From contig JAJSZT010000001.1 in assembly GCA_030272815.1 (NCBI GenBank), forward strand, positions 38,337 to 102,336: 64,000 nucleotides of DNA. Reading direction: 5' to 3'. Below the pieces are notes generated by a model that did not search any database, was not told the DNA's origin, and worked only from the letters and a program-made list of their open reading frames with translations. Every line of letters begins with the position of its first letter. Position 1 is the stretch's first letter. Positions 1 to 64,000 of this stretch are shown here, one piece after another. The DNA is from Deltaproteobacteria bacterium (lineage in GTDB: Bacteria > Desulfobacterota > Desulfobacteria > Desulfobacterales > ETH-SRB1). The translations under genes and the position numbers were made by a program.

Positions 1-16
1 AGACGACATAAATCCG

Positions 17-2524
17 ATGCTGTTCAGGGCCTATCTTCTACGGGAATCCCAGCTCAGACAGAAGGGGATGAACGTGGAAGCAGATTCAATTCATTGCCAG
101 GCCGCTACTTTTATGCCAACGTACGATAAGCTTTCCGACATGGATCTGATTGCCTTTATGAAAGGCGCTTCCATTGAAGACTTGATAAGCACCTATAACA
201 GGTATATCGGGGAAAATAGCCGCTCCAGTGCCGTAGAGCAGTATCTTGCAGGACAATTCCTTATTCACCGTCAATGGGACCTGCTGGACAACCTTGATGA
301 GAGGGTGCCCCTGAAAAAAGATGCTGCCCCGGTTTTTCGGGCAGCCGAGCTTATGCACAGCGGTGATTGGGAATCTGCTTTGGCCTGCCTGAAGCCTGTA
401 TCGAGAATTTCTCCTTTTGCTCCTGCCCGCATGTTTTGTCTTGCTATGGTATCTTTTTATAATGAAGATGATTCCGGGATGCAGCGAGCGCTTTCCATGA
501 TTCCAGAGGAATTTCCCATTTACAGGGTGGTGAAAAAGCTGAAAAAAAATCCTGCCGACCTTGCCTGCCTGTGGGAAGGTCCGGTAAATACTGAAAAAAG
601 AGTTGCTGAGGTTCTCGAACATCTGAAAAAAAAGCGTTTTAAAGATGCAGCCAGCCAACTCAGAAGTATCGCTGAATTAATTTGTCCTGATGATTTTGAC
701 CGTGCAATTTTCCATCTACTTGAACTGGTCTGGCGCTTTACCTGGGACAACACGATCAACGACTATGAATATTTCCGTTTTATCAAACGGTTGCTTCCTG
801 AAAACCAGTCTGAACTTCTAACTGCGAAAACCGAATATTTTGAGTTTGAGCAACCATTAATTAACACTGGCCAGTATCTTATGCATATAGATGCGGAATT
901 TCCTGACCGGGAACATGCCAGGATTGCCCATGCGCTGATTCTACTGCATGCTGTTGAAAAAATCCACAAGGAGAACTTTTTCGTTCAAAGCTTACGATGG
1001 GACTTTGAACTGTTAGGCCCGGCATTGGGAATCACTGCCGATAAACCTGATGAATGTCTAATTGAGATGACATTAAAGGCAATCAGGCTGGACCCTGAAA
1101 ACCGGCGTAGCTATGAACTGTTGGCAAACCAGCCCCGCTATTCCAGGCAGATAAAAAACCTGGTGGAAGAAGGGTTAATACAGATGCTGGACTATTTTCC
1201 GGATGACCCGTTTCCCTGCCTGGAACTGGCCACCATTTACTACGAAAAGAATGCCTTTCGCAAAGCCGAAAATATCTTAAAAGAGGCTATGAAGCGCGCC
1301 CCCCATGACAGCAGAGTTATTGACCGGCATGTGATTTCGCTGCTGATTTCTGCTGATAACAGCATCAAGAAGAAAAAGCTTCATCTGGCATCCAGAGATA
1401 TTGAAAAAGCCGATGCATTGAGCGGCAAGGCTACTCTGCCGCTGGTGGTTGAAAAACAGATACTGTTTCAGATTACAGAACAGGGGCAATTGTCCCTGTT
1501 CGACGGCAAGGTTGTAGCCGGTGCCGGAAATGTCCTATCTGTCATCGACAGAGCTGTCGCACACTTGTCTCCTTTTGAACAGATAAGTACCATAGCTATG
1601 TTGATTCTGGATGCGACAGGCCGGTTCCCCGAATGGGACAAAAAGATCTTTATCGAATTGGACAGAGCTTTCCGGCATTATGCCAAATCGATAAAGGATT
1701 TGTCTTCCGCACATATCGTTAGTTTGCTCAAGCCGCTAAGTAAGAAGGTGCGGCCGCTTACCCGTTCAAGGCATATTGCAGGTGTCATTTTATATCGTTG
1801 TAAAAATATACTCAAATATGTCGATGACACCGATATTATCCCTGTCCTTGATATCCTTGTTGATGCTGATCTGTTTAAACCGGCTCTGGATGAAATAAAA
1901 CGCAGGATAAAAAATGCCGGAGGGAGAGTAAAGGTATTGCTCGAATTTTACCAGGTTGTGATCCTGCATCTGACAGAAGAGCTGTTCATGGATCTGAAAG
2001 CTTTCCAGAAGGTAAAGGACAAAACTCCGGAATCGGATCTGGAATCGCTTCGGACCTCAGCCAGACGACTTGCAAAACATGCATCAGGGCCGTTAAAATC
2101 AGCCCTTGAAAGTTTTGATTTCACTATGCCTGCACCATCCTTCGGGCCTATGGACGATATGACATCGCCCTATGATTTGTTTGACGATGATTTTCTCATG
2201 GACGACAATGAAGAATATGATGAACAAGATGATCTGAAAGACTTTTTTGAACTTCTGGAAGCGGTGAAACAAAATCCCGGTGTTTTTGATCAGACAGTTG
2301 TTAAAAGTCAGCTTGATACAATTATTAAGGCATTAGAACACTTCATTGTCGCTATGGGTCTTCGGGGAGCACCCGATTTTTTAATCAACGAAATAATAAA
2401 AAATATGCGAAAAGAGAGCCCGGATATGGCAAAGACTTTTTCAACCGTGGCGAGTCTTCTTGACACGGAAGGGATAAATGCACTTTCCAGCGAAGCCCGG
2501 GCATTTCTCTTTGGAAAGGCTTAG
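17..2524 (+). CDS. large alpha-helical/TPR-like protein with acidic C-terminal segment; first gene of the atypical Hsp70 module
   Basis: 835-aa ORF with only short antisense competitors. TPR-like stretch LELATIYYEKNAFRKAENILKEAMKRAP and acidic run DLFDDDFLMDDNEEYDEQDD. Its stop lies 5 nt before the J-like gene. The start is uncertain (ATG 17 or ATG 68). Confidence 0.6.
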   Translation: MLFRAYLLRESQLRQKGMNVEADSIHCQAATFMPTYDKLSDMDLIAFMKGASIEDLISTYNRYIGENSRSSAVEQYLAGQFLIHRQWDLLDNLDERVPLKKDAAPVFRAAELMHSGDWESALACLKPVSRISPFAPARMFCLAMVSFYNEDDSGMQRALSMIPEEFPIYRVVKKLKKNPADLACLWEGPVNTEKRVAEVLEHLKKKRFKDAASQLRSIAELICPDDFDRAIFHLLELVWRFTWDNTINDYEYFRFIKRLLPENQSELLTAKTEYFEFEQPLINTGQYLMHIDAEFPDREHARIAHALILLHAVEKIHKENFFVQSLRWDFELLGPALGITADKPDECLIEMTLKAIRLDPENRRSYELLANQPRYSRQIKNLVEEGLIQMLDYFPDDPFPCLELATIYYEKNAFRKAENILKEAMKRAPHDSRVIDRHVISLLISADNSIKKKKLHLASRDIEKADALSGKATLPLVVEKQILFQITEQGQLSLFDGKVVAGAGNVLSVIDRAVAHLSPFEQISTIAMLILDATGRFPEWDKKIFIELDRAFRHYAKSIKDLSSAHIVSLLKPLSKKVRPLTRSRHIAGVILYRCKNILKYVDDTDIIPVLDILVDADLFKPALDEIKRRIKNAGGRVKVLLEFYQVVILHLTEELFMDLKAFQKVKDKTPESDLESLRTSARRLAKHASGPLKSALESFDFTMPAPSFGPMDDMTSPYDLFDDDFLMDDNEEYDEQDDLKDFFELLEAVKQNPGVFDQTVVKSQLDTIIKALEHFIVAMGLRGAPDFLINEIIKNMRKESPDMAKTFSTVASLLDTEGINALSSEARAFLFGKA

Positions 2525-2529
2525 ATAGT

Positions 2530-2823
2530 ATGTTATCAAGTTATTTTATCATGGGACTCGACTTAGATGCTACTGATGAAGAGATAAGAAAACGTTATCT
2601 GGAGCTTATCAAGCGGTATACGCCGGAAAAAAACCCGAATCGATTCCAGGAAATCACCAGTGCCTATGAACAGATCAAAACCCCCAGAGCCCGCATCCGG
2701 GGGAAATTGTTTGGCACTCTGTCAGTATCAGATGCGGAAGAGGCGCTGCTTTCTCTTGGACGCGCCCGAACACCGGTTCGAAGACGAGCGGGGCTCAAGG
2801 AGCTGCTTGATGAGGCAAGTTAG
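2530..2823 (+). CDS. J-domain-like protein with degenerate HPD motif (TPE)
   Basis: YFIMGLDLDATDEEIRKRYLELIKRYTPEKNPNRFQEITSAYEQI follows the DnaJ J-domain helix I-III pattern. The HPD tripeptide position reads TPE. There is no Zn-finger or C-terminal DnaJ domain (97 aa). Confidence 0.7.
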   Translation: MLSSYFIMGLDLDATDEEIRKRYLELIKRYTPEKNPNRFQEITSAYEQIKTPRARIRGKLFGTLSVSDAEEALLSLGRARTPVRRRAGLKELLDEAS

Positions 2824-2835
2824 GGATGGTTTCCA

Positions 2836-3621
2836 ATGCTGAAATTTTATATAGCTAAATTCGCTAAACGTTTTAAGCGGAGTGTTTTAGATAATGTTCT
2901 TTTGCCGCTTATGAAATGGACTTCGACCCTTTTGTCCGCAAAAATCAAGGCTTATGAGTCTGACACGGCTGAAGTTCCAGCAAGTAAATGGAAGGAAAAA
3001 GTCCTAGAGGATTTTAAGGCATGGATGACGGATCTGCCGGAAGAGATGCCCATTGATCGAAAGGTTGATATGGATTCTTGCGATCTATATACCTTGCTGA
3101 TGGAGTTTACCGCTCTGAGGCAGGAGATAAAATTCCAGAACCGCGAACAGAACAACACACTGAGAATTCAACAATCCTTTATTGATAGCTTGAAGGAAAC
3201 ACTAAAGCTGTTAAAGGACAGGACATTGAAACTCGAAACTCTTGAAGAACGTATACGCTTTGCAAGTGAAAAAAAGGCTGTATTACCGTTTCTGGATATC
3301 AGGGATGGCCTGATTCGGGGACTTAAAGCTGCAAAGGCTGCGGCCGCAACCAGACGATTGTTCGTCCGTCCGCCGCAGGGAATTGAAGGTATAGTTGAAG
3401 GTTATGAAATGGCCCAGCGCCGATTCGACCGGGCTCTGACCTATGTCGGGATAACCCCGGTGACGGCTATAGACCGGCCATTTGATCCCGCTACAATGCG
3501 GGCCGTTGGGCAGGGAAGTGACCTGCAGAAGGAAGCAGGCATAGTGATTGAAGAACAGGTGGGCGGATTTGTCCGACAAGACGAGGTAATCCGGACTGCT
3601 GAAGTAATAGTGAACAAATAG
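2836..3621 (+). CDS. GrpE-like nucleotide exchange factor
   Basis: 261 aa. A long coiled-coil N-terminal half is followed by a GrpE beta-domain-like C-terminus (YVGITPVTAIDRPFDPATMRAVG...GGFVRQDEVIRTAEVIVNK). It lies directly upstream of the Hsp70 gene. Confidence 0.7.
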   Translation: MLKFYIAKFAKRFKRSVLDNVLLPLMKWTSTLLSAKIKAYESDTAEVPASKWKEKVLEDFKAWMTDLPEEMPIDRKVDMDSCDLYTLLMEFTALRQEIKFQNREQNNTLRIQQSFIDSLKETLKLLKDRTLKLETLEERIRFASEKKAVLPFLDIRDGLIRGLKAAKAAAATRRLFVRPPQGIEGIVEGYEMAQRRFDRALTYVGITPVTAIDRPFDPATMRAVGQGSDLQKEAGIVIEEQVGGFVRQDEVIRTAEVIVNK

Positions 3622-3635
3622 CACGGAGACAAAAC

Positions 3636-5387
3636 ATGGAACCAATTATTGGAATAGATCTGGGCACTACAAACTCAGAAGTTGCTTTTATTTTTGACGG
3701 CACAACGGAGATTATTACCGATAACGATAATGGTATCTTACCATCATGCGTCAGCATCGGAGAAAATGGAAATATCATTGTAGGTGCCGAAGCCGGCAAC
3801 CAGGCGTTAATAAACCCTGAAAAAACCGTTCTTTCCGTCAAAAGGTGCATGGGCACAGACCAGAAACTTAAATTGGGTGAATTATCTTTTTCACCACAGG
3901 AGATTTCGGCTTTTATCCTTAAAGAGCTTAAAGAACGTGCCGAGAAAAAAATCAATCGTCCGGTTTCAAAGGCAGTAATCACGGTACCGGCCTATTTTAC
4001 AGATGACCAAAGGCAGGCCACTCGTGAGGCAGGTGAAATTGCCGGACTTGAAGTAGTCCGGATCATTAACGAGCCCACAGCGGCGTCTCTGGCCTATGAA
4101 AGCACCAACCCGGGAACCCAAAGAGTTCTGGTCTATGATCTCGGAGGCGGTACTTTTGATGTTTCCATTGTAAAAATAGAGGCCGGCGTTGTGGAAGTAC
4201 TGTCGAGCACCGGCGATAATCATCTGGGAGGCGACGATTTTGATCTAAAGATAGTCGATCATCTTGTAAAACACATGGAAACTGAGTTTGATTATTCGGT
4301 AAAAGATAAAGCCGCGGTTATGGCAAGACTCAAGCGAGCTGCCGAAGGTGCAAAAATTCAATTGTCATCAGCACCATATACAACCATTGAAGAAGATCAC
4401 ATCGGCAAAAAAGGATTTAAGGATCTTCACCTGTCGCTGGAACTGTCGAGGACGGAGTTCGAGGAAATGATTGAAGAAGATCTTGTCCGCACCATGGAAT
4501 CAGTGAATAAGGCATTAAAGGATGCCGCCATGCTGCCTTCGGCCATCAACAAAATAATCCTGGTGGGCGGATCAACCCGCATTCCCAGGATATCTCAAAT
4601 GCTGGAAGAGAAGATCGGGCATCTGCCCCACAGTGAAATAGATCCGGATCTGTGTGTAGGTATCGGCGCCGGCATGCAGGCGGGAAGAGAAATGGGACTG
4701 GAACGTTCCGGTGTGCTGGTAGATATTACCCCATATACCTTCGGCACTTCCGCCATAGGCGAAGTAGATGGTGAGCCGAGCAAGACGATGTTCGCTCCCC
4801 TGATCCGGCGCAATACCAAGCTTCCGGCAAGAAAAAGCGATGTTTTCTATACCATGGTCGACAATCAGGAGGCTGTGGATGTCAGGATCTATCAGGGAGA
4901 AGCGCCAGATGCTCTGGATAATATCTTGCTCGGAAATTACATGTTTGATCTGACCCGGGCCCCTTCAGGCAGCGAGATCATTTTGCATTTTGACCTGGAT
5001 CTAAATGGAATCTTAAAAATCAAAGCAGTTGAAAAAAAGACCGGCAACAAGATCAACGCAGTGATCGAAAATGCTATTTCCCGGTTTACCGACGAAGAAT
5101 TATCACAAACTCAAGATCGCATCAACGGACTCTGGACTGAAGGAAGGGAATCGGAAACACCTCTGAAAGAAAAGGCGCAAACCGAGGCTGATGTAAAAAA
5201 GCTGCCGCCCGAATATGCCGACATTGTCAGGAGGGCTGAGGGAAAGCTGGCAGAAGCTTTTGAAGACGACCGCGATGAAATGATTAACCTCATAGAAGAT
5301 ATTCGTGATGCTTTAAGTAAAAACCGAATGGAAGATGCAGAAACGTTTAAAAAAGAACTCGACGATATCCTTTTTTATATGGGATAG
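3636..5387 (+). CDS. Hsp70-family chaperone (DnaK/HscC-like, short lid)
   Basis: Hsp70 nucleotide-binding-domain (NBD) signatures IGIDLGTTNSEVA, VITVPAYFTDDQRQATREAG, VYDLGGGTFDVSIV and ILVGGSTRIPRI. The substrate-binding beta domain follows. At 583 aa it is shorter than housekeeping DnaK. Confidence 0.9.
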   Translation: MEPIIGIDLGTTNSEVAFIFDGTTEIITDNDNGILPSCVSIGENGNIIVGAEAGNQALINPEKTVLSVKRCMGTDQKLKLGELSFSPQEISAFILKELKERAEKKINRPVSKAVITVPAYFTDDQRQATREAGEIAGLEVVRIINEPTAASLAYESTNPGTQRVLVYDLGGGTFDVSIVKIEAGVVEVLSSTGDNHLGGDDFDLKIVDHLVKHMETEFDYSVKDKAAVMARLKRAAEGAKIQLSSAPYTTIEEDHIGKKGFKDLHLSLELSRTEFEEMIEEDLVRTMESVNKALKDAAMLPSAINKIILVGGSTRIPRISQMLEEKIGHLPHSEIDPDLCVGIGAGMQAGREMGLERSGVLVDITPYTFGTSAIGEVDGEPSKTMFAPLIRRNTKLPARKSDVFYTMVDNQEAVDVRIYQGEAPDALDNILLGNYMFDLTRAPSGSEIILHFDLDLNGILKIKAVEKKTGNKINAVIENAISRFTDEELSQTQDRINGLWTEGRESETPLKEKAQTEADVKKLPPEYADIVRRAEGKLAEAFEDDRDEMINLIEDIRDALSKNRMEDAETFKKELDDILFYMG

Positions 5388-5402
5388 AACAAGGCTGATA
5401 AT

Positions 5403-5678
5403 ATGGAACGCTGTCCAACCTGCAATGCTAGATATAAAGGCAAGCTCACCTGCCGTCGCTGCAAAACCGACCTGAGACCTTTACTGGATATTGAAGAAAA
5501 ATCCCGGACTCATTATAAAGCAGCGGCAGCAGCATTTGCCTGCAATGATTTCAATCGCATGTTTTTCCATGCCAAACGCAGTTTTTCGCTGATGCAAACG
5601 CCGGAAAACTGCCGCCTGCTTGCCTGTTCGGCTCTGCTGATCCATCGTTTTGACATAGCCCTGGCATTGGCAATCTAA
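5403..5678 (+). CDS. small zinc-ribbon protein (CxxC-x12-CxxC) with helical tail
   Basis: MERCPTCNARYKGKLTCRRCKTD N-terminus. It starts 15 nt after the Hsp70 stop on the same strand. 91 aa. Confidence 0.5.
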   Translation: MERCPTCNARYKGKLTCRRCKTDLRPLLDIEEKSRTHYKAAAAAFACNDFNRMFFHAKRSFSLMQTPENCRLLACSALLIHRFDIALALAI

Positions 5679-5931
5679 ACCATTCAAATATATTCCTCGA
5701 AAGGCCACAAATAACAATTTTTCGCTGGCCATGAACATCAATAGCAGCGTTGCTCAGGCTTGCAACTCCTATTAAACAGTTATCAACCGCTAACCCTTGT
5801 GCCGCAGGGAAAATTCGACTTTCAAATAACTAAATCATAACCTTCTGATATGATTGACAAGTTATTTTTCGGTTACAGTGTCGCGAATCGGCATAATATA
5901 GGTTTTTACGAAAATATCATTTCTAACGCTC

Positions 5932-6673
5932 CTATAACTCCCGAATCGCCCTCATCTCATATTCTTCGATCAATCCTTCATCGGCAAAGCTGAAATAGCG
6001 GTTGTCTCCGATGATGATATGGTCGAAAAAGCTGATGCCGGTGGCCCTGGCCGCCATCATCAGGCTTCTTGTAAATGCTTTATCATCGTTGCTTGGGATT
6101 ACTGAGCCGGAGGGGTGATTGTGGGCGACAATGATCGACGGGGCATTATATTTGATGGCTGTCTGGATAATATCGCGGATATATGGATTCGCCCTGTCAA
6201 CTGTGCCATAGTCGATATCAATCGTATCTGATACGGCATTCCGTCTGTTGAGAAGAAAAAGCACAAACCGCTCTTTTTTTAAGTCTCTCATGAGGGGGCA
6301 TAAGAAAATTCGCAACATCAGATGATTTTTTAATGGAACCTTCCATGGCCTTTTCCTCGCTAAGCATTCTCCTGCCCAGCTCGATAGCTGCTTTAATCTG
6401 GGCGATCTTGGCGTTTTTGAGGCCGGAAATCTCTTTAAACTCAGAAGCATCGATGCCGCTCATGGCGCGGAGCGACTTGTACTTGTGGAGCAATTCTCTG
6501 CCAATATCCACGGCGCTTCTTCCTGGCGTTCCCGTCCTGATTAAAATAGCGAGAAGTTCCGCATTGCTCAGAGCATGTTCTCCGTATTTGAGCAGTTTTT
6601 CTCGCGGCCGGTCATCTTCTGACCATTCACAGATGGGAAGGGGATATTTTTTAGCTTTCTTTTTCATTTGCAA
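5932..6673 (-). pseudogene. radC: radC (UPF0758/JAB-domain) interrupted by a +1 frameshift in a C5 homopolymer
   Basis: ORF 6218..6673 carries the N-terminal half (DDRPREKLLKYGEHALSNAELLAILIRTGTPG). ORF 5932..6450 carries the JAB half (IIVAHNHPSGSVIPSNDD). The frames meet at G5 on the + strand (6294..6298). Removing one base restores NFLMPLMRDLKKERFVLFLLN. Confidence 0.8.
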
Positions 6674-6804
6674 AAAAGGTGGTGTCGGTAATCATTTGTT
6701 TGTTTTTCCTGTTCCAGATCTTCAATAACTTCCTCATCGACAATATCAGGTTCCAGATCTATATTCTGCTGTGATTCAATATAGATGTTTTTTTATTCCC
6801 GGAT

Positions 6805-7644
6805 TCATTTTATCATTATATTCATACTGCCACCAACATAGCCTTCCATATCCAACGCTACATAAGAAAAAGCTAATGCCTTTAATTTATTGTTAATAAC
6901 CAGTCTAATTTTTTCATTTAATATTTTTTCAAAATCAACAGGGTCAATCTCTATTCTTGCAACTTTTCCGTGGCACCTTACACGACAAGTCTTAAAACCA
7001 AGATCTATTATGGTATTTTCAGCTTGTTCTATCATACTCAGTGCTTGTTGAGTTAAGGGAGTTCCATAGGGAATTCTGGTGGCAAAGCATGCCATTGCAG
7101 GCTTATCCCATGTGGATAAATTCATATCTTTTGAAAGCAAGCGGATATCATCTTTTGAAAGTCCTGCGTCAACCAATGGAGCAACAACACCCATTTCTTC
7201 TGCAGCCGAAAGTCCGGGTCGAAAATCATCAAGGTCATCTATGTTGGCACCGTGGGCGATAGGGGTAATGCCCATATCTGAGGCAATTTTTAAAATATCC
7301 TCAAAGAGAAGTTTTTTGCATATGTAGCATCTGTCTTTTTTGTTGGCCATAAAGCCGGAATGATTTATTTCCCTTGATTTAAATAGAATGTGCTTAATTC
7401 CAAGGTTATCGGCAAATTTTTTTGAATATTCTATTTCCCGTGATGGATGTATAGGTGAGGTTGCTGATATGGCTGCCACATTCTTTTTTAGCAATTTGTG
7501 AGCAATGGCAAGTAAAAAGGCGCTATCGACTCCGCCAGAAAATGCAACTATCAGAGAGTCGAAACCATTTATTATGGAGACCAGTCGTTCTCTTTTTTCT
7601 TTTAAGCCTAACAGTTTCTTGTTTTTCATGTTTTTTTGAACCAT
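6805..7644 (-). CDS. larE: LarE-family PP-loop ATP-dependent sulfur transferase
   Basis: PP-loop VAFSGGVDSAFLL, a DDFRPGL motif, and ACFATRIPYGTPLT plus RVRCHGKVARIEI matching the LarE C-terminal signature. 279 aa. Confidence 0.8.
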   Translation of the reverse strand: MVQKNMKNKKLLGLKEKRERLVSIINGFDSLIVAFSGGVDSAFLLAIAHKLLKKNVAAISATSPIHPSREIEYSKKFADNLGIKHILFKSREINHSGFMANKKDRCYICKKLLFEDILKIASDMGITPIAHGANIDDLDDFRPGLSAAEEMGVVAPLVDAGLSKDDIRLLSKDMNLSTWDKPAMACFATRIPYGTPLTQQALSMIEQAENTIIDLGFKTCRVRCHGKVARIEIDPVDFEKILNEKIRLVINNKLKALAFSYVALDMEGYVGGSMNIMIK

Positions 7645-7811
7645 TGTTTTTTCTCAATCTTTTTCCGATAACTTCCGTTAATCCTGTCAAAAAAGTCCAC
7701 CCCAACGGCGCTAAATTCATGATATTTTCATTTTATATGCTTTTCAAGTGAATATTAACGGTTCATGAAAACTTGACAAATTATTAAGGATGTGGGAAGC
7801 GTTGAACCGCT

Positions 7812-9347
7812 ATGTTAAAAGAAAATATGAACAATGAAAAAGAAAAAATCCTATTCGTAGATGATGAAGAAAGTATTCTGGATATAGCAAGTGAATATTT
7901 TCAAAAAAAAGGATATCAGGTAGTTACTGCAAAAAACGGGCTTGAGGCAGTAAAAATTTTAGGAGACGAAAACATTGACTGCTGTTTCACCGATATTAAT
8001 ATGCCTGAAATGGACGGCCTTGAACTTGCTGAACATTTAAGGAAAACTGATAATACTATACCGGTAATTATTATGACCGGTTATCCTTCCTTAGAAAATA
8101 CGATCAGAACCCTTAAAAACGGCGTTGTAGATTTCTTGATCAAGCCGGTTAATCTTAATCGGATGGAGGTTTGTCTCAGGCGCGTTTTACGTGAACGACA
8201 GTTGTTTGTAGAAAACATAATTTTAAAAAAGGAAGTGGAAGGTAAAGAACAGCTTGAAAGATTAAACAGAGAGTTGCTCTATAAAGTTGAAGAGCTAAAT
8301 ATCTTAAACAAAATAATGAGCGATTTTACAATTACCAGCTCAAGCTCCGATGTATTCAAGCGGTTAGTAGATACAACAATAAAGATCATGCATACTGATG
8401 AAGCAAGGTTTTATGTAATCAATGAGGCTGTAAAAAGGCCGTTTAAAGTTACTGCTGCTATATCAATCCCTAACAAGACTAAAAGCTCCGCCGGTACAGA
8501 TAAAGCCATCGAAAAGTTGATAATGGAGACCGTATCAGATGAGATGCCGTTGTTGATTTCTGAAAACAAAGGAGCAAGGAGTTTACCTGAAGACATATTA
8601 TCATTTATGGCAGTACCGCTGGCAATCAGGGAAAAAGTATTCGGTGTTCTGACTGCATGCATAAAAAAATCCAGCATTCGTTTTACTGAAAAAGATTTAT
8701 ATTATCTATCATTTATGACGAACAAAGCAGCCTATGCTATTGAAAATCTTGCTCTTTATGAGAATATTTACGAAAATCTGTTCTCAACTCTTTATGCATT
8801 TGTAAAAGCTATAGAGGCAAGAGATCCATATACCCAGCAGCACTCAAACAGAGTGACCAGCATATCAATCGTTATAGGAAAAGAAATGGGTTGCACTTCA
8901 GAGGAATTAGACATTCTCAATTTTGCGGGCCATCTTCACGACATTGGAAAGATAGGAATAAGAGACGCCATCCTGCTTAAACCAGGAACTTATACGGAAG
9001 AAGAGCGTAATATTATCAAGGAGCATCCAATTATCGGCGCAAGCATAATAGGACAGCTATGGTTGCTGGACAGTGAAAAACAGATAATAAAACATCATCA
9101 TGAGCGCTTTGATGGAACAGGGTACCCTGATGGTTTAAAAAATAAAGAAATACCATTGCTTGCACGCATACTTTCTGTTGCAGACGTTTATGATGCCCTA
9201 GCCTCTGATAGAGCTTACCGAAAAAAAATGGAGAAAAACGAGATAATAAAGATAATTAAAAAAGGAAGAGGCACCCAATTTGATCCTGATGTTGTAAATG
9301 CTTTTCTTAAACTCTATCATGCGGGAGTCATTGAGAAAATTATATAA
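7812..9347 (+). CDS. response regulator receiver + GAF-like + HD-GYP phosphodiesterase
   Basis: Receiver motifs ILFVDDEE and CCFTDINMPEMDG. HD-GYP motifs HLHDIGKIG and HHERFDGTGYPDGL. Confidence 0.85.
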   Translation: MLKENMNNEKEKILFVDDEESILDIASEYFQKKGYQVVTAKNGLEAVKILGDENIDCCFTDINMPEMDGLELAEHLRKTDNTIPVIIMTGYPSLENTIRTLKNGVVDFLIKPVNLNRMEVCLRRVLRERQLFVENIILKKEVEGKEQLERLNRELLYKVEELNILNKIMSDFTITSSSSDVFKRLVDTTIKIMHTDEARFYVINEAVKRPFKVTAAISIPNKTKSSAGTDKAIEKLIMETVSDEMPLLISENKGARSLPEDILSFMAVPLAIREKVFGVLTACIKKSSIRFTEKDLYYLSFMTNKAAYAIENLALYENIYENLFSTLYAFVKAIEARDPYTQQHSNRVTSISIVIGKEMGCTSEELDILNFAGHLHDIGKIGIRDAILLKPGTYTEEERNIIKEHPIIGASIIGQLWLLDSEKQIIKHHHERFDGTGYPDGLKNKEIPLLARILSVADVYDALASDRAYRKKMEKNEIIKIIKKGRGTQFDPDVVNAFLKLYHAGVIEKII

Positions 9348-9414
9348 GGACCTTTGCAGGGGACTATAGATTTTCACAAGCCTGACAGTATTCCCTGCAA
9401 TTCCTTTATTTTTC

Positions 9415-9560
9415 GTAGCCATTCACGGCTTGAAACTTGAAATTGGAAAGTAGAAATTTGGGAGAGATTAAAATAGAAATTGGAAAGTAGAAATTGGGAA
9501 GAACAGTACAAAAACATGAAGGCCCAATTTCCAATTTCTATTTTCAATGTTCTGTGAACG
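9415..9560. repeat. family A hairpin element, ORF-less copy
   Basis: The sequence runs gtagccattcacggcttgaaacttgaaattggaaagtagaaatttggg...aacagtacaaaaacatgaaggcccaatttccaatttc...tgtgaacg. It shares arms with copies at 22340, 36463 and 58564. Confidence 0.8.
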
Positions 9561-9564
9561 TTTA

Positions 9565-9954
9565 CTATTTTTCTTTTTCCTTGAGCAGCTTGTGCTGGTA
9601 AGCCTCTCCTGTTTTGATAAGCAGTTCGTCGATATCACAAGGTTTCATTACATAATCATAAGCGCCTAATTTCATGGCTTCCATACCAGACTCGATCGAG
9701 GCATGTCCGGTAAGCATAACAATCTCTATGGCCGGCTGGAGCTGCTTGATCTGCTTCAAGGTTTCAATACCGTCGATTCCGGGCATCTTAACGTCTATAA
9801 CAGCTACATCAAAAGACTTTTGCCTGACCAGATCTATAGCCTCCTTGCCGCTTGCTACATCCGTGATATCTATTTTCCTTAATTTCAGCCTGTTAGTAAG
9901 AGTTATTCTAAAGTCGTCCTCGTCATCGACCAACAGCATCCGAATTTCCTCCAT
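9565..9954 (-). CDS. single-domain CheY-like response regulator
   Basis: MLLVDDEDD, FDVAVIDVKMPGIDG and a conserved K in YDYVMKP. 129 aa, downstream of the kinase gene. Confidence 0.85.
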   Translation of the reverse strand: MEEIRMLLVDDEDDFRITLTNRLKLRKIDITDVASGKEAIDLVRQKSFDVAVIDVKMPGIDGIETLKQIKQLQPAIEIVMLTGHASIESGMEAMKLGAYDYVMKPCDIDELLIKTGEAYQHKLLKEKEK

Positions 9955-9990
9955 TTTCTATCTCCTTTATATTTTATTTATATTTTCAAC

Positions 9991-11673
9991 TTAGACTTCC
10001 GTCTCCTGAAGACAAGATGGGGGCAATGTAATATAAAATGTTGTTCCCTTGTCGACTTCGCTCTCGACCCTAAGCTGGCCGCCCAATTTTTCAACTATAC
10101 CGTAACTGGTGGAAAGTCCCAGGCCAGTACCTTGACCGACCGGCTTAGTCGTAAAAAACGGATCAAATATCTTTTTTTGAATTTCCTTCGGCATGCCCGG
10201 CCCCGTATCAGTGATAGAGACCAGAACGCCCCCGTCCTGCGCCTTTGTAATGAGACGTATCACGCCATCTTTATTAATTGCATCTATGGCGTTGTTCACT
10301 ATGTTGATGAAGACCTGTTGTAATTGGGCTCCGTCAGTGATTATACTTGGCAGGTCAGGCTGTAATTCTTTCATTAAGGCTATATTCTTAAACATTGCCT
10401 TTTTGTGCAAGAAATCATGTGTTTCATCCAGGACAGAATTTATATCTACATTTTTATGCACCATATCTTCCTTGCGGGCAAATCCCATAAGACGACTGAT
10501 GACTTTCTTCCCACGCTGAACATGTTTTTTGATATCCTGGGTAGCCTTGATCAGCTCATTGTAATTAGGGCTATTCTTTACATCCTCTTCGGTCAGCAAG
10601 TCTCCCATCCAGCCGGCCTTTTCAGCAATAACGGCCATGGGATTGTTGATCTCGTGAGCAATACCGCTTGCTAATTTACCGATGGCCGCTAATCTGTCAG
10701 AGCGAACAAGCTGCTCACTAAGTTGCAATTTTTCTATGTCGACTTTTTCCAACCATGCAAATACCCGTTTGGTAATAAGAATGGTGCTGATAATGATAAT
10801 AAGGGAGCTGATGATAAAAATGAGAAGAACGGTATTTTTAACATGAACCACAGGGCCCAGCTCATGTTTTAAATCCTGTTCGATTACCATCAGCCAGTCG
10901 TTGTTCTTTAACCAGGTACTGGCACAAAGAACAGCCTTGCCTTTTTGGCCCTTTTCCGTCTCTTTTATACCTCGAAACACGGAAGGCATTTTGAAATCGG
11001 ATTTAGTCAGTATCAGGTCGTCGTCGGCGCCGCTTATCTGATAGATACCTTCCCGGCTCAGGATATATGCGTCACTGCCGCCTTTACCCAAAAGGGCTGT
11101 ACTCATAAAATGATTTATCCTGTTTATGTCTATGGTCACCCGTAATATCCACGGCTTTCCATTTTCTATCCTTTTTACGGCAATGATGAAATGGGGAAAC
11201 TTTCTAAAACCAAGAAAGACATCACTGATATAGACATCTTTTTTCATGACTTCCTGAAACCACTCTGCCGTAGCGTATTGTTTACCCGTTAAGTGATACG
11301 GCCCGACATAAGCAACCTGTTCACCATCATTATTAATTATGCCCATATCCTGAAAGGCACTGCAAACCCTTTTTGACAAATGAAAAGAATTGAGCAGGTT
11401 TTCTTTTTTTTCCAGAAAGTCAAAGCTGTGCGTATAAGCCAGAACACTTAAGCAGTTAGCCCTGTCATTTAGAAAAAGATCAATGGTGTCTTTTCTGTTT
11501 TTCGTTATAAGCTTTAATTCGTTTTTGATCTTTTCTTTGACCGTGATGCTATAATAATAGTAAGTAGTTCCGCCTAAAAGTATTAACGGAATAAAAGCTA
11601 TGAAAAAAATGATAACCGTGATCTTTGTCCGCAAGCCGGTATAATATCCGTGTAATTCTTTTTCCTTAATCAT
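9991..11673 (-). CDS. sensor histidine kinase with extracytoplasmic Cache-like domain
   Basis: Two TM segments flank a ~270-aa sensor region. H-box GIAHEINNP, with N/G boxes (NNAIDA, DTGPGM, GTGLGLS). ATG 11673 is the preferred start (GGAGG 8 nt upstream) rather than ORF start 11742. Confidence 0.85.
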   Translation of the reverse strand: MIKEKELHGYYTGLRTKITVIIFFIAFIPLILLGGTTYYYYSITVKEKIKNELKLITKNRKDTIDLFLNDRANCLSVLAYTHSFDFLEKKENLLNSFHLSKRVCSAFQDMGIINNDGEQVAYVGPYHLTGKQYATAEWFQEVMKKDVYISDVFLGFRKFPHFIIAVKRIENGKPWILRVTIDINRINHFMSTALLGKGGSDAYILSREGIYQISGADDDLILTKSDFKMPSVFRGIKETEKGQKGKAVLCASTWLKNNDWLMVIEQDLKHELGPVVHVKNTVLLIFIISSLIIIISTILITKRVFAWLEKVDIEKLQLSEQLVRSDRLAAIGKLASGIAHEINNPMAVIAEKAGWMGDLLTEEDVKNSPNYNELIKATQDIKKHVQRGKKVISRLMGFARKEDMVHKNVDINSVLDETHDFLHKKAMFKNIALMKELQPDLPSIITDGAQLQQVFINIVNNAIDAINKDGVIRLITKAQDGGVLVSITDTGPGMPKEIQKKIFDPFFTTKPVGQGTGLGLSTSYGIVEKLGGQLRVESEVDKGTTFYITLPPSCLQETEV

Positions 11674-11758
11674 GTGTAATCCTCCAGGCAGACATAACCG
11701 GTAATAGGAGAACTGCCATTTAATGTATTTCCTGATGGACAATAGTTAACAACATTTC

Positions 11759-11930
11759 GTGACTACTCACGTAGTCAGGCTGAAGCTGTTTAGACTGAAG
11801 GCTGAAGGGGTCAGAAGAGCACGATTGCCGTACTTTAGCGGAAACATCTGATTCTTGCACCAAACATGGCTTCAAACTGCGCTTTTTCCTAACAGTTTTC
11901 AGCCTTCAGCCTATCCACCTGAGTAGTTAC
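11759..11930. mobile_element. family B MITE-like palindromic element flanked by an 8-bp direct repeat
   Basis: Terminal inverted repeats are gtgactactcacgtagtcaggctgaag and cttcagcctatccacctgagtagttac. The element is flanked by aacatttc at 11751..11758 and again at 11931..11938. Confidence 0.5.
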
Positions 11931-11960
11931 AACATTTCTACCCAACCACTCAACTACTCA

Positions 11961-14570
11961 TTATTGGGAAACATCTACAAATGAAGAAAGTTCTTTTAGT
12001 ATTTCTTCCAGGTACTTGTTCACCCTCCCGCTGCTAGACAGTACCATATCCAACTGCCTGGTATGCATGACAAGATGACCGAGAACCTTCAATCTCTCTT
12101 TCAAAAAAGGTACTTCCTGTCGCTCCAGCCGGGCAAAAACTGTGTCGCTTTTGACCTGAACCCAAAAATCGAATTTTTCCAGAATCAGCTTAATAAGGTT
12201 GGCTCTTCGCTCCCTGCGGACGTTATCGGCACCGCCGCCGTTAAAATTAAAACAGATATAATTTTCCGCCACCTTCTCACCGAAAAAAGCCTCCACAGTC
12301 GAAAAATGAAAACCGAATCGCGAGCTGAGATGACAAAAATTTCCGGATATCATAAAGTAATTACGGTCAGCATAACGTGAACGCATGCCGGGAACAAGAC
12401 TCCTGTCCATTGTCGCTCCATACATGACGGAGAAAAATCCTTTTGTATCTATCGGCGGCGGGCCTTTCCAGGGCATAGCCGTTATTCCCTCCCACAATGT
12501 CAGCATGGGACCGGAAATTATATCTTCAAGCCTGATCGTATCCCCTTTCATCCCTTCTTTACAACCACCACCCAGATCAACAACCCACCACTGCATAGGA
12601 ACATCTATAACCAACCTCCTGGCTAAATGCTCCGGGAAAGAAGCGTCCTTTTTGAACCCAAAAAGCTCACGCAAGGACATCTCGTGAGCAAAGCGGATAA
12701 TGTCATGTATAGTCCGGCATCCTTCAGGTGTAAAATCTGATGCATCCGGATCGGTAAGATTGAGTGGCGCAATATATTTTAAGACATTTCCCAGGGTGTT
12801 ATGAACAGGACTTCCCTTCATCAAGCTTGTCTTTTCAGCCTCCTTTTCAAGGAGAGATTCCGCCCTGCCGGCATAGACTGCGCAGCCGGTCGCATCGACC
12901 GTAATGAGGTCTCCATTTCGGATATGCTCCGTGGCGGTTGAAGTTCCCAAAAGGGCGGGAACCTTGAATTCACGAGCCACGGCCGCCATATGACCTGTGA
13001 CACCTCCTTTGTCTGTGATGACGGCAACAGCGCTATTTAAGAGCGCTGCCCATTTAGGAAGGGAATTTCTGGCTACAAGAACGGCCCCTGGGGGGAACTG
13101 TAGCATATCTACAGTTGTTTCAACTACAAAGGCATGGCCGCTGGCTGCCCCCGGGCCGGCTGTTACACCACCGGTCAGAATCACCGGAAGGTCAACCTTT
13201 GATTCGGGAATATCCTTAATCCCTGTCGGTTCTTTGCCAAGCACCATCAGCGGCCGGCTTTGTAAAATCGAGACAGAACCGTCCGGTTCAAAAGCCCATT
13301 CAATATCCTGGGGAGCGCCAAAATGTTTTTCCAGACGGAGGGCCAATTCGCCTAACAAAGCAGCTTGTTCGTCGGTTATTGCCGGCTTGTTGGCATGTTC
13401 GTCGGTTATATTCGCAAGGCGTATTCCTTCCAAAGCGCCGGAAACAAGTTGCTGCTTTTTGGCGCTGATTTCGCTTTTCAAAATAATTTTCGGATCTTTT
13501 TTGGAAAGAACAAACAGGTCCTGGGCCATACCTCCATCTACCACCGACTTGCCAAGCCCCCAGGCAGCATTAATTATAATACACTCATGACGTATATTCC
13601 CGGGATCTGCCGAATACATGACGCCACCGGCTCCGGCATCAACCATAGTCATGCAGCCGACACACATAATAATATCTTCATCACGAAATCCCTTGTTTAA
13701 ACGATAGGAAACGGCCGGAACGGAATATTTACTGGCAAGGATCTCCTTGTAGGCAAGGATCAGATTTTCTCTGCTCACGTTGAGTACGGACCGATACTGT
13801 CCGGCAAAAGAGGCATCCCTGGTATCCTCCCCGAGAGCACTGCTGCGCATGGAAACATGAAAGCCATGACCTGCTTTTTCCATTAAGTCAGTGTAGGCGT
13901 TCAGAATGGCCTCTTCAAGTTCCGGGGGGCAGGGTGCAGTAACAATAAGATTCTGGATATCAAAACTGGTTTCATGAAGCCTGGCAATATCTGCTGGTTC
14001 AAGAAATTGAATCCGACGGTTAATCTCATCTTGCAGATCACCATATTCCATGAAGCACTCATGGGCCGCAGTCGTAATGACAAAACCTTCGGGAACAGGG
14101 AGACCAACAGTATTTTTAACCTCGCCCAGATTTGCCATCTTGGCTCCAACATGGTCGGCCATTGTTTTATCGATGCTTTCAAGAGGGATGACTAATTCGC
14201 CCCCGGTCTCTAACTTTTTTTGTTGTAACTCCCTGTCAATTTTTAGAAGAATATCTTCAAGTACCCTTGGAAATTCTTTATATTTATCATTTGCTAATTT
14301 ATTTAAACAACTGATGATCTTATATGTATTGACTGAGATTGCTGTACAGTTCGCCCGAATAAAGGACATGCCGAAAGTGCGGCTTCCCGAAAATGCCTGC
14401 TCCATGTCGGTTATAAGTTCCAACACCTTGTTATTTGTGCTTAGAAGGGTCTTAAAATTCAAATACCTGTTTGTAAAAGCATTCCGAAGGGCTTCAAGCG
14501 CGACCTTCTGTTCAATTTTTTTGGTATCATCCTTCAGTAGTTTTTTGAAAAACCGTTTTAATCCAAACAT
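11961..14570 (-). CDS. PEP-synthase/PPDK-like enzyme (ATP-grasp + swivelling His domain + unassigned C-terminal domain), paralogue 1
   Basis: GAKMANLGE in the PPDK_N-type ATP-grasp and GGVTGHMAAVAREFKVPAL in the phospho-His mobile domain. The C-terminal ~330 aa lack TIM-barrel motifs I can recognise. Paralogous to 19775..22336. Confidence 0.75.
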   Translation of the reverse strand: MFGLKRFFKKLLKDDTKKIEQKVALEALRNAFTNRYLNFKTLLSTNNKVLELITDMEQAFSGSRTFGMSFIRANCTAISVNTYKIISCLNKLANDKYKEFPRVLEDILLKIDRELQQKKLETGGELVIPLESIDKTMADHVGAKMANLGEVKNTVGLPVPEGFVITTAAHECFMEYGDLQDEINRRIQFLEPADIARLHETSFDIQNLIVTAPCPPELEEAILNAYTDLMEKAGHGFHVSMRSSALGEDTRDASFAGQYRSVLNVSRENLILAYKEILASKYSVPAVSYRLNKGFRDEDIIMCVGCMTMVDAGAGGVMYSADPGNIRHECIIINAAWGLGKSVVDGGMAQDLFVLSKKDPKIILKSEISAKKQQLVSGALEGIRLANITDEHANKPAITDEQAALLGELALRLEKHFGAPQDIEWAFEPDGSVSILQSRPLMVLGKEPTGIKDIPESKVDLPVILTGGVTAGPGAASGHAFVVETTVDMLQFPPGAVLVARNSLPKWAALLNSAVAVITDKGGVTGHMAAVAREFKVPALLGTSTATEHIRNGDLITVDATGCAVYAGRAESLLEKEAEKTSLMKGSPVHNTLGNVLKYIAPLNLTDPDASDFTPEGCRTIHDIIRFAHEMSLRELFGFKKDASFPEHLARRLVIDVPMQWWVVDLGGGCKEGMKGDTIRLEDIISGPMLTLWEGITAMPWKGPPPIDTKGFFSVMYGATMDRSLVPGMRSRYADRNYFMISGNFCHLSSRFGFHFSTVEAFFGEKVAENYICFNFNGGGADNVRRERRANLIKLILEKFDFWVQVKSDTVFARLERQEVPFLKERLKVLGHLVMHTRQLDMVLSSSGRVNKYLEEILKELSSFVDVSQ

Positions 14571-14583
14571 AAACCAACCGTTT

Positions 14584-15621
14584 TTACGACAGATCTTTCT
14601 TCGGGATGGCCGATGAGATCTCGGTCGTTGGCTTACCCTTTCGGTCCACCTTTAAGTTATATTTGTTGAGCTTGTGTCTTAACGTTCGAGGGCTGATGTC
14701 CAGCATTCCGGCTGCTCGTTTCCTGTCGCCTCCCACACGGTAGAGCACGTTCAGGATGGCTTTTGTTTCGGCCGATTGCTTAACCTCTTCCAGATTCATC
14801 ATCCCGGGAGGATCTCTGAAATGCCACAAAAAGTCGGAAGGGAGATGTTCTATATTTATCACATCGTGATTGTTGAGAATGAACACTCTTTCCACAAGAT
14901 TTTTCAATTCCCTGACATTGCCAGGCCAATTATAACGAGAGAAAATATCAATGACTTCTAATTTTACCGTGGGTTTGGGCTTTTTGTAATCGGCTGCCAA
15001 TTGATCGAGAAAGCGATCCACCATCTTGGGGATAACCGATTTTCTCTCTCTCAAAGGAGGTATATATATAGGAACCAGGTGAAGTCGGTAAAAGAGATCA
15101 TCGCGAAACGACCCCTGCCTCATCTCGGTCTTGAGGTCCTTATTGGTTGCCGAGATAAGGCGAATATCAACCTTAATCAGCTCATTTCCTCCGATCCGTA
15201 TAAATTGGAAATCTTCCAGTACCCGCAAAAAGTCCACCTGGTTTTCCAGTGGTATTTCAGCGACCTCATCGAGAAACAGGGTTCCTTTGTCAGCCAGCTC
15301 AAGGCAGCCCTTTTCCCGGCGGATGGCCCCTGTAAAGGAGCCCTTTTCATGCCCGAAAAGCTTGTCCTCAAACATCAGGCCGGAAAGAATACCGCAGTTG
15401 ACCGGTACGAAAGGATTTTCAGATCTGGGGCTTTGCAGGTGAATGATCTTGGCAAGCAGTTCCTTGCCCGTGCCGCTTTCTCCTATAATGAGCACATTCA
15501 CATCGTATTTTGCTACTTGATCAACCTCCTTCATGATGGAATGCATCACATCAGAACCCAGGATAAACTCCTGCATGATGGATTTTTCAAGGTGTTTTAT
15601 ATATAGAGATTGTAGTTTCAA
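14584..15621 (-). CDS. sigma-54-dependent transcriptional activator (AAA+ and Fis-type HTH, no receiver)
   Basis: GESGTGKELLAKIIH (Walker A), GSFTGA (GAFTGA variant) and a C-terminal HTH (RKRAAGMLDISPRTLRHKLNKY). 345 aa. Confidence 0.85.
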   Translation of the reverse strand: MKLQSLYIKHLEKSIMQEFILGSDVMHSIMKEVDQVAKYDVNVLIIGESGTGKELLAKIIHLQSPRSENPFVPVNCGILSGLMFEDKLFGHEKGSFTGAIRREKGCLELADKGTLFLDEVAEIPLENQVDFLRVLEDFQFIRIGGNELIKVDIRLISATNKDLKTEMRQGSFRDDLFYRLHLVPIYIPPLRERKSVIPKMVDRFLDQLAADYKKPKPTVKLEVIDIFSRYNWPGNVRELKNLVERVFILNNHDVINIEHLPSDFLWHFRDPPGMMNLEEVKQSAETKAILNVLYRVGGDRKRAAGMLDISPRTLRHKLNKYNLKVDRKGKPTTEISSAIPKKDLS

Positions 15622-15643
15622 AGGTCTTTTTTCGAAGCCTATC

Positions 15644-15768
15644 TATAGACTTTCAGATAATTCATTTCACAAGGCTAGAAGAAAAAATCTGAGTAAGTCG
15701 TGCTTATGTGTACGTCGTCGAAGATTTTGACTGATAACGCAGTGAAATTATTTATCTGAAAGTCTATA
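15644..15768. repeat. family D palindromic element (complete copy)
   Basis: Arms are tatagactttcagataa and ttatctgaaagtctata. Partial copies lie at 16682..16700 and, inverted, at 19061..19120. Confidence 0.8.
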
Positions 15769-15887
15769 TCCTTTTTGAGCCATTTGTCCGGTAGTCAAGA
15801 CCGCAAGCTAAGGGCTGGATAAAGCAACGGCCGAAAAATGATTATCACGAATAGCCTCTGAGTGTCAAACAGATTCATTTTCAAAAC

Positions 15888-15921
15888 GGCAAACTTTTGC
15901 CTCTATCGGCAATAACTTGCC
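15888..15921 (+). promoter_or_regulatory. two tandem palindromes GGCAA-N4-TTGCC (putative enhancer/UAS for a sigma-54 activator)
   Basis: ggcaaacttttgcc (15888..15901) and ggcaataacttgcc (15908..15921). Their centres are 20 bp apart, ~100 bp upstream of the -24/-12 element at 16021. Confidence 0.4.
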
Positions 15922-16020
15922 CAAATTATATATCAGGATTCGCTCCTCGCCAGGTAGCTGCAAGGAATAAAAACAATAAATATCAATAGGTTGTTATAAT
16001 GCAAGATGTCTCCTGGGAAC

Positions 16021-16035
16021 TGGTATATTTCTTGC
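16021..16035 (+). promoter_or_regulatory. sigma-54 (-24/-12) promoter candidate
   Basis: tggtatatttcttgc has the GG-N10-GC spacing (TGGTAT-N5-TTGCT against consensus TGGCAC-N5-TTGCW). It lies 34 nt upstream of the CBS gene start, with an activator gene divergently adjacent. Confidence 0.5.
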
Positions 16036-16068
16036 TTCTAAAAGGCAAGATATCGGGGAAGATAGACT

Positions 16069-16572
16069 ATGCCTTCAGAAAAGCTCGTTAAAGATTTTAT
16101 GCGTTCCTTGGACCACTATTCTTACATCAAAGAAGACGAAACAGTCCAGGAGGCTATGAGACTTATGAACAAGGTAAGGAAAGAGGGTACACATCCGTGC
16201 CTTTTTGTCGTGGGAGAGGAACAGTACGAAAAGCGATTTATCAAAGGCTTTGTTACACCCTCTGAGCTTGTTTTTGGATTATCGGCCCATTTTTTAAAAG
16301 GCGCGCAAAAAAGCGGCCCCGTTTTTTGGGAGGGGCAGCTTGAATCAGAATGTATGGAAGGGCGCAAGAAGCGTGTTCGAGAGATCATGGTTCCGGTCGT
16401 GGCGTGTGTTCGGGAAAGTAACATGCTTATGGAGGCAGTGTTTCTGCTTAACAAATACCACATTGATTTTCTCCCCGTGGTGAACAGGGATGACGTAGTG
16501 GGAATGATTCACATCCATGAAATTTCAGCCTATATTGCCGAACTGGCATTAGGAATACAGCTTAGCTCATAG
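16069..16572 (+). CDS. CBS-domain-pair protein
   Basis: 167 aa. CBS-like modules are VKDFMRS...VQEAMRLM and VREIMVPVVACVRESNMLMEAVFLLNKYHIDFLPVVNRDDVVGMIHIHEI. Confidence 0.75.
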   Translation: MPSEKLVKDFMRSLDHYSYIKEDETVQEAMRLMNKVRKEGTHPCLFVVGEEQYEKRFIKGFVTPSELVFGLSAHFLKGAQKSGPVFWEGQLESECMEGRKKRVREIMVPVVACVRESNMLMEAVFLLNKYHIDFLPVVNRDDVVGMIHIHEISAYIAELALGIQLSS

Positions 16573-16749
16573 CTGATGGCTCTTAAGCTCATAAGATAAA
16601 AGGTTATAACAGCTCAACAGCTTAACAGCTAACATAGCCTGACGCAGAAATTGGGGAAATTAGCAGTTTTCGTTCAGGCACTATAGACTTTCAGATAATT
16701 GGTGCGTTGTTTGGATTTACACAAAACAATTTATTAAAGGAGGTGTGGC

Positions 16750-17274
16750 ATGTCGAATGCCAAGAAGGTTAGAGATTTAATGGTTGAGATAACCGAGTAT
16801 CCGCACATTCCGTATTGGCTGAGTGTGAGGGAAGCTATTTTCCTGATTCGCAGTACTTATGATGAGAAATCAGGTCTGGGAATACATCGCATGGTTCTGG
16901 TGTTTGATGAAAAGTATCAACTCCTCGGTGTCCTGACACTCAAGAAACTTCTCATCGGCATTGAGCCGAAATTTCTTAGAAGGAATGAAAAGTCGCCTTA
17001 CCAGGGTCTGACAGACGCCGATTACGCAGGACTTTCGGCTCTCCTTGAAGGGACGTTTGCTGAAGGGTGTAAAAAGGAGGCAAAAAAGCCGGTGAGTGAG
17101 GTCATGATGCCGATCAAAGCCAAGGTTGACGTAAATGATTCTATTGCAAAGGCGGCATTTATCATGATTCAGGCTGACATCAACCTGATCCCGGTGATGG
17201 AGGGTGAAATAGTAAGAGGCGTCCTGCGCATGAGCGACGTTTTTAATGAGCTAACCAAAATTGTGGTAGAGTAA
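16750..17274 (+). CDS. CBS-domain-pair protein
   Basis: VRDLMVEITEYPHIP...VLTLKKLL and VSEVMMPIKAKVDVNDSIAKAAFIMIQADINLIPVMEGEIVRGVLRMSDV. Paralogous to 19235 and 42742. Confidence 0.8.
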   Translation: MSNAKKVRDLMVEITEYPHIPYWLSVREAIFLIRSTYDEKSGLGIHRMVLVFDEKYQLLGVLTLKKLLIGIEPKFLRRNEKSPYQGLTDADYAGLSALLEGTFAEGCKKEAKKPVSEVMMPIKAKVDVNDSIAKAAFIMIQADINLIPVMEGEIVRGVLRMSDVFNELTKIVVE

Positions 17275-17286
17275 GGGAGGTGTAAA

Positions 17287-18816
17287 ATGGTTGAAAAGAA
17301 AAAACCGATTGCTAAAGGGCCGGGCCTCCCGGAGATGCCTGATGAGATTTTGATTTCTCCTGAGAAGCCTGCATTAGACTGGAAGCGCCTGCTTTTTATG
17401 GGAATAGGGATTACCCTGTTTCTAATTGTCTATTATGCTCCGCAATGGCCGGACGCCATTGATCCTGCGGGAAAGCATTTTGTTTTGTCAAAAGCGGGCA
17501 AGGGAGCGTTGGCCGTGTTTTTGCTGGCCAGCACCTGGTGGATATTTGAGGTTGTGCCGATCGGTGTGACCAGTCTCATGATTGGGGTGTTGCAGGCCCT
17601 CTTTCAGGTCAGATCCGCCAAAGTAGCTTTTAAGGATTTCATGGACCCATCGGTTATGTTTATCTTTGGTTCAATAGTCATCGGCATGGTCTTTACCAAG
17701 ACTGGCCTGACCAAACGTCTCGCGTATAAGATGCTGGCTATTGTAGGAGAAAAGACCAGCATGATCTATCTCGGCTGTTTTGTGGTAACATCGGCCCTGA
17801 CTCACATCATGGCCCACACAGCGGTAGCCGCTACTATATTCCCTTTGCTTATGGCTATCTATGCCCTGTACGGAGAAGGTGATAAACAGACCAGGTTCGG
17901 CAAGGGGCTTTTTATCGGCATGGCCTATGTGGCCGGTGCAGGCAGTATCGTAACTCTTTTGGGCGCAGCACGCGGGGCTGTGGCCATCGGGTTTTTTAAT
18001 GATATTATGAATCAGGATATAAGCTTTTTTCAACTCACATATTACATGTTTATCCCCGGCTGGCTGATGACCTTTGCCTTGTGGGGATTTTTTATGGTCT
18101 TTTTTAAACCAGAGAAAAAAACCATTCCCGGACTCCGTGAGAAAGCAAAAGAACTCAATGCACAATTGGGAAAGATTACCAAGGATGAGATTTTAGCCAT
18201 CTTCGTTGTCCTTTCGGTGATTATTTTTCTGGCTTTGCGGTCCTTTATACCGGAATTGAAAATATTTCATAAAACCGCGATTGTTTTGCTTTCAACCGTA
18301 ATATTCTTTCTTACAAAGATTCTTGATCAAAGTGATCTGGAGGAAATCCCCTGGAATATTATACTGCTGTTTGCCGGAGCCATGAGCATCGGTTTTTGTC
18401 TCTGGGAAACAGGCGCTGCCAAATGGATGGCAGTAAACTGGCTGGTGATGTTTCAGGATTCCCCGGGTTTTGTATTTATCCTGGGTATTGCTTTTTTTGT
18501 GATGATCATGACAAACTTTATCATGAACGTGGCAGCCATCGCCATTTCACTTCCTGTGGCATTGGTAATTGCTCCGTACCTGGGCGTGGCCGGAGAGGTC
18601 ATACTCTATGCATCACTGGTAACAGCGGGTATGCCATTCCTCCTGCTGGTGGGTGCGGCTCCAAACGCTATAGCCTATGATTCAAAGCAGTTTACCACGG
18701 GCGAATTTTTTCTATACGGCATTCCAGCCAGTATAATACTGATGGCCGTAGTAGCCCTGTGCGTATTGGTGATCTGGCCGATTCTGGGAATGCCGATCGC
18801 GCTGCCCACACCGTAG
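17287..18816 (+). CDS. DASS/SLC13-type anion (sulfate/di-tricarboxylate) transporter
   Basis: 509 aa and polytopic. The hairpin-tip-like motif VGAAPNAIAYDS resembles the DASS PPNAI motif. The start lies 12 nt after the CBS gene. Confidence 0.8.
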   Translation: MVEKKKPIAKGPGLPEMPDEILISPEKPALDWKRLLFMGIGITLFLIVYYAPQWPDAIDPAGKHFVLSKAGKGALAVFLLASTWWIFEVVPIGVTSLMIGVLQALFQVRSAKVAFKDFMDPSVMFIFGSIVIGMVFTKTGLTKRLAYKMLAIVGEKTSMIYLGCFVVTSALTHIMAHTAVAATIFPLLMAIYALYGEGDKQTRFGKGLFIGMAYVAGAGSIVTLLGAARGAVAIGFFNDIMNQDISFFQLTYYMFIPGWLMTFALWGFFMVFFKPEKKTIPGLREKAKELNAQLGKITKDEILAIFVVLSVIIFLALRSFIPELKIFHKTAIVLLSTVIFFLTKILDQSDLEEIPWNIILLFAGAMSIGFCLWETGAAKWMAVNWLVMFQDSPGFVFILGIAFFVMIMTNFIMNVAAIAISLPVALVIAPYLGVAGEVILYASLVTAGMPFLLLVGAAPNAIAYDSKQFTTGEFFLYGIPASIILMAVVALCVLVIWPILGMPIALPTP

Positions 18817-18871
18817 TGAATGAAGTGAAAGTAGTCTGGACTTTTGGAGACCTTTGAAAAACACCAATATT

Positions 18872-18953
18872 GTCATTGCGAGCGAAGCGAAGCAATCTCA
18901 TAAGATGTTGATAATCCACGAGATTGCTTCGTCGCTTCACTCCTCGCAATGAC
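18872..18953. repeat. family E palindrome (gtcattgcgagcgaagcgaagcaatctc...gagattgcttcgtcgcttcactcctcgcaatgac)
   Basis: Near-perfect hairpin that yields the spurious LRFARNDN-type ORF. A second copy at 47643..47727 is nested in a family C element. Confidence 0.85.
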
Positions 18954-19060
18954 TAAAACAGCGGTTATGCAAAGGTATAGAAGGATGCCTTACTACTCAT
19001 TTTTAATTCATACTGGAGGTCTAAACGGAACGTCATGCCACAGCGTTATTTCTTTCCTGC

Positions 19061-19120
19061 GATGTACACATAAAGATTTTTCCTTCTAGCCTTGTGAAAT
19101 GAATTATCTGAAAGTCTATA
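19061..19120. repeat. family D half-element, inverted relative to 15644..15716
   Basis: The reverse complement matches tatagactttcagataattcatttcacaaggctagaag(a/g)aaaaatct...ttatgtgtac(g/a)tc of the 15644 copy, apart from a 13-nt gap. Confidence 0.75.
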
Positions 19121-19234
19121 TCTCGTATTTTCAAACAAAAAACCTTGAGCACAATGTACAAACAATGTACAAATGACTGTGACCAGCCTTTTCGGCTGGA
19201 GCGGGGCTCTTGACAAGAAAAAGAGGATTAAGAG

Positions 19235-19711
19235 ATGGCTAAAATCAAGAATCTAAAAGGACTAATGATTCCCATTACAGATTACCCCCATATGCCGTAT
19301 TGGGCCACGTTAGAAGAGGCTGTTGTTCTGCTGAATTTTTCTTATGAGACAGCCCATGACACTATTTTGGTCTTTGATGAGTCTTATAGACTCGTGGGTG
19401 TTTTAGACCAGAAAGAAATTTTGAGAGATATCCATCCAGGGTTCTCAAAACTTTCTCTGGAGAAAGTTTCTGATAAATGGGAAAAGCTTATATCGACTCA
19501 TAATCTTGAGCAGTTAAAAAAACCGATAAAGGATTTTATCACTCCATTTAACATAATTGTAGATGTCGAAGATCATGTCCTGAAAGCAGCCCATCTCATG
19601 CTTAAACACGATATAGATCTGCTGCCGGTTAAGGAGTCGGAAAAGTTGGCAGGGGTAGTGAAAATGCATGATATATTTCATGAAATTGCAGCGTTTATTC
19701 TTAAGTCTTGA
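19235..19711 (+). CDS. CBS-domain-pair protein
   Basis: LKGLMIPITDYPHMPYWATLEEAVVLL and IKDFITPFNIIVDVEDHVLKAAHLMLKHDIDLLPVKESEKLAGVVKMHDIF. 158 aa. Confidence 0.8.
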   Translation: MAKIKNLKGLMIPITDYPHMPYWATLEEAVVLLNFSYETAHDTILVFDESYRLVGVLDQKEILRDIHPGFSKLSLEKVSDKWEKLISTHNLEQLKKPIKDFITPFNIIVDVEDHVLKAAHLMLKHDIDLLPVKESEKLAGVVKMHDIFHEIAAFILKS

Positions 19712-19774
19712 AAATGCCCAAGTTATTTTTGACCAAGCCCTAAGACAGATAACAAAGGGAAGTTGGGAGATCAA

Positions 19775-22336
19775 GTGCGTAGTTTATTAAACATATTTAA
19801 AAAGATCAGGTTTAAGAAGGCCGACATTCCCAAAGCATCTCCTCCTGATAAAATGTCATTCAAAGAGAGATACGATTGCTTTCAGAATCTCCTCGCCGAT
19901 AACAACTCCATCCTGGAAACACAGGCGGATATGGAGGAAAAGCTCTCAGGGGATTATATCTTTGACATGCATTATGTTGATTCCAAGTGTGATATCCTGG
20001 TAGAAAAGGTTCAGAGTCTCATAGAGAATCTCAATAGCCTCTCAAACGGAGAATATCTTGGCCTCTATGATGCATTTGAAAGAATTAACTCTGGAATCAA
20101 AGATACCCTTATCAAAAATATCGAGATTCCGGTAACGGATTTTACCATACCTTTTGAAGATGTAACAAAAGATATGGTACGCAGTGTAGGTGGCAAGAAT
20201 GCCAATTTAGGGGAAATCAAAAACAGGCTTAATCTCCCGGTCCCTGAGGGCTTTTGTATAAGCTCTCATGCCTTCAAAAGATTTATGGATTATAATGAGT
20301 TGGGAGATAAGATTAATATTTCTTCGGTAGATACAGATAGTCTGGTAGAGCTCACCAGGGTAAGCAAGGAGGTGCAAAACCTGGTTCTGAATGCCGGCGT
20401 CCCCCCTGATTTAGAAAAAAGCATATTAGATGCCGCCTTGGAACTAAAGAGAAAGGCAGGTCACAGGGCCGGCGGATTCTATGTATCCGTCAGGAGCAGC
20501 GCCATCCATGAGGATGCCCAATTTACCTTTGCGGGGCAGTACAAGACTGCTCTTAACGTTACGCCGGAGGATGTAGTCTCAGCATATGTTGAGATTGTCG
20601 CCAGCCTGTTTACCTCAAGGGCCATATTCTATTGTAAAAGTAAAGGCTTCCATGTAGAAGATATGGTTATGGCCGTTGGGGTGGTTGAAATGATTGATGC
20701 CAAGGCAAGCGGGGTTGTGTACTCGCGTGATCCCACGGATGAAGGCAAGCGGGGGATCATAATCAATGGGGTTTGGGGCTTGGGGAAATACGTTGTTGAT
20801 GGTATAGTAAAACCGCATACTTATGTAGTCTCAAGGGATATTCCCATGCCCATTTTGGAAAAAAACCAACCTGTGCAGCCGTTTATGCTCATATGCGGCC
20901 TTGAAGGGGGCGCAATAGATGTCAGGGTGCCGGATTATATAAGACGAATGCCGTGTCTGACCGATGAACAAGTAACCACCCTTGCCAGACATGCCCTGGT
21001 ACTTGAGAAACACTATGGGAAGCCACAGGATATAGAATGGGCGCTTGATTTGAATGATAACCTTCTGATTTTGCAGGCAAGACCACTTCGGATTGTAGCG
21101 GAAAAACAGAGCAGGCCTGTTCCCAGATTTTTACCGGGCCATAAGATTTTGATCAATAAGGGGCAAATTGCCTGCAAGGGTGTTGGCGCCGGAAAAGTAC
21201 ATTTTGTCACCAATGATGAAGAATTAAAGAGCTTCCCGGAAGGGGCTGTTCTCGTAGCCAGACACACCTCTCCGAGGTTTGTGACCGCCATGAATAAGGC
21301 CGGCGCTATTATTGCAGATGTAGGAAGCCCTATAGGCCATATGGCATCAGTTGCCAGAGAGTATGGTGTGCCCACCATTCTTAATACCGAGATAGCCATG
21401 AAGACCTTGAAAGCTGGCCAGGAAATCACCGTTGATGCGATTAATGGAAACATTTATGAGGGGCGTATAGAGCAACTTATTGAGGCAGGAAAAAGAGATA
21501 ACACCTTTAAGGATACCGCTGTTTTTGAGGTGTTAAGAGGTGTTTTGCAGAGCATAGTCCCTCTGAACCTTATCTATCCTGAGGATGAGAAATTTAGTCC
21601 ACAATATTGTGAAACCTTTCATGACATAACCCGGTTTGCCCATGAAATGGCGATGAATGAGATGTTCAAGCTTGGTGAAGGTGCACATCAAAGGAAGGGC
21701 GGGGCAGTGAAACTGGTGGTCAAGCTTCCTCTTGATATACGTGTGATAGACCTGGGTGGTGGTGTGGAAAACGGTTCAGACAAGAAGATTACAGTCGATA
21801 ATATTGCCTGCATCCCCATGAAGGCTCTCCTGAAAGGGATGATGGCCATAGAATGGCCGGGCCCCCCACCTGTAAATGTAAAAGGCCTGCTCAGTGTAAT
21901 TGCCAGTACCGCTATGCAGCCCAACTCCGAGAAGTCATTATCTGAATCCAGCTTTGCTGTAGTATCCAGGGAATACATGAACTTCAGTATCAGGCTCGGT
22001 TATCATCTGCAGACCCTCGAGGCGTATGCAGGTGAGCGCATCAATGATAACTATATCCGTTTCTTGTTTAAAGGTGGCGGGGCATCCCATGACAGACGTG
22101 CCAGAAGGACCCGGCTCATAAAGGAGATTTTAGAAAAAATAGACTTTCATGTTGAAAGGACCGGCGATGTCCTGGATGGCAGGGTGACCAAGTATGACAG
22201 GACTAGTATTGAGAAAAAACTGGGTGTAATGGCCAAGTTGACCGCATTCACCAAGCAACTGGATATGACTCTGTTTAATGATGCTGTTGTAGACTGGTAT
22301 GTCAGGGAATTCATCAAGAACCATTATGTCGAGTAA
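19775..22336 (+). CDS. PEP-synthase/PPDK-like enzyme, paralogue 2
   Basis: GGKNANLGE, GSPIGHMASVAREYGVPTI and the shared C-terminal block DNYIRFLFKGGGASHDRRARRTRLIKEILEKIDF. The ORF opens at TTG 19763. GTG 19775 is preferred (GGGAG 5 nt upstream, and the N-terminus aligns with paralogue 1). Confidence 0.75.
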   Translation: MRSLLNIFKKIRFKKADIPKASPPDKMSFKERYDCFQNLLADNNSILETQADMEEKLSGDYIFDMHYVDSKCDILVEKVQSLIENLNSLSNGEYLGLYDAFERINSGIKDTLIKNIEIPVTDFTIPFEDVTKDMVRSVGGKNANLGEIKNRLNLPVPEGFCISSHAFKRFMDYNELGDKINISSVDTDSLVELTRVSKEVQNLVLNAGVPPDLEKSILDAALELKRKAGHRAGGFYVSVRSSAIHEDAQFTFAGQYKTALNVTPEDVVSAYVEIVASLFTSRAIFYCKSKGFHVEDMVMAVGVVEMIDAKASGVVYSRDPTDEGKRGIIINGVWGLGKYVVDGIVKPHTYVVSRDIPMPILEKNQPVQPFMLICGLEGGAIDVRVPDYIRRMPCLTDEQVTTLARHALVLEKHYGKPQDIEWALDLNDNLLILQARPLRIVAEKQSRPVPRFLPGHKILINKGQIACKGVGAGKVHFVTNDEELKSFPEGAVLVARHTSPRFVTAMNKAGAIIADVGSPIGHMASVAREYGVPTILNTEIAMKTLKAGQEITVDAINGNIYEGRIEQLIEAGKRDNTFKDTAVFEVLRGVLQSIVPLNLIYPEDEKFSPQYCETFHDITRFAHEMAMNEMFKLGEGAHQRKGGAVKLVVKLPLDIRVIDLGGGVENGSDKKITVDNIACIPMKALLKGMMAIEWPGPPPVNVKGLLSVIASTAMQPNSEKSLSESSFAVVSREYMNFSIRLGYHLQTLEAYAGERINDNYIRFLFKGGGASHDRRARRTRLIKEILEKIDFHVERTGDVLDGRVTKYDRTSIEKKLGVMAKLTAFTKQLDMTLFNDAVVDWYVREFIKNHYVE

Positions 22337-22339
22337 ACC

Positions 22340-22422
22340 GTAGCCGTTCACGGCTTGAAACTTGAAATTGGAAAGTAGAAATTGGGAAGAACAGCACAAA
22401 AGCATGAAGGCCAAATTTCCAA
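22340..22422. repeat. family A hairpin element, short ORF-less copy
   Basis: gtagccgttcacggcttgaaacttgaaattggaaagtagaaattgggaagaacagcacaaaagcatgaaggccaaatttcc. It lies immediately upstream of the leader of array 1. Confidence 0.8.
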
Positions 22423-22453
22423 CCAAAAAAAGTAACAATGCCATATAATTTAG

Positions 22454-22650
22454 ATAGTTGTACGAAATTAAAAAAAGCCCAAAAAAAGGGGGTGGTTACA
22501 GGAAATTTATAATTATTTGTTATTGTTGATAAAGATTGTTGTTTACTATAGAAAATAAGGTAGTGAAGAGATGAAAAAAGAGACGAAAAAGAGAGGTTAC
22601 AGAAAAGGCCATTCTAAGTATCTGTATTTATTGGCTGGAAAAAGGCTGCT
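22454..22650 (+). promoter_or_regulatory. CRISPR leader copy 1 (197 nt)
   Basis: Near-identical to 34398..34594 and 36681..36877. It is preceded by atataatttag, the last 11 nt of cas2, although no cas2 is present here. Confidence 0.8.
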
Positions 22651-22988
22651 ATCTGAAACTGAGACCTGATGAATAAGGGATTGAGACGACTGGCCTTCCG
22701 CTCCAAGCACGGCGCCTTTACCAGATCTGAAACTGAGACCTGATGAATAAGGGATTGAGACAAATTATCGCGGATAGCAATAATTTTTTTATTGCTTACA
22801 TCTGAAACTGAGACCTGATGAATAAGGGATTGAGACTTAATTATTGTTTCTTCTCTTATTATAGCTTTCATTTTTATCTGAAACTGAGACCTGATGAATA
22901 AGGGATTGAGACAAACATTATAGATGATGCTTCTATAGAAGTATTTTCATCATCTGAAACTGAGACCTGATGAATAAGGGATTGAGAC
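22651..22988 (+). CRISPR. CRISPR array 1: 5 x 37-bp repeat, 4 spacers (37-39 bp)
   Basis: Repeat ATCTGAAACTGAGACCTGATGAATAAGGGATTGAGAC at 22651, 22725, 22800, 22876 and 22952. Orientation is inferred from the upstream leader and the 3-prime ATTGAGAC, which fits the 8-nt Cas6 crRNA tag. Confidence 0.95.
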
Positions 22989-23089
22989 GCCTGCGGCGCA
23001 GGGATTAGGGATGTAGTGATAAGGTCGAGCAGTTCTATAAATATACTTTGCACGGCTATAAACTGCGCTTTTTGAAACGGTCAGGATTA

Positions 23090-23192
23090 TAAGGAAAAAT
23101 CAAACCACGAAGGACACGAAGGGGCACGAAGATTAGAATTAATGCTTTTTATAATTTCTTTGTGAGCTTCGTGAGCTTCGTGGTGAAAAAAA
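23090..23192. repeat. family F palindrome (accacgaaggacacgaaggggcacgaag...cttcgtgagcttcgtggt)
   Basis: Inverted arms built from tandem cacgaag motifs. A related fragment lies at ~26010..26045. Confidence 0.7.
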
Positions 23193-23263
23193 CATAATAA
23201 AAAAGCTCAGATTTTGAGCGTTTACAAGAGCTTGAAGAAACAGTAATATAATGGAGCGGCCGA

Positions 23264-24223
23264 TTGGAAAAATTCTACTTTTCCAGATTTACGTTTTCCG
23301 TCAGATGCAAAACAACCATCTTTCTTCCATCTTACGCTGGTTCCACTCTCCGCGGCGGATTCGGCCATGCATTTCGCCGCATCATCTGTGCCTTCAAAGG
23401 CAAGGAATGCACAGATTGCCTTTTGCGGGGCCAATGTGTATATGCCTACGTCTTTGAAACACCCATTCCGGCTGATGCTCAAATAATGCGAAAATATACC
23501 GCAGCTCCTCATCCTTTTATCCTTGAACCCTTTACAAACAGCCGGAAATCCTGTCAAGAAGGAGAAGATTTCTCATTCGGCCTCACCCTGATCGGCAGGG
23601 CAACAGACTATCTACCCTATTTTATCTATGCCTTTGAAGAGCTTGGCCGTATCGGAATCGGCAAAGGCAGGGGAAAATATGAGTTGAGGGAAGTAGCTGA
23701 AGAAGGCGGCAAAGGTAACTCTCTCCAGAAAAAAAGAGTCATTTACAGTGGGGATACAAAACTCCTGACTCAAACCAATCCTCCGATACGATGGTCTGAC
23801 ATTGTTATAAACCATCCTTCGCCTCCCTCTGCAATCAGTGTCTCTTTTATCACCCCCACAAGGATCAAGTACAAAAACAGCCTCACCAAAGATCTCGAAT
23901 TTCACGTATTTTTCAGAAGCCTCCAGCGCCGCATATCGCTCCTTTCATACTTTCACTGCAACCACAGGATAGATGACACCGGATTCAAAGATCTTATTCA
24001 GCGAGCCAGGGATATTAAAATCATCAAGAGGTCGCTCTACTGGCACGACTGGGAGCGGTATTCCAACCGCCAGGAGACCCGGATGAAAATGGGGGGATTT
24101 ATGGGCGAGATTACATATGAAGGAGAGTTAAAGAAGTTCTGGCCTTATATCAAGCTGGGAGAATATGTGCATGTGGGAAAGGGGAGTGGATTTGGGTTGG
24201 GGAGGTACAGGATAGAGGAGTGA
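23264..24223 (+). CDS. cas6: Cas6-family pre-crRNA endoribonuclease (RAMP)
   Basis: STLRGGFGHAFRR near the N-terminus and a C-terminal glycine-rich loop HVGKGSGFGLGRY typical of Cas6. It lies between array 1 and the type III effector genes. Confidence 0.8.
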   Translation: MEKFYFSRFTFSVRCKTTIFLPSYAGSTLRGGFGHAFRRIICAFKGKECTDCLLRGQCVYAYVFETPIPADAQIMRKYTAAPHPFILEPFTNSRKSCQEGEDFSFGLTLIGRATDYLPYFIYAFEELGRIGIGKGRGKYELREVAEEGGKGNSLQKKRVIYSGDTKLLTQTNPPIRWSDIVINHPSPPSAISVSFITPTRIKYKNSLTKDLEFHVFFRSLQRRISLLSYFHCNHRIDDTGFKDLIQRARDIKIIKRSLYWHDWERYSNRQETRMKMGGFMGEITYEGELKKFWPYIKLGEYVHVGKGSGFGLGRYRIEE

Positions 24224-25806
24224 CTATGAATTACAGAAAACCGAAACGGATTTTTGAAGATTCCGGGACAGTTGATCCCAGAATGTCATACCATGTTGAG
24301 TTAAAGAATGTGGTTAATACAAGAAAGCAGGATATTAAAACTATGGTTGATCTGGGAAGGTACTTTTCGATATTTGCTCCCAGACAGAGCGGCAAGACTA
24401 CGTTTTTTGAAGGTTTCTGCCGCAAGCTGGAAAAAGACCCTGCCTACGCGGCCATCCTTCTTAGTTTCCAGAGATACAAGAACCTCGATATACAAAGATT
24501 TTATCAATTAGTTCAAAGAGATTTTTATAGCCAACTAACCGACAGGCTCGAAGCCGTGAATTGTCCAAAGCTGGATGCCATAAGAGCGTATCTAAATACC
24601 CATAATTTAACAGATCATATCTCGTTCAGTGAACTCTTCGAAGAATTAAACCGGAAAATAGAATTCAAGAAAATCGTTATCCTTATAGATGAATTTGACG
24701 GCATACCAATTAATGAACTGGAGAATTTCCTTACTACCTTAAGAGATCTGTATCAGAAATACAAGAAACGCACCAGTAAGGCTTTATATTCTGTCGGTCT
24801 GGTCGGTATTCGTAACATCACAAAATTGATTGTGGGCGGTGTTTCCCCCTTTAATATCGCTGATCAGGTAAAACTTCCACCTTTTACTCTAAAGAACGTC
24901 CAAGACCTTTATAACCAGTATACAGAGGAAACCAACCAGCCCTTTACCGAAGATGCAGTAAAAAAGGTATTTAATGAAACAGCCGGCCAACCCTGGCTGG
25001 TGAACCGGCTTGGGACGATTCTGACGGTTGACATAAAACCGGAAACCACGGATCCAATCACCGCAGAAGATGTGGAAAAGGGAATAATGCATCTCCTTAA
25101 AGAAAGAAACAGCCACTTCGATAATCTTTTTGAAAAAGCAAAATTGTACAAAGAGACCTTTGTACAAATCACATTTAATGGGGTTGACTATAGTCCCGAT
25201 AATGAAGATCAATCATGGCTGGAACAATATGGTCTAATCAAGGAGAAAAATAATAATGCTGTTGTGGCCAACGCAATATACAAAAGACGATTCTTAAAGG
25301 CTTTTTTTCAAGAATCCGGGGCAATCGCAGATACTTCACTTAAGGCCTATTTTACTTCCGATGGTTTTTTAAACATGAAAGCTGTTTTATCTGATTTTGA
25401 GGAATACATCATGCAGATAGGTGTAAATGCCTTTTATGCAAGCCAAAAGCCATACGAAAAGACAGGACAATTCCTGCTCACTGCCTGGCTGTATCAGTTT
25501 GTGGAACAGGGAAAAGGGGAGCTCAGTTTTGAGGTTTCAACCGGATTAGGTAGAATCGATATTCTGCTGACCTATCAAGGCAGAAAATACATTGTAGAGA
25601 CCAAAATAAATCGCTCAAGCTTTGAAAGAACTGCGCAAAAGGCGATTGATCAGCTTTGCGGCAAGTATCTTTTAACCGAGCGTGCAAATGAAGGATACGT
25701 AGTGATTTTTGATCCTAAAACAACAGTGGGTGAATTATGCACGCCGCAAGAACGGCTGGTGCAAGGGAAAAAGATATTGATCTTTAATATCGGTATAGGA
25801 AGGTAG
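24220..25806 (+). CDS. AAA-ATPase-like protein with C-terminal PD-(D/E)XK nuclease-like domain
   Basis: Walker A FAPRQSGKTTF, Walker B IVILIDEFD, and a C-terminal GRIDILLTYQGRKYIVETKI (D...ExK). The start (GTG 24220 or ATG 24226) overlaps or abuts the cas6 stop. Confidence 0.7.
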   Translation: MTMNYRKPKRIFEDSGTVDPRMSYHVELKNVVNTRKQDIKTMVDLGRYFSIFAPRQSGKTTFFEGFCRKLEKDPAYAAILLSFQRYKNLDIQRFYQLVQRDFYSQLTDRLEAVNCPKLDAIRAYLNTHNLTDHISFSELFEELNRKIEFKKIVILIDEFDGIPINELENFLTTLRDLYQKYKKRTSKALYSVGLVGIRNITKLIVGGVSPFNIADQVKLPPFTLKNVQDLYNQYTEETNQPFTEDAVKKVFNETAGQPWLVNRLGTILTVDIKPETTDPITAEDVEKGIMHLLKERNSHFDNLFEKAKLYKETFVQITFNGVDYSPDNEDQSWLEQYGLIKEKNNNAVVANAIYKRRFLKAFFQESGAIADTSLKAYFTSDGFLNMKAVLSDFEEYIMQIGVNAFYASQKPYEKTGQFLLTAWLYQFVEQGKGELSFEVSTGLGRIDILLTYQGRKYIVETKINRSSFERTAQKAIDQLCGKYLLTERANEGYVVIFDPKTTVGELCTPQERLVQGKKILIFNIGIGR

Positions 25807-26172
25807 GTGTATTTTATTGGGGAGATCCTTTCCTCTCCTTTCCTCTTGATCTCATTGTGCGGAGGTCTGCGGATGTTGACCGCAGATTTAGATTGGGGGA
25901 TTTTTTTATAAAGGAGATTGTGTAGGAAGGCAAGATACTGTATGAAAAAACTGCCTGATGATTTGGAATGGTCATAATTGACCGGATGCCGGTATTATTT
26001 CGTTCGGTTTTTTTCACCACAAAGAACACGAAGATAAAATCATTTATATTTTGGCTGTTTTTGATTACCACGCAGCACATTGTATTTTATATAGCTTAGT
26101 AGTTATAACCTACGACCGTAATACCTTTAACTTTTGAGAAGTTGCCTCAATATAGTTACAAAAGAGGTGGAT

Positions 26173-28560
26173 ATGAATCGTATTGAACCTGTCTTAAAGG
26201 CTATCCTTATAGAGGGATTGCAAAAAGTTCGTGAGTGGTTTTTAAGAAAAAATGTTTCATACCTTCGATCAATTTTCGATCAAGTCGGCTTTATCGACAC
26301 AAATGAAATGTCGGATATCTATTATGTGCCGCCTTATAGCCTGACATCTGAGATCATATATCCGGTCAAGAGTAAGAACCCTCTCCTTGATGAGGTCAGA
26401 TCAAAAACATATAACGAAATATTTACTCAACACCACAGCTTTAATGACGATTATCTTGCCGGCCTTCCTGTAAACAGGCTCTTATTCTTGCTCGAAAAAT
26501 TTGGTGGAACCGTCCCTGTTGATGGAGACAGTACTATCTCAATATTTGATATGTACAAAATAATGGGCGCCAAAACCATTGTAAGATTAAACAGGGAAAC
26601 ACTTAAACATGAACAGGGAAACCTGATAATAAATATTGATCTGTCTGGAATACAAAGATTTATTTACAACATTGTTTCGCGAGGCGCTCTAAAAAACCTA
26701 CGATCCCGCTCTTTTTTTATCGAACTCTTATGTGGTCATGCCGTTAATCGTGTAATAAACAGTTTTAACCTGCACCAAGTTAATGTTCTTATGAATGGTG
26801 GCGGCAATGTAAAGATTCTATCAAGCAAACCTTCAAACCACAAAGAATTGCTGGATAATATCGACTGCGATATGAATTTATGGCTGTCTGAAGAATTCAA
26901 CGGGAGGTTAAATCTTGTCCTTACGTCCGTAGAAACATCTGACCGCGATATGAACGGTGACATTTCAAAATTGCTAAATAAGATTTCGGCTAAATCTTTT
27001 ATAAAGAAAAACAGGAAATTCGACTTACTTATCCAGAGAGATGAGCTTTCATTTGTAGATAAAGAGGATCCTGGCTACCAGCGCTGCGAGATATGCGGCA
27101 AGGACTTTACTCCACAAACCGGCCAAAAAAAAGCTGAGCATGAGGAAAGTTTAAGGTGTGCATTCTGTGAAAAGTTGGTGCGCCTTGGCAACATTATTCC
27201 GGAGGCAAAGTACATATATTTGTCCAAGAAAGATATGCACTGTTCTTTTCAGATACAGATAGAAGATTATTTCTATTTGCTCTCAAAAGAAAAAGAGAGG
27301 GAATTGAAGTGTGCCTGGGTCATCTTTGATAACAGAAAGGGTTTTCATGATGACCTTACTGCCTCAGAAGTTACTTTATTTGCTAGAACCTGTATAGTAA
27401 AAACCGAGATGTTGCCAAAGGATGTATATGAGCAAATTGATAAAAAAAAGAAAGAACTCAAGGTCGTGCTGAAAAAGAGCGAGGATTCTCAAGAGAAACA
27501 ATGGCTAAGAGATGAGATTGATTCTCTTTCAGATGAACATCCTGCTATGCTCGAACACCTGGCTAATTCTTCGGAAGGAGCAAAACTCATAGGCGCATTG
27601 AGAATGGATGCAGATAATATAGGAAAAATTCTGTATAAAGGGTTTTATGGAAATGCCACCCTCGAAAAAGTCTCATCATTTTCACGAAACCTTAACTACT
27701 TTTTTAAACTTTACCTGGAGTCAACTTTCAAGCCAAATAGAATTCAACAAAGGGAAAAGAGAAGATTAATCCACGTAATCTATGCCGGAGGAGACGATCT
27801 TTTTGCCCTTGGTACATGGAATGATATCGCCGAACTTTCGCTATGCATAAACAAAACTTTTGGGAAATATACCTGTCAAAATATAGACCTTGGACTCAGC
27901 GCCGGTTTTACTATCCACAAGCCTAAATTTCCTGTAAGCAAGATGGCAGATTTATCATTAGCGGCCCTGAATTATTCCAAAGACAATTTGGAGCCGTGCT
28001 GGTTTTGCCGAAAAAAATGGCTTGAATGCCCCCTTTTTAGAAATGGAAACTGTCTCAGAAAGGATTCTGTTACGCCGTTTTTTACGGAATACAAAGCAGC
28101 TCTTAAATATAGACTCGATAAGGAGTTTATCCTGAAGTATTCGTCCGAACCTTCCAGGCTGAAGTTGAGTTTCAGGCGAAAACGATTTATCAAAGAGTTA
28201 CAAAGAGTTGAAGATGAAGTTGAAAAATTCGTTTTTAAACCTTTTAAAGTATTTACTGCGGATAATGTACCCCAGCGCCGCAGCGGTTTTATGCATAACG
28301 TCTTGAACATGCTTGAAGTGTGGTATTCAGACGGTCTTATCTACCTGCCTAAAATTGCATGGCTGTTGCAAAAGCAAAGAGAAGAATTGCAACGTATAAT
28401 CGAAGAAGATACAAGAGAGTCTATGTATGATCTCTATGATCAACATCTTCACCTTGCCACACCCCGTATGCTGTCCGCACTTCACATTCCGCTATCGTGG
28501 GCAATATTGTTGATGAAAGAAGGAGGAAAGAGAGATGAATCCAGAACCAATGGAAGATAA
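26173..28560 (+). CDS. cas10: Cas10 (type III large subunit), cyclase motif intact, no recognisable HD dyad
   Basis: Palm1 IDLSGIQRFIYN and RSRSFFIELL. Zn cluster CEICGK...CAFCEK. Palm2 VIYAGGDDLFALGTW. No His-Asp dipeptide occurs in the first ~400 aa. ATG 26173 is preferred (AGAGGTGG upstream) over TTG 26134. Confidence 0.9.
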   Translation: MNRIEPVLKAILIEGLQKVREWFLRKNVSYLRSIFDQVGFIDTNEMSDIYYVPPYSLTSEIIYPVKSKNPLLDEVRSKTYNEIFTQHHSFNDDYLAGLPVNRLLFLLEKFGGTVPVDGDSTISIFDMYKIMGAKTIVRLNRETLKHEQGNLIINIDLSGIQRFIYNIVSRGALKNLRSRSFFIELLCGHAVNRVINSFNLHQVNVLMNGGGNVKILSSKPSNHKELLDNIDCDMNLWLSEEFNGRLNLVLTSVETSDRDMNGDISKLLNKISAKSFIKKNRKFDLLIQRDELSFVDKEDPGYQRCEICGKDFTPQTGQKKAEHEESLRCAFCEKLVRLGNIIPEAKYIYLSKKDMHCSFQIQIEDYFYLLSKEKERELKCAWVIFDNRKGFHDDLTASEVTLFARTCIVKTEMLPKDVYEQIDKKKKELKVVLKKSEDSQEKQWLRDEIDSLSDEHPAMLEHLANSSEGAKLIGALRMDADNIGKILYKGFYGNATLEKVSSFSRNLNYFFKLYLESTFKPNRIQQREKRRLIHVIYAGGDDLFALGTWNDIAELSLCINKTFGKYTCQNIDLGLSAGFTIHKPKFPVSKMADLSLAALNYSKDNLEPCWFCRKKWLECPLFRNGNCLRKDSVTPFFTEYKAALKYRLDKEFILKYSSEPSRLKLSFRRKRFIKELQRVEDEVEKFVFKPFKVFTADNVPQRRSGFMHNVLNMLEVWYSDGLIYLPKIAWLLQKQREELQRIIEEDTRESMYDLYDQHLHLATPRMLSALHIPLSWAILLMKEGGKRDESRTNGR

Positions 28561-29023
28561 GCTTTTAAAACAATGGAACCTTAACACGGAAAAGGATATC
28601 AAGGCAAAAATATTCGAGGACTATGCCGAAGGCGACAAACTCACACATATCCTTGACGGCGAAAAGCTTGTCGCATGCAGCTATGCACTGGGCCGGATAC
28701 TTGCGAGCTATAATGTTGGACTAAAGACAGCTCAGTTGAGACGGTTTTATGGATCATTATTGAACATAAAAGCCTCTGCAAATCGTATCAGGGCAGAGTC
28801 TGGGACTGATAACACATTTAAATCTAAGATTATTCCTCAAATACTAATGTTAAAACCATTACTCGCGAATGCAAAGGCAAGACATCGACGGGCAATAACC
28901 CCTTTTTTTGAGGTTATGAATCCGTTGTTCGATGTTGTTAAGGATGGAGATGATTACGATCGGTTTTGCGATTTTGTCGAAGCGATCGTGGCTTATCATA
29001 AGTACTGTGGCGGCAAAGACTAA
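28535..29023 (+). CDS. csm2: Csm2/Cas11-like small subunit
   Basis: 162-aa helical protein between cas10 and csm3. AGGAGG lies 8 nt upstream, and the gene overlaps the cas10 end by 26 nt. Assignment is mainly positional. Confidence 0.65.
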   Translation: MNPEPMEDKLLKQWNLNTEKDIKAKIFEDYAEGDKLTHILDGEKLVACSYALGRILASYNVGLKTAQLRRFYGSLLNIKASANRIRAESGTDNTFKSKIIPQILMLKPLLANAKARHRRAITPFFEVMNPLFDVVKDGDDYDRFCDFVEAIVAYHKYCGGKD

Positions 29024-29044
29024 ATTGTAGAGGAGATTTTCATC

Positions 29045-29956
29045 ATGGGTCAAAACGGACAAAGAGTTTTCTTGGGAAAGGTGTTCTTTAGAGGTAAAAT
29101 TATTCTCAAAACAGGCATGCATATAGGAGGTTCTCAGGAATCAATGCAGATAGGCGGCGTTGACTCTCCAATTATCAGGGACTCAGGAAACAATCTTCCT
29201 TATATTCCTGGAAGCTCCTTAAAAGGGAAACTAAGGAGCACTCTTGAAAAATTCGGAAAAAGGATCAAAGAAGGAAAAGAAGAGAAGTTATCATCCAACA
29301 GGAGCATAGGAACATTCAGACAAAAGGTTTTTATACACTGCTGTGAAGACATTCAGCTTGCCCTTAACTGTGAGGTCTGCCGTATATTTGGTGCAACTGG
29401 AGATGATCGGGAGTTTCAAAAAGGCAAAAAAGATCGGAGAGGCGATAAAGCAGGTAACTTTCCTGCATTATTAATGGTTAGGGATTCCCTTCTTGATGAT
29501 GCCTTTATGCATCCATCCCGCCTTCTTACAGAGGTAAAAACAGAAACAGGGGTGGACAGGTCAACCATGGCGGCAAATCCGAGACAGGTAGAAAGGCTTT
29601 TGCCTGATACAGCCTTTATTTTTGAGATGGTCTATTCCGTGGAAAATATTACTTTGGCTGGAAAAGCTAAGACAAATTTTCCTGAAGCCAATCTCAAGAC
29701 CGATCTGGACAATATCCTGACATGTATGGAGATAATTGAAAGTGAGGGAATAGGTGGGCATACATCAAGGGGATACGGTAAGGTGAGTTTTGTGTTCACC
29801 GAATTTTCAGGAAGATCTCTTGACTACTTTAAGGGTAAAACAGAAAAGGAGAAAGAGAAATCTGATGGCGGCTTTTCGATTCAGGAAGCAAGGGAAAAGA
29901 TAGATGAGATTGTAAAATTGCTACAAAAGGAACCAGAAAATGCTGTTTCTGATTAA
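29045..29956 (+). CDS. csm3: Csm3/Cas7 RAMP backbone subunit
   Basis: LKTGMHIGGSQESMQIGGVDSPIIRDSGNNLPYIPGSSLKGKLRS, the Csm3 N-terminal signature including the Asp of the RNase site. Also CEVCRIFG and GGHTSRGYGKV. Confidence 0.9.
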   Translation: MGQNGQRVFLGKVFFRGKIILKTGMHIGGSQESMQIGGVDSPIIRDSGNNLPYIPGSSLKGKLRSTLEKFGKRIKEGKEEKLSSNRSIGTFRQKVFIHCCEDIQLALNCEVCRIFGATGDDREFQKGKKDRRGDKAGNFPALLMVRDSLLDDAFMHPSRLLTEVKTETGVDRSTMAANPRQVERLLPDTAFIFEMVYSVENITLAGKAKTNFPEANLKTDLDNILTCMEIIESEGIGGHTSRGYGKVSFVFTEFSGRSLDYFKGKTEKEKEKSDGGFSIQEAREKIDEIVKLLQKEPENAVSD

Positions 29957-30887
29957 GTTAAACTTTAAAGGAACGCTTGCTGTAGGAGGGAATGAGTTCG
30001 GAGAAAGCAACGTTCTCAGAGGCGCTGTTCATTCCGATACGCTATTTAGCGGCATTGTCAACCAATGGGTAAAGATACCTGCTGCATACGACATTGACCA
30101 TCTGATTTCCAAGTTGAATTCCAATTCTCCGCCTTTTAGAATATCTTCTGCTTTCCCCTATCACGGAACCGAATATTATCTGCCTATACCTCGCGGCACA
30201 GATGAACTGTACATGGACATATCAAAGGATGTTCCTTATCTCGAACTTTCGGATTTTCTCGAACTTGCAAATGGAAAGAGGGGACGCCTCGCCAAGATTC
30301 CACGAAAGAATCCTGCTGCTGAATTTATAACCGGTCTTACATCACCAAGAGTAACTATAGATAGACTTGCAAATGTTTCTAATCCTTATCAACTCACAGG
30401 ATGTAAAATGGCTGAAGGCAGCGGTCTTTATTTCCTTCTGAATATCCAGGATAAAACAATCAAAGATACCCTTGAATTATGCATCAGGATGCTCGGAGAC
30501 GCTGGCATTGGAAGTGATAGAAATGTAGGATATGGAACTTTCGATCCAGAAATCAGTCCAATATCAGACGATTCCAACTGGACGGAACTGTTTCTTGATA
30601 GAACAGGCGAAGTGATAAGTTATTGTACGCTTTCACTCTGTTGTCCTGCTAATAATAGTGAGGCTAAAGAGGCCATTTCCTACGGGATCATTTCAAGAAA
30701 CGGCTGGATACTTTCAAACTCATCTTTCGTGCAGATGAAACGAAGAGAATGCAAGATGTTTTCCGAAGGTTCTCTGTTCAAAAGTCCGATTAAGGGATGC
30801 GCGGCTGATGTTACGCCATCTGTTTTTAGACAGGAACATAATGTTTATCGCTATGGATTGGGGATGATGGTTGCGGGAGCTTGGTGA
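29940..30887 (+). CDS. csm4: Csm4/Cas5 RAMP subunit
   Basis: GAVHSDTLFSGIVNQW near the N-terminus and GDAGIGSDRNVGYGTF glycine-rich loop. Overlaps csm3 by 17 nt. Confidence 0.85.
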   Translation: MLFLIKLNFKGTLAVGGNEFGESNVLRGAVHSDTLFSGIVNQWVKIPAAYDIDHLISKLNSNSPPFRISSAFPYHGTEYYLPIPRGTDELYMDISKDVPYLELSDFLELANGKRGRLAKIPRKNPAAEFITGLTSPRVTIDRLANVSNPYQLTGCKMAEGSGLYFLLNIQDKTIKDTLELCIRMLGDAGIGSDRNVGYGTFDPEISPISDDSNWTELFLDRTGEVISYCTLSLCCPANNSEAKEAISYGIISRNGWILSNSSFVQMKRRECKMFSEGSLFKSPIKGCAADVTPSVFRQEHNVYRYGLGMMVAGAW

Positions 30888-31914
30888 GATGGAAGAATCC
30901 ACTGGACTTTTATCAGAAGTGGAAGAATTCCTGAATGACTATCGAAAAGACTTGTACAGCCTAAATGATGAGGCATGGTCGATATTTCAGGAATGCTATA
31001 GAAGTATAGGTATAGACTATGAACATTCTCATGGTTTTTTTATCGATATAGGAAAGAAAATAGAATCGATGGAGAACTTTTATAATATTAAAGCAAAATC
31101 AGAAGAACTTGAAAAAGCAAGAGCAAACTGTCTTCTGGAATATTATCAACTTGCCAGTCGCAACCCAAATCATAACCAAAAATCAGATAAATGGAATTCT
31201 TTTGCAAACAAGGTTCAAGAAATTATTAATTTGAACGAATTGGCTGTAAGTATGTTGCTGGATAAAGCAAGCACTGCCTATGAAAAAATAATAACTTGTC
31301 CATATGGTAAACAGAAAAACAAAAACATCAATGCCTCATTATTCGAAAAAAAGGTTTCGGAGTTTTTTGATTGGCTATTCATAAGTGCGTTGGGAAGGGT
31401 GGATTTAACGGAAATTGAAACCTATCGCCTGCGGAGAGACTGGGTATACAAGGTGCGTGATGAATTTGATACCTTAGAAAAGTGCGGTTTCCCATTCAGG
31501 GACATACTTATTGAATGCAAAAATTTTGCACAACCCAAGTATCCATCATTAATGCAAGTATTTGTTTACACTTTGAGCTGTCAGGATTCAGAAATATCAA
31601 AAGTGCCTCTTTCTCAGCCCAACGCCGGTAGCATACATGGGGTTGTTTACCGTCAGGATTCAGAAATATCAAAAGTGCCTCTTTCTCTGCTAATAAGCCG
31701 AAAAAACCCTGACAGAGAGAGCACCATATGGAGAATAAGACGTGCTATATTTAACAAACCTATGAAGAAAGAAACCAGACTTATTCTCTTTCTGGATGAC
31801 CACGATTTGGGCAAGATGTTAGAAAATAAGCAGAAAGGGATTGACCCCGCATTGGTATTAAAGGAAAAAATAGCAGAACTGGAAAGATCGAATATTCAAC
31901 ATGGAGGAATTTAA
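30871..31914 (+). CDS. uncharacterised protein in the csm5 position; helical N-terminal half plus possible PD-(D/E)XK nuclease core
   Basis: No RAMP G-rich loops. The candidate core is VRDEFD...FRDILIECKNF (D...ExK). It is translationally coupled on both sides (overlaps the csm4 stop; TAATG junction with the next gene). Alternative start at ATG 30889. It contains a 24-codon repeat-insert-repeat (see findings). Confidence 0.55.
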   Translation: MRELGEMEESTGLLSEVEEFLNDYRKDLYSLNDEAWSIFQECYRSIGIDYEHSHGFFIDIGKKIESMENFYNIKAKSEELEKARANCLLEYYQLASRNPNHNQKSDKWNSFANKVQEIINLNELAVSMLLDKASTAYEKIITCPYGKQKNKNINASLFEKKVSEFFDWLFISALGRVDLTEIETYRLRRDWVYKVRDEFDTLEKCGFPFRDILIECKNFAQPKYPSLMQVFVYTLSCQDSEISKVPLSQPNAGSIHGVVYRQDSEISKVPLSLLISRKNPDRESTIWRIRRAIFNKPMKKETRLILFLDDHDLGKMLENKQKGIDPALVLKEKIAELERSNIQHGGI

Positions 31915-32930
31915 TGCCACAAAAAATCGAAGTGCCTAATATCACAGTCTTTGAAGGCTTGCTCGCTATCTGGAAGCAAAGAGACTACGATTTATATTTT
32001 TATTTTAACGAAATATTTGATAAGGCACTTACAGCCCTTAAATCAAGAATAAAGGCCAGCGCAATCCAGTTGGCCACAGGAAATGAACCTGTCTATAAGG
32101 CAATGTTTCTTCCAGTTGGCTTTAAAATAGAAAATATTGCTCTTATCGCTGTTCTGTTCAGGCCGCTTCACTTGACGCTAGCCTTTTCCGAAACAACGAG
32201 AGCATGTCATAGAAGCTATTTCCATATCGTAGAGAATAAAATAAAGCAATATTGCCCTTCCGTTATAATTGACAAAATTCCTCCTATAGCCAGCGATGAT
32301 CACCACCATATGGAGAAAAAAATTAAAGACTGGGCGGAGAAGATTAAGAATGAGCACAGATATTCGAAGGCCCAACTGGCCATTGATATTACCGGCGGTA
32401 CCAAACCAATGTCCATTGGGGCACAGAATGCGGCCAAGTCGCTTGACATCCCAGCATTCTATTTGAGCGTTGATTACGATACAGATACACAACTCCCTAT
32501 CCCGGGGACTGAATCATTAGTCGAGATGCAACGGTCATATACTGATCCGGACTTGGTCTTTGTCATAATGCCTTTTAGTAGCGAATTGGATTCGGTTTAT
32601 GGGTGCATAAAAGAATCTGTTAGAGAGGTTCAATTACGATGTGTCCGGGTTGACGAAGAGGTATTTTCCGGCAGTATTATGGAAAGAGTAAGAGGAAACA
32701 TATACAAAGCAGGAATAATAATCGCAGAACTTTCAAAACATAATCCCAATGTCTATTTTGAACTTGGATTGGCATACGCCAAAAAGAAAAAGATAATTAT
32801 GATCACACAAAAGATACAGAAAGTGCCTTTTGATCTCAAGCACTTGAGAATGGTCATATATAAGCCCAACGATATTAACCGCCTAAAAGAAAAGCTTAAG
32901 ACTGAATTGGTCGCTTTGAAATCTGCCTAA
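31914..32930 (+). CDS. CARF-domain protein fused to nucleoside-2-deoxyribosyltransferase/TIR-like domain
   Basis: CARF features AMFLPVGFKIENIALIAVLF and AIDITGGTKPMSIGAQNAA. The C-terminal Rossmann-like module reads LVFVIMPF...AGIIIAELS...NPNVYFELGLAYAKKKKIIMI. Confidence 0.65.
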   Translation: MPQKIEVPNITVFEGLLAIWKQRDYDLYFYFNEIFDKALTALKSRIKASAIQLATGNEPVYKAMFLPVGFKIENIALIAVLFRPLHLTLAFSETTRACHRSYFHIVENKIKQYCPSVIIDKIPPIASDDHHHMEKKIKDWAEKIKNEHRYSKAQLAIDITGGTKPMSIGAQNAAKSLDIPAFYLSVDYDTDTQLPIPGTESLVEMQRSYTDPDLVFVIMPFSSELDSVYGCIKESVREVQLRCVRVDEEVFSGSIMERVRGNIYKAGIIIAELSKHNPNVYFELGLAYAKKKKIIMITQKIQKVPFDLKHLRMVIYKPNDINRLKEKLKTELVALKSA

Positions 32931-33114
32931 CAAAATCAAAATTAGTGAACTGATGCTGAAACGGAGATGGAAAGATTGGTTATTTTTTTTAAATTGCAAT
33001 GGGATTAGCAAATAAGCTTGAATATCATATGCTCCTCATTCGTGATCTCTATATGTTGAACAGTGCATTATCCTGTTATTCCTGTTTATCCTGTCAAAAA
33101 CCAAAATAGAAAAA

Positions 33115-34116
33115 ATGGCCAATCTTTACCTGACAGAGCAAAACTCAATCCTCCGCAAAACCGGCGACAGACTTATTGTGCAAAAAGCCGATGAAATCCT
33201 TCTTGATGTGCAATGCCACAAGATAGATGCAGTCCTTATCTTCGGAAATGTCCAGTTCACCACTCAGGCTGTGCATGAACTTTTTGAGCATGGCATAGAA
33301 ATGGCCATTCTCTCGCGAAGAGGAAGACTGATAGGACAGATAACATCTCCAGCTACAAAAAATATCACTTTGCGCGTCCAGCAGTTTGAAAAGTACACTG
33401 ATAATGAATTCAGGCTGAAGTTGTCTATTGAAATTGTAACTGGAAAAATCAATAATTCTCTTAAAGTTATCCGTCATTTTTCTTACAATCATCCTGATAT
33501 TGCACTTAAATCCGAGACTGCTGCTTTAAAAACATCACTCGAAAACGTTAAATCTGCCAGCCGGATTGACCAACTGTTGGGACTGGAAGGAGGAGCGGCT
33601 AAGACCTATTTTAGCGCATTTGGCAAGATGATTATTGGCGAGTTCAATTTTACGGGCAGGAAAAAGCGCCCTCCCACAGATCCGGTTAATGCAATACTTT
33701 CTTTAAGCTACACAATGATCTTTAATGAAATATCATCACTTTTAGACGGGTTAGGCCTTGATCCCTATCTCGGTTATTTTCATAGCGTTGACTACGGGAG
33801 AGCATCTCTTGCCGCAGACCTTATTGAAGAATTCCGGGCGCCGATAGCTGACCGTTTTACACTCAATCTCATAAACAATCGAATTGTCGGGGAAGAAGAT
33901 TTTTACACAAATCCCAAAGGCGCCGGGGTTTATCTGAAACGTGAAGCATTAAAGCGTTATTTTACAGAATACGAAACTATGCTCAACCATGAATTTATCC
34001 ATCCGAAAACAAAGGAAAATACCACTTTTAGAAAGTGTTTTCGCTTACAGGCAGAGAATCTTGCTTTGACAATTCAAAACGACAGCTCATATATTCCTTT
34101 TGCTCTGGAGATATAG
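33115..34116 (+). CDS. cas1: Cas1 integrase
   Basis: LLGLEGGAAKTYF, RPPTDPVNAILS and GYFHSVDYGRASLAADLIEEFR (Cas1 catalytic E/H/E context). 333 aa. Confidence 0.95.
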   Translation: MANLYLTEQNSILRKTGDRLIVQKADEILLDVQCHKIDAVLIFGNVQFTTQAVHELFEHGIEMAILSRRGRLIGQITSPATKNITLRVQQFEKYTDNEFRLKLSIEIVTGKINNSLKVIRHFSYNHPDIALKSETAALKTSLENVKSASRIDQLLGLEGGAAKTYFSAFGKMIIGEFNFTGRKKRPPTDPVNAILSLSYTMIFNEISSLLDGLGLDPYLGYFHSVDYGRASLAADLIEEFRAPIADRFTLNLINNRIVGEEDFYTNPKGAGVYLKREALKRYFTEYETMLNHEFIHPKTKENTTFRKCFRLQAENLALTIQNDSSYIPFALEI

Positions 34117-34121
34117 CCTGC

Positions 34122-34397
34122 ATGTTTTACCTTGTTTCATACGACATACCCGACGACAAACGGAGAACCAAACTTGCAAAAACCATTAAGAATTTTGGAG
34201 ACAGGGTTCAATATAGTGTTTTTGAGTGCATCCTGGACAAAAACCTCCTTGACAAAATGGCAGACAGAATAGATAAAATCATCGTTGAAAAAGAAGACAG
34301 CGTACGCATCTATTGTCTTTGCGCGAACTGTGAAAGGGAAATCAGGATAATCGGCAAGGGAGAAGTGTCTAAAAACGAAGATGTGTATATAATTTAG
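34122..34397 (+). CDS. cas2: Cas2
   Basis: MFYLVSYDIPDDKRRTKLAKTIKNFGDRVQYSVFEC is a canonical Cas2 N-terminus. ATG 34122 is chosen because the upstream part of ORF 34035 overlaps cas1. Confidence 0.95.
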   Translation: MFYLVSYDIPDDKRRTKLAKTIKNFGDRVQYSVFECILDKNLLDKMADRIDKIIVEKEDSVRIYCLCANCEREIRIIGKGEVSKNEDVYII

Positions 34398-34594
34398 ATA
34401 GTTGTACGAAATTAAAAAAAGGCCAAAAAAAGGGGGTGGTTACAGGAAATTTGTAATTATTTGTTATTGCTGATAAAAATTGTTGTTTAGGACGGGGAAT
34501 AAGGTGGTGAAGAGATGAAAAAAGAGACGAAAAAGAGAGGTTACAGAAAAGGTCATTCTAAGTATCTGTATTTATTGGCTGGAAAAAGGCTGCT
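34398..34594 (+). promoter_or_regulatory. CRISPR leader copy 2 (197 nt)
   Basis: Starts right after the cas2 stop and is near-identical to the leaders at 22454 and 36681. Confidence 0.85.
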
Positions 34595-35237
34595 ATCTGA
34601 AACTGAGACCTGATGAATAAGGGATTGAGACTGATAAACCATGCAGCAGCATCAGTAAGATAATGATTCAATCTGAAACTGAGACCTGATGAATAAGGGA
34701 TTGAGACTTTTTTGCTAAATCAGTATATGTTTTAAAACTACCTATTATCTGAAACTGAGACCTGATGAATAAGGGATTGAGACTCGCGCCACATTAACCT
34801 GAAAACGGGAGCCAAGTTATCATCTGAAACTGAGACCTGATGAATAAGGGATTGAGACTTTTAAAAGTATTGCCATTTATACCAAGTCCGTTACTCTATC
34901 TGAAACTGAGACCTGATGAATAAGGGATTGAGACCTGGGGGGTTATAAATGCATACATCAGAGATTTGTTTATCTGAAACTGAGACCTGATGAATAAGGG
35001 ATTGAGACTGTTGCAGAGCTATTTATACCTGCCTGGATACCATCAATTATCTGAAACTGAGACCTGATGAATAAGGGATTGAGACTATGTAAGCTCCGAT
35101 GTTCTGTTTATAATCTCGTTGATCTGAAACTGAGACCTGATGAATAAGGGATTGAGACTCCGTAAACACCTTGCTGTTGTTAAACCCGGCAGTTCCTATC
35201 ATCTGAAACTGAGACCTGATGAATAAGGGATTGAGCG
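34595..35237 (+). CRISPR. CRISPR array 2: 9 repeats (last one degenerate), 8 spacers (36-42 bp)
   Basis: Repeats start at 34595, 34671, 34747, 34822, 34898, 34972, 35049, 35122 and 35201. The terminal repeat ends ...gattgagcg instead of ...gattgagac. Confidence 0.95.
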
Positions 35238-35298
35238 CCTGCGGCGTAGAGATGTAGGGATGTAGGGACGTAGAGATGTAGGAAAGTAGAGGAGGAAG

Positions 35299-35385
35299 AT
35301 GGGGAAGATAGAATCTTTCAGGGAGTTAACTGTTTGGCAAAAATCCCATCAGTTATTTTTGGATATTGCAAATGATGTGGAATGA
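35299..35385 (+). pseudogene. 5-prime fragment of a four-helix-bundle (23S rRNA IVS/Avd-like) gene in the array trailer
   Basis: Encodes MGKIESFRELTVWQKSHQLFLDIANDVE then a stop, matching the family N-terminus (F..L.VWQKa..L). It is preceded by tandem gtag(a/g)gat motifs. Homologous trailer pieces lie at 22989..23033 and 38204..38349. Confidence 0.6.
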
Positions 35386-35429
35386 TGAATGATGAAAGCG
35401 GAATGATGAATAATAAGGAGGTAAATAGC

Positions 35430-35684
35430 ATGGAGGATGTCTTAACCATCCATATTCCTGACGAAATTCGGCAGAAGCTAAATCGCACGCCCGAAGAAAT
35501 GTGCCGTGATATTCGCATTTACGCTGCATTAATGCTTTTCCGTCTCGGGAAATTATCTTCAGGAGCGGCGGCATTAATGGCGGGAATTCCCCGCGTGATG
35601 TTCCTGGATCTGTGTGCGGAATATAATATTCCTATCTCGCAAATCACTCCGGAGGAACTACGTCGAGAGGTAAGCGATGCATAA
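35430..35684 (+). CDS. UPF0175-family antitoxin
   Basis: LRIYAALMLFRLGKLSSGAAALMAGIPRVMFLDLCAEYNIP is typical of UPF0175. AAGGAGG precedes ATG 35430, and the gene overlaps the PIN gene by 8 nt. Confidence 0.75.
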   Translation: MEDVLTIHIPDEIRQKLNRTPEEMCRDIRIYAALMLFRLGKLSSGAAALMAGIPRVMFLDLCAEYNIPISQITPEELRREVSDA

Positions 35685-36177
35685 ACAGTCATTAGTTTGT
35701 GACACATCGCTGCTGCTATACTTAGGACGTATGGAGAACGAAGACCTTCTTCGGGTGTTGTTTGAAAAAGTATATGTGACGGAACAGGTAGCCCTTGAAC
35801 TGGATGCCGGGCGTTTGCTACGAAGCGATACTATTAATCCCCGCTTGTTTGATTGGATAACATTGATATCGATTTCTCAGGAAGAAATGGATACTTTGCC
35901 CCCAAATCGGTTGGGAATTGGCGAGCAGTTAGTCATCGCTTATGCAAGAATCCACGCTAACTGTGTGGTAGGGCTCGATGATCGACAGGCTCGAATTCTG
36001 GCAGAACACCTTGGTCTAAAAGTGGTTGGCGTGATTGGTATTTTGTTGAAAGCAAAACGTGCAGGGTTGCTTTCTTCCGTACGTCCTTTTTTGGAGGCTG
36101 CCCAGGCTCATGGCTTTCGCATGGCCAAAGAATTGTACGAGGAAGCAGTACGATTGGCTGGAGAAGAAAATGAGTAA
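35677..36177 (+). CDS. PIN-like (DUF3368-type) toxin
   Basis: LVCDTSLLLYLGRMENEDLL at the N-terminus (acidic PIN residue context) and VVGLDDRQAR. 166 aa, paired with the UPF0175 gene. Confidence 0.7.
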   Translation: MHKQSLVCDTSLLLYLGRMENEDLLRVLFEKVYVTEQVALELDAGRLLRSDTINPRLFDWITLISISQEEMDTLPPNRLGIGEQLVIAYARIHANCVVGLDDRQARILAEHLGLKVVGVIGILLKAKRAGLLSSVRPFLEAAQAHGFRMAKELYEEAVRLAGEENE

Positions 36178-36187
36178 AAGGCATGTA

Positions 36188-36462
36188 ATGTTTACCTTGT
36201 CTCTTACGACATACCCGACAACAAACGGAGAACCAAACTTGCAAAAACCATTAAGGATTTTGGAGACAGGGTTCAATATAGCGTATTTGAATGTTTACTC
36301 GATAAAAGTCTCCTTGACAAAATGACTGGCAGAATAGATAAAATTATCGTTGAGAAAGAAGACAGTGTACGCATCTATTGTCTTTGCGCAAACTGTGAAA
36401 GGGAAATCAGGGTAATCGGCAAGGGAAAAGTGACTAAAAACGAAGATGTGTATATAATTTAG
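36188..36462 (+). pseudogene. cas2: second cas2 copy, frameshifted just after the start codon
   Basis: About 90 percent identical by eye to cas2 at 34122..34397. It reads atgtttaccttg where the intact copy reads atgttttaccttg (T4 to T3). The Cas2 frame then has no start codon until an internal Met. Confidence 0.8.
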
Positions 36463-36580
36463 GTAGCCGTTCACGGCTTGAAACTTGAAATTGGAAAGTA
36501 GAAATTAGGGAGAGATAAAATAGAAATTGGGAAGAACGGTATAAAAGCATGAAGGCCAAATTTCCAATTTCTAATTTCGG
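36463..36580. repeat. family A hairpin element inserted between the cas2 pseudogene and leader 3
   Basis: gtagccgttcacggcttgaaacttgaaattggaaagtagaaattaggg...catgaaggccaaatttccaatttctaatttcgg. tatataatttag occurs at 36451..36462 and again at 36669..36680, separated by this element plus ~90 nt of additional sequence. Confidence 0.75.
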
Positions 36581-36680
36581 CATTGTTAAATAAGAATAGG
36601 TTTAAACAATTTTTATTGTATTATTTCAACGCATTGAGATAAATAAAACTATCCAAAATTAACAATGCTATATAATTTAG

Positions 36681-36877
36681 ATAGTTGTACGAAATTAAAA
36701 AAAGGCCAAAAAAAGGGGGTAGTTACAGGAAATTTATAATTATTTGTTATTGCTGATAAAAATCGTTGTTTATGATGGGGAATAAGGCGGTGAAGAGATG
36801 AAAAAAGAGACGAAAAAGAGAGGTTGCAGAAAAGGCCATTCTAAGTATCTGTATTTATTGGCTGGAAAAAGGCTGCT
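36681..36877 (+). promoter_or_regulatory. CRISPR leader copy 3 (197 nt)
   Basis: Near-identical to the leaders at 22454 and 34398. Confidence 0.85.
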
Positions 36878-37216
36878 ATCTGAAACTGAGACCTGATGAA
36901 TAAGGGATTGAGACATGTTTTATAGCTTCCCAAAAATGTGTAACTTGATCAGATCTGAAACTGAGACCTGATGAATAAGGGATTGAGACGCAATATATCC
37001 CTGAACTTTGCCAAGATATAGATCAATTATCTGAAACTGAGACCTGATGAATAAGGGATTGAGACTTCGTTTTTTCTAACTGTTGGACCAACTGTTCCCG
37101 CTGTATCTGAAACTGAGACCTGATGAATAAGGGATTGAGACACAAAGAACTGAAATAGAGATTGTGCTCGTTTGTTAGAATCTGAAACTGAGACCTGATG
37201 AATAAGGGATTGAGAC
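36878..37216 (+). CRISPR. CRISPR array 3: 5 repeats, 4 spacers (38-39 bp), 3-prime end disrupted
   Basis: Repeats start at 36878, 36953, 37029, 37105 and 37180. There is no degenerate terminal repeat or trailer directly after 37216. Confidence 0.95.
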
Positions 37217-37411
37217 TCATCTCGGAGTTCCGTAATTATCGTTTTTTCTATTCCAAATGAAATCAGATGGCAGCCACTACTTGGCAACAATGCCCTTATG
37301 GTTAGCTCCAGGGATATGAATTCAGGGGGAGGAGACGGTTATGGAAAAAAGTGAACATAGCATTTTGGATTTTGGATTGCGGAATCTCGTGAAGAAAGGA
37401 GGTAAACTTCT

Positions 37412-37693
37412 ATGAACGTAGTTCTCAAAAAACAATTAAATGAAATGACGGACAGTGAACTTAAGTATCTCCTTAAAAGAGATTACTTGAGAAGGCTTAC
37501 CCGCTATAGGATGACCGACGATTATTACAGGGCAAAATATGAGATGGACTTTGATAACTTCGAGAAGGCAAATATTGTTCGCGACCAAAACTATAGCTTT
37601 GAGGTGGAATCGCATGCTCAGGAATGGGAACTTGCAATTGATGGGATTAAGACGATCAAAAAGAAGCTGAAGGAGCTTTCTCGTGAAACTTAG
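37412..37693 (+). CDS. hypothetical small protein (possible antitoxin-like partner)
   Basis: 93-aa ORF with AAGGAGG 8 nt upstream. It overlaps the next ORF by 11 nt. I recognise no family. Confidence 0.45.
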   Translation: MNVVLKKQLNEMTDSELKYLLKRDYLRRLTRYRMTDDYYRAKYEMDFDNFEKANIVRDQNYSFEVESHAQEWELAIDGIKTIKKKLKELSRET

Positions 37694-38003
37694 CGGTATT
37701 ATTAGCGAAGCCAATGATGTCGCAGAAAAATACAACTTGCAACTTGTGGAAATAGACAGTACCGATAATATCATTAGCCTGAAATTATTGATAGACAATG
37801 ATCTATTTATCCAAGTATATGGAAATGCACAAAAGGACAAGCTCAATCTTGCCCTTGCTGTCATTCCCTTGATGCTCCCGATGAACATATCTTTGTTGAT
37901 GACAGGAAATCTATCGGAGACTTTGTTTGTGAATCGATGGAATTCCTGGAAAGCAGGGATATATTATAGACCTGATGTTCCTGGATCTGTGCGCAGAATA
38001 TAA
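37683..38003 (+). CDS. hypothetical protein, probably truncated by rearrangement
   Basis: 106-aa ORF. Its 3-prime end runs into the 147-bp duplicated toxin-antitoxin segment starting at 37973, so the C-terminus is likely not native. Confidence 0.35.
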   Translation: MKLSGIISEANDVAEKYNLQLVEIDSTDNIISLKLLIDNDLFIQVYGNAQKDKLNLALAVIPLMLPMNISLLMTGNLSETLFVNRWNSWKAGIYYRPDVPGSVRRI

Positions 38004-38119
38004 TATTCCTATTTCACAAATCACACCGGAGGAACTGCGTCGAGAGGTAAGCAATGCATGAACAGTCATTAGTTTGCGACACATCGTTGCTGCTATACTT
38101 AGGACGTATGGAGAACGAA
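37973..38119 (+). repeat. 147-bp duplicate of the UPF0175 3-prime end / PIN 5-prime end
   Basis: Aligns with 35596..35742 (tgatgttcctggatctgtg...cttaggacgtatggagaacgaa) with scattered substitutions. Confidence 0.85.
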
Positions 38120-38180
38120 AAACAAGTTAATTTCCTCTATCACTTTGTCCATCTGTCCCTATCCCCTTCAGCGCAAAGCG

Positions 38181-38349
38181 CTGTTGAATAAGGGATTGAG
38201 CGCCTTCGGCGCAGGGATTAGGGACATAGAGACGCAGGGATGTAGAAAACTAGAGTGAGGAAGATGGGAAGGATAGAATCTTTTAGTGGGTTAACTGTTT
38301 GGCAATAATCCCATCAGTTATTTTTGACCGAGCCCTAAGGTCGAGCAGT
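38181..38349 (+). repeat. orphan degenerate terminal CRISPR repeat fragment plus conserved trailer
   Basis: ctgttgaataagggattgagcg matches the last 22 nt of the degenerate terminal repeat. It is followed by ccttcggcgcagggattaggg... and a four-helix-bundle gene fragment (MGRIESFSGLTVWQ then stop). Confidence 0.75.
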
Positions 38350-38392
38350 CGTAAATATCGCCCTCACAAAAACAGACAAAAAGCACAGCATA

Positions 38393-39526
38393 ATGCATGA
38401 TATTACGGAAAAAGAACATGGATTAAACTCAATGGAAGGGTTGTTGGAAGCCAACAGGTTTCTTAACAGTGTTTTGGATGGTATCAAAGACACAATTATG
38501 GTTGTTGACAGGGATTACAGGATAGAAGGAGTAAATAAATCGTTTGCAAGAAAAGTCGGCAAACCAGGGCATGAGATTCTTGGCAGATGTTGTTATCGGC
38601 TTCTTCACCATCTGAACAAACCCTGTGTGCACAATCATCCCTGCCCGGTGAAAGATGCATTTAAAACAGGTAAAACCGCCGAGGTGCTTCATATATATCT
38701 TGAAGGGCCTAACATTGCATATTCCAGGATCATAGCCTATCCAATATTGGATGACCGGGGCGAAGTTTCACGAGTGATTGAATTGGAAAGAGACGTCACC
38801 GAATGGAAAAAAACTGGTGACCATTTGTATAATATACAAAAGCTGGCATTCTTGGGAAAGTTGGCGGCTGATCTGTCCCATGAATTCAACAACCCTCTGG
38901 CGGTAATCCTTGGGTTTGTTGATCTTCTTTTAGAAAAAACGGAACAGGGCACTCAGGGCTACGAGATTCTTAAGACCATAGAGAGACAGGCATTTAATTG
39001 TAAACGGATTGTTGAAAACCTTATAAGCTTTGCCGCATCTCCGGACGTGACCAAGCATTCTACTGACGTCAATGCAAATCTTGAAAGGGTGGTTTCTGTG
39101 GTTGTGGATATCTTACGTGCGGAGAAGATCGTTATAGAGAAAAACCTTGCAGCAGATCTGCCAAGAGCAAAAGGAAATCCAGGGCATTTACGGCAGGTCT
39201 TTACGAACCTGATTACCAATGCTGTTGCCGCTATGCGCGGAGGAGGGCTTTTAACCATTTCTACCAGACACAATAGCCCTGAAAACAGAGTAGAGGTTCT
39301 TTTCAAAGACACAGGACATGGTATTAAAAGGGAATACAGAAACGAAATATTTGATCCTTTTTTCACCACAAGAGAGGTGGGGGAGGGGGGAGGCCTGGGT
39401 CTTTCGGTCTGTTATGGTCTGGTGTCCAAAAACGATGGAGAGATAACCTTTGAGTCAGTGACTGAAGAAGAGGATAGAGAGAACAAAGGCACCACCTTTA
39501 CTGTGTCTCTGCCTGTCGCTCCTTGA
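38393..39526 (+). CDS. PAS sensor histidine kinase (cytoplasmic)
   Basis: PAS region with a Cys/His cluster (GRCCYRLLHHLNKPCVHNHPCP). H-box LSHEFNNP, with NAVAAM, DTGHGI and GGGLGLS boxes. Confidence 0.85.
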   Translation: MHDITEKEHGLNSMEGLLEANRFLNSVLDGIKDTIMVVDRDYRIEGVNKSFARKVGKPGHEILGRCCYRLLHHLNKPCVHNHPCPVKDAFKTGKTAEVLHIYLEGPNIAYSRIIAYPILDDRGEVSRVIELERDVTEWKKTGDHLYNIQKLAFLGKLAADLSHEFNNPLAVILGFVDLLLEKTEQGTQGYEILKTIERQAFNCKRIVENLISFAASPDVTKHSTDVNANLERVVSVVVDILRAEKIVIEKNLAADLPRAKGNPGHLRQVFTNLITNAVAAMRGGGLLTISTRHNSPENRVEVLFKDTGHGIKREYRNEIFDPFFTTREVGEGGGLGLSVCYGLVSKNDGEITFESVTEEEDRENKGTTFTVSLPVAP

Positions 39527-39782
39527 CGTCTTGGTGTTCTTGTGACAAAAAATATCGGTGTACTTATGGTTAAGCCCTTAGGTAGTGCCTGAACGAAAAG
39601 TATTTCTTTCAATACTGGCAATAGTTTCAGCTTATTTGTAAAAAAGCTAACTGCTAAAAAACAAAGCTAAAGGCTAATTGCTAAAAGCTAACTGCTAAAA
39701 ATCTTCGATTTGAGAATAGTATCCAACTAACTATAATTTCAGGTGTTCTGAGTTTCCGTTCGGGCAATAAGGTAAGGATAAA

Positions 39783-42059
39783 ATGAAGAAAGAAAAAACA
39801 AATTTCTCCGAGAAATACTATAATATAAGAAGAGCTATTATCCTTGTCGGCATTCTTGTTATGGCGCTCCTCGTGGTTGCATTCTGTCTGAGCATGTTCT
39901 CTGCAGGGCAGATGAAAGAGATCATCTCTGAAGATTTTAACCGGCAGCAATTGGTATTAGCAAAGTATGCCGCCAATCGGATGGAAAACAGCCTGGATTT
40001 TATTAAAAGAGAACTTTCGCTGTTAAACCTTTCTCCATCCATTCAATATTTGGAGAAGGTATCCTGGGCCAGTCGCATGAATACCACCTTATCTGCCGTT
40101 AAGGATAACGGGGTCCTTGAAATAAGATTTATAGACCGCAACGGCAGAATTGCCTATATTGTTGATGAGCGGGGGATGTCCCATGTGATACAGGGTAATT
40201 TTAGCGATATGGAGTGTTTTAAGTGGGTGCATTTAAAAGAAAACAAGAATAGGATTTATGCTGGTGAGATTACACGAAAAAATGAAGGATATCCCGGCCA
40301 ACTCGTTATGTGCTTAGCCATAGCTACTTATGAGCAATCCGTTGATGAGGCTTATCCGGTGGCTACCGGAAACTTTTCCGGAGTGCTTTTTTTTACGATA
40401 GATGTTACACGGTTGGTTGAAAAGGCCGTCAAAGGTATAAAATCGGGTAAGACCGGATATGCCTGGGTTATCGACAATAACGGTATGTTTTTGTACCATC
40501 CGCACAGAGAGTTCATCGGAGAGAATGCCTTTAATGTCCGTGCCATGAGAAAACCCAAGATCTCTTTTTCCCAGATTAATATGATTCAAAAGGAAAAGAT
40601 GCTCGAAGGTAAGGAGGGAACCGGGTGGTATACCTCGGGGTGGCACATGGGCATAGAAACCAAAATGAAAAAATTGATCGCATATGCGCCTATCCATCCT
40701 CGGACGCATTCTCAATTCTTCTGGTCGGTGGCGGTGGTCGCGCCCTTAAGCGAAGTTGAAGACGCTGTCCATTCGGTTTTTATCCGCCAGTTTTATATCC
40801 AGGGCAGCATTTTTCTCGCTATTATTTTGGGGAGTGCATATATCATAAGTTTTGAGCGACGCTGGTCCAAGACACTGGAAGCAGAGGTAATGAAGAAAAC
40901 AGAAGATCTAAAGAACTCGCTTGAAGAACTGAAAAAATCAGAGGAGCAATACAAGACCCTTGTAGAAAGTGCAGAGGACCTGATCTTTACTGTAGATGAA
41001 GAGGGAAATATCCTGTCCATGAATAGATGCACTGCTAATTTCTTCAGAGACTTCCCGGACGATCTGATCGGCAAAACTTTTCGCGACCTTTTTTCTGAAG
41101 AGAGCGCGGAGTTGCAGTTGCGTTTTATCAGGGAGGTGTTTAATACAGAAAGGAACGTAAACGTAAAATATCCGGTGGTAGTCGGGAACCGTGAGTATTG
41201 GTTTTCCAGCAACTTTGCGCCCCTTAAGGATGAGGGAGGCAAGGTGTTTGCTGTTCTGGGAATTTCGAGGGATATTACAAAGGGAAAGAAGCTGGAAGAA
41301 GAACAGATGTATAATACAGAAAAGCTGGCCTCTTTGGGAAAATTGTCTGCCGGTGTGGCGCATGAACTCAATAATCCCGTGGCGCTGATCCTTGGTTTTA
41401 GCGATCTTCTTTTGGAAAAGGTGGAGCCTGACAGCAAGAGCCATGAGATTGTCAAAACCATAGAAAGGCAGGCGCTCAATTGTAAAAGGATAGTTGAAAG
41501 CATTTTGAGCTATGCCAGACACCCCGAGGCAATTGAGTACTCTTCTGATGTCAACGAAAACATTGAAAAAGTGATTTCTGTGGTTGAAAATATTTTGGTT
41601 ACAGAAAAGATTACTTTAGAGAAGCGCCTCACAAAAGATCTGCCAAAAGTAAGAGGAGATTCAGGACGCTTGCAGCAGGTCTTCATGAATTTTGTTACCA
41701 ATGCTTTTAGCGCTATGAAGGGAGGCGGGGTTTTGACTGTCTCTACCAGCCTCAATAGCGCTGGAAACAAAGTAGAGATTCTTTTCAAAGACACAGGACA
41801 TGGTATTAAGAGGGAATACAGAAACAAGATATTTGAAGCGTTTTTCACCACAAAAAAGGTGGGAGAGGGCACAGGTCTGGGTCTTTCAGTCAGTTATGGT
41901 ATAATAAATAAATATAATGGAGACATAAGCTTTGAGACAGTGGCTGAAGAAGAGGACATGGAAAGAAAAGGCACCACCTTTAAGGTGTCTTTGCCTGTTG
42001 CTTTTCTGGACAGTGAACACCAGACTGATCAGGCACGAGGACCCGCTCCGCGGATATAA
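39783..42059 (+). CDS. membrane sensor histidine kinase (Cache-like + PAS + HisKA + HATPase)
   Basis: Two TM segments flank a ~290-aa extracytoplasmic region. PAS (YKTLVESAEDLIFTVDEEGNI), H-box VAHELNNP and GTGLGLS. Confidence 0.85.
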   Translation: MKKEKTNFSEKYYNIRRAIILVGILVMALLVVAFCLSMFSAGQMKEIISEDFNRQQLVLAKYAANRMENSLDFIKRELSLLNLSPSIQYLEKVSWASRMNTTLSAVKDNGVLEIRFIDRNGRIAYIVDERGMSHVIQGNFSDMECFKWVHLKENKNRIYAGEITRKNEGYPGQLVMCLAIATYEQSVDEAYPVATGNFSGVLFFTIDVTRLVEKAVKGIKSGKTGYAWVIDNNGMFLYHPHREFIGENAFNVRAMRKPKISFSQINMIQKEKMLEGKEGTGWYTSGWHMGIETKMKKLIAYAPIHPRTHSQFFWSVAVVAPLSEVEDAVHSVFIRQFYIQGSIFLAIILGSAYIISFERRWSKTLEAEVMKKTEDLKNSLEELKKSEEQYKTLVESAEDLIFTVDEEGNILSMNRCTANFFRDFPDDLIGKTFRDLFSEESAELQLRFIREVFNTERNVNVKYPVVVGNREYWFSSNFAPLKDEGGKVFAVLGISRDITKGKKLEEEQMYNTEKLASLGKLSAGVAHELNNPVALILGFSDLLLEKVEPDSKSHEIVKTIERQALNCKRIVESILSYARHPEAIEYSSDVNENIEKVISVVENILVTEKITLEKRLTKDLPKVRGDSGRLQQVFMNFVTNAFSAMKGGGVLTVSTSLNSAGNKVEILFKDTGHGIKREYRNKIFEAFFTTKKVGEGTGLGLSVSYGIINKYNGDISFETVAEEEDMERKGTTFKVSLPVAFLDSEHQTDQARGPAPRI

Positions 42060-42078
42060 CTAACACAGGAGGTAGGAA

Positions 42079-42531
42079 ATGGCCGCACAAATTTTGGTTG
42101 TTGATGATGAACTTGATATGCTTGCGCTTCTTGCTATGATTATTGCGGAAAAGACCGAGCACAAAGTTACTACCACCAATAATCCCTTAGAGGTGCCGGA
42201 ATTGATTAAAACAGGAGACTACAATCTACTGATTGCTGATCTCAAGATGCCAGGCATGGATGGTGTGGAACTCATAACTGAGATTAGAAAGATAGATAAA
42301 CATATTCCAATACTTATCATCACGGCTTACGGCTCTGTTGAGTCGGCAGAAGAGGTTATACGTAAAGGCGCCTATGATTGCATCACCAAGCCCTTCCGTA
42401 AGGAACAGATATTGATCGCTATTGACAGGGCATTAGAGTGGCAACAGATGAAAAAGGAGTTGCGCCAACTAAAAGAGAAAACAGTGAAGCGCCAAGTTAT
42501 AAAGACGAACGTCGAACATATTAAAAGATGA
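42079..42531 (+). CDS. single-domain response regulator
   Basis: ILVVDDELD, YNLLIADLKMPGMDG and YDCITKP. The last ~9 codons and the stop lie inside palindromic element H. Confidence 0.85.
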   Translation: MAAQILVVDDELDMLALLAMIIAEKTEHKVTTTNNPLEVPELIKTGDYNLLIADLKMPGMDGVELITEIRKIDKHIPILIITAYGSVESAEEVIRKGAYDCITKPFRKEQILIAIDRALEWQQMKKELRQLKEKTVKRQVIKTNVEHIKR

Positions 42532-42634
42532 ACGTCCAACATCGAATAATGATGTCGCTCCGCTCCACCAGTTTATAAATTGGCAGAATACCTTATTCAA
42601 CATTCGATGTTGGACGTTCGATGTTCGATGTTCA
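42505..42634. repeat. family H palindrome (gaacgtcgaacat...gaacgtccaacatcgaat / attcgatgttggacgttcgatgttcgatgttc)
   Basis: Inverted arms built from tandem cgaacat/cgatgtt motifs around a ~45-nt centre. Confidence 0.75.
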
Positions 42635-42741
42635 TTTTTTTTCAGTCCCTCCTGGGCAAAAGGGGGCGTTTTGCAAAGCCCTTAGGGTCTGTCATAAATG
42701 TAATAGTTATTTCATGACAGACCCTCGCCCGGGCACAACAT

Positions 42742-43251
42742 CTATTGGGCCAAAATAACCTTTTTTATCTCATCAAAGATCTCCACGAGCCTGATCATCC
42801 CCTTGAACTCGCCGCCCGACACCACCGGCATCCGACCTATATTTTTGCTCACCATGACGTGAACAGCTTCGGACAGGGTGGCATCTTCATCTATGCTAAC
42901 CGGAAACGAAGACATAACCTCTTTGACCGATTTTTTCAATTGTGCCTTGCATTGTCCTGAAAACTCACCATCGTAATAAAAAACAGGATAGTTTTTAAAT
43001 GCTTCAGGGGTAAACCAGGAATGGCCCCACTTGCCCGGGGTATATTTGGGTTCCAGCGCTATCAGAGCATCTCTATAAGACAATTGTCCTATCGGCTCAT
43101 TGTTTTCGTCCAGAACCAGAATCGCGTGATGCCCTGTTTTAGCCATAAGTTCATAAGCATCCCTGACAGACTTATTCGAAGAGATACTGTCGTAATCTTC
43201 AAGCAAGATCATCAGGTCCCTTACTTTTCTTTCTGCATTAGTTGCCATCAT
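42742..43251 (-). CDS. CBS-domain-pair protein
   Basis: VRDLMILLEDYDSISSNKSVRDAYELM and VKEVMSSFPVSIDEDATLSEAVHVMVSKNIGRMPVVSGGEFKGMIRLVEIF. Confidence 0.8.
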   Translation of the reverse strand: MMATNAERKVRDLMILLEDYDSISSNKSVRDAYELMAKTGHHAILVLDENNEPIGQLSYRDALIALEPKYTPGKWGHSWFTPEAFKNYPVFYYDGEFSGQCKAQLKKSVKEVMSSFPVSIDEDATLSEAVHVMVSKNIGRMPVVSGGEFKGMIRLVEIFDEIKKVILAQ

Positions 43252-43319
43252 AACCCTCCGTTGTAATGTTTTGCCTCAACCTGAAAAAACGCAGCCAGGA
43301 TATCTGGAGCGTAAGCAGT

Positions 43320-43775
43320 CTATTTCTCCTTGATCTGTTCAAAGACCCGTCCAGGATGGGCTTGCAGCTCACGGATCCTGCTCTCCTGGATTTTTTGTTC
43401 GTGGGCCTTTTTCTTCTCATAGGCCTGGCTCATCTTCTCCAGCAACTCATCAAAATCTGCGGGTTTCATTATGTAATCAAAAGCGCCGAGTTTCAGCCCA
43501 TCAATGGCCGTTTCTACAGTTGAGTGGCCGGTGAGCATAATCACCTCCATGAGCGGCCTTATTCTTTTCATTTCCTGAAGAGTTTCTACGCCGTCCATAC
43601 CCGGCATTTTGACATCCAGTATTACCACATCAAAAAGTAGTTTATCCAGAATCTCCAGTGCCTTTTCCCCGCTTTCAGCACCAGTAACATTAAGTTCTCT
43701 TTTTTGAAGACGTTTTATAAATGTTTCGCGAAAATCATCCTCATCGTCAACGACCAAGACCCTAAACTCTTTCAT
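43320..43775 (-). CDS. single-domain response regulator
   Basis: VLVVDDEDD, FDVVILDVKMPGMDG and FDYIMKP. 151 aa. Confidence 0.85.
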   Translation of the reverse strand: MKEFRVLVVDDEDDFRETFIKRLQKRELNVTGAESGEKALEILDKLLFDVVILDVKMPGMDGVETLQEMKRIRPLMEVIMLTGHSTVETAIDGLKLGAFDYIMKPADFDELLEKMSQAYEKKKAHEQKIQESRIRELQAHPGRVFEQIKEK

Positions 43776-43856
43776 TGTTATCCCTCCTTGTTTTTATTCT
43801 GTTCAGCAAACTTCAAGACTTGCCACATGCCGATTAGAGGCTCTCACATCAAAGTA

Positions 43857-44807
43857 TCAACTATATAGCAGGTATATAAGTATCCCTATGACAATTGTTG
43901 CAAGCCTTGCCTTGCTTTTGTTTCTTTGCAAAAACTCTATTTGTACATAACGTCCCTTTTTTGGATTAGTAACGCATTCAAGCGCAAGATTTAAAAGAAA
44001 TACAATTAAAATGATATGTACCAGAGACCTTCCCAGATCAGACAGCCTTCTCCCAAACAGCTCATAAGAGCCGACTCTCTTTCTGAAGGAGTCAATATAT
44101 GAATCTCTCGGTCCAAAACCATCCTCAAATGACAAAGAAGCGACCATTTGCTGAAACAGGCTTTCGTGTGGGGCTGTGTTATCTATGGCATAAAGATTAA
44201 GATCAAGGTAGACCAGATGGGTTCCTCCCAAAAATACCCTGTGAAATTCTTTTGCCTTGTCGCCACCGGAAAGTCTGTAGGTGCAGATAAAACCAAAACC
44301 ATTGTTCTCCTTATCGTAAACCGGCTCTCCTACGATGACATCTTCAGCTCCTTTTTCGCCAAGTTTCTTTTTTATGAGTTCTCCAAATTTTTTGGTCACT
44401 TTGGCATCAAAAAATTCATCTATCGTAAGATAATCCGTGAAAACCTTGAAGCGCTTTTTTTTATGCTTATAGGTCTTGATACCCAGGAGAACAAGGCTCT
44501 TTGTCCTTTGGCTTAAAATATCCGGACTTAAAACATCCAAATAGATAAATATCTTATTATACTCTTTCAGGGCGTCTTTGCACAACTTGCAACGCTTTGG
44601 ATCAAGGACGCCGGCAGGAAGCCACCCTTGTGATATCTCTTGAAACCCAGCAGGTATGGCAATAGAAAAATGGGCAGTATCATCCTTATAGATACTTTCT
44701 CCGGCCGCCTTAAGGGCAGAGGTATCAAAACTCAACAAAAAGCACCCCAGGCAGATTATCATCATCCAATATACATTAGCGCTTTTTGTTTTTTCTTTTC
44801 TTGCCAC
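43857..44807 (-). CDS. hypothetical membrane-anchored protein
   Basis: Hydrophobic N-terminus (MMIICLGCFLLSF) and two C-terminal hydrophobic segments (VHIILIVFLLNLAL, LATIVIGILIYLLY). No family recognised. Confidence 0.5.
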   Translation of the reverse strand: MARKEKTKSANVYWMMIICLGCFLLSFDTSALKAAGESIYKDDTAHFSIAIPAGFQEISQGWLPAGVLDPKRCKLCKDALKEYNKIFIYLDVLSPDILSQRTKSLVLLGIKTYKHKKKRFKVFTDYLTIDEFFDAKVTKKFGELIKKKLGEKGAEDVIVGEPVYDKENNGFGFICTYRLSGGDKAKEFHRVFLGGTHLVYLDLNLYAIDNTAPHESLFQQMVASLSFEDGFGPRDSYIDSFRKRVGSYELFGRRLSDLGRSLVHIILIVFLLNLALECVTNPKKGRYVQIEFLQRNKSKARLATIVIGILIYLLYS

Positions 44808-44839
44808 CTGTTTATTTCCTCTTGTCCGGCACTTATCAT

Positions 44840-46462
44840 TTAACCGGTAATCGCGGGCCAGGGCAGGATCTGCCAGTATCCGAAGAAGGCCACTATCCAG
44901 AGAATCGCCATTGATATAAATACAAAGGGAATACCAATGCGGACAAAGTCAATGGGAGCGAGAAGCTGCTCTCCTGTCTCCGGATGTTTTGCCATCCCGT
45001 AGGCAATAGCGTTGTTTACGGTGCCGACGATCATAGCGTGAGCATAGGAAGACCCGAATGAGCATGCAAGCCCCACCTTCCACAAATGTACCCCTCCTAT
45101 TTCCGCCATGGGAAGCACCACAGGACCAAGGGCACCGACTGCCGCGCCGTCACTCATGAAATTGGTCACAATAGTAGTGATCAGGCTTGATGCCACCACG
45201 ATACCCATGCCTGTATGGAAAGCCTCCGGCAGCAGGTTCACAAAGTTCTGGGCTATCCACACACCGGCTCCCGTGTATTTCAGGGCAACACCCATGGCGC
45301 AGGCTCCCGCATAGAGACCTACAACATCAAAGCGCACCCTTTGCTGGACATCTTCCCATGTCATCAACTTTGTTACAAGGATTAAAAATACAATTAAAAT
45401 AGTAGCACCGCCAAGGCCGATCACCGCGCTGGCAGCCATCCAGAGAACAATCTGGGCAGCAAACAGAATAGCCATTGTAAGCTCTTTTCCCCGCAAAGGG
45501 CCTATGCCCTCAACGCCTTTTTTCATCACAGCGCCCACATCCATCTTGAGGGCGGGGCCGGTCTTGCGAGCCACGGCCATATATATCCACAAACCACAGG
45601 CCAGAGCAAGAAACGGGACCACAGGCAGGCCGTACATCATCCACTGGCCAAAGCTCATGGGCAGGCCATAATCGCTAAAATAACCAACCATAATAGCTGC
45701 ACGGCCGCCAACAGCAGGTGATCCTGAGCCGCCTACGTTCGCGGCAAAACATATCCCTAAAAACAAGGTGCAGGCCAGAGCATGAAGCTGTTTCTTATTG
45801 CAGCCTGCTTTTTCCCCGGCAAGATATACAAGGGCAAGGATCGGACACAAAAGGGCAACCAGGGCATGTTCTGAAAGAAAACCGGAAATTACGGCCAGAA
45901 CCGGAAAGAAGATAAAACAAAAACCCTTCAACCCCTTGATCTTGCCCAGAAGGATATTGCCGATTCTCCTGTCAAGACCTGTTACGCCCACTGCAGCGGC
46001 CAGAATAAGCACGCCCAGGATAAAGAATACCGCATCCTTCATGTAGGCTTTTGATATCTCATTGATAGGCAAAATCATATAAACATACATAATAACCCCG
46101 ACCAGGATGTTGGTTGCCCCCAGAGAGACCGCCTCCGTGCCCCAGAGAAGAGCAATGCTGAAAAGCATGGCCACGCACAGCATCATCTTATGGGCCACTT
46201 CTTCCGGGGTATAATTTTTGTGCGTAAGCTTGTTGTACGAATCCACGAAATTGCTGGTGCCCGGCTTATACTTGGCACCCTTGACGTTCTCCTGCTGCAC
46301 GAGATCTATCATGCTCTGGGGCGTGGGAACTATGTAAACGAGCGTAACAAAAAAGATCATAAGACCGAGTATGACAATTGGTATCTGCCCGGGTGATCCT
46401 TTCCACCACGGCCATGAAAAAGGCTTGTGATTTACTGATGATACTGCAGCTCCATGTTCCAT
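44840..46462 (-). CDS. DASS/SLC13-type anion transporter (second copy)
   Basis: 540 aa and polytopic. Motif IVGTVNNAIAYG at the position of the DASS hairpin-tip motif. Similar architecture to 17287..18816. Confidence 0.75.
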   Translation of the reverse strand: MEHGAAVSSVNHKPFSWPWWKGSPGQIPIVILGLMIFFVTLVYIVPTPQSMIDLVQQENVKGAKYKPGTSNFVDSYNKLTHKNYTPEEVAHKMMLCVAMLFSIALLWGTEAVSLGATNILVGVIMYVYMILPINEISKAYMKDAVFFILGVLILAAAVGVTGLDRRIGNILLGKIKGLKGFCFIFFPVLAVISGFLSEHALVALLCPILALVYLAGEKAGCNKKQLHALACTLFLGICFAANVGGSGSPAVGGRAAIMVGYFSDYGLPMSFGQWMMYGLPVVPFLALACGLWIYMAVARKTGPALKMDVGAVMKKGVEGIGPLRGKELTMAILFAAQIVLWMAASAVIGLGGATILIVFLILVTKLMTWEDVQQRVRFDVVGLYAGACAMGVALKYTGAGVWIAQNFVNLLPEAFHTGMGIVVASSLITTIVTNFMSDGAAVGALGPVVLPMAEIGGVHLWKVGLACSFGSSYAHAMIVGTVNNAIAYGMAKHPETGEQLLAPIDFVRIGIPFVFISMAILWIVAFFGYWQILPWPAITG

Positions 46463-46489
46463 TTTATCTTTCCCTCCTTATCTAAATTG

Positions 46490-46637
46490 AGCTTTTAGCA
46501 GTTAGCTTTTAGCAGTTAGCACAATAATTTCAATATATTGATAGATATCGACATTTCACCCAATGGGTGAAAATCGAATCGCTGGTAACCACCTGAAATA
46601 ATAAGAGCTAACAGCTAATTGCTAAGAGCTAATAGCT
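46490..46637. repeat. family G palindrome (gagcttttagcagttagcttttagcagttagc ... gagctaacagctaattgctaagagctaatagc)
   Basis: Inverted arms of tandem gctaa/ttagc motifs. Related half-elements lie at ~16561..16636 and ~39644..39700. Confidence 0.75.
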
Positions 46638-46691
46638 TATCTTGGGTATTATTAATTTTTTTATCCTCGCCTCTCGGGAAAAGGCGGGACA

Positions 46692-47141
46692 TTAATTAAC
46701 AAATAACTCTTTTTTGCCATGAACATAATATCCGAACACACACATGAGCATGACAGTTGCCAACTGGTTGACCGAGACTGACGACATCATTGTTATCAGG
46801 TTATTTGTAATACCAAAGGCAAAAAATATCATGTACACAATCCATGCGTTTCTCCTTAATTTCAGGAACCCGGTAAATATATAGCAACTGATTCCGGCAT
46901 GGAGAAAATGGATTACAACTGCCGGTGTTCCTGAAACTGCCATTCCTAAAATCCCGGCCGGAGTCTCCGAAAGACCCGCACATATACAGAACAAACCGCC
47001 GGCCAGCATAAAAATACCCAGCAGCGTAATTCCCAGCGGCCTTTTTTGCACATGTTCTTTTTTACTGTACATGGTATTTCTCTGGACATCACCCGTTTGT
47101 CTGGGCAGGCCCTCGTTTCCCATTGTCCTGACGCTTTCCAC
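46692..47141 (-). CDS. small integral membrane protein (about 4 TM)
   Basis: 149 aa with GTG start, AGGAGG 8 nt upstream, overlapping the upstream receiver stop (TAGTG). No family recognised. Confidence 0.5.
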   Translation of the reverse strand: MESVRTMGNEGLPRQTGDVQRNTMYSKKEHVQKRPLGITLLGIFMLAGGLFCICAGLSETPAGILGMAVSGTPAVVIHFLHAGISCYIFTGFLKLRRNAWIVYMIFFAFGITNNLITMMSSVSVNQLATVMLMCVFGYYVHGKKELFVN

Positions 47142-47512
47142 TATATCACCTCCTTTCCGAGTTCTTTCTTGATAAGCTCCTTTAAGTATTTCATATCCAC
47201 CGGCTTTGACAAATAATCCGTGCAGCCCATGCGCTCTGCGATCTGTTTTTTACCCCACGCGGGATAGGCTGATATCATAATCACCGGTATTTGCCTGTTA
47301 ATGCCCTTGAGCTTTTCCAGCACCTCAATTCCGTCCATCTCCGGCATGCAAACATCGACGACAGCCAGGTCAAAGGGCCTGTCTGCGGCAAGTCGAAGCG
47401 CCGCCGCTCCTGAGCCTGCGCACTCAACATCGTAACCCGCTTTGCCCAGCACGCGTTTTAAGAGCACCTGCATGTTCTCCTCATCATCAACAACTAAGAT
47501 CTTGTGCGTCAT
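47141..47512 (-). CDS. single-domain response regulator
   Basis: ILVVDDEEN, FDLAVVDVCMPEMDG and TDYLSKP. 123 aa. Confidence 0.85.
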   Translation of the reverse strand: MTHKILVVDDEENMQVLLKRVLGKAGYDVECAGSGAAALRLAADRPFDLAVVDVCMPEMDGIEVLEKLKGINRQIPVIMISAYPAWGKKQIAERMGCTDYLSKPVDMKYLKELIKKELGKEVI

Positions 47513-47601
47513 GAGCCTTTTCCGAATGAGGCAGTTTTAAAACGTTTAATTTTGTCCAGGGTGATGAAAGCTGAAAAGAGACAACCGTTACCAGATATGT
47601 A

Positions 47602-47763
47602 ATTAGTGCCTGAACGAAAACCTCCTGAATTACGTTTTTCCTGTCATTGCGAGGGAGGTACGACCGAAGCAATCTCCATGAAACAAGGGGATTGCTTCGT
47701 CGTTCGTTCCTCACTCCTCGCAATGACCGCTCGGAAACAGGGGTTTTCGTTCAGGCACTAATT
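47602..47763. repeat. family C palindrome with a nested family E palindrome
   Basis: Outer arms are ttagtgcctgaacgaaaac and gttttcgttcaggcactaa. The inner hairpin is gtcattgcgaggg...cctcgcaatgac (47643..47727). Half arms lie at ~16665, ~39577 and ~63205. Confidence 0.8.
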
Positions 47764-47990
47764 AGTCAACAACCTGAACCAGGCACTTATCTTGTTTATA
47801 GGTGTAGCAGGAAGTATGCCAGCGAAGGTGTATTGGCGATGGTGAAATGATAACTTATTGTATTAGTGATAAATTATGATTTTATGAGTCAGGTCGGCAC
47901 GGTAGTGGGGAGGTGTGTTTTTCCGTATACGATTTGGACGGTGTCTATTTATTTGGACACTGTCCAAATATGCTCGTTCATCAAGACATG

Positions 47991-48557
47991 TTACTCAGCA
48001 TCAGAATGATATTTCTTGATGCATTCGGGACATATTCCGTGAGAAAAATCTACTCCCGACATTTTTTGGTTGAAATACTCTTCAATAGAAACCCATGCAC
48101 ACTTATTGTGTTCTCTCTCATAACGTATTTTCTTGCAATGCATGCATATCGGAAGATTAGATTCGTATATCTGCAGGCGTCTTTCAGCTCTTTTCAATTG
48201 TATGGCTCTTTCAATAACAAAAAGAAGCGCTTTCCCAAGATTCTCTGTCTTTTCAGCGACAAAATCATCCGCTCCGATCCGCATCGCCTCAACCGCTGTC
48301 TCAACACTTTCTGTGTTGGACAAAATTACAATGGGAACACAATTATTTCGAATCCTGATATTTTCTATCAATTCCAGGCCGTTCATCTTCGGGATGTTTA
48401 AGCCTGTGACAAGAATATCATATTTCAGCCCTGTCACGTTTTGTAGAGCGGCTTTACCATGCTTCACGCATGTAACCTCATACCCGCCGACTTCAAGGAA
48501 AGATGTAACTGTACGGACGATTGAGGGAGATTCATGGACAAGCAATGATTGTTTCAT
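47991..48557 (-). CDS. pseudo-receiver protein with C-terminal Cys-rich (CxxC...HGICPEC) domain
   Basis: Receiver-like fold, but the acidic pair reads HE and the phospho-acceptor position reads Gly (YDILVTGLNIPKMNG). Tail: CMHCKKIRYEREHNKCAWVSIEEYF...FSHGICPECIKKY. ATG 48557 is preferred over TTG 48596. Confidence 0.7.
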   Translation of the reverse strand: MKQSLLVHESPSIVRTVTSFLEVGGYEVTCVKHGKAALQNVTGLKYDILVTGLNIPKMNGLELIENIRIRNNCVPIVILSNTESVETAVEAMRIGADDFVAEKTENLGKALLFVIERAIQLKRAERRLQIYESNLPICMHCKKIRYEREHNKCAWVSIEEYFNQKMSGVDFSHGICPECIKKYHSDAE

Positions 48558-48576
48558 AATGATGACTGGTATCCTT

Positions 48577-49953
48577 TTATGCTTTCCCAATTCCAAGAGC
48601 GCATATTTTATTATATAATGAACTTCGACTTATTCCAAGAATCCTGGCGGCCCTTGTCTTATTGCCGCTTGTCTCCTCCAATGCCTTTAATATAGCTTTC
48701 TTTTCCGCCTCCCGGCCAGCGGCCTTGATTACGGTTTTGAACGGTTCCAACTGCTTGGTTTTATAGGGCATCATTTGCCTGACAGGCAATGGCAGCGAAG
48801 CTTCATCAATAAGTGGGCCAGCGCTTAGAAGTACCGCACGTTCCATGACGTTTTCAAGCTCTCTGACATTTCCAGGCCACGGATTTTGCATAATGGCATG
48901 CATGGCATCCGGCGTGATATCGGAAAGTTTTTTGTCATAAATCGCAGCATATTTTCGCATAAAGTGATATGCCAGCATAGTGATATCAGACCTTCTTTCC
49001 CTCAACGGAGGCAGATCGACGGTGACCACAGCCAGCCGGTAGTAAAGATCCCTTCGGAATTTCCCCTCATGCATGGCCTCCTCAAGGTCTATGCTTGTGG
49101 CTGCTACCACCCGCACATCTCCTTTAATACTCGTAACACTGCCTACCGGTCTTACCTCTTTTTCCTGAAGCACACGGAGCAGATTCAACTGCATGGCTTG
49201 AGAGATGGTCCCGATTTCATCCAGGAAAAGCGTGCCCTTATCTGCCGCAATAAACAGCCCTTTTTTATCTTTAACCGCTCCGGTAAAGGCCCCCTTGACA
49301 TGGCCGAAGAGTTCACTTTGCAAAAGATGTTCCGGGAAAACACCGCAATCCACAGCAATAAAAGGTTTGTCTCTCCGGCCGCTCAGGTCGTGGATAAGCC
49401 GGGCGATCAACTCCTTGCCGGTACCGCTTTCTCCCTGGATCAGGACTGTCGCCTGGCTGTCTGCCACCCTGGCAACGAGTTTCAACACATCCCGCATGGC
49501 TTTGCTCTTTCCAATAATCTTTTTAACTCCATCTTTGTCTTTCAGCTTTTCGCGGAGTCGTTTGACCTCATTACGAAGTTCGCAATATTTTAAGGCCTTG
49601 CCCGTTACCAGAAGAATATCATCTTTGCGGAAGGGCTTGGTCAGATAGTCGAATGCACCTGTCTTCATAGCCTCAACCGCAGATTCGATAGTGCCATAGG
49701 CCGTGATTACAATAAAAGGAATGTCCGAATATCCGGCTTTTACCTCCTTTAACAGGTCCATGCCGCCAAGCTCAGGCATCAAAAGATCAGAAAATATTAG
49801 ATCAAAGTCATTCTTTTCCAATAGACTGATTGCCTCGGTTCCACTGGCCGCGGTTCGCACCTCATGGCCTTGCCTTGTGAGAATTTTTTCAAACAGCTTG
49901 AGCATGTGTTGCTCATCATCCACCACTAAAATCTTTGCCAACACCGTATCCAC
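48577..49953 (-). CDS. NtrC-type sigma-54-dependent response regulator
   Basis: Receiver (ILVVDDEQH, FDLIFSDLLMPELGG), AAA+ (GESGTGKELIARLIH, GAFTGA) and a C-terminal HTH (KTRAARILGISRSSLYNKI). Confidence 0.9.
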   Translation of the reverse strand: MDTVLAKILVVDDEQHMLKLFEKILTRQGHEVRTAASGTEAISLLEKNDFDLIFSDLLMPELGGMDLLKEVKAGYSDIPFIVITAYGTIESAVEAMKTGAFDYLTKPFRKDDILLVTGKALKYCELRNEVKRLREKLKDKDGVKKIIGKSKAMRDVLKLVARVADSQATVLIQGESGTGKELIARLIHDLSGRRDKPFIAVDCGVFPEHLLQSELFGHVKGAFTGAVKDKKGLFIAADKGTLFLDEIGTISQAMQLNLLRVLQEKEVRPVGSVTSIKGDVRVVAATSIDLEEAMHEGKFRRDLYYRLAVVTVDLPPLRERRSDITMLAYHFMRKYAAIYDKKLSDITPDAMHAIMQNPWPGNVRELENVMERAVLLSAGPLIDEASLPLPVRQMMPYKTKQLEPFKTVIKAAGREAEKKAILKALEETSGNKTRAARILGISRSSLYNKICALGIGKA

Positions 49954-49954
49954 C

Positions 49955-51070
49955 TCAATCTTTTATCGGAAAATAAAGGCTGCATATAGTTCCTGCCTCC
50001 TTTCGATTCTCTATTTCAATTTTTCCTTTGTGGTCTTCCATGATACGCTGACAAACAGAGAGACCCAATCCTGTCCCCTTGCTCCCCTTGGTAGTAAAAA
50101 AGGGATCAAAGACACGATGAAGAGTGTTTTCGGATATCCCGTTACCTGTATCTGATATGCTGATCCGAATCCAATCGCCGGGTTCCAGTAACTGCTCTTT
50201 GTGTACAAGACTAATACCAAAGGCAAGAACACCTGCGTCAGGCATTGCTTGAATAGCATTAATCATAATATTAAGAAAAACTTGCTGGATAAGCTGCGGA
50301 TCAACCTTGATGGTGGGAAGTTCCATTTCAAAATCCCTTTTGATACTCACCTTATTTTTCTTGATTCTTGGGGTCAGTAATACAATTGAACCTTCAAGAA
50401 GTTCAACGATGTCCACAGAAATTCTCTCAGGGGGCTTTAACCTGGCAAAGTCCAAAAGGTTTTTTACCACGTCTACACACCTGGCTGTCTCTTTTTCGAT
50501 AATTTTGATCGGTTCATTCAAAGGATCATTCAAAGGAATCTCATCTAACATATCCTGGACAAACCCGAGGATAATGCCAAGGGGATTGTTGATTTCGTGA
50601 GCAATGCCCGCGGCCAGCTCACCCATGAACGCAACCTTGCTGGATCGATGAAGCTGATCCTGCAACATATTTCGCTCTACAAGCAGCCTGCGGTATCGCT
50701 CCTCATCTTCCCGTGTTTTTACTTCCCGGATCCGCCTGGAGGTTACATCCCTTACAATTATAAGGAGATGCGGTGCCTGCCGGTAACGAAAGGGGGCAAA
50801 AGAGACATTTGCCGTAAATATCTCATCATTTTTTTGCTGAAGATCAATATCAACCTCGGTTGTTCTTTTGATATCAGGCAAACACGAGAAAATATATCGG
50901 TCTTGTTCATAAGGCGCGCACAGATCTCGCAGGTTGCTCTTCAAAAATTCCCGCCGGGTATACCCCATAAACTTTTCCAACCATTTGTTGGCAAAAATTA
51001 TCCGGCCTTTGCTGTCTGCGATCAACAGGGGAAGGCGCGCCTCTTCAATCATAGTCTTAAACAACGGCAT
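49955..51070 (-). CDS. PAS sensor histidine kinase
   Basis: PAS (PLLIADSKGRIIFANKWLEKFMGY), H-box IAHEINNP, and DTGNGI plus GTGLGLS boxes. Its stop abuts the NtrC-type gene start. Confidence 0.85.
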   Translation of the reverse strand: MPLFKTMIEEARLPLLIADSKGRIIFANKWLEKFMGYTRREFLKSNLRDLCAPYEQDRYIFSCLPDIKRTTEVDIDLQQKNDEIFTANVSFAPFRYRQAPHLLIIVRDVTSRRIREVKTREDEERYRRLLVERNMLQDQLHRSSKVAFMGELAAGIAHEINNPLGIILGFVQDMLDEIPLNDPLNEPIKIIEKETARCVDVVKNLLDFARLKPPERISVDIVELLEGSIVLLTPRIKKNKVSIKRDFEMELPTIKVDPQLIQQVFLNIMINAIQAMPDAGVLAFGISLVHKEQLLEPGDWIRISISDTGNGISENTLHRVFDPFFTTKGSKGTGLGLSVCQRIMEDHKGKIEIENRKEAGTICSLYFPIKD

Positions 51071-51266
51071 CTCCGTATCTTAGGGATTCACAAAAAAATT
51101 ACTATACAACACCCCGGCATAACCTTGCAACAGGCAAAACCGGCAATCTTTCCACAAAAAACGATTTTTCTCATGACTCGATCTTTTTCTTGCATTAAAG
51201 CTATTTCCGATTATAATTTCGGAAAGAGTCGTAACAGTTCAGCCCTATGTGGCAAAATTGTAATGG

Positions 51267-51524
51267 CTCACCGCAGAGACGCAGAGGGCGCAGAGGGAAG
51301 ATAATTTTTCCTTTGCCGTTGAGAGGACGGCAAAGGAAAACTACTCAGCAGCTTTGCTGCACAACAATTTAACTTTAATGCTCTATTGTTCATTGCCTTA
51401 CCATTACGAGGTGCTACGGAATGCCCCAAAGGGGCTGGTTCTTATTGTTTTCCGTCCTCTCAACGGAAAGCAATAAAAAACAACCTCTGCGTCCTCTGCG
51501 TCTTGAGCGAAGCGGGCGGTGAAC
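51267..51524. repeat. family I nested palindrome (caccgcagagacgcagagggcgcagagg ... cctctgcgtcctctgcgtc...ggcggtgaac)
   Basis: Outer arms are tandem gcagagg motifs. The inner pair is ccgttgagaggacgg / ccgtcctctcaacgg. Confidence 0.75.
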
Positions 51525-51701
51525 TATTACTCATAAAGATGACCCCAAATGAATCTCCAAAACCGACTTAAAGAGACCTTTGAAAAATGTTCAATTTTGT
51601 TCAAGTTCAAGGAAGGCGAAAATTTTAAATGCAGGAATACATTGAGTATTTTGAGGCTTAAAATTTGAGACTGACGCCGAAATTGGGCAAAAGGGGGCGT
51701 T

Positions 51702-53018
51702 TTGCAAAGGTCTCTTAAACTCACCAGAGTTGCTCTGATAATTGTCTGGAGTATCAGTTTTTTCTGTTTTGTTCTGACACTGATGACAGGCATGAGATCA
51801 CCCTATGCCGGGCCAAATAGCTTTGTTTGGCTTCAAAGTCTTGGCATTTTTACTTTACTTTTAGGAATAGGAGGCTGTTTATGTTATGGCCGATGGCGCT
51901 TTCGCAGCCTTCAAAATCAAATTTCAGACCAATCGAAAGAAATCAAACGATCTAAGGAGAGATATCGGATTTTGGTGGAAAGCGCTGAAGACTTTATCTT
52001 TACAGTAGATCGCTCCGGACGCTTTCGATCTCTCAACAGTTTTACCGCTGCTTTTTTTGGAGGAGTCCCTTCGCAATTTATAGGCCGGTCGCTTTCAGAT
52101 TTTTTTTCACAAGAAGTTGCCGGAGAACAACTCAAGCTTATCAAATCGGTGTTCCAGTTTGGAAAAAGCATGCGGGATGAGTTTATGATAGCCAGAGGGG
52201 AATATCAGATATGGCTCAGTGCTAACTTTATGCCACGCAAGGACGAGAAAGGCAATGTAATCTCGGTTCTGTGCATTGCCAGAGATATTACAGAAAGCAA
52301 GAAGCTGGAAAACCAGCTTATTAATACTGAAAAACTTGCTTCAATGGGAACCTTAGCTGCGGGAGTTGCACACGAGATCAACAACCCGCTTGGTATTATC
52401 CTGGGTTTTACCGATCTTCTTCTGGAAAAATGTGAAAAAAACAGTCAGGGTTATCAAGACCTGAAAACAATTGAACGCCAAGGCCTTCATTGCAAGGCAG
52501 TAGTGGAAAACCTGCTGAGATTTGCCCGTCATGGAGAGGGCATTTACGAACACTGTGATATCAATGAATCTATCAGAAATATCATGGACGTGGTTAAACA
52601 CTCATTGGACATGAACGATATTGAGCTTCGATTGAGTCTCGCGCCTGATCTTCCTGAAGTTAAAGGTGATTTACGACAAATGCAGCAGGTAATACTGAAC
52701 CTGGTCAATAACGCAACGGCTGCAATGAAAAATGGAGGTGTCTTGTGGATAAGTTCAGTTCTTGATGCTAATAATGAAAAGGTTGTTGTAATTGTTCGCG
52801 ATAATGGACATGGTATCCCGCCTGAATACATGGATAAAATTTTTGATCCATTTTTTACGACAAAGAGTGAAGGGGAAGGCACGGGTTTGGGTCTCTCTGT
52901 AACTCATGGAATTATAAGTAAATATGAGGGAACCATTTCCTGTGAGAGCAATACAGCTAACTCCGGCAACAACCCCCAAGGAACTACTTTTAAAATCACA
53001 CTCAGGATTAGGGATTGA
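51702..53018 (+). CDS. membrane PAS sensor histidine kinase
   Basis: Two N-terminal TM segments, PAS ([21 protein letters not shown]), H-box VAHEINNP and GTGLGLS. The TTG start at 51702 lies inside a palindromic repeat arm, so the true start is uncertain. Confidence 0.8.
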
Positions 53019-53032
53019 GTTAGGAACTAATT

Positions 53033-54424
53033 ATGGATGGAAGGATTTTAATAGTTGACGATGAAAAGGATATGCTTGTCCTTTTAAAAAGAATAATTGA
53101 AGAAAAAACCAACCATATTGTTGAAACAGAATACGATCCTTTGAAGGTCGTAGAACTGTTGAGAAAACAGCAATTTGATATCATAATAACTGATTTGAAA
53201 ATGCCGAAAATGGATGGGATAGCCATCCTTGATATGGTAAAAAATATTCAGTCCTCTGCTATTGTGGTAATTATGACAGCATATGCCACCATTGAAACCG
53301 CTGTAGAAGCAACCAGAAAAGGGGCTTTTGACTATATATCCAAACCCTTTCGTAAAGAACGGATACTTATAACAATTGATAAGGCCATGGAATGGCAAAA
53401 GCTCACACAAGAAAATATAACTCTGAGAAATTCCCTCCAGCAGAAAAAAGGATTTCTTCCTATTATTGGTTCCAGCCCCCCTATTATGTCAATTATAAAA
53501 ATGATCGATCAGGTGGCCAAATCAACAGCTACGATTCTTATAAGCGGAGAAAGCGGTACCGGTAAAGAACTGGCGGCAAGAGCTGTTCATTATTCAAGCC
53601 ATCGCAAAGACAAGCCTTTCATAACAGTAAACTGTACTGCCATGCCTGAACAAATAATAGAAAGCGAGCTTTTTGGGCACATCAAGGGTTCATTTACAGG
53701 AGCATGGAAAGATAAGAGAGGAATAGTTGAAGAAGCGGACCAGGGCACTCTCTTCTTAGACGAAATAGGAGATCTGAACATGGCCATGCAGGCTAAATTG
53801 CTTCGGCTCCTGCAAGAAGGGGAATACAAGCCGGTCGGAGGTCTAACAACAAAACAAGCAGATATCCGTTTTGTAGTTGCAACCAACCATGATCTTAAAA
53901 AGCTGATAGAAGCAAAACAATTTCGAGAAGATCTTTTTTACAGGCTTAATGTTATCAATTTACACCTGCCACCCTTAAGGGAAAGAAAAGAAGACATCCC
54001 AATTTTAGCACACCATTTTCTCAAAAAATTCAATTCTTTAAACGATAAAAAAATAAGTGGTATCGAGCCTGAGGCAATATCAGCACTAATGTCTAAAAGC
54101 TGGCCCGGAAATATCAGGGAACTGGAAAACTGTATTGAGCGCGGAGTTATCCTCTGCCAATCCGATACTATTAAAATCTCAGATATCCTGCCACAAGAAC
54201 CTGTAGCGCATACTTCGCCTGTTTTTGATCACAACATTTATACACTTCCATTTAAAGAGGCAAAGGAAATAGTTATAAAGGCTTTTCATAACAAATATAT
54301 TAATTGGATCCTTCAACAAAATAAGGGTAATATTTCCAGGGCTGCCGAGCAGGCTGACCTGCAAAGACAATATCTCCACAGACTCATAAAAGAAGAAAAT
54401 ATTAACGCTGAAATATTTAAGTAA
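53033..54424 (+). CDS. NtrC-type sigma-54-dependent response regulator
   Basis: Receiver (ILIVDDEKD, FDIIITDLKMPKMDG), AAA+ (GESGTGKELAARAVH, GSFTGA) and a C-terminal HTH (ISRAAEQADLQRQYLHRLI). Confidence 0.9.
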   Translation: MDGRILIVDDEKDMLVLLKRIIEEKTNHIVETEYDPLKVVELLRKQQFDIIITDLKMPKMDGIAILDMVKNIQSSAIVVIMTAYATIETAVEATRKGAFDYISKPFRKERILITIDKAMEWQKLTQENITLRNSLQQKKGFLPIIGSSPPIMSIIKMIDQVAKSTATILISGESGTGKELAARAVHYSSHRKDKPFITVNCTAMPEQIIESELFGHIKGSFTGAWKDKRGIVEEADQGTLFLDEIGDLNMAMQAKLLRLLQEGEYKPVGGLTTKQADIRFVVATNHDLKKLIEAKQFREDLFYRLNVINLHLPPLRERKEDIPILAHHFLKKFNSLNDKKISGIEPEAISALMSKSWPGNIRELENCIERGVILCQSDTIKISDILPQEPVAHTSPVFDHNIYTLPFKEAKEIVIKAFHNKYINWILQQNKGNISRAAEQADLQRQYLHRLIKEENINAEIFK

Positions 54425-54436
54425 AATAGTAAAATA

Positions 54437-54494
54437 GGTGGATAGGCTGAAGGCTGAAGGAAGCTTCAACCTTTGGTCTTTAGTCTATCCACCT
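54437..54494. repeat. family B short palindrome
   Basis: ggtggataggctgaaggctgaagg...agtctatccacc. It could double as a terminator hairpin after the NtrC-type gene. Confidence 0.7.
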
Positions 54495-54687
54495 GTAAAC
54501 TAATTATTTCACCACCCTAACTTATTGATATTTCATAATCTATCTGTCAAATCTTCATCCCTGCACACCAATTACTGTAACCTGATAGTTTACAAAAAAA
54601 TTAAAATCCAAACACAATTAATAAAATTGATAAGCAATTAATAATTATTACAGATAATTAAGATTTTATTCCCGCCGTCTGATTTTT

Positions 54688-54703
54688 TGGCACCTGTATT
54701 GCT
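54688..54703 (+). promoter_or_regulatory. sigma-54 promoter (near-consensus)
   Basis: TGGCACCTGTATTGCT equals TGGCAC-N5-TTGCT. It sits ~100 nt upstream of the CBS gene, downstream of an AT-rich tract and the NtrC-type gene. Confidence 0.8.
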
Positions 54704-54805
54704 TCTAAATCATCTGATATCTTACTACTGTAATGCTTTAGCTTTATAAAACAAATAAGCTGGGCAATGAGCTTCAGGTGTAATCAATTTCAAAACAGGA
54801 ATATA

Positions 54806-55078
54806 ATGGAAAAACTCAAGGTTAAAGATATTACTCTCCTCATGGATGAAAATCTTTCTACCAGACCATCTGTTTCTGTAGAGGACAAGATTACAGATGC
54901 AATTGAAGTCATGCTTAAAAATGACCTCGACCGCATTGCCGTGACAAGCAAAGATAAAATCCTCGGCATGATAAAGCTTAAAGATGCGTTTAAAGTAATT
55001 GGATTAGAAGACGACCTGAAAAAAAAAGCAGCAAAGATTATTATCAGACATGGACGTAAAATTATAATAGAGCAATAA
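54806..55078 (+). CDS. small single-CBS-motif protein
   Basis: VKDITLLMDENLSTRPSVSVEDKITDAIEVMLKNDLDRIAVTSKDKILGMIKLKD, then a basic tail. ATG 54806 is preferred over 54767. Confidence 0.65.
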   Translation: MEKLKVKDITLLMDENLSTRPSVSVEDKITDAIEVMLKNDLDRIAVTSKDKILGMIKLKDAFKVIGLEDDLKKKAAKIIIRHGRKIIIEQ

Positions 55079-55087
55079 GCATATTTT

Positions 55088-55164
55088 GTAATTACTCAGG
55101 TTGGTTAGGCTGAAGTCTGTTTCCTTCAGCCTACAGCCTTCAGTCTAAACACCTGAGTAGCTAC
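55088..55164. repeat. family B palindrome
   Basis: gtaattactcaggttggttaggctgaag...cttcagcctacagccttcagtctaaacacctgagtagctac. Confidence 0.75.
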
Positions 55165-55350
55165 CAATAAAGAAGGGAGGGGGGGTTAAATTATTGAATT
55201 CATCATTTTGAATAACTAACTGACATTGAACATAATTATAAAAACCTAAATTGAACGATTTTTTACTCGACCTGTACCAATCTCTTGCGCATTTCTTTGC
55301 AAAAAATCGCTCAACTTAGGTAAAACCAGCGGAAAAGGAGAAATATTGCT

Positions 55351-56637
55351 ATGAATTTCTTTAAACAATTGGGCAGTTTTATGATGATGGGCGCAAGAGC
55401 CCATGCAAAATGGGAGCTTAATGTTTCCAATACAATACTTGGTGACAGAAAGCGGCTTCTTATACTGGGCCTGCTTACCATTCCCGTTATATTGGGAAGT
55501 ATTGCATTTGCTGATCAGGTGGGCGGAGCCCTTCCTGAACTGCTTGGCGGGAAAAAGGCTTACAGCCCGGCTTTTTACAGTACAGGCATCTTTATCGTAT
55601 CAATCCTTATTGGAATGGGTGCGGGCCTGATTACCGGCTGTATCGGTGCTGGTGGTGGTTTTATCATCGCTCCAGCCCTGATGAGCGCAGGGATCAAAGG
55701 TATCCTTGCAGTTGGAACCGATCTCTTTCACATCTTTGCCAAGGCGATAATGGGAAGCGTAATTCACAGGAAGTTGGGAAACGTATCAGTACCTTTGGCC
55801 ATAGTCTTCCTTATAGGTGCCATCATAGGAGCCACGGCCGGCGGAGTTCTTAACCGCGTACTTTACGAAATTAACCCTGTACTCAGCGATGCCTTTATCA
55901 CAACTGTCTATTCACTTATGCTGGGTTTTCTGGGTATTTATTCTTTGATAGACTTTCTTAAGGCCAGAAAGGCCCCTGGTGCAGCAGATGAGGGTGCACA
56001 TGGCGGAAAAAGCGAAGGCGCTGATATGGGCGGCCTTCCTAAAAAACTTCAGGCCGTGAAAATACCTCCTTTGGTCAAATTTGATTTTGATCTTGTACCG
56101 GGAGGCAGAGGCATTTCATGGGTATTTTTAGTACTCAGCGGCGCGCTTGTAGGACTTGCTGCAGGTATTATGGGTGTTGGCGGAGGATTTTTGACGTTCC
56201 CCATATTCGTTTATGTTCTTGGCGTTTCATCAATGACCACAGTTGGAACCGATATCTTTCAGATCGTTTTCACAGCAGGTTATGCATCAATAAGCCAGTA
56301 TGCTATTTACGGCTTTATCTTTTATACGCTCGCTATGGGCATGCTCCTTGGCTCCCTTCTGGGAATCCAGATAGGTGCACTGGTAACAAAGGTCGTTCCT
56401 GGCATCACGATCAGAGGCTTTTATGCAATGGCAGTTTTGGCTGGTTTCATTAACCGTATCTTTGCCCTGCCCGCAAAACTGAATGCAATGGATGTTATTA
56501 AAATAGACCCGGGAACCGCAAGCGTACTTGAAAGTATAGGTGTCTGGGCATTCTTCATTGTAATAGGTGTATTTTCAGTCTGGGTAATTGGAACGTTTCT
56601 GACCAACATTCCAAAACTTAAGGGAGAGGAGGTGTAA
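55351..56637 (+). CDS. TauE/SafE (TSUP, DUF81) family anion exporter-like membrane protein, enlarged
   Basis: Duplicated GxGGG motifs (GCIGAGGGFIIAPALM and GIMGVGGGFLTFPIF) typical of TSUP proteins. At 428 aa it has a central Gly/Ala-rich loop. Confidence 0.7.
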   Translation: MNFFKQLGSFMMMGARAHAKWELNVSNTILGDRKRLLILGLLTIPVILGSIAFADQVGGALPELLGGKKAYSPAFYSTGIFIVSILIGMGAGLITGCIGAGGGFIIAPALMSAGIKGILAVGTDLFHIFAKAIMGSVIHRKLGNVSVPLAIVFLIGAIIGATAGGVLNRVLYEINPVLSDAFITTVYSLMLGFLGIYSLIDFLKARKAPGAADEGAHGGKSEGADMGGLPKKLQAVKIPPLVKFDFDLVPGGRGISWVFLVLSGALVGLAAGIMGVGGGFLTFPIFVYVLGVSSMTTVGTDIFQIVFTAGYASISQYAIYGFIFYTLAMGMLLGSLLGIQIGALVTKVVPGITIRGFYAMAVLAGFINRIFALPAKLNAMDVIKIDPGTASVLESIGVWAFFIVIGVFSVWVIGTFLTNIPKLKGEEV

Positions 56638-56639
56638 TT

Positions 56640-57326
56640 ATGATTGCTAATAAAAAAGAATTTTACGGGGGTTTTGGATTATTGGTGGGTTTTTTTGTTA
56701 TCTTGTTTATAATATTTTCACCTGTCTTTAATGGACAGAACGGCATGGAATATCTGGATGATCTGTATAACTCCATTTCCAAAGGTTCAGCCAACTATAT
56801 CCCTAAGGTAAAAAAAGAAACAGATACGTTTAAGGGGAATACTGTAAACATGGCCCTGAAAATGGCGGACGAAAACCAGGCGCAACAGACAGCCATGCTG
56901 TTTACAAATGCTGGAGCAACAGCGGAAGTATCAGGAGCCCAGCTAAATGTATCCGGCGATCTCGGCAATATCCTTACAAACTGTCTAGAAGATTCAAAGA
57001 GCATGTATAATAATGACGGAGCAACGGTCTCAAACAAATATGGCTACAATGAGAGACAGGTTCTTTATAACTGGCATACGGCTCTAAAGGCAGCAGATAA
57101 AGACTTGAAAAAGCAGAAGCTGTTCAAAGAAGCCAAAGTAGTTGCATTGGTTATAAAGAAGGTTGTTGAAACTTCTTATAACTACTATACAATTGAACCA
57201 CAAAAAATTACCGACAAAATGGGAATCGTTATATTTTCTCTAGTCTTTTATGTATGTTACACGCTGTGGTATGGTTTTGCCATTCTTTTCATGTTTGAAG
57301 GATGGGGCCTGAGGCTGGAACATTAA
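56640..57326 (+). CDS. hypothetical membrane protein
   Basis: 228 aa, starting 2 nt after the TauE-like stop. One N-terminal TM and two C-terminal TM segments. No family recognised. Confidence 0.5.
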   Translation: MIANKKEFYGGFGLLVGFFVILFIIFSPVFNGQNGMEYLDDLYNSISKGSANYIPKVKKETDTFKGNTVNMALKMADENQAQQTAMLFTNAGATAEVSGAQLNVSGDLGNILTNCLEDSKSMYNNDGATVSNKYGYNERQVLYNWHTALKAADKDLKKQKLFKEAKVVALVIKKVVETSYNYYTIEPQKITDKMGIVIFSLVFYVCYTLWYGFAILFMFEGWGLRLEH

Positions 57327-57351
57327 ACCAATTAACATCATATACATTTAA

Positions 57352-57380
57352 TTGCAGGGCCATATTTGGCCCTGCAATTT
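57352..57380 (+). terminator. rho-independent terminator candidate
   Basis: Perfect 10-bp stem ttgcagggcc / ggccctgcaa with a 6-nt loop, then ttt. It lies 25 nt after the stop at 57326. Confidence 0.55.
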
Positions 57381-57411
57381 CTGTCCTTATCCCAAAGATT
57401 CCATGATACCG

Positions 57412-57472
57412 TACAGCCTTCCACCTTCAGTCTTCAGCCTTCTACCTTCAGCCTAAATACCTGAGCAGTTAC
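57412..57472. repeat. family B right-arm fragment
   Basis: cagccttccaccttcagtcttcagccttctaccttcagcctaaatacctgagcagttac. It overlaps the stop of the antiporter gene. Confidence 0.65.
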
Positions 57473-58452
57473 AATGCCTTACCTGTAAGATAGATTATAT
57501 ATCCAACATAGCAGAATAAAAGAACAACTCCGTCTCTTCTCATAACTGTGTTTGTTTTTCTCATCATTACCCAGGGAAGAAAACTAATAAACAGCATAAC
57601 CAGGTAATCAATTAGTAAACCGCTCTGAATAAAACCACCTGGAATCAAAACAGGTCTAACCAGAGAGGCTGCCCCAAGCACCCCGAGTATGTTGAAAACA
57701 TTGCTTCCCACCAGATTGCCGATGCTGATATCCATCTCCTTTTTTATTGCCGCTACAACGGAAGTGGCAAGTTCAGGCAGCGAAGTTCCTAATGCTACAA
57801 CTGTAAGTCCAATAAACTTTTCGCTTATGCCAAATGTATGCATAATTTTTACTGCTGAATCTATGAGTATCTGTGCACCTGCAACTACGAATAGGATCCC
57901 CGCTACAATCAAGGCAATTTGCCTCGCCCTGGAAGGAATGTGTTCAACGTCCTCTGCTGCAAGCTCTTTACTAAATTTCTCTCTGCTTGATGCTTGTTTA
58001 GTTCCTTTTACCGCATAATAATAGTTCAAACAGACATAAATGATTATTCCGCCTAACAGAGTAACCCCCTCAAGCCTTCCTATTGTAGAATTGAGAGAAA
58101 TCAGCATGAGATATAAAGATATTCCGAGCATAATAGGGATATCCCGCTTAACAACGGATTCATTACTTTTAATGGGCATAAATAAAGACGCCAGACCGAG
58201 GACAAGAGCTATGTTACAAATATTGCTTCCAACAACATTGCCAACGGCTATCATGCTCTTTTTTTGAAAAGACGAAATAATACTTACAACAAGCTCTGGT
58301 GCCGAAGTGCCGAATGCAACTACCGTCAAGCCTATAACCAGTGGCGTTAAACCAAGGCTTCGCGCGAGACTGGACGCTCCTTTTACAAGCCACTCCGCTC
58401 CATAGTAAAGCATCAACAATCCGATAACAAATAACACACAGGCAAGCACCAT
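57469..58452 (-). CDS. CaCA-family calcium/sodium antiporter (YrbG-like)
   Basis: Two alpha-repeat signatures, GTSAPELVVSI and GTSLPELATSV. 327 aa with about 10 TM. Confidence 0.85.
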   Translation of the reverse strand: MVLACVLFVIGLLMLYYGAEWLVKGASSLARSLGLTPLVIGLTVVAFGTSAPELVVSIISSFQKKSMIAVGNVVGSNICNIALVLGLASLFMPIKSNESVVKRDIPIMLGISLYLMLISLNSTIGRLEGVTLLGGIIIYVCLNYYYAVKGTKQASSREKFSKELAAEDVEHIPSRARQIALIVAGILFVVAGAQILIDSAVKIMHTFGISEKFIGLTVVALGTSLPELATSVVAAIKKEMDISIGNLVGSNVFNILGVLGAASLVRPVLIPGGFIQSGLLIDYLVMLFISFLPWVMMRKTNTVMRRDGVVLLFCYVGYIIYLTGKAL

Positions 58453-58563
58453 CTCTTAAATCTCCATTTATAAAGCCATCAAATACTGATAAACAGATTA
58501 ATTTATATCTATAACAAATGTTTCAGAGTTAACAAACAATATAAATTTCTTATAAGAATTTAT

Positions 58564-58870
58564 GTAACCGTTCACGGCTTGAAACTTGAAATTGGAAAGT
58601 AGAAATTGGGGAGAGATGAAACGAGTTTACGAGTTGGATGTCTACAAACTTGCAGAAGAGTTATCAGATATGGTCTGGCATGACTTTGATAAATGGAACA
58701 AAAAGGTTCAGAACACCGTGGGCTATCGGATAATACGATCATCCGACAGCATAGCTGCAAATATAGCGGAAGGGTATGGTCGGCACACTCCCGCTGAATT
58801 GAATGCGTTCATCAACAGCACAAAAGCATGAAGGCCAAATTTCCAATTTCTATTTTCCGTGAACGCTTAC
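58564..58870. mobile_element. family A hairpin element, longest copy, carrying a four-helix-bundle gene
   Basis: Terminal inverted repeat gtaaccgttcacgg / ccgtgaacgcttac. The inner arms match copies at 9415, 22340 and 36463. The ORF sits between the arms, with the left arm supplying GGGGAGAG as RBS. Confidence 0.5.
58616..58831 (+). CDS. four-helix-bundle protein (23S rRNA intervening-sequence protein/Avd-like family), truncated
   Basis: YELDVYKLAEELSDMVW and RSSDSIAANIAEGYGR are the family signature. Only 71 aa, whereas my recollection is ~120 for the family. Confidence 0.65.
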   Translation: MKRVYELDVYKLAEELSDMVWHDFDKWNKKVQNTVGYRIIRSSDSIAANIAEGYGRHTPAELNAFINSTKA

Positions 58871-59070
58871 GAATTTATTTTGTATTCTGAATAGTTTTCT
58901 ATGATGCCGTGCTTGCTGTCAGCTATACAGGTTTGAGCTTTGAACCCGGTGACCGGTCGTTGATGTTAATTATGAAAATTATTTTGATCTTATGAGCATA
59001 TTTTTCATTGACAGCAGTCAATGTAAGCTTTATATTATGCTCAAATGAGCGTAATAGGAGAGAATATTCA

Positions 59071-59409
59071 ATGCCCCGACCCAAAAAGCCCAGATTTGTA
59101 TCCGCCTATCCGGCCATCGCTGCTTTTGTTCCTCAGGGAGTGACCGTTACCGGCGAGATTTTTATGTCCGTGGAAGAACTGGAATCTATTAGGCTAAGCG
59201 ATTTTGAACACCTGGATCAGGAAAGGGCCGCAAATATGATGGAGGTATCCCGGCATACCTACGGCCGAATTCTTGCCAATGGCCGCAGCATCGTAGCAGA
59301 AGCCCTGGTTACCGGAAAAGCCCTGAAAATCGGGGGCGGTGCATATGAATTTCGCGGCATGGGCGGGCGTCGACGCAGAAGAGGCGGAAGAGGGCATGGA
59401 AGGAGGTGA
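59071..59409 (+). CDS. DUF134 (UPF0251) family DNA-binding-like protein
   Basis: MPRPKKPRFVSAYPAIAAFVPQG and EELESIRLSDFEHLDQERAANMMEVSRHTYGRIL (sigma-70 region-4-like HTH), with an Arg/Gly tail. ATG 59071 has TAGGAGAG upstream. Confidence 0.75.
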   Translation: MPRPKKPRFVSAYPAIAAFVPQGVTVTGEIFMSVEELESIRLSDFEHLDQERAANMMEVSRHTYGRILANGRSIVAEALVTGKALKIGGGAYEFRGMGGRRRRRGGRGHGRR

Positions 59410-59414
59410 GCGAT

Positions 59415-59621
59415 ATGCCACAAAGAGATAGAACAGGCCCCCAGGGCCAGGGCCCGAAGACGGGACAAGGCCTAGGGAAATGTGGTCCTAAGGGCGGAAA
59501 CCCTGCACCACAGAGTCAAGGCGGTATGGAAACCGGCAGGGGACAGAGAGCAGGCAGGGGAGCCGGCCGAGGTCAGGGAAAAGGCAGAGGAGCGGGACAA
59601 GGCCGCGGTAACAGACGGTAA
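59415..59621 (+). CDS. DUF5320-like Gly/Arg-rich small protein (short form)
   Basis: MPQRDRTGPQGQGPKTGQGLGKCG N-terminus typical of DUF5320, with GGAGGTG upstream. It lacks the C-terminal coiled coil. Confidence 0.65.
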   Translation: MPQRDRTGPQGQGPKTGQGLGKCGPKGGNPAPQSQGGMETGRGQRAGRGAGRGQGKGRGAGQGRGNRR

Positions 59622-59669
59622 ACGGTAATCATTCAATCCAAAACAAAATTACATTGAGGAGGTAATACT

Positions 59670-60029
59670 ATGCCAGGATTTGATCAAACAGGTCCGATGG
59701 GTGCCGGCCCCATGACCGGCGGAGCCAGGGGCCTTTGTAATCCTGCAAATGCGGGATACAATCCCAGGTTCACTGAAGGCTTTAGCTATGGTAGAGGTTT
59801 AGGGCTAAGACGCGGATTTCGAGGTGGATTCGGCCCCAACCGGGGTTTGGGACGCGGTTTTGGCAGAGGTTACGAATGGTATCCGCCTGCTGTTGGCCCG
59901 GCCTATCCGGCGGGCGCATCAGATGAGATAGACACGCTAAAGGCTGACGCCAATTACATGCGAAAATCATTGGATGCTATCAATAAACGAATTGAGGAAT
60001 TGGAAAAGAAACCTTCCGCATCATCTTAA
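59670..60029 (+). CDS. DUF5320 family protein
   Basis: MPGFDQTGPMGAGPMTGGARGLCN N-terminus, an RG-rich middle and a C-terminal coiled coil EIDTLKADANYMRKSLDAINKRIEELEK. Confidence 0.75.
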   Translation: MPGFDQTGPMGAGPMTGGARGLCNPANAGYNPRFTEGFSYGRGLGLRRGFRGGFGPNRGLGRGFGRGYEWYPPAVGPAYPAGASDEIDTLKADANYMRKSLDAINKRIEELEKKPSASS

Positions 60030-60069
60030 TTGAGCCGCAGTGCTGTGAGGCTGCATGATACTAAATGAA

Positions 60070-60105
60070 TTAAGGGGTGGTAAATATACTGCCCCTTAAT
60101 TTTTT
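60070..60105 (+). terminator. rho-independent terminator
   Basis: Stem ttaagggg / ccccttaa (60070..60077 and 60092..60099) followed by tttttt. Confidence 0.65.
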
Positions 60106-60144
60106 ACTCGACCTGCAATTTAAATTAAGTATTTTGGGTAATCA

Positions 60145-60385
60145 TCAGACATCCAGATCATCAAGAGGACTCAAGACACCATGTCCTCCTTGTTTCAACA
60201 CATGGGTGTTGCAACATCCTTGTGGCCTAACAAAGTTAAATCCTGCCGATTCGTCATGCTGTGGTACCGTATATATCGTTTAATCCAGTCGCAATACGTT
60301 CGTTCTGTATGGATTGAGTAGTGATGCGTCGCATCACATCCCGAACTTCATCTAACAATTTCCTGTTTTTTTGAAATGTTGACAT
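60145..60385 (-). pseudogene. heavily deleted integron-type tyrosine recombinase remnant
   Basis: The minus strand encodes MSTFQKNRKLLDEVRDVMRR... (IntI-like N-terminus). In shifted frames it encodes LLGHKDVAT and HVLKQGGHGVLSPLDDL, the IntI C-terminal LGH..V.TT.IYTHVL...GV.SPL block. The catalytic core is missing. Confidence 0.6.
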
Positions 60386-60492
60386 ATTATACACTTTTCA
60401 AATATGATGTCACGATATTAGGATAATAAGGCAAAGCAAATTTGCTTGTCAATCAATGGTTATGTGCAAATAATCATAAGGAAGGAGATACA

Positions 60493-60759
60493 ATGCCTAC
60501 TATTTCTATGTTTTACGGAATCATAATCCGAATGTATTGCTTCCCGGGTGAGCACAATCCTCCACATATCCATGCGTACTACCAAGACTTTAAAGCTGTC
60601 ATAGATATTCAGGCATGTGAAATAACGGAAGGGAAATTACCACGGAAGCAAGCTAAACTTGTTTTGGCATGGACTGAAATTCACAAAGAAGAACTGATAG
60701 CGGATTGGGAGTTATCTTCAAAAGGCGAGTTGCCATTTAAAATTGACCCTCTGAGATAA
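60493..60759 (+). CDS. DUF4160 family protein
   Basis: MPTISMFYGIIIRMYCFPGEHNPPHIHAYYQDFKAVIDI is the canonical DUF4160 N-terminus. ATG 60493 has AAGGAGA upstream. Confidence 0.8.
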   Translation: MPTISMFYGIIIRMYCFPGEHNPPHIHAYYQDFKAVIDIQACEITEGKLPRKQAKLVLAWTEIHKEELIADWELSSKGELPFKIDPLR

Positions 60760-60773
60760 GAAGGGAGGAATTC

Positions 60774-61022
60774 ATGTATTTATCAGTTAAAAGTGTAAAG
60801 CCGCTTGATGGATACAAATTGCTTTTAAAGTTCGAAAATGATGAGGAGAAAGTATTTGATGTTTCCCCATATTTGGATTTAGGGAAATTTTCAGAATTAA
60901 AAGATGTTTCCTTATTTAATTCGGTAACAGTTAGCTTCGATACAATTAAGTGGTCAAATCATTTGGATTTGGATCCAGAGCTTTTGTATCAAAAAAGCAC
61001 TCTGCTTCATCAAGACACATAA
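60774..61022 (+). CDS. DUF2442 family protein
   Basis: VKSVKPLDGYKLLLKFENDEEKVFDVSPYL is typical of DUF2442, and the protein is the usual partner of DUF4160. Confidence 0.75.
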   Translation: MYLSVKSVKPLDGYKLLLKFENDEEKVFDVSPYLDLGKFSELKDVSLFNSVTVSFDTIKWSNHLDLDPELLYQKSTLLHQDT

Positions 61023-61365
61023 CAATCGCATACACTCTAACAAGCAGGGTCGGACGCCTGTAGCATTTGCCAAACTTGGGTAGTCCCTACAAAACAGTGC
61101 AGGTTTGGAAATACCGCCATGTTTTGCTTTGTAAACACCTGATTTTTCACCATGTGCTGCCAGAAGCTATAATATGTAACTTGTTGAAATTATTGACCCG
61201 CATTGTTTTGTAGGGACTACCAGCTGAAGGACTCCAGCCTCAAAGCGGACGAGCTGTTTCTGGTGACCAGAGACAGTGATAAAAAACTGGACAGTACAAG
61301 ATTCGTCCCCCTCTGGGAGTGGCTTCTGAGCAGGGACTTTTTTTGAAGGAAAGGAGGTAAAATAC

Positions 61366-62217
61366 ATGAAAGTACGGAAAGCTATGCTTGCTGGAAGCTG
61401 GTATCCGGAAAGCGCTTCAGAATGCGAAAGAGAAATAAACAATTTTCTTAATGATGCCACTGTTAGCCCTTCATCAAAAAATAAATTAACAGGAGGGATC
61501 GTACCCCATGCAGGGTGGTATTATTCAGGCAGTATTGCCTGCAATGTAATAAATTGTCTTAAAAAAGGAGCTGATCCGGATGTTTTTGTAATTTTTGGAA
61601 TGCATCTGGGGCCTGAATCTCCTTGCTACATTATGAAAGAAGGAATATGGGAAACTCCTTTTGGTGATATTCAAATAGAAAAAGAGATTGCAGGAGAACT
61701 CGTTAAAAGATTTAACTTCAACGTCGAAACCCCTGAATATTTTACAGAAGACAATACAATAGAACTCCAGCTTCCTTTTATAAAATACTTGTTTGGAGAT
61801 GTTAAAATTGTACCTGTAGGTGTACCTCCTGCAAAAAAATCCCTTGAAATAGGAAGAGCGGCTGCAGATATTTCAACCAAGCTGGGCCTGAATATTAAAG
61901 TCATTGGATCAACCGACCTCACACATTATGGTTTAAACTATGGTTTTATGCCCGAAGGAACCGGTCATTCAGCGGTTGACTGGGTGCGCAAGGTCAATGA
62001 TAAAAGAATAATTGAAATTATGCTCGAAATGGACCCGAACAAAGTTATAAGTGAAGCCTTAAAACACCAGAATGCTTGCTGTTCCGGGGCTGCTGCAGCA
62101 GCAATTGCTGCCGCAAAACAGCTCGGTGCTGATCATGCAGATGCTATAGTTTATGCGACAAGTTATGACAAAAGGCCGAGTGACAGTTTTGTAGGATATG
62201 CAGGAATAGTATTTTGA
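61366..62217 (+). CDS. AmmeMemoRadiSam system protein B (MEMO1-like)
   Basis: RKAMLAGSWYPESASE, GGIVPHAGWYYSG and GSTDLTHYG match MEMO-family metal-site motifs. 283 aa. Confidence 0.8.
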   Translation: MKVRKAMLAGSWYPESASECEREINNFLNDATVSPSSKNKLTGGIVPHAGWYYSGSIACNVINCLKKGADPDVFVIFGMHLGPESPCYIMKEGIWETPFGDIQIEKEIAGELVKRFNFNVETPEYFTEDNTIELQLPFIKYLFGDVKIVPVGVPPAKKSLEIGRAAADISTKLGLNIKVIGSTDLTHYGLNYGFMPEGTGHSAVDWVRKVNDKRIIEIMLEMDPNKVISEALKHQNACCSGAAAAAIAAAKQLGADHADAIVYATSYDKRPSDSFVGYAGIVF

Positions 62218-62221
62218 AAAA

Positions 62222-63058
62222 TTAAAAAAATGAAATAATTAATTTTAATGCTTCATTTCGTGCAATTGGCTGCGAAAAATAATGATCTACATCCAAAGAA
62301 TGGAAGGTGACCTGTGGGCATAATCGTTTAATATCATTCTCATAATTTACTTTGAAACCAGTATCAAAAATTTCCAAAATTCTATCTTTACGAGCATAAA
62401 GACATAAAACAGGAGTTTTATCCAAACATACACCGCGCAAAGGCTCCCAGGTAAATAATTCTGATACAATTCTAAACAGACTGGTTCTTCTCCGTTCTAA
62501 TACACCGAAATAATTCTCATTTTTTTCAATTCCCGGGAACAGGAAGTCCATGTAATAGCTGACCGCCTCTATTGTTTTTTTAAGACTTTTATGAGGCGAA
62601 AATTTCTCCCGGTAATATGAAAAAAAAGAATTTATAACTGACTTAAGACATAATTTTGAAATTGCATTTATTAGCACCAGTCTTTTAAAAGGTTCCTCCA
62701 GGCTGTGAGCCGCATACAGGATGGGTATCGCGGAATAACAAGAAGCTATGCCGTATAAAGGCAAACTTTCTTTTTGGCTCAGCCTGCATACATGTAAAAG
62801 CATATGCAAGGTATCCTGATTGGAAGATTTAAGTGAAAATTTATCTGATGAGCCTCCATGTCCGGAAAAGTTAAAAGAGATAAGGTCATATTTCTTGCGA
62901 ATTAACCAGCGAAAGGAAATTACCTGTTGTGATAATTTGCCGCCTATCAGTGGCGGAACAAATATAAGACCCTTTGGGGAAGTATTTCTTATACGGCCCC
63001 ACTCAATGCTCTTATTTTTTCCAGTATATAGATAACCCTTTTCAAAAATTGTCTTCAT
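62222..63058 (-). CDS. probable alpha/beta-fold hydrolase
   Basis: LIFVPPLIGG, FNFSGHGGS, a nucleophile-elbow-like YGIASCYSA and a C-terminal DVDHYF. Weak, pattern-based only. Confidence 0.45.
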   Translation of the reverse strand: MKTIFEKGYLYTGKNKSIEWGRIRNTSPKGLIFVPPLIGGKLSQQVISFRWLIRKKYDLISFNFSGHGGSSDKFSLKSSNQDTLHMLLHVCRLSQKESLPLYGIASCYSAIPILYAAHSLEEPFKRLVLINAISKLCLKSVINSFFSYYREKFSPHKSLKKTIEAVSYYMDFLFPGIEKNENYFGVLERRRTSLFRIVSELFTWEPLRGVCLDKTPVLCLYARKDRILEIFDTGFKVNYENDIKRLCPQVTFHSLDVDHYFSQPIARNEALKLIISFF

Positions 63059-63207
63059 ATAAAACTTGATGAATTTGCCTTTTTAAGAATTGATAATATT
63101 GACATGTTATCTAATAGCAATTACAGTAATTTTTATCTATTGTCTGAACGGAAACCTCGATTTCTTGTAGGTTGGGTTGAGTTCCTCAATTTTCGTTCAG
63201 GCACTAT

Positions 63208-63410
63208 CGTAATAGTTCACCACGGATTTTCACGGAATTACACTGAATTATCGTAACTGTTCAGGTTGTTAGGTTCACGGTTGGTTGCCTTGTTCAATTT
63301 TTATCGCTCTCTAACCTTGAACCGTGAACTGTGAACCTGAGTAGTTACACTTACTCATTGTTTTCAATTTTCAGTGAAACTCCGTGTCGTTCCGTGGTGA
63401 ACTTTTACGG
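63208..63410. repeat. nested palindromes (outer gttcaccacgga.../...tccgtggtgaac; inner gtaactgttcaggt.../...acctgagtagttac)
   Basis: The inner element uses family B terminal arms with gttcacgg-type internal motifs. A family C right arm (ttttcgttcaggcacta) lies just upstream at ~63200. Confidence 0.7.
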
Positions 63411-63435
63411 ATAAAACAATTCTCGGAGGCCGATT

Positions 63436-63864
63436 GTGTACTCAAAAATACTTATTCTTCGCTTTCCAAAAACTATGGTTCAAAAGCCTATAGTCTGTTA
63501 CCTCGTTAAAGATTATGATCTTACCTTTAATATCCTTAATGCCACAGTACTGCCCAGAAAAGAGGGAGTTATGGTTCTTGAACTATCCGGAACCAGAAAA
63601 AACTTCAGAGAAGGTGTACAATATCTCAAGACTGAAGGAGTAAACGTTCAGAATGCATCCCAGGAAGTAAAGCATGATAATAAAAAATGCACGCATTGCG
63701 GAGCATGCACTGCTGTCTGCCCAACCGGCGCTCTGTCCATTCAAAGGCCCGAAATGAATGTTGTGTTCGATCAAAAAAAATGCAGCGTATGTGAACTTTG
63801 CGTACCCGCCTGCCCACCCAGGGCAATGGAAGTTCGCCCTACAAAAAACACTTTTTTTGAATGA
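63436..63864 (+). CDS. NIL-domain + 2x[4Fe-4S] ferredoxin protein
   Basis: The N-terminus (KPIVCYLVKDYDLTFNILNATV...GVMVLELSG) is NIL-like. CTHCGACTAVCP and CSVCELCVPACP are the clusters. GTG start with GGAGG 6 nt upstream. Confidence 0.75.
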   Translation: MYSKILILRFPKTMVQKPIVCYLVKDYDLTFNILNATVLPRKEGVMVLELSGTRKNFREGVQYLKTEGVNVQNASQEVKHDNKKCTHCGACTAVCPTGALSIQRPEMNVVFDQKKCSVCELCVPACPPRAMEVRPTKNTFFE

Positions 63865-64000
63865 AACGGTTAACGGCCATAGCGATAAGCGGCGGCGTAG
63901 ATTCTCTGACAGCAGCCTATTTATTAAAAAAACAGGGCCTTAAACTCATTGGTATCCATTTTATAACCGGATATGAAACCAGGCCCAGTTATCATAAAAA
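63861..64000 (+). CDS. mnmA: PP-loop ATPase, MnmA-like tRNA 2-thiouridylase (5-prime partial, runs off window)
   Basis: MKRLTAIAISGGVDSLTAAYLLKKQGLKLIGIHF carries the SGGVDS PP-loop in a MnmA-like context. ATGA start/stop overlap with the preceding gene. Confidence 0.6.
   Translation, partial: MKRLTAIAISGGVDSLTAAYLLKKQGLKLIGIHFITGYETRPSYHK

Follow-up and report, generated by a model that had tools for sequence, protein, structure and literature searches.

Gene content and conservation of the Hsp70 operon

The window, i.e. the whole 64-kb stretch of DNA analysed, hosts at positions 1-5678 five genes, all lying on the + strand. In the ORF list the genes are separated by gaps of 5, 12, 14 and 15 nt, in agreement with the close co-directional arrangement (5-15 nt) described in an earlier note on this DNA. 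The genes, and the data by which they have been identified, are the following.

1..2524, + strand: large TPR protein gene, 5'-truncated by the window edge (ORF 17-2524, frame open from nt 2)
2530..2823, + strand: 97-aa J-like protein gene (Pfam DnaJ, AF2, Foldseek)
2836..3621, + strand: gene for a 261-aa GrpE-like nucleotide exchange factor (Pfam GrpE)
3636..5387, + strand: 583-aa HscC-type Hsp70 gene (Pfam HSP70, alignment, tree, indels)
5403..5678, + strand: gene for a 91-aa zinc-ribbon/TPR-like protein (Cys4 motif, position in the module)

No study dealing with this five-gene operon was found in the literature, and the Hsp70 orthologues are denominated in NCBI simply 'Hsp70 family protein'.

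An identical five-gene order was found in 46 of 62 loci, which belong to the genomes of other species. Thirteen other loci are cut by contig ends, and one features an 8-kb insertion, downstream of which the J-GrpE-Hsp70-Zn order is retained. The order is present in every sufficiently long locus containing the full TPR gene. With protein identities of 27-72%, the order is conserved in over 50 loci, which places the arrangement far beyond chance. The TPR gene is in all cases the first of the operon and is co-inherited with the other four; the zinc-ribbon gene is invariably the last, and no complete locus lacks a GrpE homologue. Flanking genes differ, and are unrelated from locus to locus. The five genes are one conserved unit, spread across the sulfate reducers of the order Desulfobacterales, and the grouping proposed in the earlier note holds at this level.

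The J-like protein

The 97-aa protein is made of a J-domain (residues 1-61) and a C-terminal extension of ~35 aa, in which the conserved motif RRRxGLxEL is encoded at nt 2779-2808. It matches Pfam DnaJ at 3.4e-10 with 40.3 bits (cut-off 27.8), and the AF2 model features the J-domain helices I-IV with pLDDT ~90. In Foldseek comparisons with the PDB, the top 49 matches (probability 1.00) are all J-domain-containing entries, and isolated J-domains are matched with rmsd of 1.4-2.4 Å over 57-67 columns. Profile, four-helix fold and structural matches, which are J-domains only, concur in supporting the J-like nature assigned to the protein at first reading.

HPD is replaced by TPE (nt 2620-2628), and alignments to DNAJA1, DnaJ and other J-domains locate the substitution exactly where it had been noticed. 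Among 55 J-like orthologues the triad is TPE in 35, SPE in 12 and PPE in 8, the pattern xPE being found in 55/55. Since the place of His is taken by T, S or P in turn, no particular side chain is selected there; because HPD is found in none of the 55, the protein has been filed as J-like rather than as a JDP. Several of the basic residues with which helices II and III bind DnaK are also replaced (K26 by L, K48 by Q, K51 by T), and helices II and III are joined by an ungapped short link, the same found in DjlB/DjlC. The family HMM scores DjlB at 29.0 bits and DnaJ at 32.8 bits, a score that does not discriminate between subtypes; with the NCBIfam ActJ model the protein is far below the cut-off (18.8 bits vs 150). 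The 97-aa protein has a true J-domain, probably of DjlB/DjlC subtype, in which the triad is [T/S/P]-P-E throughout the family.

The Hsp70

The 583-aa protein matches Pfam HSP70 at 2.8e-142 (475 bits). NBD residues K70, P143, D148, E171 and T199 are invariant, in keeping with the NBD signatures noticed earlier. The short lid attributed to the protein is a correct reading only in part: most of the 55-aa deficit relative to E. coli DnaK results from a deletion of NBD residues 76-101 and from the lack of the disordered C-terminal tail, the losses being offset by an 8-aa SBDβ insertion. The insertion (EVDGEPSK, nt 4761-4784) is located in loop L1,2, and is found in each of the 50 orthologues and, with few exceptions, throughout the HscC-like clade; in EcHscC the loop is longer by 4 residues, and canonical DnaKs have no insertion. 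The protein ends with DDILFYMG (nt 5361-5384). The extreme C-terminal motif is conserved in ~47/50 orthologues and in most clade members, and fits in the HscC-like clade the consensus [DE][ILM]L[FY][FY][ILVM][EG]. In the alignment with DnaK the LFY motif coincides with the end of the last lid helix, and its role may be a structural one and not that of a docking peptide. An L1,2 insertion (4-8 residues in HscC-type Hsp70s), and a length of ~550-580 aa with a short acidic and aliphatic tail instead of the long tail of DnaK, are listed as HscC traits in a review.

The DnaK equivalog models of NCBIfam fail to recognize the protein, which scores 510 bits with NF001413 (cut-off 648) and 498 bits with TIGR02350 (cut-off 822). 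In NJ analyses the canonical DnaK clade was recovered in 199/200 replicates, and the Hsp70 family falls outside it. The split of canonical DnaK plus HscA from the rest, which includes EcHscC and the Hsp70 family, was recovered in 150/200 replicates; as the tree is NJ only, the 75% support for the HscC grouping is moderate. Identity is 35% to EcHscC vs 39% to EcDnaK, and is therefore not higher to HscC. The loop corresponding to DnaK 286-295 is present in its length and keeps G-x-K. The assignment of the Hsp70 to the clade containing E. coli HscC, rather than to canonical DnaK, can be made with moderate confidence.

In the complex described for DnaJ, D35 binds R167 and Q378, P34 binds P419, and H33 binds the L391 carbonyl (as reviewed). 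The equivalents of R167 (R142 in the window Hsp70), Q378, L391 and P419 are invariant in the Hsp70 family. Two changes, E206 to K/R and T417 to K (K180 and K395 in the window Hsp70), are found only in this family and in its nearest relatives.

The GrpE-like, zinc-ribbon and TPR proteins

The GrpE-like protein matches Pfam GrpE (2e-18, 67 bits) with residues 112-261, over profile positions 27-165, a span including dimerisation helix, four-helix bundle and β-domain. It carries a ~100-aa N-terminal extension, and is regarded as divergent since it remains below all NCBIfam GrpE equivalog cut-offs. The 91-aa protein gives in Pfam weak zinc-ribbon matches only. The two CxxC pairs recognized earlier (nt 5412-5462) are part of a Cys4 motif, CPxC-x9-10-C[HR]RC, invariant in 50/50 small proteins, and the C-terminal half is helical and TPR-like.

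The product of the first gene had been described as an 835-aa TPR-like protein with an acidic tail. The TPR nature is correct, the length is not: the gene is truncated by the window start, and the full-length protein, encoded by the complete genes seen in loci L001 and L072, measures 898 aa. Nor is the acidic stretch a tail, being a disordered linker (residues 768-800 of 898, nt ~2150-2260) followed by a helical C-terminal domain of ~95 aa. Pfam TPR_19 is matched at 6e-7 with 30.1 bits (cut-off 25), and was matched in 14/14 family members; the most conserved TPR core is at nt 1202-1333. The AF2 model is an all-alpha solenoid (pLDDT 83.6), and the protein is confidently predicted to be a stable 760-residue solenoid of the assembly-platform type. 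Foldseek matches are long TPR scaffolds (Ski3, Ctr9, TTC21B, Naa15, OGT/SPY) with E-values of 1e-7 to 1e-4 and low TM-scores. Tom70 is also among the fold matches. All the TPR proteins have a polybasic N-terminus, M[AG]K-rich and of the type M[AG]KKKKKK. No similarity to DjlC or YbeU was detectable in the large TPR protein.

Cyanobacterial modules and gene fusions

Cyanobacteria host a diverged copy of the five-gene module. In this, the J triad is PAH and R167 of the Hsp70 is replaced by Q, and both sides of the J-Hsp70 contact are thus kept or lost together. Locus L086 has a deletion at the HPD position. The cyanobacterial counterpart of the 91-aa protein matches Pfam TPR_11 and TPR_2; homology of the large TPR proteins of Desulfobacterales and cyanobacteria is not established by hhalign (probability 13%). 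Fused genes were found in two loci. In L152 an HscC-like Hsp70 adjoins a 930-aa J-domain-TPR fusion, in which the triad is PPE, while in L069 TPR core and zinc-ribbon protein form a single fusion.

Alternative interpretations

By its sequence, the Hsp70 is apparently specialised and non-housekeeping. The idea that the operon is the housekeeping DnaK-DnaJ-GrpE system of the organism in divergent form is very improbable. GrpE and Hsp70 genes are indeed adjacent, the catalytic residues are all intact, and no second Hsp70 was found in the 64-kb window or in the retrieved module loci; but the DnaK equivalog cut-offs are failed, the Hsp70 is outside the 199/200 canonical clade formed by members of grpE-dnaK-dnaJ operons, and 39% identity to E. 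coli DnaK is less than the 48% given for human Hsp70 in a review. A class A or B DnaJ is also missing, as E. coli DnaJ has no match either in the window or among the module loci, whereas canonical operons in the same scan are organized as grpE-dnaK-dnaJ and encode HPD DnaJ proteins of 375-400 aa. Neither a CIRCE nor a sigma-32 element was found upstream of the operon, and a genome paper on a Desulfobacteraceae member (Desulfotignum) lists dnaK, dnaJ, grpE 'and an Hsp70 protein'. Curated cut-offs, phylogeny and lack of DnaJ all sustain the view, expressed in the earlier note, that this is not a housekeeping set. Hardly tenable is the notion that a defence or mobile island carries the operon as cargo, in the form of an Hsp70-based anti-phage or toxin-antitoxin-associated system. 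It is suggested by the neighbours of the operon in the contig of origin and in Desulfonema magnum, where it is flanked by toxin-antitoxin genes (PIN/HicAB/PemK) and by a restriction enzyme of type ISP, and by a type III CRISPR-Cas locus 18 kb away. In other genomes, however, the flanks are housekeeping or metabolic (CODH/ACS operon, asparaginyl-tRNA synthetase, his genes), integrase or repeat boundaries are absent, and none of the five proteins has a PADLOC match above noise, the sole match being a generic one of the Hsp70 to PDC-M61B (6e-5, 19.9 bits).

More weight should be given to alternatives concerning single components. H33 substitutions of DnaJ abolish stimulation in every system tested (as reviewed), and the J-like protein may for this reason not stimulate the Hsp70 at all. 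It could be a structural or inhibitory subunit like Pam16/Tim16, or a pure adaptor, the ATPase being triggered by the client or in trans by a housekeeping DnaJ. This is possible, if on the unlikely side. The absence of His from all orthologues, with T, S and P interchangeable, the replacement of several DnaK-binding basic residues, the cyanobacterial PAH devoid of any HPD remnant and the deletion in L086 all fit such a role. Against it, Pro-Glu is invariant, as are its Hsp70 partners R167, Q378 and P419, and the loss of both together only in the cyanobacterial version argues for a contact under selection. The module encodes no second J-protein, and J-domains with HPE, the natural triad of the HscC partners DjlB and DjlC, are functional with HscC, which is stimulated by DjlC (as reviewed). 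The large TPR protein could in turn be the single obligate client, IscU-like, that the operon folds, assembles or conformationally switches. Its gene always opens the operon and is inherited together with the other four, its polybasic N-terminus suits the preference of HscC for positively charged peptides (as reviewed), and the action of HscA-HscB on the folded scaffold IscU provides a precedent. The hypothesis is nevertheless distinctly unlikely, as the predicted stable solenoid resembles assembly platforms such as Ski3, Ctr9, TTC21B, Naa15 and Tom70, the J-TPR and TPR-Zn fusions suggest a co-chaperone-like assembly rather than a substrate, and a protein devoid of other functions would not account for conservation across phyla. 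A role of scaffold or adaptor is at least as likely as one of client.

A model for the module

We lean slightly towards the view that the five genes encode an HscC-type Hsp70 machine which is specialised and self-contained, and which exists beside the housekeeping DnaK system. In the best reading a TPR scaffold or client is the centre of this machine, and the contact between J-like protein and Hsp70 has been remodelled. The J-like protein would dock at the canonical NBD/linker/SBDβ site, the invariant Pro-Glu contacting the equally invariant equivalents of P419, R167 and Q378. The hydrogen bond of His to the linker would have been abandoned, and the electrostatic interface rebuilt through the changes at E206 and T417. 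We propose that ATPase triggering is as a consequence weakened, or made dependent on a bound partner. The C-terminal extension of the J-like protein and the hydrophobic-acidic C-terminus of the Hsp70 would tether both to the TPR solenoid and to the zinc-ribbon/TPR protein, which may form a platform presenting the specific client, or be themselves the client. The TPR protein plausibly has in its polybasic N-terminus an Hsp70-binding or surface-targeting element, and the dedicated GrpE would reset the Hsp70 cycle.

A broader hypothesis, which we consider rather unlikely, is that of a widespread bacterial Hsp70 system, seen in both Desulfobacterota and Cyanobacteria and having Hsp70 relatives in Planctomycetota, in which the J cofactor works without HPD triggering, and the tails of Hsp70 and J-like protein plug into TPR proteins. 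If true, the system would be the prokaryotic counterpart of the eukaryotic network of Hsp70 tails and TPR co-chaperones, and the polybasic N-terminus of the scaffold would possibly tether it to the anionic surface of a membrane, nucleic acid or ribosome.

Bacterial Hsp70 paralogues beyond DnaK and HscA are almost unstudied. The module provides a compact and complete parts list, consisting of Hsp70, nucleotide exchange factor, J-like protein, TPR scaffold and Zn/TPR accessory protein. It is conserved throughout an order of sulfate reducers that is ecologically dominant, and has a diverged copy in genetically tractable cyanobacteria. It is also a natural experiment on the HPD rule, as His is gone while Pro-Glu and the Hsp70 contacts are kept, and both are lost in the sister clade. 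The parts of the J-Hsp70 contact needed for docking could in this way be separated from those needed for triggering.

Comparison with known systems

HPD-less J-like proteins such as Pam16/Tim16 keep the J fold within a dedicated Hsp70 motor. Pam16 is however paired with the HPD-bearing Pam18, whereas the module has no second J-protein, and the Pam16 system is eukaryotic and organellar, with no sequence kinship to the module. SglK of Myxococcus xanthus is a second, non-heat-shock Hsp70, co-transcribed with a GrpE-like gene. The parallel with SglK/GrpS drawn in the earlier note is weaker than that with HscC. It is valid in that both would be second Hsp70s with a GrpE-like gene of their own, and fails in that SglK is a PRK00290-type DnaK able to complement an E. 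coli dnaK mutant, as published, while the window Hsp70 does not reach that cut-off and falls in the HscC-like clade.

AtcJ of the Shewanella oneidensis AtcJ-AtcABC system is similarly a J-protein of ~95 aa, in which a J-domain is followed by a short conserved C-terminal extension. The latter binds an operon partner, and is a precedent for such a binding by the J-like tail. The J-domain of AtcJ is nonetheless functional and has HPD, and the DnaK that it recruits is the housekeeping one, the system having no dedicated Hsp70 or GrpE. Hop, CHIP and Tom70, the TPR co-chaperones of Hsp70 EEVD tails, recall the association of a conserved extreme C-terminal Hsp70 peptide with TPR proteins encoded nearby. 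This is a resemblance only, as the motif is hydrophobic ([DE][IL]LFY[ILM][GE]) and no carboxylate-clamp residues have been identified. In HscA-HscB-IscU a specialised Hsp70 is likewise served by one dedicated small J-protein, and IscU is a folded scaffold encoded in the same operon; but HscB keeps HPD, HscA does not need GrpE and is a separate branch of the Hsp70 tree, and TPR or zinc-ribbon partners are missing.

Of the known systems the closest is that of HscC with DjlB/DjlC, encoded in the E. coli ybeQRS-ybeTUV-hscC region. HscC features the same NBD 76-101 deletion, the small deletion in the D211 loop and an L1,2 insertion, and lacks, as the window Hsp70, a long disordered tail, ending with a hydrophobic-acidic C-terminus. 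Like the J-like protein, DjlB and DjlC have Glu where Asp is the third residue of the canonical triad, and their helices II and III are joined by the same short link; TPR-like (Sel1) proteins are encoded alongside djlB, djlC and hscC, as TPR genes are in the module. The HscC-DjlB/DjlC parallel advanced in the earlier note is, given indels, tree grouping, triad and link, more than an analogy. Differences are nevertheless marked. DjlB and DjlC measure ~480 aa and retain His (HPE), whereas the J-like protein is ~100 aa long and has T, S or P at this position. E. coli HscC has no GrpE partner and is GrpE-independent (as reviewed), whereas a GrpE gene is always part of the operon in the module, and GrpE would thus appear to serve some HscC-type Hsp70s, at variance with the E. 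coli paradigm. The module is a GrpE-using variant of an HscC-type system, and departs in this from E. coli HscC.

Organization and conservation of the module

A cluster of five co-directional genes had been described in the earlier note, and ORF calls and Pfam assignments at 1-5678 bear this out. The genes are separated by gaps of 5, 12, 14 and 15 nt, in the order given below.

1-5678, + strand, five ORFs:
ORF 1, + strand, large protein, Pfam TPR_19 (30.1 bits, cut-off 25)
ORF 2, + strand, J-like protein of 97 aa, Pfam DnaJ (40.3 bits, cut-off 27.8)
ORF 3, + strand, Pfam GrpE (67 bits)
ORF 4, + strand, Pfam HSP70 (475 bits)
ORF 5, + strand, small protein, weak Pfam zinc-ribbon matches and nothing stronger

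The TPR ORF is truncated by the window start, its reading frame being open from nt 2. The full-length protein, as read from near-identical contigs, measures 898 aa.

More than 120 relatives of the TPR protein have been identified, every one within Desulfobacterota. A scan of one genome per species yielded 62 loci. The complete module is found in 46 of the 62, with gene order and strand unchanged; a further 13 loci run off the end of a contig. At the HSG2 locus an 8-kb his-gene insertion separates the TPR gene from an intact J-GrpE-Hsp70-small-protein block, and at two further loci, L057 and L069, the TPR gene is present as fragments only. Cultured carriers include Desulfonema magnum, D. limicola, Desulfocicer vacuolatum, Desulfobacter vibrioformis and D. 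latus. Flanking genes are wholly different among genomes (toxin-antitoxin genes, a CODH/ACS operon and a tRNA synthetase are examples), from which it follows that these five are passed on together as an autonomous unit. The neighbourhood proposed as a dedicated chaperone set is thus a conserved one.

With close relatives excluded, identity to the window proteins ranges from 27 to 42% for the TPR protein, 42-62% for the J-like protein, 38-57% for GrpE, 58-72% for Hsp70 and 37-62% for the zinc-ribbon protein. Purifying selection acts on all five. A word-indexed search with the 97-aa J-like query retrieved 23 close relatives and no others.

Some loci are rearranged. In L045 (7947-16762) the TPR gene carries a frameshift, and toxin-antitoxin-like genes interrupt the module at two points, once between the TPR and J genes and once between the Hsp70 and zinc-ribbon genes; a ~1-kb insertion is found in L017 (1211-8882). 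All five genes are still in order in both. Three contigs of a single MAG, Desulfobacteraceae bacterium UBA4064 (L052, L053, L065), each carry a TPR-family gene, and two carry full modules. These are either paralogous copies in a single genome or the product of a mixed bin.

Other loci in the window

Loci found next to the module or farther along the window are listed below.

5932-6673, - strand, radC, as two overlapping ORFs, with one extra G in a homopolymer (G-run ~6296-6300)
11961-14570, - strand, and 19763-22336, + strand, paralogous pair of ~860-aa proteins with PPDK_N and PEP-utilizers mobile domains
~23,260-34,120, + strand, type III CRISPR-Cas locus (Cas6, AAA_35 ATPase, Cas10/Csm1, RAMP proteins, Cas1)

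RadC is an intact 244-aa ORF in L072, a contig 99% identical to the window, and the split is due either to a misassembly or to a frameshift that arose very recently. Between the PPDK_N paralogues lie genes for a sigma-54 activator, two CBS-domain proteins and a Na/sulfate-type symporter; together these genes may make up a cluster for phosphotransfer or transport that is subject to regulation.

The J-like protein

The 97-aa protein is J-like, as had been noted. In addition to the Pfam match, above cut-off, the AF2 model features the four J helices (pLDDT ~90) and, after them, an extension of ~35 residues with little order, in which a RRRxGLxEL motif is conserved. The best 49 Foldseek matches of the model in the PDB are all J-domain-containing entries, and isolated J-domains superimpose with an rmsd of 1.4-2.4 Å. 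The reading of TPE in place of HPD also holds, since TPE falls exactly on HPD in alignments to DNAJA1, DnaJ and other J-domains. The protein has therefore a true J fold lacking HPD. Among 55 orthologues the triad is TPE in 35, SPE in 12 and PPE in 8, and HPD is found in none; the HPD-less triad is a fixed trait of the family rather than the result of decay. The link between helices II and III is short and ungapped as in DjlB and DjlC, the J-protein partners of E. coli HscC (tPEkDPerF vs hPEtDPqgF); alignments to DnaJ, CbpA and DjlA require insertions of 5-13 residues at this position.

When DnaJ is bound to DnaK, H33 makes a bond to the main chain of L391 in the linker, P34 packs against P419, D35 bonds R167 and Q378, and the DnaK residues E206, D211, E217 and D477 are met by basic residues in helices II and III. 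The equivalents of R167, Q378, L391 and P419 are invariant in the family Hsp70s. Changes are found nearby: 49 of 50 proteins have K/R at the E206 position, and 49 of 50 have K at the T417 position. The J-Hsp70 interface hence appears, at the level of sequence, to be remodelled, not abandoned. In a mutual-information analysis of 50 pairs of J-like protein and Hsp70, the covariation between their columns mainly reflected phylogeny, and no interface signal was seen.

An HscC-type Hsp70

Catalytic and allosteric landmarks of DnaK (K70, P143, D148, E171, T199, D326, linker VL[LV]D) are invariant in the family. The short lid ascribed to the Hsp70 is in part correct: the lid is somewhat shorter than in DnaK, but the alignment makes the difference slight. 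The protein scores below the cut-offs of both NF001413 (510, cut-off 648) and TIGR02350 (498, cut-off 822). Its identity to E. coli DnaK, 39%, is less than the 48% given in a review for human Hsp70, and orthologues are named at NCBI 'Hsp70 family protein', nothing more specific. All this argues that it is not a canonical DnaK.

The window Hsp70 and E. coli HscC share, relative to DnaK, a 76-101 deletion, a 4-aa deletion at the D211 loop and an insertion in the SBDβ loop L1,2; both lack the long disordered tail. The same four features are listed in a review as HscC traits. When 1.84 billion representative proteins were searched exhaustively, the closest relatives proved to be 40-54% identical over the full length, and nearly all of them end with the motif [DE][ILM]L[FY][FY][ILVM][EG]. 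In a neighbour-joining tree, 199 of 200 bootstrap replicates recover the canonical DnaKs as a clade, and 150 of 200 recover a split that sets apart EcHscC, the window family, its closest relatives and a cyanobacterial group. Almost the entire HscC side has the L1,2 insertion. On these grounds the window Hsp70 can be classed by sequence as HscC-type, with tree support that is moderate and an identity to EcHscC (35%) no higher than that to EcDnaK.

The TPR and zinc-ribbon proteins

The AF2 model of the large protein (pLDDT 83.6) consists of three predicted parts, an all-helical solenoid of ~760 residues, a disordered acidic linker and a small C-terminal helical domain. The acidic tail described earlier is thus misplaced, the acidic stretch being internal. 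Foldseek matches to the model, all with low TM-scores, include Ski3, Ctr9, TTC21B, Naa15, OGT/SPY and Tom70, generic long TPR assembly platforms. Every family member opens with a polybasic M[AG]KKKKKK segment, and a TPR pair at residues ~452-497 is nearly invariant. Both accessory proteins have a TPR architecture. Between the family and E. coli DjlC or YbeU, hhalign detected no similarity.

Module parts are tied together by two fusions. In L152, a high-GC metagenome contig, J-like and TPR functions are combined in a single chain, a 930-aa J-domain-TPR fusion with triad PPE (2804-5596); it adjoins an HscC-like Hsp70 (3-1883) ending with ELTDVLFDLG. In L069, from a Desulfobacterales MAG, a 208-aa ORF (2078-2704) carries the nearly invariant TPR core and the small zinc-ribbon/TPR protein in one reading frame; it adjoins an AAA_16 ATPase, and chaperone genes are absent within 8 kb. 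This ORF either arose as a minimal natural fusion or is what a deletion left behind.

A sister module in cyanobacteria

A metagenome scan provided further Desulfobacterales loci, many canonical grpE-dnaK-dnaJ operons encoding HPD DnaJ proteins of 375-400 aa, and a diverged five-gene module of the same order. The latter is found in six cyanobacterial loci (L088, L089, L093, L094, L095, L096) and in L086, and encodes the following products.

Large protein, 780-843 aa, N-terminus basic
J-like protein, 97-107 aa
GrpE, third of the five genes
Hsp70, 585-595 aa
Zinc-ribbon protein, 127-140 aa

Annotation places one of the Hsp70s in the cyanobacterium Goleter apudmare, and another member of the Hsp70 clade comes from Planctomycetota. 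In the Goleter-type locus L096, Pfam recognizes GrpE, HSP70 and DnaJ (31 bits), and TPR repeats both in the large protein and in the small zinc-ribbon protein. In L086 DnaJ and GrpE only are confirmed, and the large and small proteins have no Pfam match. Cyanobacterial Hsp70s end with FLYY(A/V/I)(S/T/N)T(N/D).

The sister-module triad is PAH, and is deleted in L086; the cyanobacterial Hsp70s have Gln at the R167 position. The acidic residue and its Arg partner are thus both kept in the window family or both lost in cyanobacteria. This paired retention or loss is the best evidence available that Pro-Glu of the window protein may still contact Hsp70. Homology of the Desulfobacterales and cyanobacterial large proteins has not been established (hhalign probability 13%), and the common architecture could result from deep divergence or from recruitment of analogous scaffolds.

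Regulation and possible mode of action

Among 53 upstream regions, no CIRCE or sigma-54 elements and one sigma-32 match were found. K-mer enrichment revealed A/T runs only. Sigma-70 promoter-like sites are near chance (18 vs 12.3 ± 3.7 expected), and terminator-like sites are below expectation (3 vs 7.9 ± 3.2).

The J-like protein would dock at the canonical Hsp70 site via Pro-Glu, with altered triggering. The main alternative here is that it is non-stimulatory, as Pam16. An HPE triad occurs in ~1% of J-domains, DjlB and DjlC among them, and HscC is stimulated by DjlC; the change of Asp to Glu has therefore a functional precedent. Loss of the triad His has none. The J-like tail and the Hsp70 C-terminus would bind the TPR proteins, and the TPR solenoid would be either a platform or a client of Hsp70; that the large protein is the sole client is the other main rival. 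HscC favours positively charged peptides, which makes candidates for SBD binding of both the polybasic start of the TPR protein and the basic tail of the J-like protein; the fold matches of the solenoid are to assembly platforms. The module has a dedicated GrpE, which would reset the Hsp70 cycle.

A housekeeping role is unlikely. The search with the Hsp70 query retrieved orthologues only, and no canonical DnaK of the same genomes was among the matches; the support for a canonical dnaK in carrier genomes consists of the gene list of a Desulfobacteraceae genome paper, featuring dnaK, dnaJ, grpE 'and an Hsp70 protein', and of the near-universality of DnaK stated in a review. A role in defence is also unlikely; a PADLOC scan yielded no result for any of the five proteins.

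The module is real, and its interpretation as a specialised chaperone machine was essentially right. No description of it has been found in the literature. The system is widespread in Desulfobacterales, with a diverged counterpart in cyanobacteria. The E. coli hscC region also encodes TPR-like proteins, of the Sel1 type. The module is a new variant, GrpE-using and HPD-less, of the HscC-type specialised Hsp70 systems.

Follow-up and report, generated by a model that had tools for sequence, protein, structure and literature searches.

The analysed window is a 64,000-nt stretch of DNA from a Desulfobacterota bacterium, and all features described here lie on its forward strand; other assemblies are designated by L numbers.

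Operon, arrays and leaders

A type III-A operon, cas6 through cas1, occupies positions 23264-34116. It consists of cas6 (23264-24223, a PF10040 match), a gene for an AAA_35/PDDEXK-like ATPase (24220-25806), cas10/csm1 (26134-28560; 387 bits against a cut-off of 170), csm2 (28535-29023), csm3 (29045-29956), csm4 (29940-30887), an ORF without family assignment (30871-31914), a gene for a CARF protein (31914-32930) and cas1 (33115-34116), and an intact cas2 of 91 aa follows (34122-34397). Scores of csm2, csm3, csm4, cas1 and cas2 were all above the cut-off.

Three CRISPR arrays share the 37-nt repeat ATCTGAAACTGAGACCTGATGAATAAGGGATTGAGAC, as a preliminary description of this DNA had stated, with 19 occurrences against 0 expected: 18 identical copies (37 nt) and one degenerate terminal copy. 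Array 1 (22651-22988) has 5 identical repeats and 4 spacers, array 2 (34595-35237) has 9 repeats and 8 spacers, and array 3 (36878-37216) again has 5 identical repeats and 4 spacers. The last repeat of array 2 ends in GAGCG, retaining nt 1-35, after which a cassette hairpin is joined on, while array 3 has neither a degenerate terminal repeat nor a trailer and is rearranged at its distal end. The 16 spacers (36-42 nt), already noted as different, are all unique (top pairwise local score, 11). None of the 16 was in common with relatives, even those having 94-97% identical flanks, which reflects spacer turnover, and none had a target in the window itself. The spacer sets of the three arrays are fully independent, in agreement with the earlier proposal that each copy acquired its own spacers.

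Each array is preceded by a 197-nt leader (leader 1, 22454-22650; leader 2, 34398-34594; leader 3, 36681-36877). Their near-identity was confirmed, at 93.9% (1 vs 2), 93.4% (1 vs 3) and 95.9% (2 vs 3), or 8-13 differing positions. Every leader carries the motif GGTTACAGRAAA twice, and its distances from repeat 1 are fixed (-56 and -156/-157; 22494 and 22595 in leader 1), as they are in virtually every leader of the repeat family, whatever the phylum. A sigma-70 consensus scan of leader 2 found no promoter. Function of the entire ~197 nt is probably the reason why the leaders have changed so little, and we infer that every leader-array unit is its own site of transcription and spacer acquisition, using one shared set of Cas1-Cas2, Cas6 and Csm proteins. 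Separate acquisition at each unit would account for non-terminal repeats that are identical and yet no spacer in common.

Identical repeats and near-identical leaders are the sequence type that confuses short-read assemblers, and within an array of L019, a relative, there are indeed an N gap and duplicated spacers. A single array mis-assembled as three, a collapse that the preliminary description had considered, is nevertheless extremely improbable here, since each array has unique spacers and flanks, the leaders differ from one another, and the layout is reproduced by independent assemblies: the PPDK-module 1-cas6 order recurs in L054, L058, L059 and L071, and the order cas2-module 2-toxin/antitoxin-cas2 pseudogene-module 3 in L064 and L062 (modules being numbered as the arrays). 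The locus is a genuine multi-array type III-A (Csm) CRISPR-Cas locus, and its multi-array layout is by itself ordinary. In the paired arrays of E. coli type I-E and the multiple arrays of Haloferax and Sulfolobus, too, one cas operon serves several arrays with a common repeat and leader. Those loci and the present one have in common identical repeats, conserved leaders, independent spacers and a single machinery for adaptation and processing, whereas here one can still trace where the extra arrays came from, by a dead cas2, graded cas2 stumps in relatives and a co-duplicated toxin-antitoxin fragment.

Family A and the inserts ahead of leaders 1 and 3

Hairpin elements of Family A, previously reported at 22340 and 36463, are present there and also start at 9415 and 58564. 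Their terminal inverted repeats are GTAACCGTTCACGG and CCGTGAACGCTTAC, and both complete copies have 8-bp duplicates at their flanks: TATTTTTC (9407-9414 and 9566-9573) around a short element at 9415-9565, whose site is empty in L057 and L070, and GAATTTAT around the copy at 58564-58870, which includes a truncated PF05635 ORF (58616-58831). A Family A-type element is also found inside a terminal repeat of L032, with the 8-bp duplicate TGAATAAG. Family A is an IS66-like MITE, non-autonomous and producing 8-bp target duplications. A passage in PMC11946415, citing Ross et al. 2021, gives an inverted repeat starting GTAAGCG and 8-bp direct repeats as the hallmark of IS66. Family A resembles IS66 and MITEs in its ends, GTAACCGTTCACGG and GTAAGCGTTCACGG (the reverse complement of the right end), in its 8-bp target duplications without a transposase of its own, and in the empty site in relatives. 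It differs in that its long arms, built of short tandem units, enclose a PF05635 ORF, and in that one relative has it within a CRISPR repeat.

A Family A-containing insert lies exactly at the cas2-stop/leader junction in modules 1 and 3. Ahead of leader 3, a 206-nt insertion (36463-36668) is composed of the left part of Family A (36463-36579) and a nested inverted-repeat element (36580-36668), and is flanked on both sides by the 3′ end of cas2, TATATAATTTAG (36451-36462 and 36669-36680). L064, L062 and L019 lack the insertion and have a single 12-mer at its site. Ahead of leader 1, only the left part of Family A remains (22340-22422; left terminal inverted repeat GTAGCCGTTCACGG and GAAATTGG units), adjoining the stop of a PPDK-like gene with mismatched left and right flanks. 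This junction is kept in 7 metagenome contigs, and in L019 for its first 21 nt. The right end of the nested element (..TAACAATGC) and then CATATAATTTAG follow at 22423-22453, a segment equal to window positions 36653-36680; the module 1 insert corresponds to the module 3 insert minus 36568-36652.

These inserts bear on the 11-12 nt of cas2 tail that had been reported before every leader. The tail is indeed present at all three, as CATATAATTTAG at 22442-22453, as the end of cas2 itself before leader 2, and as TATATAATTTAG at 36669-36680, but its reading as the edge of a copied unit did not hold. The 12-mer before leader 3 is the target duplicate of the 206-nt insertion, and that before leader 1 is the right flank of an insertion of like type.

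Family B cassettes at the array ends

A like trailer start does follow arrays 1 and 2 and the orphan repeat, as described earlier (22988, 35236 and 38201): a hairpin, CGCCTGCGGCG or CGCCTTCGGCG, and then GGGAT-type units. This sequence is not specific to the arrays. It is the 5′ arm of a Family B cassette, whose gene codes for a PF05635 (23S rRNA intervening-sequence) protein, and the arm is fused to the last repeat. Trailer 1 (22988-23046) has the 5′ hairpin with an arm of ~30 nt, then TAAGGTCGAGCAGT..AAATAT, which is common to 38336-38359. Trailer 2 (35236-35385) has the hairpin CGCCTGCGGCG, then GTAGGGAT-type units, and retains 28 codons from the start of the PF05635 ORF (MGKIESFRELTVWQKSHQLFLDIANDVE, then a stop; jackhmmer E 6.7e-11). 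Further downstream, the 3′ part of a cassette not noted in the preliminary description (38114-38183; last ORF codons, a TCCC-type arm and the hairpin CAGCGCAAAGCGCTG) is followed by the orphan repeat piece TTGAATAAGGGATTGAG (38184-38200, repeat nt 19-35) and by trailer 4 (38201-38359), a second 5′ arm with a decayed ORF start (MGRIESFSGLTVWQ, then a stop) and TAAGGTCGAGCAGT..AAATAT. The orphan, placed at 38181 in the preliminary description and counted there as a remnant copy, is better described as a repeat piece between the 3′ arm of one cassette and the 5′ arm of another. At this position L004 and L016 carry a complete leader-array that ends cleanly, with its terminal repeat whole, and they are free of any cassette here.

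Elsewhere, L001 has a full Family B copy with a 124-aa PF05635 ORF (E 1.3e-31) directly after a single repeat, and L019 has a copy inside a repeat, folding as a long stem (z -7.4). The 5′ arm adjoins the 3′ end of a repeat three times in the window and in L001, L003, L019, L027, L029 and L045. Families A and B are both small non-autonomous mobile cassettes with a PF05635 gene between long inverted arms. The flanking duplications of Family B vary in length (13, 15-18, possibly 17 nt) and so do not point to one insertion mechanism.

Trailers could have been acquired apart from the modules, one cassette family having inserted independently and site-specifically in the last repeat of each array, which we regard as possible though doubtful. 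Cassettes do enter repeats (L019, 13-nt duplicate; L012, ~15 nt; L032, 8 bp), their junctions vary (after repeat nt 31, 35 or 36/37), the array end next to the kinase gene carries a cassette in the window and L045 and none in L004 and L016, and cassettes with unrelated arms take a like position in other phyla. On the other hand, modules 2 and 3 of L064 have one GAGCG junction, arm and ORF start, and trailers 1 and 4 of the window have one truncated, presumably immobile structure, for both of which copying together with the array end is the simpler explanation. The order in L064 is cas1-cas2-leader-array-GAGCG-cassette-toxin/antitoxin-cas2 pseudogene-leader-array-GAGCG-cassette; the unit from cas2 to trailer stands twice in tandem, so that the trailer was co-duplicated at least once. 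To that extent the trailer did belong to a copied unit, as had been suggested, although array 3 is without one.

A PF05635 clade was found directly downstream of CRISPR arrays in several phyla, always co-directional, and in a protein-first sample the adjacency held in 5 of 9 clusters. We found no description in the literature of this clade directly downstream of CRISPR arrays, and its co-directional place there, compared with the array layout, is the less expected result. In Leptospira, Coxiella and others, 23S rRNA genes contain intervening sequences with PF05635 proteins, which RNase III excises from the rRNA precursor. The cassettes share with these the protein family (E 1.3e-31) and an ORF enclosed by a long imperfect stem and, by analogy, the host would in both cases be a transcribed, endonucleolytically processed non-coding RNA gene. 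They differ in that the host is the last repeat of an array or an intergenic site instead of a 23S rRNA helix, and in their flanking target duplications. A statistical link of PF05635 to CRISPR adaptation modules is shared with UAS-8 of Altae-Tran et al. 2023 (PMC10910872), listed as '23S rRNA IVP + DUF2325 + RT sometimes' and linked to CRISPR acquisition genes. That entry, in contrast, is an association between neighbouring genes, in a cyanobacterial setting that includes DUF2325 and reverse transcriptase, and describes no cassettes fused to terminal repeats, no target duplications and no co-orientation. Mobile elements are also known to land in and remodel CRISPR-Cas loci, and IS transposition into cas genes inactivates them (PMC10359306), whereas the present insertions lie at the distal repeat or in the cas2/leader gap and damage neither the predicted Cas6 site nor any spacer.

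Origin and age of the leader-array units

Two features missed in the preliminary description lie between arrays 2 and 3. A cas2 pseudogene (36188-36462), 90.9% identical to cas2, lacks 1 nt after the ATG and is without an in-frame start, and L064 has the identical deletion. Upstream of it, a UPF0175 antitoxin gene (35430-35684) and a DUF3368 (PIN-like) toxin gene (35677-36177) lie inside a broken Family B cassette, with a like arrangement in L019 and L064. A 147-nt duplicate of the pair (37973-38119, 93% identical), covering the 3′ end of the antitoxin gene and 14 initial codons of the toxin gene, meets the cassette 3′ part via the common hexamer AACGAA (38114-38119). The segment at 37262-37358, with ~12 nt of cas2-like sequence at its end, has a homologue in L004 and L045, where it precedes the kinase-proximal module's cas2 tail and leader. 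In relatives, extra leaders are preceded by cas2 3′ fragments of 36-210 nt (36, 40, 91, 103, 113, 122, 148-152, 202 and 210 nt).

The leader-array units descend, as paralogues, from one that formerly lay next to cas2. Because the dead cas2 and the toxin-antitoxin duplicate are present, at least one event was a tandem duplication of a block of cas2, leader, array, terminal repeat, cassette and toxin/antitoxin; in the window, cas2 pseudogene, leader, toxin-antitoxin fragment and trailer repeat in one order. The duplication is old and not specific to this genome, modules 1, 2 and 3 and the dead cas2 with its identical 1-nt deletion being found in other species-level assemblies (metagenome and MAG). 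The earlier claim of segmental duplication was therefore right as to paralogous units derived from next to cas2, as dead cas2 and stumps attest, but the copying was not recent. Between related assemblies, modules and dead cas2 recur, while the 206-nt insert and trailer 4 are polymorphic, relatives having neither at the corresponding site. Dating the copies by leader divergence, as had been proposed, proved unreliable because modules are present in other assemblies and leaders within the genome are no more alike than leaders of different genomes, which match those of the window at up to 96%. In a leader tree the window leaders form no exclusive clade, and leader 3 groups with the L019 leader at the orthologous position; the tree is not sorted by genomic position, and most pairs fit orthology or gene conversion.

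Recent copying, within this genome, of a unit made of the last 12 nt of cas2, leader, repeats and trailer, with the 12-nt tail as breakpoint and spacers acquired later, is improbable. It would fit the 11-12-mer ahead of all three leaders, the like trailer starts and the unique spacers, but the 12-mer of leader 3 is one of two copies around the 206-nt insert, a full-length dead cas2 precedes module 3, and cas2 or its stump runs directly into the leader in relatives. The absence of a trailer at array 3, the recurrence of modules and dead cas2 in other assemblies and the leader identities all speak against it, and for module 3 the empty sites of relatives contradict it. We likewise consider it unlikely that modules are composite elements bracketed by cassettes, whose recombination or transposition carries leader and array to new places. 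Cassettes or arms do lie on both sides in the window, where modules 1 and 3 have Family A on the left and modules 1 and 2 have Family B on the right; they also precede cas2 stumps in L001 and L036, and the mismatched flanks at 22340 are expected after recombination or adjacent deletion. However, no module turned up elsewhere in a genome between target duplications, and all modules found lie in one locus, between the PPDK and kinase genes.

Very probably, then, the locus holds old paralogous leader-array units whose borders are footprints of small mobile PF05635 cassettes. Redundant cas2 copies have decayed after duplication, to the frameshifted full-length copy in the window and the stumps in relatives, and insertions, microhomology deletions and recombination at cassettes, in an inferred order, produced the present mosaic. 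Intact cas2 is more diverged from relatives (87-91% identity) than the dead copy (93-95%), which hints at a possible exchange of the cas1-cas2 region; a pure in-place duplication would not predict such divergence. Modules 1 and 3 have a like insert at a like site, though one insert is old and the other young, and trailers 1 and 4, which belong to non-adjacent modules, are truncated in the same way. Extra events are needed for both: an unseen paralogue may have been the donor in gene conversion, or modules may have recombined with one another.

Between trailer 1 and cas6 lies a third kind of stem-loop element, 'Family C', with CACGAAG-unit arms (23104-23184; dG -35.2 kcal/mol, z -6.3), a segment that in L056 is found between the module 2 trailer and the histidine kinase gene.

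Three arrays around a type III-A operon

The 37-nt repeat ATCTGAAACTGAGACCTGATGAATAAGGGATTGAGAC occurs in 19 copies in the window, against 0 expected by chance, and these copies form three blocks, namely array 1 (22651-22988, 5 repeats), array 2 (34595-35237, 9 repeats, the last one with a GAGCG end) and array 3 (36878-37216, 5 repeats). With regular repeats, 16 spacers of similar length (36-42 nt) that are each different, a conserved leader and a cas operon lying between arrays 1 and 2, the blocks have the sequence features of CRISPR arrays. Three leader-array units in the locus are intact and a fourth survives as a remnant, and this multi-array layout is a known, ordinary architecture. All sequence features listed in a preliminary description of the locus were recovered at the coordinates given there. 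Its statement that all 16 spacers differ and have independent histories also holds. None of the window spacers was recovered in any related locus or matched elsewhere in the window. Two leader-proximal spacers searched against viral contigs gave no match. Folding gave next to no structure for the repeat RNA (-4.2 kcal/mol, z -1.2), and no Rfam family was matched at gathering thresholds in 22000-39000. In one public MAG locus (L019:3280-3790), the array is interrupted by a stretch of N and has two of its spacers more than once, which is probably an assembly artefact of that record and not of the window.

The operon comprises cas6, a gene for an AAA_35/PDDEXK-like ATPase, cas10/csm1, csm2, csm3, csm4, an ORF in the csm5 position, a gene for a CARF protein, cas1 and cas2. 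Cas10/Csm1 matched TIGR02578 with 387 bits (cut-off 170), while Csm2, Csm3 and Csm4 matched TIGR01870 with 64 bits (cut-off 30.6), TIGR02582 with 161 bits (90) and TIGR01903 with 227 bits (55), respectively. This combination of Cas10/Csm1, Csm2, Csm3 and Csm4 places the operon, at the level of its sequence, in type III-A (Csm). The ORF at 30871-31914 occupies the expected position of csm5 and has no family match. The C-terminal region of the CARF protein (31914-32930) weakly resembles nucleoside 2-deoxyribosyltransferase and TIR-like domains. Both this protein and the AAA_35/PD-(D/E)XK-like ATPase (24220-25806), an insertion between cas6 and cas10, may serve the type III system as ancillary effectors. 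By analogy with other type III systems, each leader would drive transcription of its array and direct Cas1-Cas2 to the first repeat, Cas6 would cut 8 nt before the end of each repeat, giving predicted crRNAs with the 8-nt handle ATTGAGAC, and the Csm complex would use these crRNAs.

The 197-nt leaders start at 22454, 34398 and 36681, one before each array, and are 93.9% (1 vs 2), 93.4% (1 vs 3) and 95.9% (2 vs 3) identical. Each carries the motif GGTTACAGRAAA twice, about 56 and 156-157 nt upstream of repeat 1 (22494-22505 and 22595-22606; 34438-34449 and 34539-34550; 36721-36732 and 36822-36833). Leaders of this repeat family carry the same pair almost without exception, in several phyla that include anammox Planctomycetota and Nitrospirota (for example, in the compared loci L007, L008, L011, L020, L023, L026, L035 and L038, and in others). 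Such deep conservation at fixed spacing makes the pair a concrete candidate for the signal through which leaders of this family act in transcription or in the integration of spacers. A scan of 34300-35450 for sigma-70 promoters and terminators gave nothing within the leader. A small leader ORF was also considered (ATG at 22566, 34510 and 36793, 32 codons running into repeat 1, with a Shine-Dalgarno-like AAGGTGG) and was rejected: variant states by codon position numbered 8, 10 and 7, lacking the third-position excess, and the conserved part of the region is the motif GGTTACAG, conserved at the DNA level.

Origin and age of the leader-array modules

The preliminary description proposed that a unit made of the cas2 3′ end, leader, repeats and trailer was copied by segmental duplication. 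The descent is borne out by remnants of cas2. A second copy of the gene (36188-36462) has 90.9% DNA identity to cas2, and one base has been lost right after its ATG, so that the Cas2-coding frame of this dead copy has no start codon. A UPF0175/DUF3368 toxin-antitoxin (TA) pair at 35430-36177 lies between array 2 and dead cas2, and a 147-nt piece of it is repeated at 37973-38119 with 93% identity. With dead cas2 and the repeated TA piece, the order cas2, leader, array, trailer, TA therefore occurs twice in succession. This arrangement is a tandem duplication, and it begins on the left at the start codon of cas2. The duplicate pairs show comparable divergence, with identities of 90.9% for cas2 and its pseudogene, 95.9% for leaders 2 and 3, 93% for the TA fragment and 88-91% for the trailer fragments. 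Two overlapping ORFs without family matches (37412-37693 and 37683-38003; 93 and 106 aa) lie between array 3 and the TA fragment, and the former is found with 97.6% DNA identity in L019, downstream of another module.

Related loci were collected by scanning one genome per species with the 3′ half of the repeat, which gave 53 loci, and by scanning metagenomes with the leader start, which gave 18 more, with flanking genes 93-96% identical to those of the window. The repeat 3′ half also occurs in Brocadiaceae, which had suggested an anammox bacterium as the source of the window; this was rejected, since the syntenic relatives, at 93-97% identity, are Desulfobacterota MAGs. One relative, L064, retains the tandem layout as cas1-cas2-leader-array-GAGCG-trailer-TA-dead cas2-leader-array-GAGCG-trailer, and its dead cas2 carries the same one-base deletion as that of the window. 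The junction PPDK-like gene/Family A/CATATAATTTAG/leader 1, in which Family A is a mobile element type, is common to the window and seven contigs. In L004 and L016, a leader with a three-repeat array lies right beside a histidine kinase gene, which in the window follows the orphan repeat fragment. The extra leaders of relatives are preceded by cas2 3′ fragments of 36, 40, 91, 103, 113, 122, about 150, 202 and 210 nt.

In leader trees, the three leaders of the window do not form an exclusive group, and leader 3 groups with the leader at the corresponding position in L019. Apart from this pair, a position-labelled leader tree did not separate orthologues from paralogues. Since the modules and the frameshift are shared with other assemblies and the leaders are not exclusive, the copies are older than the split of these species, and leader divergence cannot date the duplications. 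The leader-array units are old paralogues of the cas2-adjacent unit. Comparison with relatives, one of the checks proposed at the outset, found the same modules and the same cas2 frameshift in other assemblies. Dating by leader divergence, another of these checks, proved unusable, as window leaders are up to 96% identical to leaders of other genomes, equalling the within-genome level. Segmental duplication of the cas2-adjacent unit is thus retained on the strength of the cas2 remnants and the L064 layout, but a recent origin within this genome is not.

The locus and its relatives form an unusually readable record of how extra arrays originate. The block from cas2 to trailer is copied in tandem, after which the spare cas2 decays and the full leader is retained. 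Dead cas2 of the window (36188-36462) is 93-95% identical to the live cas2 of L056, L061, L062, L064, L065 and L068, whereas live cas2 (34122-34397) reaches only 87-91% and cas1 87-90% against those relatives, with flanking genes at about 95%. The cas1-cas2 region of the window may therefore have been exchanged. An exact look-up of the window Cas2 in the assembly collection returned no record.

Mobile cassettes at the module borders

Mobile cassettes, which fall into two families, lie at the module borders. Family A is represented by two complete copies with terminal inverted repeats (left GTAACCGTTCACGG; right end, as reverse complement, GTAAGCGTTCACGG at 58857-58870). The copy at 9415-9565 is flanked by the 8-bp target duplication TATTTTTC, and the copy at 58564-58870, which contains a truncated ORF of PF05635, the 23S rRNA intervening-sequence protein family (58616, E 1.2e-11), is flanked by GAATTTAT. 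In L057 and L070, the 9415 site is empty and TATTTTTC is single, and in L032 an element with Family A ends sits inside the terminal CRISPR repeat with the duplicate TGAATAAG. The short Family A copy folds with z -3.8. Inverted repeats beginning GTAAGCG and 8-bp direct repeats are hallmarks of the IS66 family (PMC11946415). Family A shares the start of the inverted repeat, at its right end, and the 8-bp duplications, and presence/absence polymorphism was seen; its left ends, GTAACCG and GTAGCCG, have 1-2 mismatches to GTAAGCG. No transposase was found inside Family A and none was identified in the window. From its ends, 8-bp duplications and the site that is empty in relatives, Family A is classified as an IS66-derived MITE, which an IS66-family transposase would mobilise. 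The preliminary description had noted Family A hairpins at the module junctions 22340 and 36463; their position stands, while their nature is corrected to a mobile IS66-like element.

This bears on the cas2 tail found before every leader. Before leader 2, the 12-mer TATATAATTTAG is the end of cas2 itself. Before leader 3 it is doubled (36451-36462 and 36669-36680) and brackets a 206-nt insertion, in which the left part of Family A (36463-36579) is followed by a nested inverted-repeat element (36580-36668). In L064, L062 and L019, nothing separates cas2 or its stump from the leader and the 12-mer is single, and this empty site shows that the tail at leader 3 was made by insertion and is not the breakpoint of a duplicated unit. 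The tail is thus present before all leaders, as first described, but in module 3 it is an insertion target duplicate. The insert of module 1 lacks 85 nt (36568-36652) of that of module 3, otherwise equals it and lies equally far from the leader; the former is old and the latter young, yet it is the same insert at the same site. On its left, the module 1 element directly follows the stop codon of the PPDK-like gene, and its two flanks accordingly differ, which is the pattern that recombination or element-mediated adjacent deletion would leave. No orphan Family A right end that could be a recombination partner of the 22340 copy was found in the window. The 11-12 nt to the right of the module 1 insert are the cas2 end, so leader 1 once adjoined cas2, and on this point the original inference of descent was right.

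Family B is a cassette with a PF05635 ORF between long inverted arms. The copy in L001 stands behind a single repeat and consists of the hairpin GCCTGCGGCG, units of the GGGAT type, an ORF of 124 aa and a complementary arm of the TCCC type; the ORF is a full-length PF05635 match (E 1.3e-31, 109 bits, cut-off 33.8). Trailer 2 consists of the same 5′ arm as L001 and the first 28 codons of the ORF (35299; PF05635 E 6.7e-11 in an iterative search), and is then interrupted by the TA pair. Trailer 4 (38201-38359) is a decayed copy, and trailer 1 ends about 30 nt into the arm. A 3′ arm with the hairpin CAGCGCAAAGCGCTG lies at 38114-38183, fused to the toxin fragment via the shared hexamer AACGAA, and the orphan (38184-38200, repeat nt 19-35) lies between this 3′ arm and the next 5′ arm. 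The shared trailer does follow arrays 1 and 2 and the orphan, but it is the 5′ arm of a PF05635 cassette and not an array-specific sequence; the orphan repeat fragment is likewise present, but as a repeat piece between two cassette arms.

The 5′ arm abuts the repeat 3′ end three times in the window and in at least six related MAGs. The L019 copy lies within a repeat, where the left flank ends in ..ATGAATAAGGGAT and the right flank resumes with ATGAATAAGGGATTGAGAC; this element folds as one long stem (-94.6 kcal/mol, z -7.4), and an internally deleted copy in L027 has a weaker fold (z -1.7). The kinase-proximal site has no cassette in L004 and L016. As the two trailers of L064 share both junction and sequence, at least one duplication copied the trailer together with the array. 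In the window, the cassettes would be substrates for rearrangement of array modules.

Further intergenic stem-loops were observed at 23104-23184, 11754-11935, 42523-42640, 51277-51503, 54436-54494, 61079-61221 and 63208-63409, with arms made of short tandem units (CACGAAG, GGCTGAAG, TTCGATG, GCAGAGG and others), and cassette relatives or derivatives seem to be strewn all over the genome. An inverted repeat at 54436-55154, with 669 nt between its arms, was considered as another PF05635 cassette and rejected, its enclosed ORF being unrelated.

PF05635 cassettes at array ends in other phyla

The 53 repeat-selected loci and the window contain 15 PF05635 ORFs, 11 of which are encoded on the same strand as an array and no more than 1 kb downstream of its end, a region that makes up 7.2% of the sequence (binomial P about 3e-10). 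Because these loci had been chosen by the repeat, the association was retested starting from the protein: L001 ORF homologues were gathered, and genomic contexts were retrieved for nine clusters (59-98% identical). Five of the nine lie directly behind the last repeat of an array, and in three of these five the array has 15 to 25 repeats whose sequence is related but not the same. One cluster is 1 kb from cas6, another has housekeeping genes around it but a solo repeat-like piece immediately before it, and the remaining two have no CRISPR feature. All array-associated PF05635 ORFs are co-directional with the array.

Cassettes that follow the last repeat and have quite different arm units were found in Planctomycetota (anammox and other members) and an unclassified bacterium, and often begin right after ..AATAAGGGA (repeat nt 30). 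Cassettes with lineage-specific arms that lie in or directly after the last repeat in distant phyla, some of them flanked by duplicated repeat pieces, include L012:1481-2373, L032:460-820, L015:4400-4863, L028:3300-3950, L035:4500-5100, L026:650-1200, L041:1500-2120 and L009:4700-5335, as well as those in L075, L078-L085, L091 and L095. In L012, about 15 nt of the repeat are duplicated on the other side of the cassette, and tandems of cassette, repeat piece and cassette recur. The host arrays, whose repeats end in ..AAGGGATTG(A/C)GAC, belong to Desulfobacterota, Planctomycetota (anammox), Nitrospirota and others. These observations point to a PF05635 cassette clade that may be a specialised colonist of CRISPR arrays, inserting in or after the last repeat, co-directional, repeat-duplicating, stackable and maybe expressed by read-through, a proposal we hold tentatively and rate a little below even.

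In 23S rRNA genes, relatives with PF05635 are carried along by transcription of the rRNA and its processing by RNase III. The cassettes resemble these intervening sequences in the PF05635 ORF and the enclosing long stem, but they are located in terminal CRISPR repeats or intergenic DNA and therefore lack the defining location in a 23S rRNA helix. The cassette junctions fall at repeat nt 31, 35 and 36/37, all downstream of the predicted Cas6 site, so that no spacer is lost, which would explain the persistence of insertions at the distal end. Lying behind the last Cas6 site of the array, the cassettes may owe their expression to read-through and their release to crRNA processing, which would parallel RNase III processing of 23S rRNA intervening sequences. 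That they exploit read-through transcription and array processing is speculative.

How 23S rRNA intervening sequences move has, to our knowledge, long been unclear. Elements with the same gene here show terminal inverted repeats, target duplications and empty sites, and one clade is tied to distal array ends. If confirmed, this would link two processed-RNA genes as habitats of one element type, and would explain part of the reported statistical association of PF05635 with CRISPR adaptation modules. In the literature, we found no description of PF05635 cassettes in CRISPR repeats, and the family is absent from the main text of two systematic surveys of CRISPR-linked genes. The sole prior mention found is UAS-8, a gene-neighbourhood entry in a different context (Altae-Tran et al. 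2023, PMC10910872).

In L087 (1870-1960) and at the same place in L088, a solo repeat-like piece, ACATTGACCTGATTAAGAAGGGATTG, lies right before the cassette hairpin, among housekeeping genes and with no array, and represents either a decayed array or a cassette travelling with a repeat piece. TA pairs occur beside or inside the array-end cassette in the window (35430-36177), L095:2518-3213, L091:2770-3393 and L015, and they span the families UPF0175/DUF3368, PhdYefM/PIN and HigB/HTH.

Follow-up and report, generated by a model that had tools for sequence, protein, structure and literature searches.

A predicted Mrr-type nuclease in the csm5 position of a csm5-less type III-A CRISPR variant

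Which protein stands between csm4 and the effector gene in a type III-A CRISPR operon that has no csm5, and what might it do there? These questions are raised by a locus in a 64,000-nucleotide stretch of DNA (the window) from a Deltaproteobacteria bacterium. Type III CRISPR systems are known for swapping their effectors; the Csm core (Cas10 and Csm2 to Csm5) is mostly taken to be invariable, and ancillary effectors tend to be identified through a CARF or SAVED sensor domain. An initial annotation of the locus had described a non-RAMP protein with a possible nuclease core in the csm5 slot, and had suggested that it could be a complex-associated nuclease, a partner of the neighbouring CARF protein or an unrelated insertion. 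In this study, the gene, termed X, was analysed by family, profile and fold searches, structure prediction (AF2) and comparison of loci.

The operon reads cas6-cas10-csm2-csm3-csm4-X-CARF/TIR-like and lies on the + strand. The cas6 (23264-24223), csm2 (28535-29023) and csm3 (29045-29956) genes were assigned by family matches, and the Cas5-like csm4 (29940-30887), immediately upstream of X, by TIGR01903 (E 3.5e-67). The cas10/csm1 gene (26173-28560) matched TIGR02578 (E 1.7e-115) from model position 93. An alignment of seven clade members showed no conserved HD motif in Cas10, in keeping with the earlier suggestion that X might replace Cas10-HD function; GGDD, the cyclase motif, is intact in all seven Cas10 proteins examined, including that of the window. 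The gene after X (31914-32930) encodes a 338-aa protein in which a CARF domain at the N-terminus is followed by a TIR/NDT-like domain at the C-terminus (matches to CARF_Card1, Nuc_deoxyrib_tr and CAP12-PCTIR_TIR; CARF and 'Effector TIR' in PADLOC). It is followed on the same strand by cas1 (33115-34116), cas2 (about 34098-34397) and a CRISPR array of 37-nt repeats and 36-42-nt spacers (34595-35237); sister arrays are located at 22651-22988 and 36878-37216. X and the CARF/TIR-like gene stand in place of the csm5 and csm6 of a canonical III-A operon.

X is a real and conserved ORF. The frame had been placed at 30871-31914 (+), where it does exist, and its main described features hold with some corrections, one of which concerns the start. 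TTG 30871 is merely the first possible start and would add six residues; the orthologues all start at the position equivalent to ATG 30889 (MEE...), a public gene call of 341 aa (P0001) is 100% identical to X from this ATG, and GGAG precedes it at 30877-30880. The likely start is ATG 30889 rather than TTG 30871, giving a 341-aa ORF (30889-31914, + strand) whose residue numbers are used throughout. The reported overlap with csm4 depends on the unlikely TTG; from ATG 30889 no overlap exists, and a single base (30888) separates the ATG from the csm4 stop TGA (30885-30887), a 1-nt spacing that recurs in loci L001 and L005. At the other end, the TAATG junction with the CARF gene was found as described (31912-31916), and both junctions are tight across the loci examined. 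An HMM built from 31 members of the X family scores the window ORF at E 7e-122.

The position of X is that of csm5: the nearest outgroup loci (L020 and L021; Csm4 34-36% identical) carry a genuine Csm5 directly after csm4 (TIGR01899, E 1e-30 to 1e-33), in agreement with the earlier placement. Searches with a Csm5 HMM detected no Csm5 in the window, nor in three loci of 20 kb each (L012, L013 and L016). With filters off (--max), the same HMM gave no signal in X and only cross-matched Csm3, and hhalign probabilities for X were 0.1% against Csm5 and 0.2% against Csm2. X resembles Csm5 (TIGR01899) in lying after csm4 and before a cOA effector gene, and is of similar size (about 340 aa against 360-410 aa), but it lacks the RAMP fold, the G-rich loop and profile similarity, and has a predicted nuclease-type active site that Csm5 does not. 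A divergent Csm5 or Cas11 was rejected as an identity for X, which shows no RAMP/Csm5 profile signal and whose AF2 model is not RRM-like. The N-terminal domain of one family member weakly matched Cmr5 (E 0.016), a hint that the hhalign comparison with Csm2 did not reproduce.

The order csm3-csm4-X-CARF/TIR-like was found in about 29 locus records wherever the contig reached far enough to include both flanks (L001-L013, L016-L019 through CARF homologues, and L027-L038). These records come from bacterial MAGs and a single archaeal one. Csm4 identity within this clade is 40-91%. Co-occurrence of X with the adjacent CARF gene, which had been proposed as a check, is strict, including the loci found by the CARF protein alone. 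X holds the same slot in every locus found by three independent routes (X homologues, CARF homologues, and genome and metagenome scans), which removes the option of an unrelated insertion. We conclude that X is a constant component of a type III-A variant lacking csm5 and not a stray insertion. The family is rare, with about 40 clusters at 50% identity among 1.84 billion representatives, and neither a named csm5-less variant nor a CARF-TIR protein with a nuclease partner was found in the literature.

The partner protein is similar to Cat1 (a TIR-CARF NADase, PMC12162218) and TIR-SAVED/TSR1 in fusing a cOA sensor to a TIR-type domain within type III loci. Cat1 carries its TIR domain at the N-terminus and its CARF domain at the C-terminus within 258 aa, the opposite order to the 338-aa partner. 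The identification of the partner as Cat1 was rejected on this reversed order and on the lack of a sequence match to Cat1 structures in the PDB. A companion nuclease for Cat1 did not turn up among keyword hits in PMC12162218.

The AF2 model of whole X (pLDDT 80, pTM 0.80) divides into two predicted domains. The N-terminal domain (aa 1-136; 30889-31296, + strand) consists of four helices (residues 10-38, 44-62, 67-90 and 102-136), with mean pLDDT mostly 72-96 over 10-residue blocks. The C-terminal domain (aa 137-341; 31297-31911, + strand), assigned as Mrr-like PD-(D/E)XK from AF2 topology and hhalign, opens with a conserved CPxG element. Its elements by DSSP are helices 145-163, 218-236 and 279-289 and strands 168-170, 185-189, 205-210, 265-269 and 298-302, which would form an alpha-beta-beta-beta-alpha-beta core; a model of the domain alone predicts the same topology. 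The helical N-terminus noted earlier is reproduced, with helices reaching residue 163 and the first strand at 168. The absence of a RAMP fold is likewise confirmed: X had no match in Pfam, NCBIfam or PADLOC, and the AF2 model, inspected for the RAMP/ferredoxin fold that would have contradicted the nuclease reading, shows neither this nor an RRM fold. The PD-(D/E)XK topology of the C-terminal half is seen in the model itself; in Foldseek searches, also proposed earlier, no structural match to X reached E<1e-3. The top matches, all non-significant, were restriction-endonuclease-fold proteins (Rpb5 N-domain, FokI, EndoMS, McrC, Shedu and NucC), and PDB sequence and profile searches returned only helical-bundle noise. 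The fold assignment thus rests on motif, topology and profile links and not on a structural match. Family searches (Pfam, NCBIfam and PADLOC) found no CARF, SAVED or other recognisable sensor domain in X, and no recognisable nucleotide-binding pocket or domain is present.

In an alignment of 31 relatives reaching down to 20% identity (mean column identity 27%), just 7 of about 314 columns are invariant, namely D184, E209, K211, N212, Q223, Y227 and an Arg; with these residues being D, E, K, N, Q, Y and R, the D...ExK motif cannot be put down to chance. The initial annotation had read this motif as VRDEFD...FRDILIECKNF. The part within IECKNF stands, since E209 (codon 31513-31515) and K211 (31519-31521) are invariant, but neither VRDEFD nor FRDIL contains a conserved Asp; the one that is invariant is D184 in RRDWVY (31438-31440, + strand), predicted to act as a metal ligand where strand 2 begins. 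The E209-C-K211-N212 codons (31513-31524, + strand) put the ExK motif where strand 3 ends, and the invariant Q...Y pair (Q223 to Y227; 31555-31569, + strand) lies on the helix that follows this strand. The putative active site (D184, E209-x-K211, N212, Q223, Y227 and Arg) is intact. What the analysis shows is membership of the family, conservation of the motif and of the gene order, the predicted topology and the lack of Csm5 and of an HD motif; nuclease activity, its substrate and how it is activated are inferred.

No curated family in Pfam, NCBIfam or PADLOC matched X directly, and its affiliation was traced by profile comparison. The C-domain aligned with that of PDC-M36A, a PADLOC candidate phage-defence protein of unknown mechanism, at an hhalign probability of 99.7-99.8%, and the PDC-M36A C-domain in turn with Mrr_cat (93%, E 3.5e-7), the E, D and ExK positions falling in register; control comparisons reached 0.1-0.4%. 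The direct comparison of X with Mrr_cat was weak (5.9%, E 0.0065). The PDC-M36A HMM did not match X or seven family members at E<=1, and 37 of 38 distant relatives matched this model through their X-like domain. Single members gave further hits, one of the X family to Tox-REase-7 (E 0.005) and the X-like domain of one relative to Mrr_cat (E 0.001). The simpler argument that X is Mrr_cat as its relatives match Mrr_cat was rejected, for those matches fall in the N-terminal domains of the relatives and not in the X-like domain; it was therefore replaced by the profile-profile test with controls. We read the C-domain as a divergent Mrr-type PD-(D/E)XK nuclease domain, and the initial interpretation as a whole is partly supported.

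X shares with Mrr_cat (PF04471) the predicted core, in which strand 2 bears the Asp and strand 3 the ExK, and adds the conserved CPxG, an invariant KN(Y/F), Q...Y, SRxNP and a C-terminal helical extension (LILFLDxxDLxxM...DPA); its four-helix domain stands where a DNA-recognition domain would be expected in Mrr. The N-terminal domains of PDC-M36A-type proteins are enzymatic or of other kinds (Mrr_cat, HNH, Macro, proteasome-like, ResIII or QueC), whereas that of X is helical, and these proteins occur outside CRISPR loci, whereas X occurs only in type III operons. Card1/Can1/Can2 (Crf4) are PD-(D/E)XK nucleases, as is predicted for X, and are encoded in cOA-signalling type III loci. However, Card1/Can2 unite sensor and nuclease in one polypeptide, whereas X is devoid of a CARF domain and its CARF neighbour bears a TIR/NDT-like domain; the nuclease domains show no detectable sequence relationship. 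X represents an uncharacterised, CRISPR-specific family that combines a variable four-helix N-domain with a predicted Mrr-type C-domain. In P0187 and P0189, Mrr_cat nuclease domains are joined to the TIR-like domain of the partner, a link of the Rosetta-stone type. Plasmid neighbourhoods of PDC-M36 were rejected as a clue to partners, with one SIR2-like gene nearby and the other contexts uninformative, and no mention of PDC-M36 was found in the literature.

The two domains evolve at different rates. Between the window and L001, the N-domain of X is 52% identical, against 97-98% for Csm3 and CARF and 90-97% for Csm2, Csm3 and Csm4. The N-domain is poorly conserved and the fastest-evolving part of the operon (dN/dS 0.51); positive selection on it was rejected, dN/dS of 0.3-0.5 being elevated yet below 1. 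Purifying selection acts on the family overall, with a C-domain dN/dS of 0.2, and uneven dS across genes suggests recombination. Two of about 29 X copies are interrupted, that of L034 by an IS1595 element and that of the window by an in-frame 72-nt insertion absent from all homologues, which lengthens the loop preceding strand 4 by 24 aa. At this site (31580-31687, + strand), an exact 36-nt direct duplication (31580-31615 and 31652-31687) flanks a unique 36-nt insert (31616-31651). This geometry is CRISPR-like; no exact match to the insert, as a protospacer, was found in viral contigs or in the window. Damage of the nuclease domain by the 24-aa insertion, leaving the window copy inert or decaying, would be in keeping with its restriction to this copy, its place in the domain core, a pLDDT below 50 at residues 233-261 and the second split copy in L034. 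We consider this quite improbable: the insertion is in frame and lies in a loop connecting strand 4 with the helix that follows strand 3, the catalytic residues and the ancestral sequence into strand 4 are all intact, and the family is under the purifying selection described above.

X always occurs with one CARF/TIR-like partner gene, and is thus probably an uncharacterised nuclease arm of this type III immune system. How it would be deployed is less certain, and our preferred explanation, held tentatively and at somewhat below even probability, is that X is an Mrr-type nuclease and the obligate second subunit of a CARF/TIR-like effector module in the csm5-less operon. Binding of target RNA by the Csm complex would switch on the Cas10 cyclase, and the resulting cyclic oligoadenylate would be bound by the CARF domain of the partner. 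X, as a Mg-dependent endonuclease without its own sensor, would cut nucleic acid upon activation or assembly of the CARF/TIR-like protein, thereby supplying the nuclease arm missing from the HD-less Cas10; the TIR-like domain would meanwhile attack NAD+ or another nucleotide. In its favour are the predicted fold and active site, the constant gene order, the strict pairing with the CARF/TIR-like gene, the fusions in P0187 and P0189, the use of the X-like domain elsewhere in stand-alone candidate defence proteins, and a Cas10 with GGDD and no conserved HD motif. Several observations weigh against this explanation. The missing sensor domain leaves the control of X unexplained, and an N-domain of 52% identity and dN/dS 0.5 between operons with 98%-identical CARF is contrary to what a conserved X-CARF interface would predict. 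The family assignment lacks a direct curated match and a structural match at E<1e-3. Two copies of X are interrupted, as described above. Co-occurrence is just as compatible with a subunit of the Csm complex, since all genes of the operon travel together.

Such a structural role in place of Csm5 is possible but rather doubtful. X would then be an RNA-guided, target-activated nuclease replacing Csm5 and the Cas10 HD domain, with its helical N-domain docked at the crRNA 3' end or the end of the Csm2 filament; the fuller version, in which X caps the Csm ribonucleoprotein as a non-RAMP Mrr-like nuclease switched by target RNA and takes over from both Csm5 and the Cas10 HD DNase, is unlikely. The structural role draws its strength from the slot: X follows csm4 with a 1-nt gap, exactly where the nearest outgroup has true Csm5, and Cas10 has no conserved HD motif. 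Csm5 is absent from the window and three 20-kb loci of a clade that has diversified widely, into an archaeal MAG as well, so the complex must work without Csm5 or with a substitute. However, X has neither a RAMP fold nor similarity to Csm5 or Csm2, so it cannot extend the Cas7 backbone as is usual. Its N-domain has diverged to 52% identity, against 90-97% for Csm2, Csm3 and Csm4, and one exchange in which X-CARF replaced csm5-csm6 as a cassette would lead to this order with no structural role for X. Outside these operons, the X-like domain is typical of stand-alone candidate defence proteins and not of Cas complexes. An improbable alternative assigns X to RNA processing or signal resetting and not to killing, as an enzyme that trims crRNA 3' ends or linearises cyclic oligoadenylate as a ring nuclease. 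Staphylococcal Csm5 recruits host nucleases for crRNA 3' end trimming. A role of Csm5 in crRNA maturation is described in PMC9762709. Most cOA-producing loci encode a ring nuclease (PMC12669027), and this locus has an active-looking cyclase and no ring nuclease recognised by family searches; some PD-(D/E)XK enzymes cut RNA, and some Crf4/Can2-type nucleases cut both DNA and RNA (PMC12669027). The partner's CARF domain could itself degrade cOA, however, and no sequence feature of X favours RNA or cOA over DNA. X had no family match to Crn1-Crn5 in Pfam, NCBIfam or PADLOC, and a Crn4-like enzyme was rejected, Crn4 being a small dimer with a novel, unrelated fold. We know of no described ring nuclease with a PD-(D/E)XK fold. 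TIR proteins of Thoeris make an NAD-derived messenger, and by analogy X could be a second-tier receiver whose nuclease is switched on by an NAD-derived messenger made by the cOA-activated TIR-like domain. The strict pairing with a TIR/NDT-like enzyme agrees with this, as do a relative (P0071) in which the X-like domain is fused to an ADP-ribose-binding Macro domain and a PDC-M36A-like gene on Agrobacterium pAt two genes downstream of a SIR2-like gene, with a 253-aa hypothetical protein between them. These Macro and SIR2 contexts are single and anecdotal, other PDC-M36A contexts are uninformative, and X has a poorly conserved N-domain and no recognisable pocket for a nucleotide, so that we rate the messenger route as very improbable.

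The variant departs from the habits of type III systems in both core and effector: Csm5 has been lost across a clade of bacterial and archaeal MAGs, and a sensor-less nuclease-type protein has been fixed instead. Current annotation pipelines call X hypothetical, and sensor-based effector searches would miss it. If X is bound to the complex, it would represent a new way of arming an HD-less Cas10 complex, and if it caps the Csm complex, it would give the first example of a type III complex in which a PD-(D/E)XK nuclease is an integral subunit. If X instead partners the CARF/TIR-like protein, the pair would amount to a two-protein cOA effector that both depletes nucleotides and cleaves nucleic acid. 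Under either reading the locus provides a compact, testable system, and the PDC-M36A-type domain of candidate defence genes gains its first functional context.

The type III-A-like locus comprised cas6 (23264-24223), cas10 (26173-28560), csm2 (28535-29023), csm3 (29045-29956), csm4 (29940-30887), the ORF under study (X; 30871/30889-31914), a CARF gene encoding its partner (31914-32930), and cas1 and cas2 (33115-34397). Three CRISPR arrays (22651-22988, 34595-35237 and 36878-37216) were built on a single 37-nt repeat, ATCTGAAACTGAGACCTGATGAATAAGGGATTGAGAC; in the middle array the final copy (35201-35237) was degenerate, consistent with a leader adjoining cas2. X is a real ORF and corresponded to a public gene call of 341 aa with 100% identity (P0001, 'MAG: hypothetical protein LWX51_00310 [Deltaproteobacteria bacterium]'). 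Its start is most likely ATG 30889 rather than TTG 30871, because P0001 starts there, all orthologues share the MEE... start and a GGAG lies 9-12 nt upstream. From this start, X does not overlap csm4, contrary to the initial annotation, and one base (30888) separates it from the csm4 stop; at its other end, X does meet the CARF gene at TAATG, as first noted.

Two other features were observed at this locus. Between cas6 and cas10, an inserted gene at 24220-25806, whose start overlapped the cas6 stop, encoded an AAA_35 / AAA-ATPase_like protein of 528 aa, its C-terminal domain being PDDEXK_9; the same gap held just a 101-aa PDDEXK_9 remnant in the related loci L001 and L002, and the other loci were without an AAA_35/PDDEXK_9 gene. 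Between the second and third arrays (35382-36177) lay a likely toxin-antitoxin module, UPF0175 / DUF3368 (PIN-like), in which the stop of one gene overlaps the start of the other.

The window and all fetched loci were scanned with an HMM made from the Csm5 proteins of outgroup loci; only Csm3 cross-matched, and nothing was detected in X. This result, together with hhalign values of 0.1-0.2% against Csm5 and Csm2, ruled out X as a Csm5 or Cas11. With Csm4 as query, a clade was recovered at 40-91% identity, followed by a gap; the first outgroup loci (Csm4 36% and 34% identical) were arranged as cas10-csm2-csm3-csm4-Csm5-effector, and their Csm5 proteins matched TIGR01899 (E 4e-33 and 9e-30). The initial description of X as a non-RAMP protein in the csm5 slot therefore held. 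The csm4-X-CARF placement was found in L001-L010, in GTDB genomes (L011, L013 and L012, a Desulfomonilia MAG) and in twelve metagenome loci (L027-L038). The CARF protein as query returned 94 clusters, and in the four loci examined from these (L016-L019; CARF 41-47% identical, one a Methanobacteriota archaeon MAG) an X-family gene lay directly upstream of CARF in every case. This constant slot ruled out an unrelated, stray insertion, which had been one of the options considered. Since Csm5 was undetected, the slot was fixed and the outgroups carried Csm5, X marks a distinct csm5-less variant, in which X and the CARF/TIR-like gene fill the place of csm5 and csm6.

No match to X was found in Pfam, NCBIfam, PADLOC or the PDB sequences. 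Among 5.8 billion proteins searched by word index there were only 16 relatives, all unnamed; profile searching across 1.84 billion representatives yielded 87 proteins at E<=1e-3, 40 of them at E<=1e-10. The AF2 model (13 homologues; pLDDT 80, pTM 0.80) comprised four long N-terminal helices (10-38, 44-62, 67-90 and 102-136) and a C-terminal part (H145-163, E168-170, E185-189, E205-210, H218-236, E265-269, H279-289, E298-302), whose predicted order is alpha-beta-beta-beta-alpha-beta, as in restriction-endonuclease-like enzymes. When 31 family members were aligned (20-75% identity to P0002, an insertion-free relative; column identity 27% on average), no columns were invariant except D184, E209, K211, N212, Q223, Y227 and one Arg. 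D184 starts strand 2, and E209-x-K211 ends strand 3 in the model. Of the D...ExK core first proposed, the ExK was upheld, and the Asp of VRDEFD proved variable, the conserved Asp lying in RRDWVY.

Weaker profile-search relatives (P0056-P0101) matched X in the C-domain only and combined this constant domain with variable N-domains, including Mrr_cat, HNH, Macro, proteasome-like, ResIII and QueC. The Mrr_cat matches (14 of 38) were located in the N-terminal parts, outside the X-like domain, and were ruled out as direct evidence for X. The C-domains of 37 of the 38 matched PDC-M36A, a PADLOC model for candidate defence proteins. Using hhalign, the X C-domain aligned with the PDC-M36A-type C-domain at 99.7-99.8% (E 1e-26 to 1e-28), and the latter aligned with an independent Mrr_cat alignment (13 Pfam-supported segments) at 93% (E 3.5e-7), with the helix-1 Glu, Asp and ExK in register. 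The direct comparison of X with Mrr_cat was weak (5.9%, E 0.0065), and the negative controls Csm2 and Csm5 gave 0.1-0.4%. The X C-domain is very probably a divergent PD-(D/E)XK domain of the Mrr type whose active site is intact; the structural check was only partly confirmatory. On Agrobacterium fabrum pAt (L014 2270-5552), a SIR2-like gene was followed by a hypothetical gene of 253 aa and then by a PDC-M36A-type gene.

GGDD was kept in all seven clade Cas10 proteins, whose first 160 residues had neither an HD dyad nor any other cluster of His and Asp in common; signalling, and not Cas10 DNase activity, would therefore be expected from these motifs. The partner carries an N-terminal CARF domain (CARF_Card1; many PADLOC CARF models) and a C-terminal domain matching Nuc_deoxyrib_tr, CAP12-PCTIR_TIR and PADLOC 'Effector TIR', an order opposite to that of Cat1. 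No solved relative was found. Its TIR-like domain (IMPF...HNPNVYYE.G.AH) was also fused to Mrr_cat nuclease domains in two other proteins (P0187 and P0189).

Csm2, Csm3, Csm4 and CARF were 90-98% identical between the window and L001 (Csm3 and CARF 97-98%), whereas the X N-domain (30889-31296 vs L001 7167-7570) was only 52% identical. Its dN (0.36) and dS (0.70) were both far above those of the neighbour genes, and its dN/dS was 0.51 against 0.08-0.27, which suggests a fast-evolving module subject to recombination plus relaxed or diversifying constraint. This domain may serve self-association or bind a variable, possibly viral, ligand.

Interrupted copies of X were found at two of about 29 loci. 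At L034 (2431-3447), the gene was split right after ECKNY by an opposite-strand IS1595 transposase gene (DDE_Tnp_IS1595, E 1.5e-31). The window copy alone carried a 72-nt in-frame insertion (31580-31687), formed by a 36-nt exact duplication (31580-31615 = 31652-31687) around a unique 36-nt segment, in a loop between the post-strand-3 helix and strand 4 (AF2 pLDDT <50). Because repeats in the arrays are 37 nt long and spacers 36-42 nt, we speculate that this geometry is that left by ectopic (off-target) Cas1-Cas2 spacer integration; cas1-cas2 lies 1.2 kb downstream, and no exact protospacer match to the 36-nt insert was found in viral contigs or in the window. Mis-assembly may also account for the insertion. 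Loss of X function in this genome is improbable, and the catalytic residues were unaffected.

The data show that X has a conserved nuclease-type active site and is obligately linked with both the Csm core and the CARF/TIR-like gene, and that the variant has no Csm5, no conserved HD motif and an intact cyclase motif. X would be a metal-dependent endonuclease, acting as the nucleic-acid-cleaving arm. We tentatively and slightly favour a cOA effector encoded by two genes, with X as its second subunit. This preference draws on the use of the X-like domain elsewhere as a building block of defence proteins that stand alone, on the fusion of restriction-endonuclease domains to this TIR-like domain in other proteins, and on the precedent for cOA effector modules of several genes. 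X could instead bind the Csm complex as a replacement for Csm5, a possible but less probable arrangement that accounts for the csm5 slot and the survival of the clade without Csm5. Neither arrangement accounts for the divergent N-domain between the window and L001. Trimming of crRNA or degradation of cOA by X is unlikely, and a nuclease sensing the TIR product is the least likely of these minor alternatives.

The 2025 CRISPR classification text holds no name for the family or variant, the type III effector survey does not include it, and full-text literature searches found nothing. We regard the variant as derived from type III-A, with a new family of predicted nucleases associated with Cas genes. 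This family is rare, and its mechanism is one that we infer; it is missed by sensor-based effector searches, and it is conserved, sharply bounded and amenable to experiment.
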